From Blepharisma stoltei ATCC 30299 (taxonomy: Eukaryota > Protista > Ciliophora), in assembly GCA_965603825.1 (NCBI GenBank), contig CBFDEM010000038.1:124001-188000 (forward strand): a stretch of DNA of 64,000 nt. The letters run 5' to 3'. The notes beneath the pieces are model-generated. The model did no database searches, was not told the DNA's origin, and saw nothing but the letters and a program-made list of their open reading frames with translations. Position numbers and translations under genes: made by a program. This document shows positions 1 to 64,000 of the stretch, piece by piece. Every line of letters starts with the position of its first letter. The first letter of the stretch is position 1.

Positions 1-3000
1 TAGTCAAAATATGTTTTTCGAATCTGTTAAGAAAAGGAGCATCTTGTTTTTTTACATCTTCTGGACTTATTAGTGTAATTACATGAAAATTAGGATGCAC
101 TAGACACTTTGGATTAAAATTATCTCCAAGAGAAATTTTGCAATATTTTCGTTGATAATTTTCTGATCCATGGATTGAAAAGCTCTGATTAAATAAATCG
201 TAAAGTGAGCTATAAATGTGGTCCATATCTTTCAGAACTATAGATACGCCTAATTCCATATAAATTATAATATCATTCAAAGACTCAAATCCATAACTAT
301 CTTGATTTATATCATCAGGCAAGCTACTTCCAACTATAATTCTCCTGTTTTTATTATCACTCAAATATTTATCTAAAATAAACATGGCTATATCTGGCTT
401 GCCAATAATCATCAAATACCTTGCATTTGGATCATTTAAGTTATCATTTAACAGTTCAAAAATTTTTGTATTTTTCTTAGGCAAATTTATTTTATGATAA
501 TCATAAAATAAGCTACACATAATAGATTCACCATAGCTTGTGCCTCCAAAATTTCTTTCAATTGCAGCTTTCACACAATTTGTTATAAACTCACTTGTAC
601 TATTTTCTTTATCAATTAGTTTTTCTGATACTCGTTTAATTAAATGATAAAAGTCTCTCAAGCCATAAAAATCAGCAATTTCTGTTTCTTGGGTTTGTGT
701 TTTTAAGCTTGTATATGCCTTAGCAAGCTTCTTAATTATATGGTCGTAAATTTTATTTTCAGTGTATGAATGATAAATATCCAATGCAGTCAGCACCAAG
801 TCATCCTCACATGGATCAGGCCTAGCTAGATATAAAGCTCTATTCATTTTAGAGGCATCTAACCTTCAATTAGAAATCCCGATAAATCCAACTTTAATGT
901 TTTCTTTTTCAAGATATTTGTGAAGAACTTTTAAAGGGTTATATCTTGATAGTTCAGCTAAGCCAATTTCATCAAATACAATCACAGGGAGAACCTCGTG
1001 CCCTATTTTTGGATGTTTTCCAGCTTTTTCAAAAACCTTTATAATTCCTCCAGATTTGCAAGACTCAGAGCCTTGAAAATGCACCATCACTAGCTCTGGC
1101 AAAGTCCTAAAATAATGGTCATTTGATGTTTTACCTCTGAGATTAGAAAATATTAATTCTATCGATAAAGATTTGCTGCTTCCAGGCTTTCCACATATAA
1201 AAACAGGTATTTTATTAACAATACAAGGAATAGCAGCAAAAATGTTTTCTTTTAAAGCATTATTTAAAGCTGTTCCTTTTGGCAATTCCATTCTTTCTAT
1301 ATAGTCATTTTTTTCTAGCTCTATTATTTCCTTAATTTTTAATACACTTATAAAGGGGCTGCTTATAGAATCAGAAATTTTGCGTATAAAACGCTCTCGA
1401 TCTAATTCGGATGCAATTCTTAAGTAATAGCAATGAGAAAAAGAAAGGATTCCCGCTGAAAGATCAGTGTCTTGATTCGCATTAATATATTTTTCATTGA
1501 CTTTAGATTTTGGTGGCAAGTTTAAGTGATCAGAGATAGACTTTTCAAACCATAAATATAAATCAATAAATCTTGATACATCTCTTAAGCTAACACTGCT
1601 GACATCTTCCTCTTCTTGGAAATACTTGTGAGCTATACATATCATATCAGTAAAAACTTCTTTATACTGTGAATTTATGCGGTCAAGCATATTATTAACA
1701 TATTTTCTTACATCTTCATGAGTGAGCGTTCCAAAGTCCCACACATAGTCTATCATGGTTTCAGGGAGCGGTTTTACGAGATGAACCAGCTTACTTTCAT
1801 TCTGCGTTCTTTTTACTTTTTTGATACCAATATTTTGCTGCATTCCTTTTTTTGAAGAAACTCTATAAGGATTACACGCTCCTAGAAACGCAATATTTGA
1901 AGGCAAAGGGTTTCCATCAAGAGTTCTTTCACACATAATTTCACAAATCATTCCAATAGAATCAGTTGTATTGAATTCATCGAAAAACACTCACAATTTT
2001 TCATCTGGGCCGATTTTTTGGGCTTTTTCTGTTATTTTTTTCATTTTGTTTCGTATATCTTCTGATGTGGTGCCTGCATGAATACTAATTTTTGAGTAAA
2101 GCCTTGATGATTCGTCTTTAGTTTCTTCTTCAATTGACGAAGAGCTATGCAAACTGCTTCTAAGAGGCTCTTTTTTGGGCTTTCCTAGCACATTTTCAAC
2201 AAGAAATTGTATCAATGATGTTTTTCCACACCCAGTTTCGCCCATAATAATAACTGGAAGGCCTGAGTAGACTCTAAGATAAATAAGATTCATTTTTAAG
2301 AAATTATCAGGAGTCATTACATATTCGCCATCTCCATACGTTTTTTCCAGTCTTACATTATATCTATTATAATTATTCAATATTTCTAGCAGCTGATAAC
2401 GATTCATTGATGCGTAGTCATCAATTTCAAAATTTTTTCACTGTTCTTTATTTTTGCGTTTTCTTATAAAAATATTTTGTTTTGCTGCTAATTTTTGTAG
2501 AGAAATTAATTCTTTGAAATTTTCTGGAACACAATCTCGATTTCTATATATAGGAATAAAAGACCCATCTTTAAGGAAAATTAGGTGAAAATGGTTTGAT
2601 GATTCTCATTTGATATTATTTTGGTATTTTAAGGCTAAAGAAGAAATTTCATTTGCGTCATCAATTTGGTTCATTAAAATTTTTTCTGAGGACTTTTCTT
2701 GGATTTCTTTAATATTTGATATACATTTAGTTGTGAATTCTTTAGTTGAGCTTAATAAAGACTCAAAGACCATTGTTCGAAAATAGGAGAGTTTTTCTGC
2801 TATATTAGAAAGTCCCAAGTATGATAAATTTTCCTGTATATCTTTTATGATGTCAGGAGAAAATGGACTTCTTTCGAAATTAAGGAGCAGCCAATTTAAT
2901 ATTGATATGAAAATATTCAGTTGCGTATATGTCACACTTTTTTTATCATATTGTTCTTCTATAAAATAATTTTTTATTAAATAAATCAAATGATCCTTCT

Positions 3001-6000
3001 GCAAAATTATTTTATTTTCTATGGCTTTCTTATCGTCAATTAAATGATTCTCATATAAATTCAAATAATTACCCACAACTTGTATAGGATCATCAATTAT
3101 TTGGGGGACTATTAAACGCTCTATATCAAAATAATCAAGATGGCAAGAAGGAACAAAACTTAAATAATCTATAGACTTTAAAAGATTGTCCTGAAAACTA
3201 TTTGCTACTTCAATTAAAATAGGAATCCCTGCATCTAGCACAGAAATACTTTCAGATGTGCTTAAAGTTCTGAAAAGGCAGATATTGATTAAAATTTCGT
3301 TTAATAGAGAAGGGTTGCTTGTATAGCTAATATTTAAAAGCAAAACTGAGTTCCCAGTGACAGTGTTCAACTTCGAAATCATTTTGCATAACTCTGCATA
3401 ATTAATATCACCACCAATAGGAAAAGTGATTAAATTTGACCCTTTCTGTCTTTCCTCCTCTTTTATCATTACTGATTTTCCAAGTCCTGCAAAAGATGAA
3501 GTTATTACTCGGCTTTGATTTTCTATTTCACTTATCTTTATCTTTATTTTTTCATCACTTAAAATTTTATTCGAGCTGAATCTATTTACCTTTGGGACTT
3601 TTAAATATATTAAATACTGCAGTAAGTAGCATTTTGGGTTTGCTGTAATTATTCCGAGCCCTGATTTTATTGGCGATAAGCCGTATAACTCATTGAAAAG
3701 TAATTTAAAATTTATTTGATTTTCTAAAGAGAGATTTTCACAGTTTATTAGGCAGTAGATATTGCAAGAAGGGTCTTTAAAGTATCTATATAGAAAGGAT
3801 TTAAGTTCTCTTCAATAAGTGCAGCTTTTACAAAATAAGACTTGAGAGGCACTAGGAAAAGAGAGCTTATAGTATTCATAAATAGAAAAAATCCCATTGA
3901 GATATTTTGTTGTGTCAAGAATGATGATTTCGCCTTGGAAGGCTAAAATTTCTGGGTTTGGAGGAATGCCATTTAAATTAGGGATTTCGTTCAGAACAAT
4001 TCCTAATTTCATTAATCTCTCTTCTGGTAGCCCATCTTTAATGTATTGTACTGAAAGTTCTGTCTGTTTCCCCATAAACTTTAATAAGCTTATTGCCTCG
4101 TTTTTTGATACACAGGATGAGTCAATAATATAATTTTCTAAAGTCCAAAACTGGTTTCCACTCAAAAATGTTAACCAAAAACACTCCTTATAGGAATTGC
4201 TCAAATTTTTCTCCCAAGATTTAAATAGCCGCTGTATTTCCTTTTTTAATTGGATTACGGCTTCATAGTCTCCATCACAACAGCTAAATTCTTCATTAAG
4301 CTTATCCTCCAATTTTGGATAGCCACTTTGATATAAATCATTCATACAGTTGATAATTTTATTTATTAAGTTGATATAATTCACAAAAACATCAAAATAT
4401 TGTAATCCTCCATCATTATGCGTGCATGAGGACTGATAGGTGTGCATTATCAACTGTGCTCGATTTTTAAGTTCATTAATATCTGATATATCAAACTGCT
4501 TTTTCGCATTCTCAGAATATACTAAATCAATGAGATATTCATTATTTTCAAATTTCAGTTTAAAGCTTGATTTTTTCACAATTCCAAAAATTTGTTTCTT
4601 TTTAGCTTCTTCTTTGCAATTTATTTCAATATGCAACTTTGTTATAGCATTGAGTTGTGCAGCACATGAGCAAAGCTGACTAGGGACAGATTTAAAATCT
4701 TTTCCATTATCACAATTTGATGCAAATAATTGACTGAGCTGAGCAAAATTAGACAAAGAATCCTTTATATCTCTGATACAATATCATAAGTTTTCTAAAT
4801 CTAATATGGTCTGCATGCTAACAAACTCAATTTCATAGTCATTTATGCCTTCTTTCATATCCTTTATTTCACCTTCTCTTAAGCTTAACAAGAAGAGCAC
4901 AAGCTCTTTTGATTTCGCTATTTCTTGAAGTGAAGCGGCTAATGAATTTTTTTGCTCTTTCGACAAATTTTGAAACAGTTCATGGATTTTGGCTGATTCG
5001 TTTAAAAATTCATAAATGCAATAATTGTAAAGATTTGATGATAATTTAATGTAGTCAGAGCATATTTTCAAAACATTAATATCTGCTTCTCCTGTAATTT
5101 CTTTGAGACCAATTATTCCATGACATGCGTTTAACAAAGTATCATTCTCTTGATATCTCTCCAAAAATTCTCTAAAACGAGCTATCTTATCAAAAGCAAA
5201 GAGACCTTCATTCTTCATAAGGCTGGCAATGATTTCTATCTCTTTGTCAACATCTTGTATTTTAGAAAATATTTTTATGAATTCTCCCAATGGATAATTA
5301 GCACTAGCATCAAGAAACAATTTAATCAAGTTTTGAATCATTTTATCATATGAATTTCTACAGCCTTCAATTATTTTGTGAATGTCCAATTTGGGTGAAC
5401 TTGATGTTGTTAATAATATTTTGCATTCGGGCAGATAATAATTATTAAATATATATGAGTCAATTGCAAGCCCAATTTCACATGATATATCTACTATCAT
5501 TTTAATTTGTTGTGGAAATTCAAATTTAGCCAATTTAATTTCTAAAAATTTTTTCATTAAATCTTTATGTTCTTTCTCTATAGCTTCATAGTCTACCATA
5601 ATATCTTGAAAATGGCAAATAAATCTATTGAAAGAATTTAAACTGTTTTCGATTTCATTTTTTTTTTCTATAGCTTCTTCAATTGCCATAGAAAAATTTA
5701 GCTTTTCTTTATCTAAATTATTAAATGAAATTTCTAATAGATTTATCATGTCTGATCTCTGTTGTTTAAGCTGATTTTTGATAGTATCGATTTCAGATAA
5801 AGTAATATCTTTATTATATATTTTCTCTCCTATTTTGGATATTGTGCTTATAAGCAACTTTGGATGTTTAAATGATGTTAATTTTTTGTTTGAGTTGAAT
5901 ATTCAGCCCCATCATTTTTTCTTTTGAGGTTCAGTAAATAAAGCATTTTTAATATATTGCTCTGAATACTCATATACAATAAGAGAGAGTTCTCTCTCTA

Positions 6001-7969
6001 TAAGGGTGCTCAGAGTTTTATTTTTTTCATTTTTTTCATGAAGTTTAGAAAATTTTTTAAGTATTTTTTCGACTTTATCATTTTCTGAGATTTCTTTACC
6101 CAAAAGCAGTTCCTTCTCGTTTTTTAATTCTATTTCAATATAAGCCTCATTTAAAATTTCATTTTGGCAATTATCGATATTTACCACACAGCTCAGAAAT
6201 TCTTTCTTTATGTTTTTGCATCTTAATAAAAGACGCTCTACAAAAATAAAGCAGAGCCTTTCTAAATTTTTTTGGTTTTCAATCGAAAGAGCTTCACTTT
6301 TAAAATTGGAGATAATATCCTCAACTTTTTGATGATTAGCAATAATATTATTTGACCATTTTTCAAAAAATGAGTCAACAACAGAGATTTTGAAATTAAA
6401 AGTATTGCACACTATTGAAAATTCAATTTTGTCTTCATATATAAGTGTTTCAGAAAGTTCAATGGCGGAATAGTAGTCAGAATAAAAAACATCATAATAA
6501 TTTTTGAATATTTGTTCGTAGCAATGAAGCCTGATCTTTATTTTTTCAGTGCTTTGTTTTAAAATGTTTCATATCATTGCTCTTGCCTTATTGTTATACA
6601 TTAAGAGCTTAAATTCTTGGTCAAGGCTGCAAAGTACTCTAAAAAATTCAACGATATTATCCAAGCTTGATATATATTTTTCGCAATATTCTTCTACTAA
6701 AGTATCAATATCCTTAATTGATTTATTTTTAGCCAATTCATTAGTCTCTTTCAAACAAACTAATTGCAGGCTTCTAAAAAATTCATCACAGCTTAAACCT
6801 TGACTAACTATTTTTTTGAATATGCAGATTCATCTCTTTAAATTGAAAGAATTTATTTTGCTAATAATAAAATTTTTTTGTTCAATATTTAAAGGAATTT
6901 TAAGTTCATCCAAATCTTTTAAAAAGTGTTCTAAGATTTCAAATTTCGAATCATCACCCATATTGTAATCAAAAACATTTCAGATTTTCCTATCTTCTTT
7001 CATCTTAAATGCCATTAAATGGGCTAATCCTTTTAAGAAATGAGGATCCGATTCTAAATTTTGAAATTGGTCAGTGTTTTCTAATAAAACTTGAGACTTG
7101 CTGAAATTGACATCTGGGATCATTGAATGAGTGATGCATGATATCAAAGAGACAAGAGCATGGAGCTTCTCTATAGACAGTTGAGGATATGATGAAATAA
7201 ATTCTTCCAATATTTCAAGGAAAATTTTTGCATTATCATAATCAGTAATATCAAATCCATATTTCGCTTTAAATTGCTTAATAAGCATTGGAATAGTTTT
7301 CTCCCAATTGAGATTTTTTAATAAATAGTCTGCGTAAATTGATAGCTGCTTGAATGAACCACTTACAGATTCACCATCAGGTCTAACAGCCCCTAACGAA
7401 TATATGGTAACTATATTAACATCAAACAAGAAATTATTTTGAAACTCCAAATTAACGCCTCTGCATTGACCCCCACTTTCTCAGTTCTCTTTAATTTTAT
7501 CTAAAGATTTATCATAAAACATGAGCTTAACTTGAATGCATCCATTCCACCCTTTATTAAGTTGAATAGGCATTTCAAAAATTTTAATATTTTGGTCAAA
7601 TTTTTTACAATATCCTTCTAATATTTTGAACTTTTGAAATTTAATTGGGTAGCTGTCGCTTCCAATTATTGCAAGCTGAAGAGAATTATTTTCACGCTCT
7701 TGAGGAGTGAGCTTGTATAAGGCATAAATAGTGCAAATGTTTGCTGAAGTATCTTCGCAGTCGCTGAACTTATCCTTGGGTTGCTCTTCAGTAATGCTTT
7801 TTATTTTCTTTTCAGGATGGCATGGCTGATCTGTCAGTTCTGCTATAGGTGAAATTATGTTTCTCAATTTATAATTTTCATCAGAACGAGATTCTTCAGG
7901 TATTAGATCCTCAGCCTTTCCCTCCTCTTTTTCGCAAAACGCTAGCTCTTTTGCTTCTTCAGCACTCAT
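1..7969 (-). CDS. RNF213: RNF213/mysterin-like giant AAA+ ATPase, copy A (5' part; runs off the left edge, >2650 aa)
   Basis: All minus-strand ORF pieces from ATG 7969 to base 1 are in one frame, and the gaps I translated contain only TGA (=Trp). RNF213-type motifs: TSSFAGLGKS, PVIIMGETGCGKT, W-VFFDEFNTT, LGACNPYR, SLRDVSRF, CGKPGSSKSLS, VFDEIGLAE, GFIGISN-W-RLDASKMNR, FYGLRDFY, PFLNRFEKH. Confidence 0.9.
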
Positions 7970-8064
7970 ATTTTTATAATAGGCATTTTCTCTCTGTTAA
8001 TTTTAGGATTCTACATTTTTGTAAAGGTAAATGGAGAATTAAATACGCACTAAAGTTTTATTAA
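7967..8064 (-). promoter_or_regulatory. Upstream motifs shared with the RNF213-like copy B promoter
   Basis: Plus-strand GGATTCTACAT at 8006-8016 and ACTAAAGTTTTATTAA at 8049-8064 recur at 52862-52872 and 52877-52892 (ACTAAAGCTTTATTAA). The start contexts are GCCTATTATAAAAATATG (A) and GCCTTTATATAAAATATG (B). Confidence 0.5.
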
Positions 8065-8619
8065 ATAGGCATATATATATACTGAATTTGCTTAGATTTC
8101 AAGGAAGATCATATGAATGGTGAATTAGTAAATAATTTATAGGGATTTGGAGCCTTTTTTAATGTCTTGAACAAGAAAGTGGTAAACAATTCAGCTTCAA
8201 TTACTCTAGACAATAAGGAATTTGCTCACTGGGTATAAGTTTTAAAAATATCTATAACTTTTATATAAAATATAGATAAAGAAATACATTTTCTAATCAT
8301 ACAAAAACAAGTTTTAATAATAGTGAAGTACTCTGAATTAATATAGAATTTAGAACAAGTCCAACCCTAAATTTATGTTTTTCTTAAAATTTAGATTTTT
8401 ATGTGACAGGAGATATGCAGGATGACCTGAAATTTTTGCTGGGCATGGAATTTTGGGATCAATATCCTTCAATTTAGAGATAGGCAATGTGAAAAGCGAG
8501 AGGTAGACAAAGATGCAAGAGGCAGAGGAATGAAAGAAAGAAAGAAATTGAAAAGCTGAAAGGGCCTGTAAGATAAAGAGTCGATTGGAAATACAGGTAG
8601 GATAGTTAAAATGGGAGCA

Positions 8620-8800
8620 AAAGCACCAAGCGAGAATCCATCATCTATCTTAAACTGTATATCTTAAAATTGACTGAATCAACAAATTCAATATTTCAAA
8701 AACTAGATTAAGCTAATAAGAAATATTTAGAGGCTACTAAGTAATGAAGAGAATGATATATTACATCATGAGCCTTAGCTTATAAATACAGATTTTAAGA
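8620..8800 (+). mobile_element. Possible highly decayed non-LTR retrotransposon relic
   Basis: A stop-riddled frame reads KLIRNI*RLLSNEENDILHHEP*L, loosely resembling the post-RT region of LINE ORF2. Weak. Confidence 0.2.
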
Positions 8801-9047
8801 TAATAGATAAAATATAATAAGCAATGCATTTAAAGATAGAGCAAAAAAACTAAAATATAAAAAATAGCACCTCTTAGCCGAATAAATATTTGACTTACTA
8901 CTGAAGGGGATTATTTATTATTTCAATTTATTATGTATTAATTTTAGAAAGTAAGATAATAAAATGAATTTATTCACAAATTTATGCCTCAAAGTTTTAT
9001 CTATCTAAACATTTAGATTACTAGTAATTTCTTGCCTATATATTAAA

Positions 9048-9195
9048 AAAGCTCAATTTTTGAAGAATTTGAGGATACAGGAATCTATGAAAATACTCTA
9101 CTTCCCGAACTAGGTGATTAATAAAAAGTAAATATGCAAAAGCATTTGCAGAGGTAGCTTTATTATAAAGCATTAACAATTCTCAACGTTTATAA
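9048..9195 (+). repeat. ~150 bp direct repeat, copy 1 (copy 2 at 13614-13762)
   Basis: Shared long tracts such as CAGGAATCTATGAAAATACTCTA and CAAAAGCATTTGCAGAGGTAGCTTTATTATAAAGCATTAACAATTCTCAACG. Confidence 0.9.
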
Positions 9196-9217
9196 TCTGA
9201 ATAGGCAAATTAGGAGT

Positions 9218-9942
9218 ACATCATGAATCCCTAAGATGACTCTTTTTAGAAATGAAAATAAAGGTAATACCCTGTCGGGTGTGGGCTGAGGCTTTCCTCT
9301 TATGAAATTTGATACTACTCATGACAGCATCTTTATCAAGCTCTGTTTATGAAAGTCCACTCCAGCCAAAAACTCATAAACATAATTGAATTTTGTGTAG
9401 TTTAAAATTGCATCTCTACATTTAGCAGAGTCTCCAGTGATAATTCCAAAAGCCCACATCACCTGTTCTTTAATATCATTATTATTTTTCTTAAAACTGT
9501 AAACAAAAATGGTAACACACCAAGATTGAGCAAGTAAGAGCCCTGTTCTGAACTTCCTGACAAAATATTTGTAAATAGTCATGTAGCTTCAAATAAAAAT
9601 TTATCGTCATCTTTTTCGTATGCCAAGGAAATGATATGTTGGTAAATCCCTGTTTTGATGACATCGTCTATAAGTGGGTTATCAACTATAGATAGTGATT
9701 GTCTGAGAAACTGTAAACCTTCAAATTGGAGAACTTAGTTATTTGAGCGGATTTTGTTAGCGGTAGCTAAGATTTGTTGGTCTTCAATTTGGATATCAGT
9801 GTGAGATGCACCTGCTAGATTCGCAGGAGCTGCTGGGTTTAGACTTTGACTATCAGGGGCTTGAATATTATCATTAGAAATAGCAGAAGCAATTGGGCTA
9901 TTTTCTTGATTGGCTGGATCGTTGATGTTCTGTATATTCCAT
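9218..9942 (-). pseudogene. Importin-alpha pseudogene (copy 1), 3'-truncated
   Basis: Aligns to 16803-16075. It has a frameshift just after the ATG, an in-frame TAA (AAC TAA GTT vs AAC TCA GTG in the intact copy), and homology ends near 9218. Confidence 0.85.
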
Positions 9943-10388
9943 TTATTAAAAATATATTAATTTTAAAGGTAATTAGGGATTTTGAGATATTTAATTTGTA
10001 TTCATATTATTGGGTAATCAAATAAGCAAAGGAATAAAAATTCAGAAATTGGAAAGGCTTGTGGAATCTTTAGAATGTTTTGGTGAAGCAATTAAGATTG
10101 ATTCAATGAATTCTGAGTTACAAAATGGAAAAGGAATAATCATTTTATATGAAATTATGTCGAAAAAATCAGCTTTTAAACGCACTTTGGCTATAACACT
10201 ATTTAAAGTTTTATTAATAAAATAATTAATAAACATTATTTTCTTGCAACTTTATATTTTCAATCTTACCGATAAATTGAATTCTGCAATAATAATTTAA
10301 CTGCAAATCATTAATTATAGTCTATTCTTAAATCCTTTGTGTCTGTAGTTGATAATTTTTTCAATGCTCCAAATTATCTGTAATATAA

Positions 10389-13300
10389 ATGCTGAGGCTA
10401 AGGTTTTTTGCCAAAGGATTCTCTCGCTCGTTTTCAGAATTTCCAAATCACTACAACATAGAAAAAGCTCGGATAGATCTAAAACTTGCAAGTGCTAAAA
10501 ATTTAGATTCATTTATAAACGATTTAGACTTGTCCAAAACTTCTCATTCAATGCTTGCATACACACTGACGAATGTTGATACGCAAAAGCGAAAACTTGA
10601 ATCAGAAGTCTGAAAAAAGTTACATAAAATTAGAAACGAAGTGGAAGGGAACCTTGACAAACTTGATTCTCAAGGTATCGTCAATTTTTGTGAGTGATAT
10701 GCAAACCCTTATCGTGTAGCCAAAGGAGCATCTCTAACAAAAGAGAAGAAGAAATTATTAATTGATCGCATAAATGAGTATATAATTAATCGCTCTTTTG
10801 ACCGAAAACAAATTTTATCAATCCACGAAAATTTGGCGCCTCAAGCGTTTAAAATAGAAGAACTAGAAAATGAAGTTGAAAAAATTGCTATGAGCAAATT
10901 AAATTTGGAAGAAATTTCAAAAATTTTGACTGGAACTGGAAGATTAATCTATACTTCAAAGAAACGTATTTTTTTCACTTGCATGGAAAGAATCCTTCAA
11001 CTAAATAAAGAAGAGCTTGATGGAAGGCGCTTAGCCAAAATTCTAGACGCTTTAGCTATTAAATGCCCTATGAGCGTACAGAATTGTTTATCAGATTTTT
11101 TAAAATTTATTGAAGATAGTTTGCCTAGATGAGAAGGAAATGATTTATTATCAGTAATCAAGTTCTATGAGAATAGCAATCCTTTCTATTGGAGTACATG
11201 CCAAACTGCATTATACAGACTGAATACTTTGCTTAGTAATGATCAACCCATACATTTTATAATTGAATTGACTTCTCTTTTAAAAAAACAAGCTAAAGCT
11301 CTACCTATTGCTGATAAAATAATTTTAAAAGGTTTGCAAATAATTAAGGAAAAATTGTCGAAAGAATCAATAGACTCAGAAAATATTAAAAAAATACTTA
11401 GGATTATAGGCCAAAATATTGATTATCAGACTGCACTTACATTAGCACACCAGATAAATAGTAAAACCCTTTATTTTCAAAAACGCATGGAAATATTTGA
11501 AAAAGCATCATGATTATATGTTAACAAAGAAGGAAATCTTTTCCCTTTGACAGATTTAATTTCAATTGAAATTAACTATATAAGAATTAAAAATCTTGAA
11601 TATCCTGAACATCGCTGCAAAATAGATGCATTATTCAGCATTAGTCATACAAATAATTATGAACTATATGGACTGCAAAAAATGAAAGATTTACTTATAG
11701 ATGACTTAAGAGAGTGAATTACTTTAAGTGGTGACAATACTAAACTTTTTATGAATATTGTTCACAATAAAGAATATAGTTCAAAGTTCTGTAGAGCAAT
11801 AAAACCTTTGCAAGCCACAGCTTTTCGCTCATTAAAAAGATTATCGAAGGAATGTAATTCCTTATTTTTTTCGATTTTGCTTTATGAGTGTGATCCTGAA
11901 AAATGAAAAGACTTTGTGATCGAAAATAAAAATAACTTTTCATTTGAAGATATCTTAAGAGCAATAAGATTCTATCAAGGACCTTTTGAGGCAATTATAT
12001 TTTTACTAGAAGAGTATAAAAATAAGTTAGCTCCACGATGGATAGGTGCAGCTATGGATAGAATTGTTGAAGTGGAAAATGTTCAAGTCTTAAATGATTT
12101 TGCCCGTATTTTAAACAAAATAGACCCTCATTATTTATTAAATGATGCAGGTATATTTTCTAGAATAAATAAATTCAGTTATCTACTTAGGAATTCCGAC
12201 TCTAGTTTGCTGATAGATTTATTTGATGGCGCATTTAAATTACTAAAAGACCTACCTATTCATTCTGTCCTTGGCAATCAAAACATCAGAATACTCAGCT
12301 TAGTTTCACAATTTGGCAAGCTAGAACCGGAAATAGCTGATTCTGTTTTATCTAACTATTCTTATGTAAATGATATTGATAAAATAGAGATGCTGACTAT
12401 TTCTTCAAAATCTACTGATTTGGAGCTGAGAAAAAATATAATCAATAACGTTTTCAACAAGATCAATGAGAAATTGAATTTTCATCTTCTTCCTTTGATT
12501 ATTAGGGAATATTGATATCATCCAAATACAGAAATTGATAATTATATTATAGATGCATTGAAAAAATTTGTTCCACTTTTAGGAAAAAACAGTGTCTGAA
12601 TTATGGCAGATGTAATTAGCAAGCTTTCCCAAGTGAATATAAATGATCATTTAGAGCTATATAATGCAATATCATCCTTACTAAAAGAATTGGCTTTAAA
12701 TAATGTTGGAAAATTATCATATCCAGATTGTGATAAATTGCTGGATTTAGCTCATAATAATATACCTATGGATCTTAATTTTGCTCAAATAATATCGGAG
12801 AACAGTAGGAATTATAAATTATTAGATAAAGAGAGCAAAAGAGAACATTTCATTGAAAAAATAAAAACAATAGGATTATTTGACAAAAATGCAGTTTTAG
12901 CAGTTTGTAATAAGCATGATAATTTTAGAACAGCTTATTTAGCAGAAACTATTTCATGTTTGGCAGAATTAAGATTTGAAAAAGAGGCATGGGCTAACCA
13001 AATGGCTAATGAATTGATAGATTACGTGGAAGATAAAAAGATTTCATTTGAAAATGATAAAGAGCACATCAATTGGATATATGGGCTTGTTGCTTTTAAA
13101 GCTAATAAATTAGAAACTATGAGACATATAGAAAACAGTAAATATTTTGACTGCGAATTGCCAACTTTTAAGCACTTTTTACTGGAGAATCACTTCAGCA
13201 TGGACCCAGATTACGAAGGAGTGAGATTTCTCAATCAAGAAATACACAAATATTGACAGGATTTTGACTATTTTAAGCATTTTGGAATCCATAAGCCACT

Positions 13301-13577
13301 TATCACACTTATTGAATCATCATTCAATAAAGTCAATCTTGAAATACAAATCGGAACATTTTTTGACAAGAGTTGGGTACCTTTTTACATTCCAAGCAAA
13401 AAGACAGCTTTATGGCCAGTGACAAAATCGGTTCTTTTGTATCAATCAAATAAAGAAAGAGGAGAATTTTTTATGTACCGAAACCAAATTCTTAGAAAGA
13501 TAAAAGATTTTAAAATCCTTAGTGAAGAAGAGGTGAATAGTATAGGAAAAATAGATATGAAGCAATTTCTTAATTAA
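10389..13577 (+). CDS. Putative mitochondrial-targeted helical-repeat protein with RAP-like C-terminus, copy 1 (1062 aa)
   Basis: One open frame with TGA=Trp, ending TAA at 13575-13577. The N-terminus MLRLRFFAKGFSRSFS is basic and acid-free like a presequence. The body is Leu/Ile-rich and helical. The C-terminus WVPFYIPSKKTALWPV...RGEFFMYRNQILRKIKDFKILSEEE resembles a RAP/FASTK-type domain. The gene model is solid; the product call is inference. Confidence 0.7.
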
Positions 13578-13613
13578 ATTGAATTATTCAATAATAATTT
13601 AGCTGCAAATCAT

Positions 13614-13762
13614 AAAGCTCAATTACGGAGGAATCTGAAGGATTCAGGAATCTATGAAAATACTCTAATGCTCGAGTTAGGTGATTAATAAAATGTAAAT
13701 ATACAAAAGCATTTGCAGAGGTAGCTTTATTATAAAGCATTAACAATTCTCAACGCTTATAA
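13614..13762 (+). repeat. ~150 bp direct repeat, copy 2 (copy 1 at 9048-9195)
   Basis: Direct alignment with 9048-9195. Confidence 0.9.
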
Positions 13763-13809
13763 CTCGAAAGCATTAAAAGATTACTTTTAAGCAAACCATT
13801 TTATTTCTA

Positions 13810-14866
13810 TTATAAATAAATCATTTTCTTCTCGTTCAAATCAAACTTGAAGTAAAATCTTCTCTCTAAGCAAATATATATGTATATTCCTCCTTTATTA
13901 TATAAACAGTTCACTTGGTTGGGAATTGCGATGCCAAAGTCTTGTAGTAATCTCCAATCCATACAACTTCCAATTTCACTTTCATAGATTGATCCAGGTC
14001 ATTCAATCAAATATAGTCTCTCTGCACTTATCAAGGCCTTTATTGATTTTGCCCGAAACTCATAAGTAAAGGTCGAGAAAGAGTCAATATCAATTGAGTA
14101 TAACAAAAGATTTTTACTTATAAATCCAGAAATCAAAATATTCCCATTGAATATTACACTACTGCAATTTTCATCAGCTTCTGGCATTGGAGTTAATTGA
14201 ATTCATCGATTTTGAGCCAAATCAAATCTACTAGATAGAGTTAAATAATTATCAGAAACCCCTCCAAAGCAATAGACGCTGTTGTTGAAAAAGATACAAA
14301 AAATAATAAAATAACAACTGCAATTTATTTATTACAGATGGCAACGCTTCGACTCCACCATACATATTAATTAGCACTGTAACTCCAGAAGCTCGACCAT
14401 TACCAAAGCAAAATAGCTTGCCATTCGGAAGTTGAGCTATGCAAGTCCATTGGTCTAGTGGTTGTGAAGTGTGCAAGATTTTGACTTTTTTGGTTTCAGT
14501 TTCAGTGTTATAAATATTTAAAATAGGTCTCTTGTGTTCTCGTATGATATTATAAAGAGATGTCTTTTTTTGATAAGCATTATGATAGTCTTGGTAAGCT
14601 TGTATTAGCAGTCGATTATTGGCACTAGAATTGTTCTGATATGCTGAATAAGTTGTTCCGAAATCCATCTCTAACTTTGGATTGTTTGGTCATCTCAAAA
14701 TCTCAGTTATCTCATTTATTAAGATATTTATAATGTATAAGTTGCTTTCTATTTCTTCGAGTTTGTTATCGATATCATTAGTAATGATGCTCATTTGAAT
14801 AAGCAAGCCTCACTCGCTTTCTGTTTTTATGTTTTCAAGCTCTTTTAAATTCTTTCTGATCTCCAT
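13810..14866 (-). pseudogene. Kelch-like beta-propeller gene with N-terminal coiled-coil-like region; one frameshift near 14300-14335
   Basis: ATG 14866 to TAA 13810 spans 1057 nt (3n+1). Frame 1 gives WTCIAQLPNGKLFCFGN. Frame 2 gives NNSVYCFGG...FDLAQNR-W-IQLTPMP, a Kelch GG...W motif. It could be intact if an unrecognised intron is present. Confidence 0.6.
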
Positions 14867-15378
14867 TATTATAGAGGAAAAATTGTTTTACTGTTTTAAC
14901 TGAGTTTAGTGTAATAATCACTCTTGATTTCCTACTGACGATTTCTTGAATTAGAGTTCCTTTGTATTTAAAATGCATTTAATCCTAGCTATTAAAATTA
15001 TTATTAAGATAAGTCCAGCTATTAAAAAATACCATTTGGAGATCTATATTAAATTAGATTTTGAAAGCAGATGCTGTAAAAGCTCTGCTGTTTGGAAAAG
15101 CATGTTACACAAGTATTTATCAAATTTTGATATAAATCGATTTATTATTACCAATTTTCAGGGGTATGTTAAGCTAGTATTGATTGACGAAGATAAACTT
15201 ATAGTAATAAAAGCTGTACTGAAAACTGAATTTAAAATAGTTAATTCAATATATGTTTAAAAATAATACATTTTATAAATATAACATAGACCATGCTTAA
15301 TAATTTTAGATATGATCTTCATTGTTTACATTGCTTTTATTATTATAATTGCTCCAAGCTAATGTCTGATTAAATGTA

Positions 15379-16803
15379 TTAATTATTTCCCTCACCATTA
15401 TTGATATCAAGCAGCATTAACCTCAAGCTCACTGCCTTATCAGAATTTTCACCTTCCTCAATCACTCTATCCAGCACCCTAATCAGCCTATTTCTTTCCT
15501 CACTCCCCACAATATTTTTATCTTTTCCAAAATATTCAGTCAGCCCTTCAAGTACAACTTTCTGTGATGCTTTCATTTTATCTACCAAACTTATCATTTC
15601 TCCAATCAACCCTATTTGGGCTACTCTTCTAGCTTGCTCTGCATCGCAAACTGTAGCTGTATTTCCTATTACCCAAATTGCTTCCTTTTTAACGTCTTCA
15701 CTATCTTCTTTTAATACCTTCAATAATTTCTCATAAACTTTTCTTTCTAACAGCCCTTCAACAGCTTCTTTTTTTTCTGCACAAATATTTGACAGCATTC
15801 AGCAGATTTCTTTTCTTACGTTTTTTTTGGGACATAAAATTAATTCGTCTATTTTATCTAAAAACCCAAGTCTGAACATAATTTCGTAGGAATTTGGTAA
15901 TGATGATGAAATATTGCCAAGTGTCCGGAGAGAAGAAATTTGTAAAGAAGCATTATTACTAGAGAGCTGCTGGATTATTTTTTCTAAAAATAATTCATTT
16001 TTGAAAATTGGTAAACTTCCATCTATATCTGTAAGATATGAGCATCCCCAGGTTGCATCTGTAAGGGCTTCTACATCATGAATTCCCAGGATGACTCTTT
16101 CTAGAAATGAAAATAAAGGTATCACCTTGTCGAGTTTGGGCTGAGGCTTTCCTCTTATGAAGTTTGATACTACTCATGACAGCGTCCTTATTACGCTCTG
16201 CTTTTGAAAGTCGACTTCAGCCAAAAACTCATAAACATAATTGAATTTTTCGTGGTTTAAAATTGTATCTCTGCATTTAGCAGAATCTCCAGCGACATTT
16301 CCAAAAGCCCACATCACCTGTTCTTTAATATCATAATTATTTTTCTTAAAAACAGTAAACAAAAAAGGCAGCACACCAAGTTTTAGCAAATAAGAGCCCT
16401 GTTCTGAGCTTCCTGACAAAATATTTGTAAATAGTCATGTAGCTTCAAATAAAAATTTATCGTCATCTTTTTCGTATGCCAAGGAAATTATATGTTGGCA
16501 AATCCCTGTTTTGATGACATCGTCTATAGGTGGGTTATCAACTTTAGAAAGGGATTTTCTAAGAAACTGTAAACCTTCAAATTGGAGCACTGAGTTATTT
16601 GAGTGGATTTTGTTAGCGGCAGCTAAGATTGGTTGGTCTTCAATTTGGATATCAGTATGAGATGTGACTGCTAGGTTGGCAGGAGCTGCTGCTGGGTTTG
16701 GGCTTTGACTATCAGGGGCTTGAATATTATCATTAGAAATAGCAGAAGCGATTGGGCTATTTTCTTGATTGGCTGGATCGTTGTAGTTCTGTATTTCTTC
16801 CAT
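15379..16803 (-). CDS. KPNA: Importin-alpha-like ARM-repeat protein lacking an IBB domain, copy 2 (intact, 474 aa)
   Basis: Four ORF pieces in one frame joined by TGA exactly at the ARM W-x3-N positions (FEAT-W-LFTN, TLS-W-VVSN, KEIC-W-MLSN). Also LRKSLSKVDNPPIDDVI, EQVMWAFGNVAGDS, DATWGCSYLTD, LRTLGNI, KKEAIWVIGN. Confidence 0.9.
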
Positions 16804-17823
16804 TTATTAAAAATTATATTAATTTTAAAGGTAAGTAGAATTTAATTCATGTTATTGGGTAAGCAAATAAACAAAGGAATAAAAATTATGAAATTTGAAA
16901 GGCTTGTGGAATCTTTAGAATGCATTGGTGAAGCAATTAAGATTGATTCAATGAATTCTGAGTTACAAAATAGAAAAGGATAATTCATTTCTATCTTGGA
17001 AAGCTATTATTATAGACTATTAAACAAATCCTCTGCCTAAATTTACGGAAACACAGAAACAAGACCTATCCTTATCAAGTGATGGAGATCAAATCTAAGA
17101 TTAATAAAAAATAATGGCTTTTTTCCAACCACTTTAAACAGAATGCAGCTTATCCAATTCTCTCTTATTAGATACTTTAGTGCGAAATAATCTACTATAT
17201 GATTTCAGTTTATGATATAGGTTTACTATTTCAACTCAAATCTTGCTCTGCAATTAAAATAATTCATTTTGTATAGACTTTCAAGGTTGTCATTAATTCG
17301 AAAATAGATCCCTCATAATAAGAGAAAAATCTGTAATTGGAAATAATCAATTCATGCATAGGCTAGATGCATATTAAATTATAAGCACTTCTTTAACAGA
17401 TTAAAAAAATTGAACCTTGCAAAAATAATTTCATAATTTACTATAGAAATATACACTTGGTTAAAAGAAAATAAAGCAAATTTATAGCAATTATGGAGAG
17501 ATTTCTCTTTTTCTTGAAAACTCAAAACTTTACCTTTAAAATTATATGTAAAAATTGATAGAAGAGCACCCCTATTAGTATAATTTCAACTTCACCCCTT
17601 TTCAGATAAGCAAAAGATGAAATAGAATAAAATTTTGAGCGAAAGAAAATGAAGCTATAAGGAAAAGAATAAATGATAAAGGCTAGAAAGAAATAAAATA
17701 TTAGAAATGCCCGCTATGTCATCAAAAGTCACTGATTAGTTAAGAAAATAATTAAATATAGATATTGCTAATTAAATATTAAGGAATTGCTGAATATCTA
17801 TTTTATTCGCCTCTTCTTCACTA
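16800..17823 (+). repeat. Direct duplication of intergenic DNA also found at ~24094-25130, ending in a ~55 bp remnant of the RAP-like gene 3' end (minus strand)
   Basis: Collinear similarity throughout. 17770-17823 reverse-complements to CTT-like ...AGT GAA GAA GAG GCG AAT AAA ATA GAT ATT CAG CAA TTC CTT AAT ATT TAA (SEEEANKIDIQQFLNI*). Confidence 0.8.
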
Positions 17824-17880
17824 ATAAAATAAAGTAATGAACAAATTTTTTCTTGCAGCTTTATATTTTCAATTCTATAG

Positions 17881-20800
17881 GTAAATTGAATGCTGCAATA
17901 ATAATTTAGCTGAAAATCATTAATTATTATAGTCTTTTCTTAAATCCTTTGTGCCTATGGTTGATAATTATTTCAATATTCTAAATTATCTGGAATATAA
18001 ATGCTGAGGCTTAGGTTTTTTGCCAAAGGATTCTTTCGATCGTTTTCAGAATTTTCAAATCACTACAACATAGGAAAAGCTCGGATAGATCTAAAACTTG
18101 CAAGTGCTAAAAGTTTAGAGTCATTTATAAACGATATAGACGTGTCCAAAACTTCTCATTCAATGCTTGCATACACACTTCAAATTGTTGATATGCAAAA
18201 TCAAAGATCTGGCTCAGAAGCATGAAACAAGTTAAAAAAAATTAAAAACGAAGTTGAAGAGAACCTTGAAAAGCTTGATTCTCAAGGTATCGTCAATTTT
18301 TGTGAGTGAATTGCAAGCTCTTATAGATTTACCACAGAAGTATCTCTAACAAAAGAGAAAAAGAAAATATTAATTGATTGCGTAAATAAGCATTTAATTA
18401 GTCGCTCTTTTGACCGGAAACAAATTTTATCGATCTATGAAAATTTGGTGCCTAAAGGGTTTAAAATGGAAGAACTAGAAAATGAGGTTAAAAAAATGGC
18501 TGGGAGTAAATTAAATTTGGAAGAAATTTCAAAAATTTTAACTGGAACTGGAAGATTTATTTATACTTCAAAGAGAAGCTTATTTTTCGCTTGCATGAAA
18601 AGAATCCTTCAACTAAATAAAGAAGAACTTGATGGAAGACACTTAGCCAAAATTTTAGACGCTTTAGCTATTAAACAGCCTACAAGCATACAGATATATT
18701 TTTCAGATTTTTTAAAATTGATTGAAGATAGTTTACCTAGATGGGAAGAAAATGATTTATTATCAGTAATCAAGTTCTATAAGAATAATACAGATGGCTA
18801 TAAGGGTCTATACCAAAGTGCACTAAAAAGACTGAATATCTTGCTTAGTAATAATCAATCCATAGAATTTATAATTGAATTGACAACTCTTTTAAAAAAT
18901 TCACCAAAAAATTGTTTTATCGCTGATGAAATAGTTTTAAAAAGCATACTAATAATTAAGGAAAAATTGTCGAAAGAGTCAATAGACTCAGAAAATATAA
19001 TAAAAATACTTAGGCTTATAGGCCCAAATATTGATTATCAGACTGCACTTACATTAGCACACCAAATAAATAGTAAAACCCTTTATTTAAATGAACTCAT
19101 GCAAATATTTGAAAAAGCATCATGATTATGTATTAGCAAAGAAGGAAAACTTTTCCCTTTTGCAAATTTAATTTCAAATAAAATTAGCTATAAAAAAATT
19201 GAAGATATTGGGTGTCATTACAAAATAGATGTATTATTCAGCATTATTCATACAAATAATTATGAGCTATATGGCCTGCAAAAAATAAAAGATTTACTTA
19301 TAGATGACTTAAGAGAGTGAATTACTTTAAGTGATGACAATACTAAACTTTTTATTAGTATTGCTAGCAGAAAGGAATATAGTTCAAAGTTCTATAGAGC
19401 AATAAAACCTTTGCAAGCCACAGCTTTTCGCTCATTAATAAGATTATCGAAGGAATGCAATTCCTTATTTTTTTCGATTTTGCTTTATGAGTGTGATCCA
19501 GAAAAATGAAAAGACTTTGTGATTGAAAATAAAAATAACTTTTCATTTGAAGATATCTTAAGCACAATAAGATTTTATAAAGGACCTTTTGAGGCAATTA
19601 TATTTTTACTAGAAAAGTATAAAAATAAGTTATCTCCGTGATGGATAGGTGCTGCCATGGATAGAATTGTTGAAGTGAAAAATGTTCAAATTCTAAATGA
19701 TTTTGCCCGTATTTTAAACAAAATAGACCCTCATTACTTATTATATGAAAAAAATATCATCATTAGAATTGATAAATTTAATCATCTTTTTTTGCATTCC
19801 GACTTTAGTTTACTGACAGATTTATTTGCTGGCGCATTAAAATTACTAAAAGACCTTCCTATTGATTCTATCTTTAGCAATCGAAATATCTTAATACTCA
19901 GCTTTGCTTCAATGCTTGGCAAGCTAGAACCGGAAATTGCTGATTCTGTTTTATCTAACTATTCTTATATGAATGATATTGATCAATGAAACATGCTGAC
20001 TATTTCTTCAAAATGTACCGATATGAAGCTGAGAAAAAATATAATCGACAAAGTTTTCAACAAGTTCCATGAGAAATTGAATCATACTGCTCTTCCTCAG
20101 ATTATCAAACGATACTGATATCATCCAAAAACGGAAATTGATAATTATATTATAGATGCATTAAAAAAAATTGTTCCACTTTTAGGAAAATACGGTCTCT
20201 GAGCTATGGCAGATGTAATTTACAAGCTTTCCCAAGTGAATATAAATGATCATTTAGAGTTATATAATGCAATATCATCCCTATTAAAAGAATTGGTTTT
20301 AAAAAATGTTGGAAAAATACTATTCGCAGAGTTTGATATATTGCTGGGTTTAGCTCATAATAATATGCCCATGGATCTTAATTTTGCTCAAATAATATCG
20401 GAGAACACTAGGAATTATAAATTATATGATAGTGAGAACAAAAGAGAAAAGCTCATTGAAAAAATAAAAACAGTAGGATTATCTGACAAAAATGCAGTTT
20501 TAGCAGTTTGTAATAAGCATGATAATTTTAGAACAGCTTATTTAGCAGAAACTATTTCATGTTTGGCAGAATTAAGATTTGAAAAAGAGGCATGGGCTAA
20601 CCATATGGCTAATGAATTAATGGATTATGTAGAAGATAAAAAGATATCCTTTGAAAATGATAAAGAGCACATCAACTGGATATATGGGCTTGTTGCTTTT
20701 AAAGCTAGTAAATCAGAAATTATGAGACATATAGAAAACAGTAAATATTTTGAATGCGAGTCGCCAACTTTTAAGCACTTTTTACTTGAAAATCATTTTA

Positions 20801-23476
20801 GCATGGATCCAAATTACAAAGAAATTAGGATACTCAACCAAGAAACTCAGAAATATTGGCAGGATTTTGACTATTTTAAATATTTTGGAATAGAAAAGAC
20901 ACTCATCAGTCGTATTGAATCATCGTCCAGTAAAGCTAATCTTGAAGTAAAAGCTGGGGCGTTTATTGATGGGATATGGATGCCTTTTTACATTCCACTT
21001 AAAAATACAGCTTTATGGCCAGTGACAAATTCGGTTCTTTTATATCGCTCAAATCTTTTAAAGGGAGAATTTCTAATGCACCGAAATCAAATTATTAGAA
21101 AGGTAAATGATTTGAGAATTCTTAGTAAGGAAGAGACGAATAAGATAGGAGAAATAGATATAAAGCAATTTCTTAAGATTTAACATCATGATAAGAATTA
21201 TCAATACTAATTTCTTTCATCAGCGATACTTCAAGTGCTCATTCTATTTATGGCTTCTCTCTTTTTCTGTCTTCACCACTAATTATCTTTCTTCTACGGT
21301 TAATTTAATTTATCTTTATTTCTTGCTACCCCATTTTTTAAAATGGAAGAAGGCAACATAAGCCACCTTTAAATTCTGCTTTTATAGAGCGAAGAAAAAC
21401 CCTACTAGATTTGATTCATCATTTATTCCCTTTTTAATGGAGTGCAGATCAAAAGCAGGTCAGCCTTAGACCCACAAAAGGATAAGAATATCCACATCCT
21501 TGGCTTTAGCAAGGGTGGTTTCTGTTATAGCTTTAGAGCTCCCATAACAAGTCCAAGGATTGAGAAAATACAGAATTTGCTAAATATTCATTGAAATTTA
21601 TTTATCTAAATCTGTAGAGTATTCTTTTCTCAATTAAATCGAGCTGAGCACCAAAGAAGAAAAGGAGGCTATAATTTGGCCTGACATCATACAGTTAATA
21701 TGGAGTAAGTAGAGAAGTGCGGAGATGCTGTGAGAAACTGGTGCTGAGAGAGACGATCTATATTGGAGTTTAGGTAGATGATTTATTTAAATTTTTGAAA
21801 GTGGAATACTCACCTATACCTGGTGGGATTTGGATGAATAACTGAAGTATTTTATTTTAATCCTGGTTATTAAATTATTAATAATATAGGCTCAGCTTTA
21901 AACAATATCTATATTAAATTAGATTTTAGAAGTAGATGCTGTAAAAGCTCTGCTGTTTTTAAAAGCAGGTTATCAACTATCAAATTTGATATAAATCGAT
22001 TTTTATTATTATCAATTTTCAGAATTGATTGACGAATATACTAAATAAAAGGTAAAGATTTGATTATATTACAGATTTTCATAATAAATCGAACCCTTTT
22101 TGTATTTTAATCTGCTAACTCCTCATTTACATAGTCAAGATCTTATTTGAGAGTTAAGTTCAAACTATCAATATTTGAACCTGTTAATTGTTTTAAGCTA
22201 TTAATAAAGTGTATCTCTTACTTATTTTTTTGATAGCTCAATTGGTTTCACCATCAGCATTTTCATGCTTTATTTTATTTGCTTCTTTAGCCAACTTCTA
22301 ATTCATGTGGAAGCTTTCTTCATGAACTGTTTAAAAAATCAATTTCCAAAATCCTTTCAATCTTACGTTGCATTCAGGGTAAATTAATAAATATGAGCTA
22401 TAATTTATTTATTTTGATTGATAAAGAAATTAATATATAGATAGGAAAAGGTATTGATTATAAAGAAATAATAGAGGAGAGGCCATAGATTTAGCAATAA
22501 ATTAAAGGAGCTCATAATATTTTTTCACCAATGAGTATAAGTGCTCTGTGCTATTTTAAATAGTTTTGCGATATCATTTTGTAAATTTAGTATAAACCTT
22601 AATAATTTAGATATGATCCTTGTTTACATTCCTACTATTATAATTGCTCCAAGCTAATATCTGATTAAATGTATTAATTATTTTCATTATTGATATCAAG
22701 CAGCATTAGCACCAAGCTCATTGCCTTATCAGAATTTTCACCTTCCCCAATCATTCTATTCAACACCCTAATCAGCCTAATTCTGTCCTCACTCCCCACA
22801 ATATTTTTATCTTTTTCAAAATATTCAGTCAGCCCTTCAAGTATAACTTTCTGTGACGCTTTCATTTTATCTACCAAACTTATCATTTCTCCAATCAACC
22901 CTATTTGGGCCACCCTTCTAGCTTGATTTGCATCGCAAACTGTGGCTGTTTTCCCTATTAATAATATAGCTTCCTTTTTAACGTCTTCACAATCTTTTTT
23001 TAATATCTTCAACAATTTCTCATAAACTTTTCTTTCTAATAGCCCTTCAACAGCTTTTTTTTCTGCACAAATTTTTGACAGCATTCAGCAGATTTCTTTT
23101 TTTACACGTTTTTTTGGACTTAATATTAATTCGTCAATTTTATCTAAAAGTCCAAGTCTGAACATAATATCGTAGGAATTGGGTAATGATGATAAAATAT
23201 TGCCAAGTGTCCGGAGAGAAGAAACTTGTAAAGAAGCATTATTACTGGAGAGCTGCCGGATTATTCTTCCTAAAAATAATTCATTTTGGAAAATTGGTAA
23301 ACTTCCATCTATATCTGTAAGATAGGAGCATCCCCAAGTTGCATCTGTAACGGATTCTTCATCAAATATCGCTAAAATGACTCTTTCTAAAAATGAAAAT
23401 AAAGGTATCACCTTGTCGAGTTTGGGCTGAGGCTTTCCTCTTATGAAGTTTGATACTGCTCATGACAGCGTTTTTA
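17881..23476 (+). repeat. Left arm of a large inverted duplication (right arm 28896-35205)
   Basis: Near-identical reverse complement over genes and intergenic DNA. Outer ends are GTAAATTGAA (17881 with 35205); inner ends are TAAAAACGCTGTCATGA (23476 with 28896). Confidence 0.95.
18001..21183 (+). CDS. Putative mitochondrial-targeted helical-repeat/RAP-like protein, copy 2 (1060 aa)
   Basis: Single frame with TGA=Trp, TAA stop, full-length paralog of 10389-13577. Confidence 0.7.
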
Positions 23477-24097
23477 TCAATCTTGGCCTATAAACGTTCA
23501 TTCCAGCCAAAAACTCATAAACATAATTGATTTTTTCGTGATTTAAAATTGTATCTCTGAATTCAGCTGATTTTCCAGCGATATTTCCAAAAGCCCACAT
23601 CACCTGCTCTTTAATATATAAATTATTTTTCTTAAAAACAGTAAACAAAAAAGGTATCACGTCAAGATTTAGCAAATAAGAGCACTGCTCTAAGCTTCCT
23701 GACAAAATATTTATAAATAGTCATGCGGCTTCAAATAAAAATGCATCGACATCTTGTTCGTATGCTAAGGAAATGATATGTTGGCAGATCCCTGCTTTGA
23801 TGACATAGTCTATAGGCGCGTTATCAACTTCAGATAGGGATTGTCTGAGAAACTGTAAACCTTCAAATTGGAGCTCTGAGTTGTTTGACCGGATTTTGTT
23901 AGCGGCAGCTAAGATTTGCTGGTCTTCAATTTGGATATTAGTGTGAGATGTGACTGCTAGGTTGACAGGAGCTGCTGGTTTGGGCTTTGAATGCCAGGGG
24001 CTTGAATATTATCATTAGAAATAGCAAAAGCGAGTGGGCTATTTTCTTGATTTGCTGGATCGTTGATGTTCTGTACATTTCTGAAGCTTTCTTCCAT
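22674..24097 (-). pseudogene. KPNA: Importin-alpha copy 3, full length but with a 1-bp frameshift near 23978 (pseudogene or homopolymer error)
   Basis: ATG 24097 is out of frame with the ARM region. It reads AAC CA GCA where copy 2 reads AAC CCA GCA. The rest is open to TAA at 22674. Confidence 0.7.
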
Positions 24098-25085
24098 TTA
24101 TTAAAAACTATATTAATTTTAAAGGTAAATTGGTATTGAGGTATTTAAGATATATCATATTATTGAGTAAGCAACTAAACAAAGGAAAGGCTTGACTAAT
24201 CTTTAGAATAATTTGGTGAAGTAATTAAGATTGATCTAATGAACTCTGAGTTACAAAATGGAAAATAAATTGATTAATTCTTTTCAATCAAAATATGAAA
24301 AAACTAGGCATTATTATAGATATTAAACAAATCCTCTGCCACGAGAGCATTGAAGCAAGACCTCATCCCTTATCAAGCGATTGAGATCAGTCAAATCAAA
24401 ATGGTAATAATCCAATTCTTTCTTATTAGATATTTTAGTGCTAAATAATCTATTATATGATTGCAATTTATGATGTAGGTGTAATATTTAAACTCAAATT
24501 TTGCTCTGTAATTAAAATAATTCTTTTTAGATGGTCTGTTAAAGTTGTCATTAATTCGAAAAAATTAAAAAGCTTCCTCATAATAAGAGGAAAAGCTGTA
24601 ATTAAAAATAAGCAATTTATTTATAAGCGATAAGCAGTTAGATTTATAGTACATTATTCGCAATTCTTTAATAATTAAAAAAATTGAATTTTACAATAAT
24701 TTCATAATTGACTATAGAAATATGCATTTGGTTCAAAGAAAATTAAACAAATTTATAGTAATTATGGAGCGATGCTCTCTTTTTCTTGAAAACTCAAAAC
24801 TTTCCTTTAAAATTTTATGTAAAAAATTGATAGAAAAACATCCCTATCAGTATGAGTTCAACTTCATCCCCTTGTCAGATAAGCAAAATCATATAGAATA
24901 CCATTTTGAGTGAAAGAAAATAAATTTATAAGGAGAAGAATAAATGATGAAGGCAAGAAAGAAGAGTAAAAGAAATAAAATAATATTACAAATGCTCTCT
25001 GTGCCATCAAAACGTCACTAACCAATTAAGAAAATAATTAAATATAGATGCAAAAAATATAATATTGCTAAACTGAAATTAAATA

Positions 25086-28000
25086 TTAAGAAATTGCTTC
25101 ATGTCTATTTTATTCGCCTCTTTTCACTAAGGATTTTCAAATTTTTTATTTTTTTAAGAATTTGGTTTCGGTACATAAAAAATTCTTCTCTTTCTATATT
25201 TGATTGATATAAAAGGACCGAATTTGTCACTGGCCATAAAGCTGCCTTTTAGCTTGGAATGTAAAAAGGTATCCAAATCTTGTCAAAAAATGTTCCAATT
25301 TGTATTTCAAGATTAGCCTTATTGAACGATGATTCAATAAGTTTGATAAGTGGCTTATGGATTCCAAAATGCTTAAAATAGTCAAAATCCTGTCAATATT
25401 TGTGTATCTCTTGATTGAGAAATCTCACTCCATTGTAATCTGGGTCTATGCTGAAGTGATTCTCGAGTAAAAAATGCTTAAAAGTCGGCAATTCGCAGTC
25501 AAAATACTTACTGTTTTCTATATGCCTCATGATTTCTGATTTATTAGCTTTAAAAGCAATAAGCCCATATATCCAGTTGATGTGCTCTTTATCATTTTCA
25601 AAGGAAATTTTTTTATCTTGCGTAATCCATTAATCCTTAACCATTTGGTTAGCCCATACCTCTTTTTCAAATCTTAATTCTGCCAAACATGAAATGGTTT
25701 CTGCTAAATAAACTGTTCTAAAATTATTTTTCTTATTACAAACTGCTAAGACTGCATTTTTGTCAGATAATCCTACTGTTTTTATTTTTTCAATGAGCTG
25801 CTCTCTTTTGTTCTCATTATTAGCCAATTTATTATTCATTTGATTTTGACAGATTATTTGAGCAAAATTAAGATCGGTGAGCATATTCTTATGAGCTAAA
25901 TCCAGCAATTTATCACAATCTGTGAATGATAATTTTCCAACATTATTTAAAGCCAATTCTTTGAATAAGGATGATATTGCATTATATAGCTCTAAATGAT
26001 CATTTATATTCACTTGGGAAAGCCTGCTAATTACTTCTGCCATAATTCAGACACCGTTTTTTCCTAAAAGTGGAACAATTTTTTTTAATTCATCTATAAT
26101 ATAATTATCAATCTCTGTTTTTGGATGATATCAGTATCTATTGATAACAGAAGGAAGACCATGAAAATCTAATTTTTCATGGATCTTGCTGAAAACTTTA
26201 TTGATTATATCTTTCCTCAGCTTCAAATCAGTACATTGTGAAGAAATAATCAACATGTCTCTTTGATCAAAATCCGTCATATAACCATAGTTAGATAAAA
26301 CTGAATCAGCCGTTTCCGGTTCTAGCTTGCCAAGCAGTGAAACCAAGCTGAGTTAGATCAGGCTAAGCTATTGCGCCTTACAAATTTTGAAGATGGGTTG
26401 TTCAAACTTATGCATCACTTTTGCTGAATTGAGTTAAGCAGCGTGCACAAGTGCTATTCCCGGTGATCATTGTGGAGTTTCATCTTACTGGAGAAAGCTG
26501 CGCCTGAATCTTGCTGGTAGGTATTGTGGAAATGTCTACTTTAGACATCTTTCCTTTTCTTTATTTTCTTAATTCCTATAGCTTTATTAGAATGCATTTA
26601 GTTGAGAATAGATAGTATTCTTGGATTTTCAGAAATGCATTTATTCATTCTTCTCGATAATGGTCATTTAGCTCTCAAGTTAAGGATTGCCACTCAGTTG
26701 ATTAATAGAATATATTGGGTGATTTGTATCTGCAATTTCTATAATTACAACAAAAATGCCCATGATAAAGGAGCAGCTTTCTTAAGCAAAATGAAAATCC
26801 ACAATGAATAATTGGAATAGTACTTGTGAAAGCTGTTTAACTCCGATTCAGCTTAGTGATGTATAAGTTTAGCACTATTATTTGGCTCCTCTCCTGAGGC
26901 AAACCAAGCCAATGTTCAAAATTTTTAAGGTACAATAATTAATCATTCAATACTCCATAATAAAATCTTATCTAAGACGGAACCTCGAAGAATGCCCGCT
27001 TGAATCTGAGCTAAATTCCTTACATTCAGCATTTCTATCAGAAATAGTTCTCAATCGGCTTTTATCCTGGCTAACTAGCTTTCTCGAAATATTGAAGTAT
27101 ACATTTAAGGGACTATTGAGATAACAAAAATTTTCATTTTCATGGACGCAAAGCACAACTGAAGAGCAAATAATTATTACCCATTAACTCAATTTCCTAC
27201 TAAGCTTGTCTTTAGGCACATCAAGTCCTAAAGCTCTGAATGGGTTGCAAACGGCTTTCACATCACCATTTTATTTGTGCGGCACCCAAGCTGGGTATTT
27301 TGATATTTGAATTGCTAAAGACAGAATGAATAGGCAAGTCCTTTAGCAAGTTAAATGCACCAGTAAATAAATCTGTCAGTAAACTATAGTCAGAATCTAC
27401 AAAAAGACAATAAAGTTTATCAATTCTCCTATAAATATTATGATCATTTAATAAATAATGAGGGTCTATTTTGTTTAGAATACGAGCAAAATCATTTAGT
27501 ATTTGAATATTTTCCACTTCAGGAAGTCTATCCATGGCTGCGCCTATCCATTCCGGAGATAATTTATTTTTATATGTTTCTAGTAAAAATATGATTGCCT
27601 CAAAAGGTGCTTTATAATATCTTATTGCTCTTAAGATACCTTTAAATGAAAATTTATTTTTATTTTCAATCACAAATTCTTTTCATAATTCAGGATCAGA
27701 CTCATAAAACATAAGTGAATAATATAAATATTTAGGTTCCGTAGATAATCTTTTAAATAAGCGAAAGGCTATGGCTTGCAAAGGTTTTATTGCTCTATAG
27801 AACTTTGAACTATATTCCTTTCTGTTAGCAGTACTAATAAAAAGTTTAGTATTGGAATCACTTAAAGTAATTCACTCTTTTAGATCATTTATAAGATAAT
27901 CTTTTATTTTTTGCAGGCCATATAGCTCATAATTATTTGTATGGATAATGCTGAGTAATACATCTATTTTGTTAGAGCACCCATTAATTCTTTTATAGTT

Positions 28001-28810
28001 AATTTCATTTGAAATTAAACTTTCAAAGGGAAAAGTTTTCCTTCTATGTTAACACATATTCATGATGCTTTTTCAAATATTTCCATGCATTTTTCAAAAT
28101 TAATGTTTTTACTATTTATTTGGTGTGCTAATTTAAGTGCAGTCTGACCATCAATATTCGGGCCTATAAGCCTAAGTATTTTTTTTATAATTTCTGAGTC
28201 TATTGATTCTTTTGACAACTTTTCCTTAATTATTTGCAAAGCTTTTAAAACTATTTCATCAACAATAACAAAAACTTTTGTTTCATTTTTTAAAAGAGTA
28301 GTCAATTCAATTATAAATTGTATTAACGTATATGCTATTTTTATTTTAATTTATCATAATTTTGATAAATAACAAATATTTCAATTTTAATATTTTTTTT
28401 CTAGTTATTATTTTTCTCAAATTATTCTCTTGCTTATATTTTACATGATACCTAGTTTTCGACATTTTTTTCACCTATCCTTTTTTTGGAAAAAAAAGGC
28501 CAAAAAGATGTATTTTATGAATGAACCATCTGCTCACTCTTTCAGCAATTTTCACATGTTGGTGCTGATTCACTAGTAATTTTTTAATTTCTTTTTTATG
28601 AGCAGCATCTAGCTGTATATTCATCTAGTCTTTTTAATAGCTAAAGTATCTAAAATTTTGGCTAAGTGTCTTCCATCAAGTTCTTCTTTATTTAGTTGAA
28701 GGATTCTTTCCATGCATTCGATAAATAAACTTTTCTTTAAAGTATAGATAAATTTTCCTCTTCCAGTGAAATTTCTTCCAAATTTAATTTACCCCTAGCA
28801 ATTTTTTCGG
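25086..28810 (-). pseudogene. Helical-repeat/RAP-like pseudogene, copy 3
   Basis: 5'-truncated at ~28810, with a small deletion near 28770, ~300 bp of foreign sequence replacing coding DNA at 28324-28625, a 0.93 kb insertion at 26354-27285, an indel-created TAA at 25630, and a frameshifted 3' end. Confidence 0.9.
26343..27296. mobile_element. Unclassified ~930 bp insertion with target-site duplication and internal inverted repeat
   Basis: CCAAGCTGAGT (26343-26353) and CCAAGCTGGGT (27286-27296) flank it, while paralogs have the site once. 26404-26503 and 26771-26870 are imperfect reverse complements. Confidence 0.75.
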
Positions 28811-28895
28811 TTAAATATCTTTTATTCAAGGAAATTCTTCTTGCAGAAATTTTACTCTCTATTTGACCGAAAATTTGTATTTCCAGTTGTTTGGC

Positions 28896-29698
28896 TAAAA
28901 ACGCTGTCATGAGCAGTATCAAACTTCATAAGAGGAAAGCCTCAGCCCAAACTCGACAAGGTGATACCTTTATTTTCATTTTTAGAAAAAGTCATTGTGG
29001 CGATATTTGATGAAGAATCCGTTACAGATGCAACTTGGGGATGCTCCTATCTTACAGATATAGATGGAAGTTTACCAATTTTCCAAAATGAATTATTTTT
29101 AGGAAGAATAATCCGGCAGCTCTCCAGTAATAATGCTTCTTTACAAGTTTCTTCTCTCCGGACACTTGGCAATATTTTATCATCATTACCCAATTCCTAC
29201 GATATTATGTTCAGACTTGGACTTTTAGATAAAATTGACGAATTAATATTAAGTCCCAAAAAACGTGTAAAAAAAGAAATCTGCTGAATGCTGTCAAAAA
29301 TTTGTACAGAAAAAAAAGCTGTTGAAGGGCTATTAGAAAGAAAAGTTTATGAGAAATTGTTGAAGATATTAAAAAAAGATTGTGAAGACGTTAAAAAGGA
29401 CGCTATATTATTAATAGGAAAAACAGCCACAGTTTGCGATGCAGATCAAGCTAGAAGGGTGGCCCAAATAGGGTTGATTGGAGAAATGATAAGTTTGGTA
29501 GATAAAATGAAAGCATCACAGAAAGTTATACTTGAAGGGCTGACTGAATATTTTGAAAAAGATAAAAATATTGTGGGGAGTGAGGACAGAATTAGGCTGA
29601 TTAGGGTGTTGAATAGAATGATTGGGGAAGGTGAAAATTCTGATAAGGCAATGAGCTTGGTGCTAATGCTGCTTGATATCAATAATGAAAATAATTAA
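28896..29698 (+). pseudogene. Importin-alpha copy 4, 5'-truncated at the inverted-duplication breakpoint
   Basis: Near-identical reverse complement of 22674-23476. It starts abruptly at KTLS-W-AVSN, and the N-terminal ARM repeats are missing. Confidence 0.9.
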
Positions 29699-30261
29699 TA
29701 CATTTAATCAGATATTAGCTTGGAGCAATTATAATAGTAGCAATGTAAACAAGGATCATATCTAAATTATTAAGTTTATACTAAATTTACAAAATGATAT
29801 CGCAAAACTATTTAAAATAGCACAGAGCACTTATACTCATTGGTGAAAAAATATTATGAGCTCCTTTAATTTATTGCTAAATCTATGGCCTCTCCTCTAT
29901 TATTTCTTTATAATCAATACCTTTTCCTATCTATATATTAATTTCTTTATCAATCAAAATAAATAAATTGTAGTTCATATTTATTAATTTACCCTGAATG
30001 CAACATAAGATTGAAAGGATTTTGGAAATTGATTTTTTAAATAGCTCATGAAGAAAGCATCCACATGAATTAGAAGTTGGCTAAAGAAGCAAATAAAATA
30101 AAGCATGAAAATACTGATGGTGAAACCAATTGAGCTATCAAAAAAATAAGTAAGAGATACACTTTATTAATAGCTTAAAAAAATTAACAGGTTCAAATAT
30201 TGATAGTTTGAACTTAACTCTCAAATAATATCTTGACTATGTAAATGAGGAGTTAGCAGAT

Positions 30262-30976
30262 TAAAATACAAAAAAGGCTGGGTAGGATGTATTTACTGAA
30301 TGAGGAGAAGGGACTAACATGGGCGAAGACTTGCTCTAGATGGAGTGATCTTGTAAATTTTAGTGGCCTTAGATGGTGGAATCGAAGAGAATCCAAAAGA
30401 GAGATTGAATCCAAGATTAGAGCACATGCGTGGGATCAGTATCGAAGGAGAATAGAAACCGAGGTGAGAGCAACGACACGACTATTTATGACCTTAAATG
30501 AAGGGAAGGGAGTAATTGAGGAGAGTCCTTATTTATATTTTAATTCGCATAGAAGACAAGAGATTATGGATATCTTCAGGTTAAGGGCTGGTTTTAATAC
30601 AACGTCGTATTCACAGAATTTAAGGCATTTGATGCAGAGTACCAAATGTGAGAAATGTAATTGAATAAATGAGGATGAGATGCATTTACTTAATGATTGT
30701 TTTTTATATGAAGATGACAGAGCAAATTTATTGTTGGGATTGGAGGAAAATGGTGTGCTAGAGGGAGTGATCAGGAAAAGATTCATGCTGCATGAAGTTG
30801 TGCTTTATGCGGAGAAATTTGTTATTTGGATGAAGGAGGAACATGCTGGAAGATTTGGAGATGTAGATAACGAGATAAAAAATTTTATTTATAGAGTGAT
30901 GAAGAAAAAAGAGAGAAATGCTGCTAAGCAGCGCTAAAATAATGCTAAGATTTCTAAGATTTCTAAAATACAAAAA
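30262..30976 (+). mobile_element. 5'-truncated non-LTR retrotransposon insertion (3' end of ORF with CCHC zinc knuckle)
   Basis: 13-bp TSD TAAAATACAAAAA at 30262-30274 and 30964-30976, with the empty site at ~22097-22109. The ORF 30287-30937 (TGA=Trp) has IFRLRAG and C-x2-C-x8-H-x4-C (CEKCNWINEDEMHLLNDC). The 3' tail is (CTAAGATTT)2. Confidence 0.9.
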
Positions 30977-31902
30977 GGGTTCGATTTATTATGAAAATCC
31001 GTAATATAATCAAATCTTTACCTTTTATTTAGTATATTCGTCAATCAATTCTGAAAATTGATAATAATAAAAATCGATTTATATCAAATTTGATAGTTGA
31101 TAACCTGCTTTTAAAAACAGCAGAGCTTTTACAGCATCTACTTCTAAAATCTAATTTAATATAGATATCCAAAATATATTGTATAAAGCTGAGCCTATAT
31201 TATTAATAATTTAATAACCAGGATTAAAATAAAATACTTCAGTTAATTCATCCAAATCCCACCAGGTATAGGTGAGTATTCCACTTTCAAAAATTTAAAT
31301 AAATCATCTACTTAAACTCCAATATAGATCGTCTCTCTCAGCACCAGTTTCTCACAGCATCTCCGCACTTCTCTACTTACTCCATATTAACTGTATGATG
31401 TCAGGCCAAATTATAGCCTCCTTTTCTTCTTTGGTGCTCAGCTCGATTTAATTGAGAAAAGAATACTCTACAGATTTAGATAAATAAATTTCAATGAATA
31501 TTTAGCAAATTCTGTATTTTCTCAATCCTTGGACTTGTTATGGGAGCTCTAAAGCTATAACAGAAACCACCCTTGCTAAAGCCAAGGATGTGGATATTCT
31601 TAACTTTTGGGGTCTAAGGCTGACCTGCTTTTGATCTGCACTCCATTAAAAAGGGAATAAATGATGAATCAAATCTAGTAGGGTTTTTCTTCGCTCTATA
31701 AAAGCAGAATTTAAAGGTGGCTTATATTGCCTTCTTCCAATTTAAAAAATGGGGTAGCAAGAAATAAAGATAAATTAAATTAACCGTAGAAGAAAGATAA
31801 TTAGTGGTGAAGACAGAAAAAGAGAGAAGCCATAAATAGAATGAGCACTTGAAGTATCGCTGATGAAAGAAATTAGTATTGATAATTCTAATCATGATGA
31901 TG

Positions 31903-34900
31903 TTAAATCTTAAGAAATTGCTTTATATCTATTTCTCCTATCTTATTCGTCTCTTCCTTACTAAGAATTCTCAAATCATTTACCTTTCTAATAATTTGAT
32001 TTCGGTGCATTAGAAATTCTCCCTTTAAAAGATTTGAGCGATATAAAAGAACCGAATTTGTCACTGGCCATAAAGCTGTCTTTTTAAGTGGAATGTAAAA
32101 AGGCATCCATATCCCATCAATAAACGCCCCAGCTTTTACTTCAAGATTAGCTTTACTGGACGATGATTCAATACGACTGATGAGTGTCTTTTCTATTCCA
32201 AAATATTTAAAATAGTCAAAATCCTGCCAATATTTCTGAGTTTCTTGGTTGAGTATCCTAATTTCTTTGTAATCTGGATCCATGCTAAAATGATTTTCAA
32301 GTAAAAAGTGCTTAAAAGTTGGCGACTCGCATTCAAAATATTTACTGTTTTCTATATGTCTCATAATTTCTGATTTACTAGCTTTAAAAGCAACAAGCCC
32401 ATATATCCAGTTGATGTGCTCTTTATCATTTTCAAAGGAAATCTTTTTATCTTCCACGTAGTCCATTAATTCATTAGCCATATGGTTAGCCCATGCCTCT
32501 TTTTCAAATCTTAATTCTGCCAAACATGAAATCGTTTTTGCTAAATAAGCTGTTCTAAAGTTATCTTGCTTATTACAAACTGCTAAAACTGCATTTTTGT
32601 CAGATAATCCTACTGTTTTTATTTTTTCAATGAAATCTTCTCTTTTGCTCTCATTATCATATAATTTATAATTCCTAGTGTTCTCCGATATTATTTGAGC
32701 AAAATTAAGATCCATGGGCATATTATTATGAGCTAAATCCAGCAATTTATCAAGTTCTACGAATAGTATCTTTCCAACATTTTTTAAAACAAATTCTTTT
32801 AATAGGGATGATATTGCATTATATAACTCTAAATGATCATTTATATTCACAAAGGAAAGCTTGCCAATTACATCTGCCATAGCTCAGAGACCGTGTTTTC
32901 CTAAAAGTGGAACAATTTTTTTTAATGCATCTATAATATAATTATCAATTTCCGTTTTTGGATGATATCAGTATCGTTTGATAATCTGAGGAAGAGCCTT
33001 ATGATCCAATTTCTCATGGAACTTGTTGAAAACTTTGTCGATTATATTTTTTCTCAGCTTCATATCGGTACATTTTGAAGAAATAGTCAGCATGTTTCAT
33101 TGATCAATATCATTCATATAAGAATAGTTAGATAAAACAGAATCAGCCATTTCCGGTTCTAGCTTGCCAAGCATTGAAGCAAAGCTGAGTATTAAGATAT
33201 TTCGATTGCTAAAGATAGAATCAATAGGAAGGTCTTTTAGTAATTTTAATGCGCCAGCAAATAAATCTGTCAGTAAACTAAAGTCGGAATGCAAAAAAAG
33301 ATGATTAAATTTGCCAATTCTAATGATGATATTTTTTTCATATAATAAATAATGAGGGTCTATTTTGTTTAGAATACGGGCAAAATCATTTAGAATTTGA
33401 ACATTTTCCACTTCAACAATTCTATCCATGGCAGAACCTATCCATCACGGAGATAACTTATTTTTATACTTTTCTAGTAAAAATATAATTGCCTCAAAAG
33501 GTCCTTGATAGAATCTTATTGTGCGTAAGATATCTTCAAATGAAAAGTTATTTTTATTTTCAATCACAAAGTCTTTTCATTTTTCTGGATCACACTCATA
33601 AAGCAAAATCGAAAGAAATAAGGAATCACATTCCTTCGATAATCTTTTTAATGAGCGAAAAGCTGTGGCTTGCAAAGGTTTTATTGCTCTACAGAACTTT
33701 GAACTATATTCTTTTTTGTTAACAGTACTAATAAAACTCTTAATATTGTCACCACTTAAAGTAATTCACTCTTTTAGATCATCTATAAGTAAATCTTTTA
33801 TTTTTTGCAGGCCATATAGCTCATAATTATTTGTATGAATAATGCTGAATAATAGATCTATTTTGTAATAACACCCAATATCTTCAATTTTTTTATAGTT
33901 AATTTTATTTGAAATTAAATTTGCAAAAGGGAAAAGTTTTCCTTCTTTGCTAATACATAATCATGATGCTTTTTCAAATATTTGCATGCGTTCATTTAAA
34001 TAAAGGGTTTTACTATTTATTTGGTGTTTTAATGTAAGTGCAGTCTGATAATCAATATTTGGGCCTATAAGCCTAAGTATTTTTATTATATTTTCTGAGT
34101 CTATTGACTCTTTCGACAATTTTTCCTTAATTATTAGTATGCTTTTTAAAACTATTTCATCAGCGATAAAACAATTCTTTGGTGAATTTTTTAAAAGAGT
34201 TGCCAATTCAATTATAAATTCTATGGATTGATTATTACTAAGCAAGATATTCAGTCTTTTTAGTGCACTTTGGTATAGACACCTATAGCTAAGCATGCTA
34301 TTCTTATAGAACTTGATTACTGATAGTAAATCATTTTCTTCCCATCTAGGTAAACTATCTTCAATCAATTTTAAAAAATCTGAAAAATATATCTGTATCC
34401 TTGTAGGCTGTTTAATAGCTAAAGCGTCTAAAATTTTGGCTAAGTGTCTTCCATCAAATTCTTCTTTATTTAGTTGAAGGATTCTTTTCATGCAAGCGAA
34501 AAATAAGCTTCTCTTTGAAGTATAAATAAATCTTCCAGTTCCAGTTAAAATTTTTGAAATTTCTTCCAAATTTAATTCACTCCCAGCCATTTTTTTAACC
34601 TCATTTTCTAGTTCTTCCATTTTAAACCCTTTAGGCACCAAATTTTCATAGATCGATAAAATTTGTTTCCGGTCAAAAGAGCGACTAATTAAATGCTTAT
34701 TTACGCAATCAATTAATATTTTCTTTTTCTCTTTTGTTAGAGATACTTCTGTGGTAAATCTATAAGAGCTTGCAATTCACTCACAAAAATTGACGATACC
34801 TTGAGAATCAAGCTTTTCAAGGTTCTCTTCAACTTCGTTTTTAATTTTTTTTAACTTGTTTCATGCTTCTGAGTCAATGCTTTGATTTTGCATATCAACA

Positions 34901-35085
34901 ATTTGAAGTGTGTATGCAAGAATTGAATGAGAAGTTTTGGACACGTCTATATCGTTTATAAATGACTCTAAACTTTTAGCACTTGCAAGTTTTAGATCTA
35001 TCCGAGCTTTTCCTATGTTGTAGTGATTTGAAAATGTTGAAAACGATCGAAAGAATCCTTTGGCAAAAAACCTAGGCCTCAGCAT
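31903..35085 (-). CDS. Putative mitochondrial-targeted helical-repeat/RAP-like protein, copy 4 (1060 aa)
   Basis: Inverted near-identical copy of 18001-21183 with the same length, ORF pieces in one frame, and a TAA stop. Confidence 0.7.
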
Positions 35086-35205
35086 TTATATTCCAGATAA
35101 TTTAGAATATTGAAATAATTACCAACCATAGACACAAAGGATTTAAGAAAAGACTATAATAATTAATGATTTGCAGCTAAATTATTATTGAATAATTCAA
35201 TTTAC

Positions 35206-37350
35206 TTAAGTATTTATATTTATCAACTATTGGAATTTCAGTTCTTTTAAAATGTAGTTTGGGTAATTTTTGGAGGGTATTTTTTCTGTTTCTATTAATA
35301 ATTGTCATCAATGCCGTTTTTTCAGGTCCTATATTTAAATCCATACTATTTTCTCTGTTCATTTTTTAAGATTATTAAGAATTGACTGTAGATCCTCACA
35401 TTTTCCTGTAATAAAAGCTGTATCATCTGCATATTGAAAATTTATTTTTGAGTATAAATTCTCGTTTTTAATTAATTCTAGGCTAATATCTTTTGTTACA
35501 TTTTCAATATCATCGATATAGATATTAAATAATGGAGAAATCGCACTTCCTTGTCTAATCCCTTTAGTAATATCGATTTTAAATGTTTCATTTCCGTTGA
35601 TTATTAAGGTAGTCTTTTCTCCTTTAATCATCTGGGAGATTGATTTTCCACTATCATCTGTGACTCTCTTACTTTTTATCTTTTCCATGAGTTTAGTTCT
35701 ATTCACAGAATCATATGCTTTCGAAAAATCTATAAAAAGTATATATGAATCACTCTTTTTCCCTTTATTATAATATTTTCGATATTCTAAGGTATTTTTC
35801 AGTAAGAAACTTTGTGTTATGCATGATTTTCCTTTTCTAAACCCATGTTGTCTATCTGAGATCTTAACGTTGTTTTCAATTTTTCTTAGTTCAGCCTTGT
35901 CAAGAATCTTCATAAAACTGTTCATTAATGTTATAGGTCTGAGATTCTTCAATTCTTTATGATTTCCTTTACCTTTATATATAAGAATAGTCTTAGCTTC
36001 ATTTGCAACATCCGGTATACCATAAATTCTGCAAGTATTTAAAAAATGTGTTATTGCTTCTACCATTATATCTCCTCCTTTTATTATTATTTCATTCGTT
36101 ATATTATCTGGTCCAGGAGCTTTTCTGTTAGGCAAAGATTTAATAATATTCTCAATCTTTTTTGAGTTTCAAAGTTCATCTTCTAGACAACCTGCTTGTG
36201 GAATAAAAGATATCGTACTCCTAAATTGATCTTCAAATTCTTTAATCTCAAATGCATTCATTGGTAAGACCAGTTTATTTTTATTCAATAATCTTTTTAT
36301 TTTTTTTCAAGCTCCATAGGGATCATTTATGCATTGCTTTAATCTATTTTCACTTATTATTTCATATCTATCCAGTCTTTTTAACTGATCAATGCATTTT
36401 TTCTTTACTTTCCGTATTCTTTCAATAAATTCATTATTTTTCTGAGAATAGCAAAATTTGATTTATTCTTTGAGTTTGTTAATTCTTTTCCTTAAAATTT
36501 TCATTTCTGGAGTTTTAAAATGATCAGGCTGTAATTTAGTTTTTACAATAATTGATTCTTCATCTAAGATAGTCTTTATTTCGGTATAGATTAGAGAAGG
36601 GTTATTTGTTATGAAAATACCTTTTTCTTTGAATTTAAGGAAGAGTCTGCTTTTAAAGGCTTCATGATCATCTCCTTCTAGTTTATATCATGGAATAATT
36701 GTTTTTTGAGTTCCTAATGGTATAATTATCGAAATGCGTGATAGGAGTAAAATATGGTTAGTATTTAATTGAGGGACTTCTATATAAATAATTTCTGATG
36801 TTGAGTTTGAGAGAATGTAATCAATAATTGTGTGTGTATTATGACCTCTAAAAGTTGATATTTGCATATCATTGAGAATGTATAGATGAGAATCTTTTAT
36901 AAATTTAGAAAATATCTCTCCTGTTAGATCATCGATTTCAGATAAATATCCTTTTAGATGCGCATTAAAATCACCCAATAGTACTATTTGACGTCTATCC
37001 TTTTGATTCTTTTGAATAATTTCTTGAACTTCTATGATAAAGTTAATATAGTCATCAATTGATTTCTTACTTTGGTGATTTGTTACTACTGGGGCATAAG
37101 CTACTATTATTAAGTAATCTTCAATTAATGTTGCTGTTATTCTATGATTGTTAGTTTCAATTGATGTTATTAGATTTGCAAATGTTTCATGTATTAGTAA
37201 CCCAGTTCCGCCTAATCCTCTGTTGCCAGCAATTGGCCCATTATTTCCAATTCAGATAAATCCTTGAATATATAAGGAAGTTTTCAGTCACGTTTCAGCA
37301 ATTCCAAGAATAGAAATATCATTAGAAATCATTAAATTTCTTAGTGAAAA
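35206..37350 (-). mobile_element. Degenerate non-LTR retrotransposon (APE endonuclease + reverse transcriptase), truncated at both ends
   Basis: APE motifs: ILGIAET-W, GGTGLLI, VAYAP, LLGDFNAH, STFRG, IIDYIL. RT motifs: KAPGPDNI, NLRPITL, QHGFRKGKS, FIDFSKAYDSV, GIRQGSAISP, QYADD, YKYL. In-frame TAA at 36463-36465, frameshift near 35358, cut at YKYL by the duplication breakpoint. Confidence 0.92.
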
Positions 37351-38072
37351 AAATTAATTTGGCTTGCATTAATTTTTGGAAAATCCATTACTGCGCTCGC
37401 ATAAAAAATAAATGAGTAACTTAAGGCCGGCATAAATTAACCTTTTAATATCGCCTGCCCTATCCTCTATTACTAATTCTAAAAGTTTCCATATGCCTTC
37501 ATGACATTCAATCCTCTGAATTTTTCGTGAAAATGAGCTAATAACAAAAATTAATATTTTTCCATGTAGTAGTGAGAAAATAAAACATTTCTATTCTCTT
37601 CCAACTTTATATTTTTTTTTGAATTTTTGGCAATAATCTTTAGATATTTCTAATTTATTTTGATAAAAAGGCTATTGATGCGATAATTTGATCTTTTACA
37701 ATAATAAAAGCTATTTATACAATGAAAATTCTGCTATTTCTGCATCCATGAACTTAATTTTTGAATTTTATGCACGTGAATAGCCAGCTTTCCTGGCACT
37801 GCCTTTGAGTGATTATGAAAATGTGCCAGCGAAGAAGAATAAAAAACTAATCTATTTCTAATCGTGAAAATTATGAAATTTTAATGCAATTTGTTTCAGC
37901 AATGTTATAAAAAATTATATGAGTCTTCAAGCTGCACATCTATGAGTGAAGATTAAGATAACTCAACCGATAGGTCTCATAATGAAATAATCGAGTTTAA
38001 AATTTCCAGTTTTACAATTATGGAGAATTTTGATAAAAAAAATTAAACCATAAAATAATAATTTTTATTATA

Positions 38073-38597
38073 ATGGGTTGTGGAAATATTAGGCTTCCTC
38101 CTCTTACACAAGATTCAATATATGACTTCTCAATGAAAGACATTGAAGGAAATACGATTTCCTTATCGAAATACCAAGGCAATGTCTTAATTATAACCAA
38201 TGTAGCATCAGGCTGTGGACTGACCAAAAGAACTTATTTAGAATTAAATGAGCTCTACAATAAATACAAAGCCAGAGGACTAGCTATTCTTGCTTTTCCT
38301 TGCAACCAGTTTTTCTGCGGAGAACCTGGATCCAGTGCAGACATCAAAGATGCTGTGAAACACAGTTTAAGGGTCGATTTTGATTTATTTGAAAAAATCG
38401 ACGTCAATGGAGAATGCGCATGCGAAATGTTTAGATTTTTGAGGGAAAAAAGCTCGCTTAAAGGATGCAAAATCGGATGGAATTTTGGGAAGTTTATAAT
38501 CAATAAGCGAGGAAAAATTGTGAACTACCATGGACCTAGAAAAATGCCTTCAAGCTTCGAGAGCGAAATTATTAAGTTGCTAGATGAACAGAATTAA
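38073..38597 (+). CDS. GPX: Glutathione peroxidase family protein (Cys-type, PHGPx-like), 174 aa
   Basis: Motifs NVASGCGLT, LAFPCNQF, FEKIDVNG and WNFGKF. TAA stop, no internal TGA. Confidence 0.95.
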   Translation: MGCGNIRLPPLTQDSIYDFSMKDIEGNTISLSKYQGNVLIITNVASGCGLTKRTYLELNELYNKYKARGLAILAFPCNQFFCGEPGSSADIKDAVKHSLRVDFDLFEKIDVNGECACEMFRFLREKSSLKGCKIGWNFGKFIINKRGKIVNYHGPRKMPSSFESEIIKLLDEQN

Positions 38598-39198
38598 CAG
38601 AGTTCCCCAATAGTCGGGGAGTTATACATTAAGTTTAGTCTTTATTTCTATTAGAATATTTTGTATCTTAACAGGGTTTTTTTTTGGCGGTTATATATAT
38701 GGTTTGAGAATTTATTAATATATCAAACAGAATTTGATTTTTTTATATTTCATCAGATGATTTTCAGCTAAGGTTACAGAATTCAACTAAATTTGTTTTT
38801 ACCAGTATAAAGCAAGAAACGATAAAGAAATTGATGGAGTTTTCTTTAATAAAATTCAAGTCCTTTTCTGTTAAAAAGATAAAAATGTTTTTAATTAAGC
38901 TAATCGATTTTTTTTTAAAAATTAGTATTTCCTTCTTAGTTTATTAGCATTTTAGTCAAAATAGGCTATTTCTGACCTGCTGATAGATGAGTTTTTATTT
39001 TGGCAATTATGCCCATTTTGAAATATATAATCTATAAAATAAGAGTTATTTAATATATAATTTGCTTTTTGAATTAATTCTAAATAAATTTTTACTGTCC
39101 TAGGTATTCTCTAGAAAATTTTATTATCTCACTAATTTCTCATCTCAATCATGATTTATTTATTCCATAATTAATCAGACGATTTAACTCTAATTTAT

Positions 39199-42100
39199 TT
39201 AATCTCTTCCTTTCTTCCAATTTTTCTGCGGTTTTGATACTTTCTTTTTGACAGCACTAGGCTCTTGATGCAAAACCTCAGCTTTACGAGAATTTATATT
39301 ATGATTTTTTGCATAGAAAAATTCATATGCGTTTAATGAATGGGAAATCTCAATTGAAATTGGGAAAATTTCACCTAGACTATCAATTTTCCCTTGGTCA
39401 ACATTAAGGTCCCAAAAATCATATCTCACAATATATGTGTTTAGCTTATCCTCAGGATTCAAATTTGCTGTTGAATTTCTAATAATAAACCTCATTAGTG
39501 CTTCTTCTATTTGTAATCTACTTGGATATAAGTCAGGATTAATATCAACTTTTTTGATAAGCTCTATAATAGAATCTTCTACTATATTAGCTTTTTCAGT
39601 TAATTTGTATTCTGGATTTATGAAACCCTTTGTAAATGGGAAATATTTTGCTTCAACAATCTGATATAGAGAAATGACATATTCCAGCTTAATTTCTGAT
39701 ATTCTTGTCCTATCTCTCAAATAAGTGGAAATCCTTAAAGAGTTTAGCTTTGTGCAGAAATCAATAACAGAGCAGTTATTTTCTCTTTTGGAATACCGAA
39801 GGTAGCAAAGAACACGATTAAATGATGTATATATATCTTTAAGCTTTATTGCATAATCCATTTTTGCCTCTTTTTCTAATTCACTGAAAAACAATTCAAC
39901 ATGATGCAATTGCTCTTGCTCCAATGATTTTTGTGGGATTATTTCTTTTATTTCCATTAAAAGTCCTGACTCTTCACTGGTTATATTTATAAGCTCTCCC
40001 TGATATTGGATTAAATCAAGTCTACTTGTATCAATGAGTTTCGCTAAAAGTAGCTTTTTAGTTATTAATTTTTGCATCCTTTCAAAGTCATAAATAATTT
40101 CTTTTCCTTTGCCATATATAGGGTTACACAGTGAGCATGTTTCAAGAAGATGTGTATCATCTATATTAAGCGATATTATATTTTGCTCTTTTAGCTTTTG
40201 TAAAGGGTATTTTGCTACCTCCTTATGATTTTCTTCTTCGCCTTGTGGGGTTTCTTTATTTCTAAAGTTATTTGAAATTACTGTTCTAATTTGTGAGAGA
40301 TATTTATTTTGAATTTCTCCAAGTTCAATTAAAGCAGCAGCCATATACATTCCGCCATCCATTACTTTATTGTCAACAAGAAAATATGCGAGCGGAGTGT
40401 CAATGGTAAATTCATTTATAGGCTTTAATTCTTTGCAGCCATAATGGAGATATTTAATTCCTTTATATTTTCACGCTTCTAAAAATTTAGTAAATAGTGG
40501 CTGTATTTCTGGATTTGAGTTTATTGCTTCTCCGACAGTAATTTTATAAGCGCCTGCACGCAGGATTTTATGGTTATATATATCAAATAAGCTGTTTGTA
40601 AATTCAATAATCGGGTATAATGATTCAATTTTTCCAATTTCATCAGAATTATTTAAAAATGCATTAATCAGTCTAAATTCGTTTGGAGACTGGCCTAATA
40701 AAAACCGATTTTTCATGTTTTCGAGTGAAGGTTCTTCTTTATTCCTGAAAAGTTCTATATAAGGATAGTTTTTATCTTCAGTTAAATTGAAAAACTCATA
40801 TAAATAATCTTTAAAAGAATACTCGATTTCAAAGTTCTTTTTAAGATAATTTGAGTAATCGGCGATTGAATTTTGTGAGTTTAAGTTAGGACTAATCAAT
40901 TTATTTTCGAAACGTTTTTCGAATTCATCCCTTATCGTAGATGATTTTGAGCCAACATTATTTTCAAGTATCAGCTCGTCTAGGTTTGCTAATATTTTAT
41001 ATACCCATAAATAGCCAGAATCAGAGTGACTTAGTTCTAGTAGCTTTTCATAATCTGATTTTATTGATCTTCTTAAGCATTTACTGCTGGATTCATGCAA
41101 ATGAGAAGAGTTTATTAATGTTTCAAGCTCTTTTTCATTAATTGATCCTAATTGATGTAATACAAAAATGATACTGCATAAAACAAAATGCTCAGCAAGA
41201 TAGCTGGCTGGATTTAGACCTCGAATTGAGCTTGTTTCTCCTATTAGTGTTCCAAAGAAGCTTAAACCAGTTTCAGCTTCTTTGCGATGTCTTAGAACAG
41301 CTTTTTCAACAAATTCACGCGCTTCTCTATCAGATAGATTCACATGTCCTTCTCTTTCTACCAACTTATGGCGACTCCCTCCTATTTTTCTTCCGCAGAA
41401 AGGACACAAAGATTGTTGAGTAGGACCTCCACACCTTGTTACCGGATAAATATAGTCACAGTCAATAGAGCATTTATAGGTACTGCCATTTGCATATTTT
41501 TTACTCCAAGTATTAGTTATAAAGGAATCAAAATTATTGTGAATATCTTGAATATACTTATGCAATTGGTTAGGTTCTGCTGCAAAAATATATTGGCTTT
41601 TAAATCTTTCAATTAAACCATCTACAGAGCCATTTTCATTGAAGAAAACAGATGAAATCGGATTTTCCAATTGACTATATGACAATGCGACTGTAAAAAC
41701 TCCTAATGTTGTTAAAATTCTATGTAATTCTATATCTGGTGTATTTGTTTCAAGTCTTAAATCAGAGCCAATTGGGAAATTATTGATGAAGCAGACAAAT
41801 ATATTATAAAATTCTTTGCCAAGACTATTAAGAATCTCATCCCCCTTGCGACCTAACCATATAATAATATTTTTATTCATTTCTTTTTCCTTTGAATAAA
41901 TTGAAAATATTTCATTTAAAAATGCAATTCCTAAGGCAAGCTTTTGATCAGGGCTTTGAATTTCAATTAGAATTCTATCATTTTCATTTTGGTCGCCGGC
42001 TTTATTCAAAATGTTTCTGAGGAGTCTTACATTGTTTTTATAAATTTCTGAAATTCTAGGGAACACTAAAAATGAATCTAAATTTAGTTTGATTTGTGGC

Positions 42101-45100
42101 TTTTTTTCTTCTTCGAGCTCTTTTATGCGTCTAGTTCAATTGAGATTGGGATACTCAAGTATAAAGTTGCTTAGTTCATATCCTTTAATTAGTAAAATTT
42201 TTTTAATGCAATATAGCTTTAAAGTATCACCTATATCTGATTTAGTAATTATTCTATCAATATTTTCTAAAATTTCAAAATCTTCATCAAGCTTTTGCGC
42301 AAGAGCACAGCAGTAAATATCAAGATATATCTTCACCAAAATTAATGAGATTAGTTTTTTTATTCTTGGCAAATTGATCTCATCATAACGCGCTTTGTTT
42401 AAAAAATATTCAAAGAAAGTAAAGTCTCTAAGCCCTTCTTTATAAAATTTGTTATTTTCTTCACTTTTAAGCAATTTTTCTAAGCTATCACCAAAAATTA
42501 TACCAAATTTACTACAGATTCCTTTATTTTCCAGAACTTTTTCAATGCCTTCTAAGTAATCATTATTTTCCAGCTCAAAATCGGCATTAAAATTATTTAA
42601 GATATTTTTTCTTAATTCGTGCATTGAATTCTCAATTTCCGATTTATCTTCAATAATATTCATAATTTTTGTTGAAAATTGTCAAAATTCTTCATTTTCG
42701 AGCTCCTCAGCAATATTTACTATATATTGTGGATCTATATTAATCTGAAGCTTAAGGAAAGAGCTCATAAATTTGTGATATTGCAAGGAGTTTCTATAAT
42801 GATTTTTCACATTTTCAAGAATATAACGTGCAAAATTTTCATTATATAAAAATGTATCTTCTTCTTTATTGCCTATTGCTTTTATCTGGTTCAAAATATT
42901 TAATATATCCACTTTATTTTCATCACTTTTTCCAATTAATTTACTATATGAAACCCAAAATTCAAGGATATCCAGAGTATCTATAGAAATATCTTCTTTC
43001 AGCTCTATTTCAGTCAGTAAATAATATAAATTTTCAGCTTTTATTGAATATTCCAGAACATCAAATTCTAGATTATTATCTAAGTGAGGTCTCATTTCGC
43101 ATATTAACTTTTTATAGACTAAATTTAATGCAATTTTCCATTTTTGTTGATTTTCATCCTCATTTTCTTCTTGATCCATAGGAAAAGAATCTATATTAAG
43201 CAAAATATTTTCCAAAATACTAACTACTTCACCCGACAGGTCTGGCATAACATCTATCGCATGACACAATAAGACTCCAAGCTCTTCAATTTGCATGAAT
43301 GATATTAATTTTTTCTCAAATGAGTCATCATCATAGAAGATTATTTTAAGCAAAATTGAAATCATTTTCTTATGATCTAAACTCAGTAAATTTTCCTTCA
43401 GATAGATTGAGATAAGGTCATTAAAATAAAGATCCTGGAGCTCAGAATGCTCTATATTGAAATCTATTTTTTCTTTATATATAGAGAATTTATGATATTC
43501 TTCAGTAAATTTTTCAAAAGAAGTTTGAATAGGATTATTATTCACTTCAGAAATTTTATATAAGTTAAAAGCAGCAATAACAGCTTTATAGTCCATTCTT
43601 GAAAACGGGAAATATAGCTCATACTCATATTTTAACAGGTTTCCTTGGTTTAATTTTTGTAGTCCGATATTATTGTCTATTGTCATGCTTTTAAAAATAT
43701 CAAGCCATATCTGTTTTCTTAAATCATTGAATTTGCAATAAGGCTTAATAAAAGGCTGCACATAGCTTAAAAGAGCACTTTTCTCCTCAAGAACATAAAT
43801 AATCAGCTGAAGAGCGCTCTCTATTTCCATCCCTAATGACTTGCTAATGGCTTCATAAAGATTTGCAGAATCGTCAATAAGTTTCGGGTTTAAAAATATT
43901 TCTATTCTTCAGTCTTGCTTGATATTGACAGTTTTCAAATATTTCCATATTTTATCTTTAAAATGGGCAGAAATATCAGGATCAGTTCCAATCGTCTTAA
44001 CAGTATTTGTGATATAATTATTAAATTCATAGCTTTTACCTGCATTAATCTCAACTTTAAACGAAAGCATGCATTTTTCTACTAAATACTCAATTTCTTT
44101 TGAAAAATCGAAAATATGGTCAGACATTATTAATGATTTGCTATTTGATAATATGATTTCGTCTGTAATTTCAAATGGACAAGTAGTTAAGCAATCAAAC
44201 ATTTTCATTTTCCATCACTCAAATATCATCATATTTGAGCTGTATTTTATATTTCTCTTAATATGAATAACTATACAAAATTTCTTTTTCAATGAAGGAT
44301 TTTCTGTATTTAATTTATCGATCAAAAATTTCACAAGTGGGAGATGATTGCACTCTTCCCCAAAATCAACTTCCAGAACGAAAACATTTTTTTCTTCACT
44401 TTTATAAAAAGATTTTAGTTCTTTTGTTAAATCTTTCTTTGAGCTATACATAACCATCTCTTTAATTATGATTTTTTCATCATCATTTGTATTGAAAATT
44501 TTTTCTGAAATTTTTTTATCATAAGTAAAAGCAATCAATTTATCAAAATCGCTTTTATCATCTATCATTGATTTGATTGTATCTTGGAAGTTGATCTCGT
44601 GGAGCTTTTTCCAGGTATTTTTTATGTTTTCTTTGATGCCTGGGTCTATCGAAATTAGCTCTAGCAATATTAAGATATCAGAAGGGGCGATTTCTAAAAG
44701 AATCTCTCCACATTTTTCTAAAGTATGCTTCTTTTTTCCTTGGCTATTGAAAAGTATAAGCAATGCTAATGTATCACTGCTGTAAATAGGGAACAAATGA
44801 TTTTTTGTGAGACTTACTATTTCTTGATCATTAATTGTAAAAAATGAATCAATCCAGCTTTCAAGTTTTTCTAATAAATCAATTTGTTTGTCATTAAGTA
44901 GCTTATCAATAGATAAATAATGCTTTTCAAATCTATTTAGAAAAGGAGCATCTGTCTTAGCAACATCACTTGGACTTATCAGTGCAATTGCGTGGAAATT
45001 TTGATTAACATAGCATCTTGGGGTAAAGTTATCTTCAATTGAAATATTGCAATATTTTCGTGATCCTTGTATTGAAAAATTCTGGTTAAATAAATCGTAA

Positions 45101-48100
45101 AGTGAGCTATAAATATGGTCCAAGTCTTTCAAAACAATAGATATCCCAAGCTCCATATAAATTATAATATCATTTAAAGACTCAACACCATAATTATCCT
45201 GATTTAGATCATTCGGCAAACTACTACCCACTAGTATCCTCCTATCGTTAAGCTTATCCAAATATTTATCCAAAATAAAAGTAGCTATATCAGGTTTGCC
45301 AATTAGCATCAAATATCTTGCGTTTGGGTCATTTAAATTATCCTTTATTAAATCTAGAGTTCTTGCATTTGTCTCAGGTAAATTAATTTTGTAGTACTCA
45401 TTAAATAAAGAGCACATAATAGCAGTTCCGTGTCTTGTCCCTCCAAAATTTCTTTCAATTGCAGTTTTTACACATTTAAGAGTATATTGACTTGTACTCA
45501 CGTCTTTTTTAGATAAATTTAATGAGACATTTTTAATTAAATGGTAAAAGTCTCGTAATCCATAAAAATTTGCAATTTCTGTTTCTTTAGTTTGATTTTT
45601 AAGTCCTGCATAAGCCATAGTAAGCTTAGAAATAACATGCTCGTAAGTTTTATTTTCAGTGTATGATTTATAAATACTTAATGCAGTCAATTCCAAATCC
45701 TTTTCATCAGGATCAGGCCTAGCTAAATATAGCGCTCTATTCATTTTAGAGGCATCTAGTCTTCAGTTAGAAATTCCAATAAATCCAACATTTATATTTT
45801 TTTTTTCTAAATAGTTATGAAGAACTTTCAAAGGATTGCGCTTTGATAGCTCAGCTAAACCAATTTCATCAAATACAATTACAGCTAAAACCCCATGGTT
45901 TATTTTTGGATATCTTTCTGCATTTTCAAACACCTTAATAATTGATTCAGATTTGCAAGTTTCAGAGCCTTGAAAATGAACCATTTTAAGTTCTGGCAAT
46001 GTCCTAAAATAAGGATCATTTGATTTTTTACCTGTGAGATTAGAAAAAATTAATTGTACTGATAAAGATTTACTACTTCCTGGCTTCCCACATATAAAAA
46101 GAGGTATTTTATTAACAATGCATGGAATAGCTGCAAAAATGTTTTCCTTTAAAGCATTATTTAAAGCTGTTCCTTTTGGTAATTCCATTCTTGATACAAA
46201 ATCATTTTGCTCAATTTCAATGATTTCTTTTATTTTTTGTATATTTATTAAATCAGGTCTTCGAAGAGAATCAACAATTTTATGCAAAAATTTTTCTCTA
46301 TAAATATGAGAGGCAATTCTTAAGTAATAGCAAAGAGAAAAAGCAAGAATTCCAGCTGAGAGTTCAATTTCTCTAAAGGTTCCTTCATATCTTATGCTTC
46401 CCCTGTATATTTCTGCTGACTCAGTGCACCGATCATAAATGGATTTTTTAAACCATAAATACAAATCAACGAATCTCGAAACATCCCTTAAACTAACACT
46501 GCTAACGTCTTCTTCTTCCTGAAAATGCTTGTGGGCAAGGCAAATCATGCTCACAAAAATTTCTTTATGCTGCGATTTAATTTTATCAAGCATAGTGGAT
46601 ATATAAATCCTTACATTTTCATGTGTAAGTGTTCCGAAATCCCATACATAATCAATCATTGTTCCAGGGAGAGGCTTTACTACGTGGACAAGTTTACTCT
46701 CATTTTGCATTCTTCTTTCCTTTTGAATTCCAACATTTTCTAATATGTTTTTGTTTGAAGAAACTCTATAAGGATTACAAGCTCCAAGAAATGCGATATT
46801 TGGGGGCAAAGGATTACCATCAAGTGTTCTTTCACACATAATTTCACAAATCATACCAATGGAATCAGTCGTGTTGAATTCGTCGAAAAATACCCACAAT
46901 TTCTCATTTGAGTCGATTCTTCGGGATCTGTCTATTAATTTTCTCATTTCTTTTCTTATATCTTCTGATGTTATGCCTGCATGAATACTTATTTTGGCAA
47001 AAAGATGAGTCTCTTCATTTTTAGTTTCTTCAGATTTTGTAGCTATCGGTTTTCCTAGTACTTTCTTTACGAGAAACTGGATCAAAGATGTTTTCCCACA
47101 TCCAGTTTCCCCCATGATAATTACTGGCAGTCCTGAATAAACTCTAAGGTAAATAAGGTTCATTTTTAAGAAATTATCAGGTGTCATAACATAGCTATCT
47201 TTTTTATATAAAGTTCCTAAGTCTACTCGATCTTTATTATAGCTGCTTAATTTGTCTAAAAGCTGAACATGAGTCATGCTTGAATAATCATCAATTTTAA
47301 ATCTATTTTTTTTTATCATTTTTGCTAGTTCTGGCCCGGGGATTTCGTAGTTGCTTTGTAAAAATAGCAGTTTTTGGAAATTTCTTGGGACAAGGTCTCG
47401 GTCTCGGTAAATTGGTATAAAAGATCCATCATCAAGGAAAATCAGATGAAAATGATTGGAGGATTCCCATTTAATATTACTTTGGTATCGTGATACTAAT
47501 GAAGAAATTTCATGCAATTCATCAATTTCGTTCTGGGAAATTTTTTCTGAAGATTTTTCTTGGATTTCTTTGACATTTGATATGCATTTAGTAGTGAATT
47601 CTTTGGTTGATTCTAAAATTCACTCAAAAATCATTGTTCGCATGTGAGTATATTCATCAGCAATAGACTTAAGTGCGCTCTTTTTCAAATTATCTTTATA
47701 ATTCTTAATCATTTCAGGTGAAAAAGGGCTTATCTCAAATTTCTTTAGTAATCTGTTTAATATTGATATAAATATATGTAGCTGTGCATAAGTGACTTGC
47801 TCTTTTTTACTTTGTTCTTCTATAAAATATCTTAAGAACAGCCTTTTTACTTCATCTGATGGTACAATTCTCTTATCTTCTACCGATTTTTCATCATCCA
47901 ATAATTGGCTATCGTATAATCTCAAATATCTTCCAACAACCTGCATAGGGTGATCAATATTTTCTGGCACAATTAAATCACTAATATAAAATTGATCAAG
48001 ATGAAAGAGATTGACGAAACTTAAATACTCCACAGTCTTGAAAAGGGAATTTCCAAAAGTATTTGCAGCTTCAATCCAAATTGGAGTGAATCGATTTAAT

Positions 48101-51100
48101 ACCAAAATATTTTCGGACGAGCATAAAGTCCTGAAAAGGCAAATATTGATTAAAATTTCATTTAAAAGAGCTGGGTTACTTGTGTAGCTAAGGTTTAAAT
48201 GCAAAATGCAGCTCTCAGGGACGAAACTTATCTTTGAAATCATTTCACATACTTCTGAATAATTAATGTCACCGCCAATAGGAAAAGTAACTAGATTCAG
48301 AGAATTCGTCATTGCTTGATATCTCATATGAGTTGTTTTTCCAAGTCCTGCGTGAGAGGAAGTTATCACATAACTCTTTAAATCAATATTTTTGATTAAT
48401 TTTGTTATATCTTCATCATGCAAAAATTGATTTGTACTGAATCTGGCTACTTTTGGAACAGTTAAGGATTTAAAATATTGAGATAAGTAACACTTTGAGT
48501 TTGCTGTAATTATAGCTAACCCTGATTTTATATGTCCTGATCCTAAAAGCTCATTAAAAAGAGTTTTAAATTTAATTTGATTTTCCAAGGAAAGATTTTC
48601 ACAGTTAATAAGTGAGTAAAAATTATCATAAGGATCTTTAAAATATCGGTATAAAAAAGCTTTTAGCTCTCTCCAATAGGTAGAACTCTTGCAAAATAAA
48701 ACCTGTGATGCTTCAGGGAAAAAACCGGTATAGCATTTATAAATAGAAAAAATTCCATTGAGGTATTTATTTGTTGATAGAAAAATAATTTTGTCTTGAG
48801 AATTCAATTTTTCACCTAAGATATAAGTGTTCCTTTCAAGGTTTCCAGTCTTTTTTAGAATTTCTCCTAATTTAACTAGTCTATCTCCTGGCATTCCATC
48901 TTTAATATATTCTTGCCGATAACGAATTTCGCTTTGTTTTCCCATAAATCTTAATATATTTTTAGCTTCTGACATTTTTTCACAATTTGGATCAATAATA
49001 TAATCTTCAATTGTCCAAAACTGTTTTCCACATAAAAATGTCAGTCAATAGCATTTAGAATAGGCGTCGCTTAAATCAATTTCCCAGACTTTAAATAAAT
49101 CCAAAACCTCATCTTCATATTCCTTTACAGTATCATATTTTCCATCATTGCATTGAAATTCCCTACCTATTGTTTTTTCTAAATCAGGGTAGCCATTCTG
49201 GTGTAAATCATTCATGCAAATAATGATACTATTAATAGAATTGACATAATCTACGAAAACAGGAAAATACTTAAGATTTTCATCTTCTGGGTCGCCGAAG
49301 GAGTGAGAAGTGTGCATTATCAGCTGAGCTCTGCTTTTAAGCTCACTAAGTGTTGCTATATCAAATACTTTTTGGCTACTTGGATATCGCAAATGTATAT
49401 CAAATTTATCATTTTCAAATTTAATGATAAAAATTGAATTTTTTGAAATTTCTGATATATGCTTCTTTTTGGCTTCTTCTTTACAGTTTACTTCTGTGTG
49501 CAGTTCTGTTATAGCACGAAGATTTGGGGAGCATATTTGGAGCTGCTGAGGGACTTCCATAAATTTTTTCCCATCATCTCTGTTTAATTCAAATAAATTG
49601 CATAAGTTAAAAAAATTTGAGCAAGATCTTTTAATATCTCCAATGCAGTATCATAAGTTTTCTAAATCAGAAATAGTTTTTGTGTCTACAAATTCATTTT
49701 CAAAGTTACTCACGCCTACTCTTATTTGATCTATCTCGTCTTTTCTTAAATCCAGCAAAAAGAGCACTAATTCTTTTGATTTTCCTATTTCTTGAAGCGT
49801 GGAAATTATACAATCCTTACTTTGTCTTGAAAGACTTCTATCGAACAACTCATGAACTCTTTCTGAAATATTTAAATATTCCCCAATATTTGAGTTCTCA
49901 AGTTCTGATGAAAATTCAATATATTTAGAGCATGCTTCTAAAGCATTTCTATCAGCCTCTACTGCAATTTCTTTCAGTTTCATTAATCCATGGCATGCTT
50001 TCATAAGAGTTTCGTGCTCTTGGTAATTATGTAAGCATTTTATAAGAATATTTTTATTTTCTTCATCTAATGGAACAAGAAGACTAAGAAGCATAATTTC
50101 ATCTTCAATACTCCTTAAATTAGAAAATAGCTTGACAATTTCTTTCATAGGATAAGCATTAGTATCTCTAAATAATTCAGTTAAATTATTGATCATTTTC
50201 TGATGGGCATCTTCACATGTTGATACTATAATTTTAATTGAAGAGGACGGCAATAGTAAAGATTTGTACTTGGCGAGATAATAATTATTGAATATAAATG
50301 AGTCAATTGCTGGACCAATTTTTCATGAGACTCCAATAATTAATATCATCTCGTTTGGAAATGAAAAGCTAGCAAGCTGAGTATTTGTATATTCCACTTT
50401 AAAAGCATTGCATGCATTTTCTATATTTTCATATTCTTCGATTATATTTTGGAAATGATTAGTAAATTTAGCAAAAGATTCAAATTCTTTCTCTATTAAA
50501 TTTCTTTTTGTTATAATATTTTCTATGATAAATGAAAAGTCTTGATCTCTTCTAATAAAAAATTTAAAAGATTTTTCTAACAAATTTATCATAGCAGCTC
50601 TCTGGCTTGCTGTTTGGATTTTAATAATATCAATTTGGTGTAATTCAATATTTTCTTCAAGCAGCTTATTTCCTATTTCAGATAACTTACGTATTAGGAA
50701 CTGCGAATATATTAATGGCTCATAGTACTCATAAGAGCTCAAAATAGAGCTTCATATAATTTGCTTTTCAGGTTTTTCAAATAAAGCAGTATTTAATTCG
50801 GATTCTGTATATTCAAATTCTGTAGAGGAGAGTTGATTATCTATAAGAGTGCTAAGAATTTTATTTGTCGGATATTTCATGTGGCGCTTGAAAAATTTTT
50901 CCAGTACTATATACTTTTGATGGCTAACAGAAATCTTATTATCCATAATTTTTTTATTTTCATACTCCAATTCTGCTTTTATATAAACTACATTTAATAA
51001 ATCATTTTTAGAGTCATCGATATATCTTGCACAGTCTAAAAATTCGATTTTTCTTTTTTCGCATATTGATAAGAGCTTTTCTATCAAGACTTCACAAATA

Positions 51101-52845
51101 GTACCTAAATTTTCTTTGTCCTTGATCAAAAGAGTTTCTTTCGTAAATTGGTAAATAATCTCATTTAGTTTTAAGTCTTTCAGTGCAATGCTTTCTGCCC
51201 ATTTATCAAGAAGTTTAATCAAAGATGTTTTAAAGCCAAAAACATTTCAAATTTCATAAAGCGGAGTATTAAAATCTTTCATAAGCTTTTCAGATAGCAC
51301 AACTGCATAATCATAGTCAGAAAAAAATGGATCAGAGTACGTTTTGAATATCAAATGATATGATTTCATCCTAGCTTCTTTTTTCTCATTACTTTGGTTT
51401 ATAACATTTCATATAATGGATTTTATATTGTCTATATATGTTAAGCATTTAAATCGCTGATCCAAACCAGAAACAGCCTTAAAAAAATCAATGACATCGT
51501 TCATAGACACTATATAGGTCTGACAGAACTCAAAAAGCAATTTCCAGCATTCACTTATTTGGCCATCTGAATCATTTTTCAAAATAATATTTTGTAAATT
51601 ACTCAAAAAATCCTCACAATTCAAATTCCAATTTGAAAGTGCTAAATGTCTGAAAAGCTTTAAAAACTCTTCAAATTTATAAAGACTAATTTTTTCAAGA
51701 ATAAATGCTTTTTCTTCTAGTCTTAAATAAATTTTAAATAAACGCAAGTCTGCTAAAAAATGATTCAATATAGAAAATTTCAAAAAATCATTCAAATCGT
51801 AATTAAGAATGCTCATCCAATCTTCTCTTTTTTCTTTAATGTTGAATATCATTAAATGGACTAATCCTTCTAATGAATGAGGACTAGATGCCAAATTTTG
51901 CATGTTTTCTGAGTTTTGTAATAAGATAGAAGATTGACAGAAATTGACTTCTTTGTATTGTATCATTGAATGAGGAACACATGAAATCAAAGAGATCAAG
52001 ATATGCAGCTGATCTGCTGATAAAGAAGGGTTTTCGCTTATAAATTCTTCCACTATTCTAAAGAAGATGCTTGCGTTTTCTCAAAAAGCAGTTATCTCAA
52101 TTATATATTGTGCTCTAAATTGTTCGATAAGCATAGGAATTCTTCTCTCTCAGTCCTGATTTCTTAATAAAAAATCAGTATAAATTGATAACTCTTGCAG
52201 TGGATCAGTTTGAAATTTGTCAATAGGGATGGTTTTTGACTTCTTACTAGGCTTAGAAGCTACTTTTAAACCAAACAAGAAAATATGTTGGAAATGTATA
52301 TTCAATGTTCTTATAGGATCAATAATTGGCACGTTTACTTTTATATCTTTATTTTTTGGATCTTCTGAAAAAAGCGTTATCTTGATACGTCCATCCCACC
52401 TATCCCGAGGCAAAAAAGGGATAGTAAATATTTTTATATTTGGGCTAAATTTTTCATAATAGCCATTATGCATATAGAATTTTTCACAGTTTCCTTTATT
52501 TTCCCTTGTAAAAACTAGAGAACAATTTGTGAGATTTTTAGAGTTAAGATTGCACAAAGCATAGACATAGTTAAATTTTTGCAAAGAACTGATGCTTTCT
52601 GGAGAAATTTGATTAGGCAAGGAGTCTGTGCTATCTATATCTGTAAAAGATGATAAAATTTGATTTCTGCTTTTCATCTCAATTTCAGGATTACTTGAAG
52701 AACCTTGCGCCTGCAATGATTTGGAAAGAATTTCTTTTTTTGGATAATTAGAAGTACTTTTCGAGCTTTCTTCTTCCTTCTTTTCATAAGTTTCGTCTTT
52801 CTTTTTATCCTCTTCAGACTTCTCTCTTCCCTTTATGCTACTCAT
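39199..52845 (-). CDS. RNF213: RNF213/mysterin-like AAA+ ATPase / RZ-finger E3 ligase, copy B (complete, 4548 aa)
   Basis: 13647 nt in one frame from ATG 52845 to TAA 39199. Every break in the ORF track is TGA. Full RNF213 AAA motif set (HAGLGKT, GETGCGKT, FFDEFNTT, GKPGSSKS, FDEIGLAE) and an RZ finger at 41362-41478. Confidence 0.92.
41362..41478 (-). other. RZ-type zinc finger of copy B
   Basis: YKCSIDCDYIYPVTRCGGPTQQSLCPFCGRKIGGSRHKL matches the RNF213/ZNFX1 RZ pattern C-x3-[H/C]...CG.P....C..C...IGG..H. Confidence 0.85.
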
Positions 52846-52892
52846 ATTTTATATAAAGGCTGGATTCTACATATTTACTAAAGCTTTATTAA
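52843..52892 (-). promoter_or_regulatory. Upstream motifs shared with the RNF213-like copy A promoter
   Basis: See 7967-8064. Confidence 0.5.
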
Positions 52893-53938
52893 GATTTCTA
52901 TACTTTTAGAAATAGAGTTTTTATTTATAAATCAATTTTATTATTATGGTCACCACTCCCAAGTGAGCCATAAAATAAAGTATATAAAACTAATTTAAAG
53001 TATATATATTTTTGCTTTCTATTTGAGCTTTATTTTGCATTTCCAGCATAAATAAACTCAAATTATTTAACTTTATTTCAAAGTTCAGCATTCAGTTTAT
53101 TTGTGTCAGGCTTCTTAGCAGCAAAAATCATCGTGCATAAATAGTCTCTTATTGTGACTCTATTTAAAGATGCAGATAAAAGTGCATCTTATATTTATTA
53201 AATGCTAATTAAAACTGTGTATGCAAATATTAAATCTGGAAAGCTAAGTGCTACTTGCAAATTTTCTACCTCTTTGCAAAGCTATTATCTTATATTTAAT
53301 CTATAATCAAAGACCCTTCAGGATGGGATTCATCGGGCAGTAGGATTAAGTTTATTATGCTTGAATAAGATCAGATATATATTTAGCAGTAACATTTTTA
53401 TTTTATTATTAGCACTTATATTAAGAAATTTACTATCAAAATAATAGGATAGTTATAAATATTAAATAGGCTCCTTTATGAGAATTATGATAAAAGTGCA
53501 AATTTTCTGTAGTTTATCCAAAATTTATTAATAACGCATATATTTTTTTGAGTTGATTTATTTAATTATTTGCAAAAACTAACATAAGATCTTTATAAAA
53601 ATTGTTTTAATTTGCAAAGAAACACCAGGTTATAGCATAGCAAATTAAGAATTTAATAAAATGAGATTTCAATATATGTTGTCAAAATTTTAACACTCAA
53701 ACTCTTTCTCAGCTCTATTAATTATCATAGTCATCGTTTATTAGGCCATCTTGTAAAATTAGAAATATCGTGATAGTGAGCAATTCCTCCTTCCCTTCTT
53801 TCTACTTTTTAATAAAGAAAATATAAAGAGCCTGCATAATCAAGGAGTTTAAGATATATTAAACTTTATAGATTATTTTCTTAATTTTTAAAAGAAATTA
53901 ACCACTCAGCTTTCAATAAATTTCACTTAATATTATTG

Positions 53939-56900
53939 TTAGTCTCTACCTTCATCCCAATTAATAGACTCACGCTGTCTTGGCACTCTCCTTCTGGCTG
54001 CAGCAGCCTGCCTTATCTGTGAAGTCTCTGTTCTGTTAGTAATAATATTATGATTTTTTGCATATAGGAATTCATATGCTCTTAATGAGTGAGAAATTTC
54101 GATTAAACTTGGAAAAACTTCACTTAGGCTATCAATTTTCCATTGTTCGACACTGATGTCCCAAAAATCATATCTAGAAATATAAGTGCTAAGCTTATCA
54201 CCTGGCTGCAAATCAGCAGTAGAATTTCGGATTATAAACCTCATTAATGCGTCTTCTATTTGGAATTTAGTTGGATAAAACTGAGGACGCTGATCACACA
54301 TATTGATTAGTTCTACGATAGAAGCTTCTACAAGGTTAGCCTTATCAACTTGCTTGTATTCGGGGTTTATAAAACCTTTTGTGAATGGGAAATATCTTGC
54401 TTCAACGATCTGATATAAAGAAATGACATATTCGAGCTTAATTTCTGAAATCCTTGTACTGTCCTTCAAATGAGTTGAAATCCCTGAGGAATTCAACTCC
54501 TTGCAGAAATCTCGAATTGAATAGTCATTTTTTCCTTTGGAATAACGAAGATAGCAAATTACGTAGTTAAAAGATGTATAAATATCCTTAAGCGCCATAG
54601 AGTAATTCATTCGTGCACTCCTTTCTAGTTCACTGAAAAATAATTCAATGCTATGCAAACTTTCTGCACCTAATGCTTTTTGAGGGATAATTTCTTTAAT
54701 CTCTAATAAAAGCCCTGATTCTTCGCTTGTGGTGTTTAATAACTCAAATTGATATTGAATTAAATCAAGTCTAGTTGTATCAATCATTTTAGCCAAAAGC
54801 AGTTTTTTAGTCAACAATTTTTGCATCCTTTCAAAATCATATATAATTTCCCTACCTTTTCCATATATAGGATTGCTGAATGAGCAAACCCTGAGCAAAT
54901 CACTATCATCTATATGGAAAGATATTATATTTTGCTGTCTTAATTTTTGCAGCGGATATTCCGTTATCTTTTTTTGTTCTTCTCTATCCCTAGAGTTATT
55001 CGAAATAATTGAATTTATTTGTGAGAGATACTTATTTTGAATTTCAGCTAACTCATTTAAGGCAGCAGCCATGTACATTCCAGCGCCTAAAGCTTTATTA
55101 TCAACAAGAAAATAAGAAAGTGGGCTTTTAATATCAAAATTAATTGGACTCAAATCTTTGCAGCCATAGTGAAGATTATCAATTCCTTTAGCTTCCCATG
55201 CTTCAAGAAACTTTTTAAATAGAGGCTGGAGCTCTGAATGGTTATTTATGGCTTCACCAATGGTAATATTTAATGCATCACTTCGAAGAATTTTATGATT
55301 GTATATATCTAGCAATTTATTTGTGAATTCTATTATTGGATAGAGAGATTCTATTTTCTCGATTTCCTCAGAGTTTTCTAAATAAATACTAATCAATCTA
55401 AACTCCTTTGCTGATTGGTTCAATAAAAACTGATTTCGCATATTTTCCAGTGATGGTTTGTCTTTTGTTCTGAATAATTCTATATAGGGATAATTTTTAT
55501 CATTATTTAAGCTGATAATTTCATTTACATAGTCTTTAAAAGAATATTGGATTTCATAATGATTTCTAAGAAGTGTTGAATATTCCAAAATAGAATTTTG
55601 TGGGTTGAGATTTGGGATAATCAATTTATTTTCAAATTGTATTTCAAAAACATCTCTCATATTAGAAGAAAGCGGATCAAAATCGCACTCAGATAGCAGC
55701 TCGTCCAAATTTGATATTATCTTATACTCTCATAAATGGCCTGAATTTGAGCCACTTAACTCAAGTAATTTTTCATAGTCTAATTTTACAGATCTTCTTA
55801 AGCACCCATAGCCGGATTCTTGCAAGTGGGAAGGGTTTATTAATACTTCAAGAGTTGTGCTATCAATTGATCCTAATTGATTTAATGCAAAAATAACACT
55901 GCTTAAAACAAAATGCTGAGCGAGGTAGCTTGCTGGTTTTAGGTTTCTAACTGAGCTGATATCTCCTATTAGAGATCCAAAGAACTTTAAGCCTGCATCT
56001 GCTTCTCTACGATGTCTTATGACAGCATTCTTAATAAAATCATATGCTTCTCTATGATATAAATTTACATGCCCTTCTCTTTCTACCAGCTTATGACGTG
56101 TCCCTCCAATTTTTCTACCACAGAAAGGACACTCAGATTCCTGAGTTGGGCCTCCACATTTTGTTACAATATAAATATAATCACAATCGCTTGAACATTT
56201 GTAGGTGCTCCCTTTAGAATATTTTTTACTCCAAGTATCAGTTATAAAGGATTCGAAATTATCATAAATTTCTTGAGTATACTTATGCAATGGGTTAGGC
56301 TCTGCTCCAAAAATAAATCGGCTGTTAAATCTTTCAATTAAATTATCTATAGTTCCGTTTTCATTAAAGAAAAGAGAAGAAATTGGGTTTCTCCTTTGGC
56401 TATATGACAACGCAACTGTAAAAATCCCAAGAATTGTTAAAATTCTATGTAAATCTAATTCTGATGTATTTACTTCGAGTCTCAGGTCAGAATTAACTGG
56501 AAAATTATTGATATAGCAGAAAAATAGTTGATAAAATTCTTGACCTAAAGTAGTGCGAATTGCATCTTCTTTGAGATTAAACCAAATAATAATATTTTTG
56601 TTCATTTCTTTTTCTTTTGAATAAATTGAAAAGATTTCATTTAAAAACGCAATTCCTAAAGCGAGCTTTTGTTCAGGACTCTCAATTTCGTTAAGAATTC
56701 TATCATTTTCATTTTGGTCACCAACTTTATTCAAAATATTTCTTAGGCATTTTATGTTATTTTTATAGATTTCTGATATACGAGGAAAAACCAAAAATGA
56801 TTCTAAATTTAACTTCATTTGTGGCTGTTTTTCTTCATCAAGTTCTTTTATACGGTTAATTCATATCAGATTAGGATACTCTTGTATGAAAGTACTTAGA

Positions 56901-59900
56901 TCACATTTTGTAATCAATAATATTTTTTTAAGGCAATGCATTTTTAAAGTGTCGCCTATGTCTGACTCAGAAACAATTGTGCCTATATTATTAATTATTT
57001 CATTTTCTTTGTTAGAAATTATCATTTTTTTAGCAACCACAAAGCAATAAATATCGAGATAACTCTTTACCATAATCAAAGATACTAATTGTTTCACATT
57101 TGAGAAATTGATGTCTCTGTTTTTTGCAGTCCTCAAAAAATAATTAAAAATCTTTTCCTCCTCGCAGAGCTTTCTCCTATAATATTCATCTTCTTGATCA
57201 TCTTGATCTCTATCTTTTACCAATGTTTCCAAGTTATCACTTAAAATTATACCGAATTTGCTACAAATTCTTTGGTTGGATAAAGCTCTCTCTATTTCTT
57301 CTAAATAATTGTTGCTAATTAGCTCAAAATCAGCATTTGTATCATCTAATATATTCTTTTTTAGTTTTTCTATAGAATTTTTAATTTTTGATCTACTTGT
57401 AATTATATTCATAATCTTTGTAGAGTATTGCCAAAATTCTTCATTTTCAAGTTCTTCAGCGATATTTGCTATATAGTGTGGTTTGTGGTTTACCAAAAGC
57501 TTAAGAAAAGAGCCCATGAATTTATAATACTCTGATGAGTTTCTATATCTGTTTTCAACAATTCTAAAAACTGTATTTGCAAACTCATCTGTGAATATCT
57601 CTGAAGTTCTTTCTATATTTATCTCTGGTGCTTGAAAAGAAAGATTTAACAGAATTTCCCATTTTCCATTATTTTTTGCAATTAATTTGCTAAATAACAC
57701 CCAAAATTCAAGAAAGTCGAGACTATCAATAGAAGCACGCTCCTTTAATTCTATTTCAGTAAGTAAATAATACATTTTTTCCGCTTTGTTTGAATATTCC
57801 AAAACATTGAATTCGTGGGAATTGAATAAATGAGGCTGCATGTTGCCTATCAGCATCTTATAGACTGAATTTAGAGCAGTTTTCCAAATTTTTTGGTTTT
57901 CATCTTTACCAGCCTCAAACGAGTCTATATCAATTAAAATATTTTCCAAAACGGGAGTCACGCTCACAGTTAACTCTGGTAGAACATCAATTGCATTGCA
58001 TAATAAAACGCCAAGCTCTGCGATTTGCATGAATGAAATTAATTTTTCCTCAAATAATTCATCATCATGGAAAACTATATTAAGCAAAATTAAAATCATT
58101 TTTTTATGGTCTAAACTCAACAAATTTTCTTTAAGATAAATGGAGACGAGGTCATTGAAATACAGATCTTGAAGCAGGAAATGTTCTCCATTGAAATCTA
58201 TGGCTTTTTTATATATAGATTTTTTATTATATTTTTCATCAAATTTCTCAAAGGAAGTTTGAATAGGGTTTTTATTCATTTCAGAAATTTTATATAAGTT
58301 AAAAGCATCTTTAACAACTTTGTAGTCCATTCTTGAAAATGGAAAATAAAGTTCATATTCGTATTTTAGCAGATTTCCTTGGTTTAATCTTTGCAGTCCA
58401 ATATTATTGTCTACTGTCAAGCTCTTAAAAATATCAAGCCAGATCTGTTTTCTAAAATTATTAAATTGGGCGTAATAACTGCCAAAAGGCTGAACGTAGC
58501 TTAAAAGAGCACTTTTTTCCTCGAGGACATAAATAATCAGCTGTAGAGCGCTTTCTATTTCCATTCCAAGAACCTCTGAAATGGCCTCATGCAGGTTCGC
58601 AGAGTCATCAATAATCTTAGAGTTTAAAAAGATCTCTTCTTTCCAATCTTTCTTTATATTTATTATTTGCAGATATTTCCATATTTTTTCCTTAAAATAG
58701 CTAGAAATTTCAGGATCACTCCCAATAGTCTTAATTAAATCATTAAGATAGCTGCTAAATTTGTCTTCATTTTCTGCAGTGATCTCAATTTTAAACGAAA
58801 GCACACATTTCTCTGCCAAAAGTTCTATTTTCTTCTCAAAATTAAAAATATTATCGGCAAGAATTAATGATTTTGTATTTTTTGAGATTATTTCATCTGT
58901 AGCTTCAAATGAATCAGGATATAAACGATCAAACATTTTCATTTTCCATGATTCAAACAGCATAATATTTGAGTTGTATTTTATATTTCTCCTTATACGA
59001 ATCAATATACAGAATTTCTTATTTGATTTAGAATTTTCTGAATTTAATTTATCAATCAAAAATTTCACAAGTGGTAGATGGTTGCACTCTTCTCCAAAAT
59101 CAACCTCTAAAATGAATACCTTTTGGTCCTTATTTTGGTAAAATGCATTTAATTCTTTAGTAAGATCCTGCTTTGAGTTGAAACTAATCATTTCCTTTAT
59201 CACAATTTTTTCATCGTCATTTGTATTAAAAAATTTTCCTGAAATTCTTTTGTCGTAAGTAAACGCAATCAATTTATCAAATTCGCTTGCATCTTCTATC
59301 ATTGACTTTATGGTATCTTGGAAGTTAATACAATGCAATTCTTTCCAGGCATTTTTTATATTTTCTTTAAGATCTGGATCTATTGAAATTAATTCTAGTA
59401 ATATCAAAATATCAGAAGGGGCAATTTCTAGCAGAATATTTTTGCATTTTTCTAAAGTTTCTTTCTTTTTTCCTTGGCTATTGAAAAGTATAAGTAGTGC
59501 CAAGGTTTCTCTGTTGTAAATAGGAAATAGATGATTTTTGGTGAAACTTACTATTTCTTGCTCATTGATCATAAAAAATGAATTAATCCAATCTTCAAGC
59601 TTTTCTAATAAATTTGTTTGCTTTTTATTAAGAAGCGTATCGATTGATAAATAATGCTTTTCAAACCTATTGAGGAAAGGAGCATCTGCCTTTTCAACAT
59701 CATCTGGGCTTATCAGCGTAATGGCATGGAATTTTGGATGCACGTAGCAACTGGGATTAAAATTAGCCCCAAGTGAAATTTTACAATATTTTCGCTCACA
59801 GTTTTCTACTCCTTGGATTGCAAAGCTTTGATTAAATAAATCATAAAGCGAGCTATAAATATGGTTCATGTCTTTCAAAATGATAGATATCCCTAGTTCC

Positions 59901-62900
59901 ATATAAATTATAATATCATTTAAGCACTCAAAGCCATAATTATCTTGGCTTACATCATTCGCAAGGTTGCTTCCTATAATTATTCTCCTATCATTATGCT
60001 GGTCCAAGTATTTATCCAGAATAAAAGTAGCTATGTCAGGCTTGCCAATGAGCATCAAATATCTTGCATTAGGATCTTCTAAATTATCCTTTATTAAGTC
60101 AAGGGTTCTTGTATTTAATTCTGGCAAATTTATCTTGTAGTATTCATTAAATAAAGTGCACATAATAGATGTACCATAGCGTGTGCCTCCAAAGTTTCTT
60201 TCAATAGCGATTTTCACATATTTGAGAATATCTTCACTGGTGCTTGGGCTTTGCTTTGCAAATTTTTCTGAAACATTCTTAATTAAATGATAAAAGTCTC
60301 TCAAGCCATAAAAATTTGCATTTATTGTTTCTTGGATTTGCTGTTTTAAGCCCATATATGACTTAGCAAGATTTATGATTACAGGCACATAAATTTCATT
60401 ATCAGTATATGAATGATAAATGCTTAGTGCAGTAAACTTTAAATCTTTTTCATCAGGGTCCGGTCTGGCTAAATACAAAGCTCTGTTCATTTTAGAAGCG
60501 TCTAGCCGCCAATTAGATATTCCGATAAATCCAATATTAATGTTTTCTTTTTCAAGATAACTATGAAGCACCTTCAAAGGGTTGTGCTTCGATAGTTCAG
60601 CTAAGCCTATTTCATCAAACACAATTACAGGAAGCACCTCATGCCCTACTTTTGGATATCTTCCTGCTTTTTCAAACACTTCTATGATTCCTTCAGATTT
60701 GCAAGTTTCAGAGCCTTGAAAATGAACCATTGCAAGCTCTGGCAAAGTTCTAAAATAAGGATCATTTGATTTTTTACCTCTGAGATTAGCAAATATTAAT
60801 TGCACTGATAACGATTTGCTGCTTCCTGGCTTCCCACATATAAAAACAGGTATTTTATTAACAACGCATGGGATAATAGTAAAAATATTTTCTCTTAAAG
60901 CATTATTCAAAGCTGTGCCCTTAGGTAAATCCATCCTTGATATATAATCATTTTGCTCTGTTTCGATTATTTCAGTAATTTTTTGTACGTTTATCAAATC
61001 AGGCTTACAAAGAGAATCAGAAATTTTGTGTAAAAAAGATTGTCGATCATCATCAGATGCAATTCTCAGATAGTAGCAATGAGCAAATGCAAGAATTCCA
61101 GCTGATATCTCAATTTCCTTATCATTACTATAATATTTTTCCATTTTTGGGAATTTCCTAATCAATTCTCTTTTTCGATCACAGATTGACTCTCTGAACC
61201 ATAAAAACAAATCAATAAACCTTGAAACATCCCTTAAGCTAACACTGCTGACGTCCTCTGTTTCTTGAAAATGCTTATGTGCTACACATATTATATCAAC
61301 GAATAGCTCTTTATAGAGCGATTGAATTTGGTTTAGCATAGTCCATATATAAACTCTTGCATCTTCGTGTGTGAGAGTGCCAAAGTCCCATACATAATCT
61401 ATCATTGTTTCAGGGAGAGGCTTTACTATATGAACAAGTTTGTCTTCATTTTGGCTTCTCCTTGATTTCTGTATGCCAATATTTTGCTGCATACCTTTTT
61501 TAGAAGAAACTCTATATGGGTTGCATGCTCCAAGAAAAGCCAGATTTGAAGGCAGTGGGTTCCCATCAAGGGTTCTTTCGCACATAATTTCACAAATCAT
61601 GCCGATAGAGTCAGTTGTATTGAATTCGTCAAAAAATACCCATAATTTCTCCTCAATGCTTTCAGCTCTGGCTATTAACTCTGCCATTTTTTCTCTTATG
61701 TCCTTAGATGTTGTTCCTGCATGAATATTGATTTTTGCAAATTGAGACTTTTCATGCTCAGCTTCTTCCCCTTTGATTTCCTCATTTATTATAGGATTAT
61801 ATAAACAGTCTTGTGTGAGTCTTTTTCTCTTCGGCTTTCCTAATACTTTTTGAACTAGAAACTGTATTAAAGATGTTTTTCCGCACCCAGTTTCGCCCAT
61901 AATGATGACTGGAAGACCTGACTGGACTCTAAGATAAATAAGATTCATTTTCAAGAAATTGTCAGGAGTCATAACATATTCATCTTCTGCATACTCTTTA
62001 TCGAGCTCTACAGTCTTGTTATATGTATTCAACTTATTAAGTAGCTGAACATGGGTCATCTTTGAGTAGTCTTCAATATCATATTTCCCTAATTTTATAA
62101 TTTTAGCCAGCTTTTTGCCACTAAGATTGTATCTACTTTGTAAAAAAATCAATTTTTTGAAATTTTTTGGGACATGAACTGGATTTCGATAGATAGGTAT
62201 AAAAGACCCATCTTCTAGTAAAATAAGATGGAAATGGTTAGAAGACTCTCATTTGATATTATTTTGATATTTTGTGATCAAGGAAGAGATTTCATTGGTT
62301 TCATCAATTTGATTCCTAGAAATTTGTTCTGAAGATCTTTCTTGTATTTCTCTAACATTTGTTAGATATTTAGTGGTGAATTCCTTAGTTGAGTTTAAAA
62401 GGCAATCAAGAATCATTGTTCGCATATTTGAGTACTCTTTGGCAACGTCTCCAAGTGAATTTTTTTCTAAATCTCTTTTAAATTTTTTAATCATTTCAGG
62501 CGAAAATGGACTTCTTTTGAAGTTTATTAGTAGTCTATTTAATATTGACATAAAAATATGCAATTGCGTATAAGTTATCTGCTCTATGCCAACTTGAAGC
62601 GTAATAAAGTGTTTTTGTATTAAATCTATCATATCTCCTTTTGTCAAATCATCGATTATTTCTACATCATCCTCATCATCGATTGTTTTATTCTCATAAA
62701 CTTTTAAATATTTCCCCACAATTTGCATCGACTCATCGACGATTAGATGGTTTATATTAAATCTATCAAGATGCCGAGGAGTAACAAAGCTTAAATATTC
62801 TACAGATCTAAAAAGACTATTTCCATATGTATTTGCTATTTCAATCCAAATGGGATATTCTCTGTCTAAAACAAAAATATTTTCAGATGCACTTAAAGTC

Positions 62901-64000
62901 CTTAAAAGGCAAATATTGATTAAAATTTCGTTTAATAATGATGGGTTGCTTGTATAGCTGATATTTAAATGCAAAATAGTTCTTTCATAAGTGATATTGA
63001 GTTTCGAAAGCATTTTGCAAACTTCTGCATAATTAATATCCCCGCCGATTGGGAAGGTAATTAAATTAATGAGATCATTGGAAGCTTGATATTTTAGATT
63101 CTTTGTCTTCCCAAGCCCCGCACATGATGAAGTTATCACTCGAGTATTAGGGTCAATTGCAGTGATAAATTCATTTATTACCTCATCGTTTAAGAACTGA
63201 TTGGTGCTGAACCTGTTTACTTTTGGGACAGTTAAATCTTTAAAATACTGCAATAAATAGCATTTAGAGTTGGCTGTGATTATTGCGAGACCTGATTTTA
63301 TGTGTTCTAGGGTATATAATTCGTCAAAAAGAGCTTTGAATTTGGCTTGGTTGTCTTGGGAAAGATTTTCGCAGTTTATTAGTGAATAAATATTATAGCA
63401 AGGGTCTTTGAAGTATCTGTATAAGAAGGACTTTAACTCTCTTCAGTGTGTAGAGCTTTTGCAAAATAAAATTTGGGAAGCATTTGGAAAAGATCCCATA
63501 TAATATTTATAGATAGAAAAAATACCGTTGAGGTATTTAGTAGTGTCAAGAAGGATGATTTCACCTTGGTAAGTTGGAGATTTGGCGGATTGGTCAAGAA
63601 CAAACGACTGCTTATCAGAATTAGGAGTATTATCCAATACTTTGCCTAGATTTTCCAATCTTTCGCCTGGAGTTCCATCTGTAATAAGTTCTCTATAAGC
63701 AGAAATTGCAATACTTTTGCCCATAAATTTTAGGATATTCTGTGCTTCAATTCTTGAATCACAATTTGGGTTTAAAATATAATTTTCAATAGTCCAAAAT
63801 TGTTTTCCATTCAAAAATGTAAGACAAAAATGTTTAAGATACGAATGGCTTAAATCAATTTCCCACACTTTATATAAATCAGAAATTTCCTCTTCAAGTT
63901 GGCTCACATTTTCATAATTTCCATCATTGCAGCTAAATGAGACTCTAAGCTTGTCTTCGAGCACAGGGTAACCATTTTGATATAATTCATTCATGCAAGT
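53939..64000 (-). CDS. RNF213: RNF213/mysterin-like AAA+ ATPase / RZ-finger E3 ligase, copy C (3' part; starts beyond the right edge, >3350 aa)
   Basis: All pieces in one frame to TAA at 53939. Collinear with copy B through the AAA core, RZ finger (56087-56203) and C-terminus (WDEGRD vs WKKGRD). Confidence 0.92.
56087..56203 (-). other. RZ-type zinc finger of copy C
   Basis: YKCSSDCDYIYIVTKCGGPTQESECPFCGRKIGGTRHKL. Confidence 0.85.

Follow-up and report, generated by a model that had tools for sequence, protein, structure and literature searches.

The window, a stretch of 64,000 nucleotides of Blepharisma DNA, was found to carry three giant genes on the minus strand (paralogs A, B and C). 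They are best explained as intact, RING-less genes of the RNF213 family that were duplicated within the Blepharisma lineage and kept under purifying selection, and their products are predicted to combine an AAA+ ATPase with an RZ-finger E3. We put the probability of this reading at about 0.85. RNF213 has been studied almost only in mammals, in relation to moyamoya disease and to immunity to bacteria, viruses and Toxoplasma, and the structural paper describes it as conserved in vertebrates. The family joins a giant dynein-like AAA+ ATPase to an E3 ubiquitin ligase that works by transthiolation through its RZ finger.

Gene models and genetic code

With TAA and TAG as the only stops, three very long open frames were present on the minus strand (Table 1), and the longest open frame under the standard code was 1795 codons. 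In the paralog alignments, the residue facing TGA was a TGG-encoded Trp at 16 of 38 positions and another TGA at 12, which agreed with the first-pass annotation of a ciliate reading UGA as Trp; TGA encodes Trp in the window genes. Flanks of 9 kb and 10 kb from the same contig were added to the window for gene completion, and A, B and C each formed a complete single ORF, including the two that reached the window edges. The three giant frames proposed at first reading were thereby upheld. Database searches were carried out with TGA-free pieces, and full-length table-4 translations served to compare the paralogs, scan for motifs and build the tree.

Table 1. Positions of the paralogs and of their main features (window numbering unless a contig position is given).
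Feature	Position	Strand	Basis or remark
Paralog A	1..7996 in window (N-terminal 2665 codons), extends to window -5701 (G000:C38:118299)	-	Open frame in window 2-7996 (2665 codons); 4557 aa from first Met
Paralog A RZ finger	C38:120432-120569, outside window
Paralog B	39202..52848	-	Open frame of 4549 codons; complete, 4548 aa from first Met; stop codon 39199-39201
B small all-beta domain, residues 93-161	52366..52572	-	After Lys/Glu/Ser-rich disordered N-terminus; AF2 pLDDT 64-69 there
B AAA3	Walker A GETGCGKT 47089..47112, Walker B WVFFDEFN 46873-46896	-	Motif scan; Pfam AAA_7, AAA_5
B AAA4	Walker A GKPGSSKS 46066..46089, Walker B VIVFDEIG 45859-45882	-	Motif scan
B RZ finger	41356..41490	-	Pfam PF20173, E=6e-11; all Zn ligands, catalytic Cys and distal His kept
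Paralog C	53942..64000 in window (C-terminal 3353 codons), start at window 67708	-	4582 aa in full; stop codon 53939-53941
C AAA3-AAA4 ATPase core	59369..61984	-	phmmer vs PDB: human RNF213 residues 2431-3318 (tagged-chain numbering), E=4e-102
C remaining AAA unit(s), hinge, helical front of E3 module	56864..59368	-	AF2 model, pLDDT 83, pTM 0.70
C RZ finger	56081..56218	-	Pfam PF20173, E=3.8e-13
C C-terminal domain	53942..55729	-	Profile of 39 homologs: mouse RNF213 residues 4590-5142, E about 5e-39 (4.5e-39)

B and C were adjacent with a spacing of 1.1 kb, and A lay 31 kb off with other genes between. The suggestion that the array might be larger was not borne out: the contig carried these three RNF213-like genes and no more, and the genome six. 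The neighbours were copies of RAP-like and Arm-like genes, a LINE and a glutathione peroxidase. The GC content was 30%, the coding density was low, and the locus was rich in recent duplications and gene fragments. A bacterial source using code 4 or 25, which the TGA sense codons and the GC content had brought into consideration, was rejected in view of an exact protein match to the heterotrich ciliate Blepharisma stoltei, the LINE, the low coding density and the eukaryotic homologs.

Assignment to the RNF213 family

Comparisons of sequences and models placed the three genes in the RNF213 family, which is already known in public sequence databases. In phmmer searches of the PDB, the AAA3-AAA4 core matched human and mouse RNF213 over 870 residues (E=1e-102), and RNF213 was the sole significant sequence match, the next being an ABC transporter at 0.06. 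The Walker A motifs GETGCGKT and GKPGSSKS and the Walker B motifs FFDEFN and VFDEIG occurred in A, B and C, and the AAA3 and AAA4 pairs were likewise intact in the two C32 paralogs. Of the six AAA units of the RNF213 ring, AAA3 and AAA4 were recognized by sequence, and one more AAA fold appeared after AAA4 in the AF2 model. AAA1, AAA2 and the N-terminal arm were matched only through collinear BLAST alignments to long uncharacterised homologs; in B, such BLASTP matches, with homologs of 4,400-5,200 aa, began near residue 500 and extended to the C-terminus.

For the region following AAA4, a 20-sequence profile gave no sequence match, and phmmer against the PDB returned no match for the RZ piece of B or for B residues 2981-3388. 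Only the RZ and C-terminal profiles and the fold search joined these regions to RNF213. In the structure check by Foldseek proposed at first reading, the seven top PDB matches to the post-AAA4 model of C were all RNF213 (E 1e-8 to 7e-7, TMq 0.45-0.52), and the first match outside RNF213 came at E 0.015. The RZ finger had been claimed for each gene, and PF20173 was indeed above the cut-off in A, B and C. The profile of the RZ region matched human RNF213 at E=2.5e-31, with residue-by-residue conservation at the four Zn ligands, at the catalytic Cys and at the distal His. These residues in C, numbered within the piece 55733-56860, were C222, C226, C235, C244, C247 and H256; C226 aligned with human H4509, and the predicted catalytic C235 with human C4516. 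The roles of the RZ residues have been described previously, the catalytic loop Cys being C4462 in mouse and C4516 in human (10.1101/2021.05.10.443411). The second Zn ligand of the Blepharisma RZ finger was Cys, whereas it is His in mammals, and two extra residues lengthened the loop that precedes the catalytic Cys. The counterpart of the C-terminal domain in mouse RNF213 is the E2-docking domain. The core, RZ and C-terminal matches to RNF213 were all collinear.

Membership of a different AAA family with the P-loop alone in common, for example midasin/Rea1 or the dynein heavy chain, was also considered. The Pfam matches were to generic AAA, AAA_5 and AAA_7 (dynein-related), and residues 13-153 of the C model, its first folded domain, resembled the large domain of a dynein AAA unit (Z 9.7) in a comparison set that excluded chains of more than 3,000 residues and hence RNF213, and that gave generic AAA matches only. 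Dynein and midasin likewise have several AAA units per chain; unlike them, however, the Blepharisma proteins had no stalk, microtubule-binding or MIDAS domain, and their C-terminal half corresponded to the RNF213 E3 module. A midasin or dynein identity was ruled out by the core match to RNF213 only, by the RZ finger and RNF213-specific C-terminal domain in the right order, and by the Foldseek matches of the helical region, and the chance of it is negligible. The preference for RNF213 over these families in the first-pass annotation was therefore justified. ZNFX1 also contains an RZ finger (PF20173), but it is an SF1 helicase that carries NFX1-type fingers and lacks an AAA ring.

Absence of a RING and predicted mechanism

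No Pfam RING match was obtained in any piece, and no 60-residue window contained at least six Cys. The C region modelled after AAA4 was without a Cys-rich RING-like element, and a RING regular expression, which was run without a vertebrate positive control, found none in A, B, C or any of the 242 collected homologs. The missing RING, the C3HC4 domain from which the family takes its name, had gone unnoticed in the earlier reading of the sequence. Its loss is no argument against E3 activity, because mouse RNF213 deprived of the RING retains activity (PMC7311170). Five of the six ciliate paralogs, with ATPase sites, RZ nucleophile and E2-docking domain but no RING, support an ancestral catalytic site in the RZ finger and suggest that the RING was a later addition to RNF213.

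The enzymatic activity and its mechanism are predicted from the homologous mouse and human proteins. ATP bound at the AAA3 and AAA4 sites would activate the E3 module, a Cys-reactive E2~Ub would dock onto the C-terminal domain, and ubiquitin would move to the conserved RZ-loop Cys and then to the substrate. The target is most likely picked by the rapidly diverging N-terminal arm, and therefore the paralogs probably differ in binding.

Paralogs, selection and expression

A, B and C were collinear along their length, with 54-68% identity. The genome-wide count suggested at first reading gave six RNF213-like paralogs. In the tree these formed one clade (SH-aLRT 96) containing a clade of A, B and C (100), and both lay within a clade with Stentor (99). 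Because all six fell into a single clade, the expansion was lineage-specific, as had been proposed. The RZ finger, the ATPase sites and the E2-docking domain were kept in five of the six, and no RZ finger was found elsewhere in the Blepharisma genome outside five RNF213-like genes.

Pairwise dN/dS analysis gave an omega of 0.10-0.40 in every 300-codon window, with the peak of 0.40 in the first 270 codons and dS of 0.8-2.1. The genes are under purifying selection over their whole length; positive selection could not be assessed by pairwise dN/dS because dS was saturated. Coverage was examined with the contigs of four runs, whose RNA label was guessed. C was covered from 53911 upward at a depth of 10-105, and contigs ended at 53911-54009, about 30 nt beyond the C stop. 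No introns were seen where the contigs covered the 3' 2.4 kb of C. The 5' part of B was covered at 2-5, and the intergenic stretch 52864-53848 was almost empty. Gene C is likely transcribed.

These data also bear on whether the genes are decaying or silent duplicates instead of working genes, as the LINE, the many recent duplications and gene fragments of the locus and the thin contigs over the 5' part of B might imply. However, no TAA or TAG interrupted any of the six frames, each of which spans about 13.7 kb, all catalytic motifs were intact, omega was 0.1-0.4, and the deep coverage of C had a sharp edge just past the stop. Decay is accordingly very improbable, and the genes are taken here as intact.

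N-terminal arm and candidate cellular roles

Identity among A, B and C was 33-54% in the N-terminal ~900 residues vs 70-77% in the AAA core, which confirmed the earlier observation of faster-diverging N-termini. The AF2 model of the N-terminal region of B had a mean pLDDT of 44.6. RNF213 is characterised by an N-terminal carbohydrate-binding domain of the CBM20 type. The small beta domain of B gave weak Foldseek matches to CBM41, CBM20, CBM25 and CBM21 (E 8e-3 to 7e-2), interspersed with matches to other kinds of beta sandwich, and no Pfam match was obtained in the N-terminal region. Residues 93-161 of B may form a starch-binding-type, CBM-like sandwich.

Immunity is one candidate for the cellular role. 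The paralogs could form a diversified cell-autonomous immune array that coats and ubiquitylates phagosome-escaping bacteria, endosymbionts or viruses, the N-terminal arms tracking pathogen ligands; we hold this view tentatively, at well below even odds. In its favour are the conservation of the catalytic apparatus that mammalian RNF213 uses on bacteria, the lineage-specific, partly tandem expansion, and similar expansions of relatives in rotifers, molluscs and Glomeromycotina fungi. Divergence is fastest in the N-terminal ~900 residues, with the highest omega at their start, a pattern reminiscent of primate RNF213, whose N-terminus is under positive selection (PMC11549300), and the CBM-like beta domain adds a weak hint. 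On the other hand, omega stayed below 1 everywhere with dS saturated, so that positive selection could not be demonstrated, the neighbouring genes are unrelated to defence, and the CBM-like call came from a model with a pLDDT of about 66. In the literature searched, no paper linking RNF213 to ciliates or other protists was found.

A housekeeping role at organelle surfaces, older than immunity, is about equally possible and likewise doubtful. The proteins would serve lipid-droplet, membrane or ATP/AMP-sensing quality control and would be subfunctionalised by compartment instead of by pathogen. The presence of the family across eukaryotic supergroups suggests an ancient general function, and the purifying selection over the whole length and the age of the duplications (dS at least 1) are consistent with it. 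Mammalian RNF213 has been reported at lipid droplets and to be gated by adenine nucleotides (10.1101/2021.05.10.443411). A core role would nevertheless predict a single copy, whereas six copies with divergent N-terminal arms fit a diversification of targets.

Relation to known RNF213 proteins and implications

Vertebrate RNF213 (mysterin; PDB 6TAX, 7OIK, 8S24, 9JW1) is also a giant single chain, of ~5,200 aa vs ~4,550 in Blepharisma, and the collinear AAA3-AAA4 core, including its two Walker A/B pairs, the helical E3 module, the RZ finger and the C-terminal domain are common to both. The Blepharisma proteins differ in being without the RING and ~600 residues shorter, in having an N-terminal arm without detectable sequence similarity to the vertebrate protein, and in numbering six paralogs where vertebrates have one or two; unlike vertebrates, the host has no interferon system. 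Public homologs were found in Stentor, Tetrahymena, Spumella, Mesostigma, Physarum, Glomeromycotina fungi, rotifers, molluscs and cnidarians. Those of Stentor (SteCoe_9902), Tetrahymena malaccensis, Spumella and others, of 3,800-5,600 aa, have the same architecture of AAA core, RZ finger and C-terminal domain. By pattern search the eukaryotic homologs are also RING-less, and several lineages are multi-copy. The Blepharisma clade was nearest to Stentor and unnamed ENA sequences, and the closest identity outside Blepharisma was 47-49% in the core and ~29% overall.

The expectation that such a family could easily have been missed did not hold, since homologs are public across eukaryotes and the C52 paralog is present at full length in NCBI as CAG9330731.1, an 'unnamed protein product'. 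The C52 locus was 100% identical to this Blepharisma stoltei protein, and the NCBI model equals the uninterrupted ORF save for a later start Met.

A broader, more speculative view, which we consider unlikely, is that RNF213 was an ancient eukaryotic machine of cell-autonomous defence, originally RING-less and built of AAA ring, RZ finger and C-terminal domain, perhaps with an N-terminal glycan-binding module, that a ciliate which feeds on bacteria and bears symbionts multiplied it into paralogs whose N-terminal arms would recognise different intracellular microbes, and that the vertebrate RING was a late addition. The Blepharisma genes raise the question of whether the first role of the family was defence or general surface quality control, and as natural RING-less, shorter variants of RNF213 they provide material for structural and biochemical comparison.

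Gene extents and genetic code

Read with the standard code, the window (G000:C38:124001-188000 of the 41.46 Mb, 64-contig B. stoltei genome; 30% GC) had no ORF longer than 1795 codons. With TAA and TAG as the sole stops, minus-strand frames were open at 2-7996 (2665 codons), 39202-52848 (4549) and 53942-64000 (3353). In the paralog alignments, 16 of the 38 TGA positions were opposite TGG-Trp and 12 opposite another TGA; TGG was likewise opposite TGA 16 times. Judged from these alignments, TGA is a tryptophan codon, and the 100% match of one paralog to a Blepharisma stoltei protein confirmed the proposed ciliate origin with UGA=Trp. When flanking contig sequence was added to complete A and C, all three giant same-strand frames described by the first-pass annotation were found to be complete, and their alignment was collinear at 54-68% identity.

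Coordinates of the paralogs and neighbouring features (window positions unless a contig is named)
Feature	Position	Strand	Description
Paralog A	-5701..7996	minus	complete uninterrupted frame, 4557 aa from first Met
Paralog B	39202..52848	minus	complete uninterrupted frame, 4548 aa
Paralog C	53942..67708	minus	complete uninterrupted frame, 4582 aa; stop codon 53939-53941
C32 paralog	C32:469520-483511	minus	full-length open frame
C32 paralog	C32:484121-497752	plus	full-length open frame
C52 paralog	G000:C52:117252-130826		most divergent paralog
Gene X1	10389-13574	plus	1060 aa
Gene X2	18001-21180	plus	1060 aa
Gene X3	31906-35085	minus	1060 aa
Gene X fragments	25105-26353, 27288-28323
Gene Y1	15382-16803	minus	about 440-470 aa, weak Armadillo-repeat matches
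Gene Y2	22677-24008	minus	about 440-470 aa, weak Armadillo-repeat matches
Inverted repeat	17871-22109 vs 35214-30964		97%
Inverted repeat	22097-23476 vs 30274-28896		98.6%
LINE-like retroelement	35338-37353	minus	between X3 and paralog B
LINE endonuclease	36691-37251	minus	Exo_endo_phos_2, 3e-11
LINE reverse transcriptase	35362-36168	minus	RVT_1, 3e-24
Glutathione peroxidase gene	38037-38594	plus	186 aa, GSHPx E=2e-36, no in-frame TGA codon

RNF213 family membership

Homology searches were run piece by piece on TGA-free segments. The AAA3-AAA4 core (a 1795-aa piece of C) matched human and mouse RNF213 in the PDB over 870 residues (E=1.6e-102), and the next-ranked match was an ABC transporter at 0.06. 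Pfam PF20173 recognized the RZ finger in B (6e-11) and C (4e-13), a profile of 31 homologs of the RZ-containing region reached human RNF213 at E=2.5e-31, and one of 39 homologs of the C-terminal 596 residues matched the C-terminal domain of RNF213 (E=4.5e-39). The stretch of 835 residues linking AAA4 to the RZ region had no sequence match in the PDB. Its AlphaFold2 model, built from a 20-sequence alignment (mean pLDDT 83, pTM 0.70), gave seven top Foldseek matches that were all RNF213 (E 1e-8 to 7e-7, TMq 0.45-0.52), followed by an eighth at E=0.015; the first domain of the model was an AAA fold, most similar to the large AAA domain of dynein (Z 9.7). These four collinear anchors, from sequence and fold, therefore place A, B and C in the RNF213 family, as first proposed, and exclude a midasin or dynein identity.

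Catalytic residues and the missing RING

The Walker A and B motifs of AAA3 (GETGCGKT, FFDEFN) and AAA4 (GKPG[SC]SK[ST], FDEIG) were kept in A, B, C and both paralogs on contig C32. In the mouse RZ finger (called ZF2), zinc is bound by C4451, H4455, C4471 and C4474, C4462 (human C4516) is the nucleophile receiving ubiquitin from the E2, and the conserved H4483 lies near it (10.1101/2021.05.10.443411). Aligned to human RNF213 and 31 homologs, the fingers of the Blepharisma proteins have the pattern Y-K-C-S-x-D-C-D-Y-I-Y-x(4)-C-G-G-P-x(5)-C-P-F-C-x(3)-I-G-G-x(2)-H, with all four zinc ligand positions occupied and both the C-G-x-P nucleophile and the distal His kept. Unlike in mammals, the second zinc ligand was Cys instead of His, and the loop preceding the nucleophile was two residues longer. 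The paralog on contig C52 kept the four zinc Cys, but its catalytic Cys was replaced by Asp and the conserved His by Lys, its AAA3 Walker A was a variant (GDTGCGKS), and its finger was undetected by the Pfam RZ model; it may be a ligase-dead member. Across the whole genome that model gave only five matches, all within RNF213-like genes, and detected no ZNFX1-type RZ gene.

In contrast to vertebrate RNF213, A, B and C had no detectable RING. No piece gave a Pfam RING match, no 60-residue window held six or more Cys, and the canonical C3HC4 pattern, which was not validated on a vertebrate sequence, was absent from all three and from all 242 collected homologs. One feature of the family is missing, yet this is no argument against ligase activity, because mouse RNF213 with the RING deleted is still active (PMC7311170).

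In mouse RNF213, the E2 docks on the C-terminal domain and activity is gated by ATP binding (10.1101/2021.05.10.443411). By homology, the most probable mechanism is that of an ATP-gated transthiolation E3, in which the C-terminal domain would dock E2~Ub, ubiquitin would be transferred to the RZ-loop Cys and then passed to a substrate selected largely by the N-arm. We put the probability of RNF213 family identity and this mechanism, taken together, at roughly 0.85.

Paralog expansion, divergence and possible role

A six-frame search of the genome, which supplied the paralog count originally called for, revealed six RNF213-like genes, all with full-length open frames: three on C38, the contig of the window, two on C32 and one on C52. 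The suggestion that the array might exceed three did not hold, since C38 carried no copies beyond A, B and C. B and C were 1.1 kb apart and A lay 31 kb off. The C32 genes (4627 and 4544 aa; C32:469520-497752) were head-to-head with about 600 bp between them, an arrangement that would mean a common divergent promoter region.

For the AAA3-AAA4 core, a maximum-likelihood tree of 72 rows (LG+G4, with a quick search and SH-aLRT as the sole support measure; homologs below 3,800 aa left out unless named, as were unnamed ones after the first 45) placed the six genes in a single clade (96) containing an A/B/C clade (100) and the C32 pair (99). Stentor coeruleus and unnamed ENA entries joined them in a wider clade (99), and the sequences of animals, fungi, streptophytes, amoebozoans and stramenopiles lay outside it. 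On this tree the expansion is lineage-specific. Pairwise dS was saturated (0.8-2.1), giving no basis to judge positive selection; omega was 0.10-0.40 across all 300-codon windows, with the maximum in the first 270 codons. By these codon comparisons, A, B and C are old duplicates under purifying selection.

The contrast drawn earlier between a conserved AAA core and strongly diverged N-termini was confirmed: identity among A, B and C was 70-77% in the core and 33-54% in the first ~900 residues, with 48-56% at B residues 3227-3519 and 58-73% in the RZ and C-terminal regions. The N-terminus opened with a segment rich in Lys, Glu and Ser, after which came a conserved beta-rich block. Its model from a shallow alignment (pLDDT 44.6 overall, 64-69 at residues 93-161) weakly matched starch-binding CBM41, CBM20, CBM25 and CBM21, among other beta sandwiches. 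Since human RNF213 carries an N-terminal CBM20 (PMC11549300) and the matches are weak, they are a lead, not a result.

Segmental duplications of a unit of two genes (X and Y) were clustered at window positions 9200-35200. The X copies were 76-95% identical; their C-terminal 326 residues had no Pfam match and resembled RAP/FASTK-like organellar RNA-binding proteins in language-model features only. The LINE-like frame was interrupted between endonuclease and reverse transcriptase.

A cell-autonomous immune role of the paralogs is a tentative candidate, to which the copy-number expansion, the N-arm divergence and the precedent in mammals point, but the neighbouring genes have no relation to defence. 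A housekeeping role in general surface or metabolic quality control is equally compatible and just as tentative.

Probable transcription

Four runs from one study, labelled RNA only by guess, contained 40-54% of the words sampled from window 50500-56400. Their contigs over C began at 53911-54009, around its stop codon (53939-53941), and extended upward at word depth 10-105. Those over the 5' part of B were thin (depth 2-5), and intergenic 52864-53848 had nearly no cover. This gap is unlike a genomic DNA library; transcription of C is therefore likely and that of B, at a lower level, probable, from contigs that carry no strand, transcript ends or true levels.

Runs X1 and X3 (not the genes so named) each had one contig that omitted 66 nt at 54762-54829, in the C-terminal domain of C. 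The skip was in frame with ends AA..CC, not those of a GT..AG intron, and was flanked by long loose ends; an assembly chimera or a paralog may account for it. Over 52585-56400, run X2 contigs differed from the assembly at ~1-2% of positions, with a 3-nt deletion at 52689-52691, which looks like another allele or strain; the other runs were identical to the assembly.

Place in the known family

The C52 paralog was deposited full length as CAG9330731.1 ('unnamed protein product [Blepharisma stoltei]', 4515 aa, 100% identity), differing from the uninterrupted ORF only in its start at the second Met, so the expectation that gene callers had shredded or missed the family was not realized here. Public data contained 4369 representative relatives at E≤0.001, and 1143 under the stricter limit of E≤1e-30. 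Some are already labelled 'RNF213-like'. Those named came from Stentor, Tetrahymena malaccensis, Spumella, Mesostigma and Physarum, from Glomeromycotina, and from rotifers, molluscs, cnidarians, a nemertean and amphioxus. RNF213 has been described as conserved in vertebrates (PMC7311170), and full-text literature searches found no paper connecting it with ciliates or protists. A, B and C are unnamed, new members of an already known family. Their main value is an RNF213 architecture that, in a protist, lacks the RING and keeps the catalytic residues, and an expansion particular to the Blepharisma lineage.
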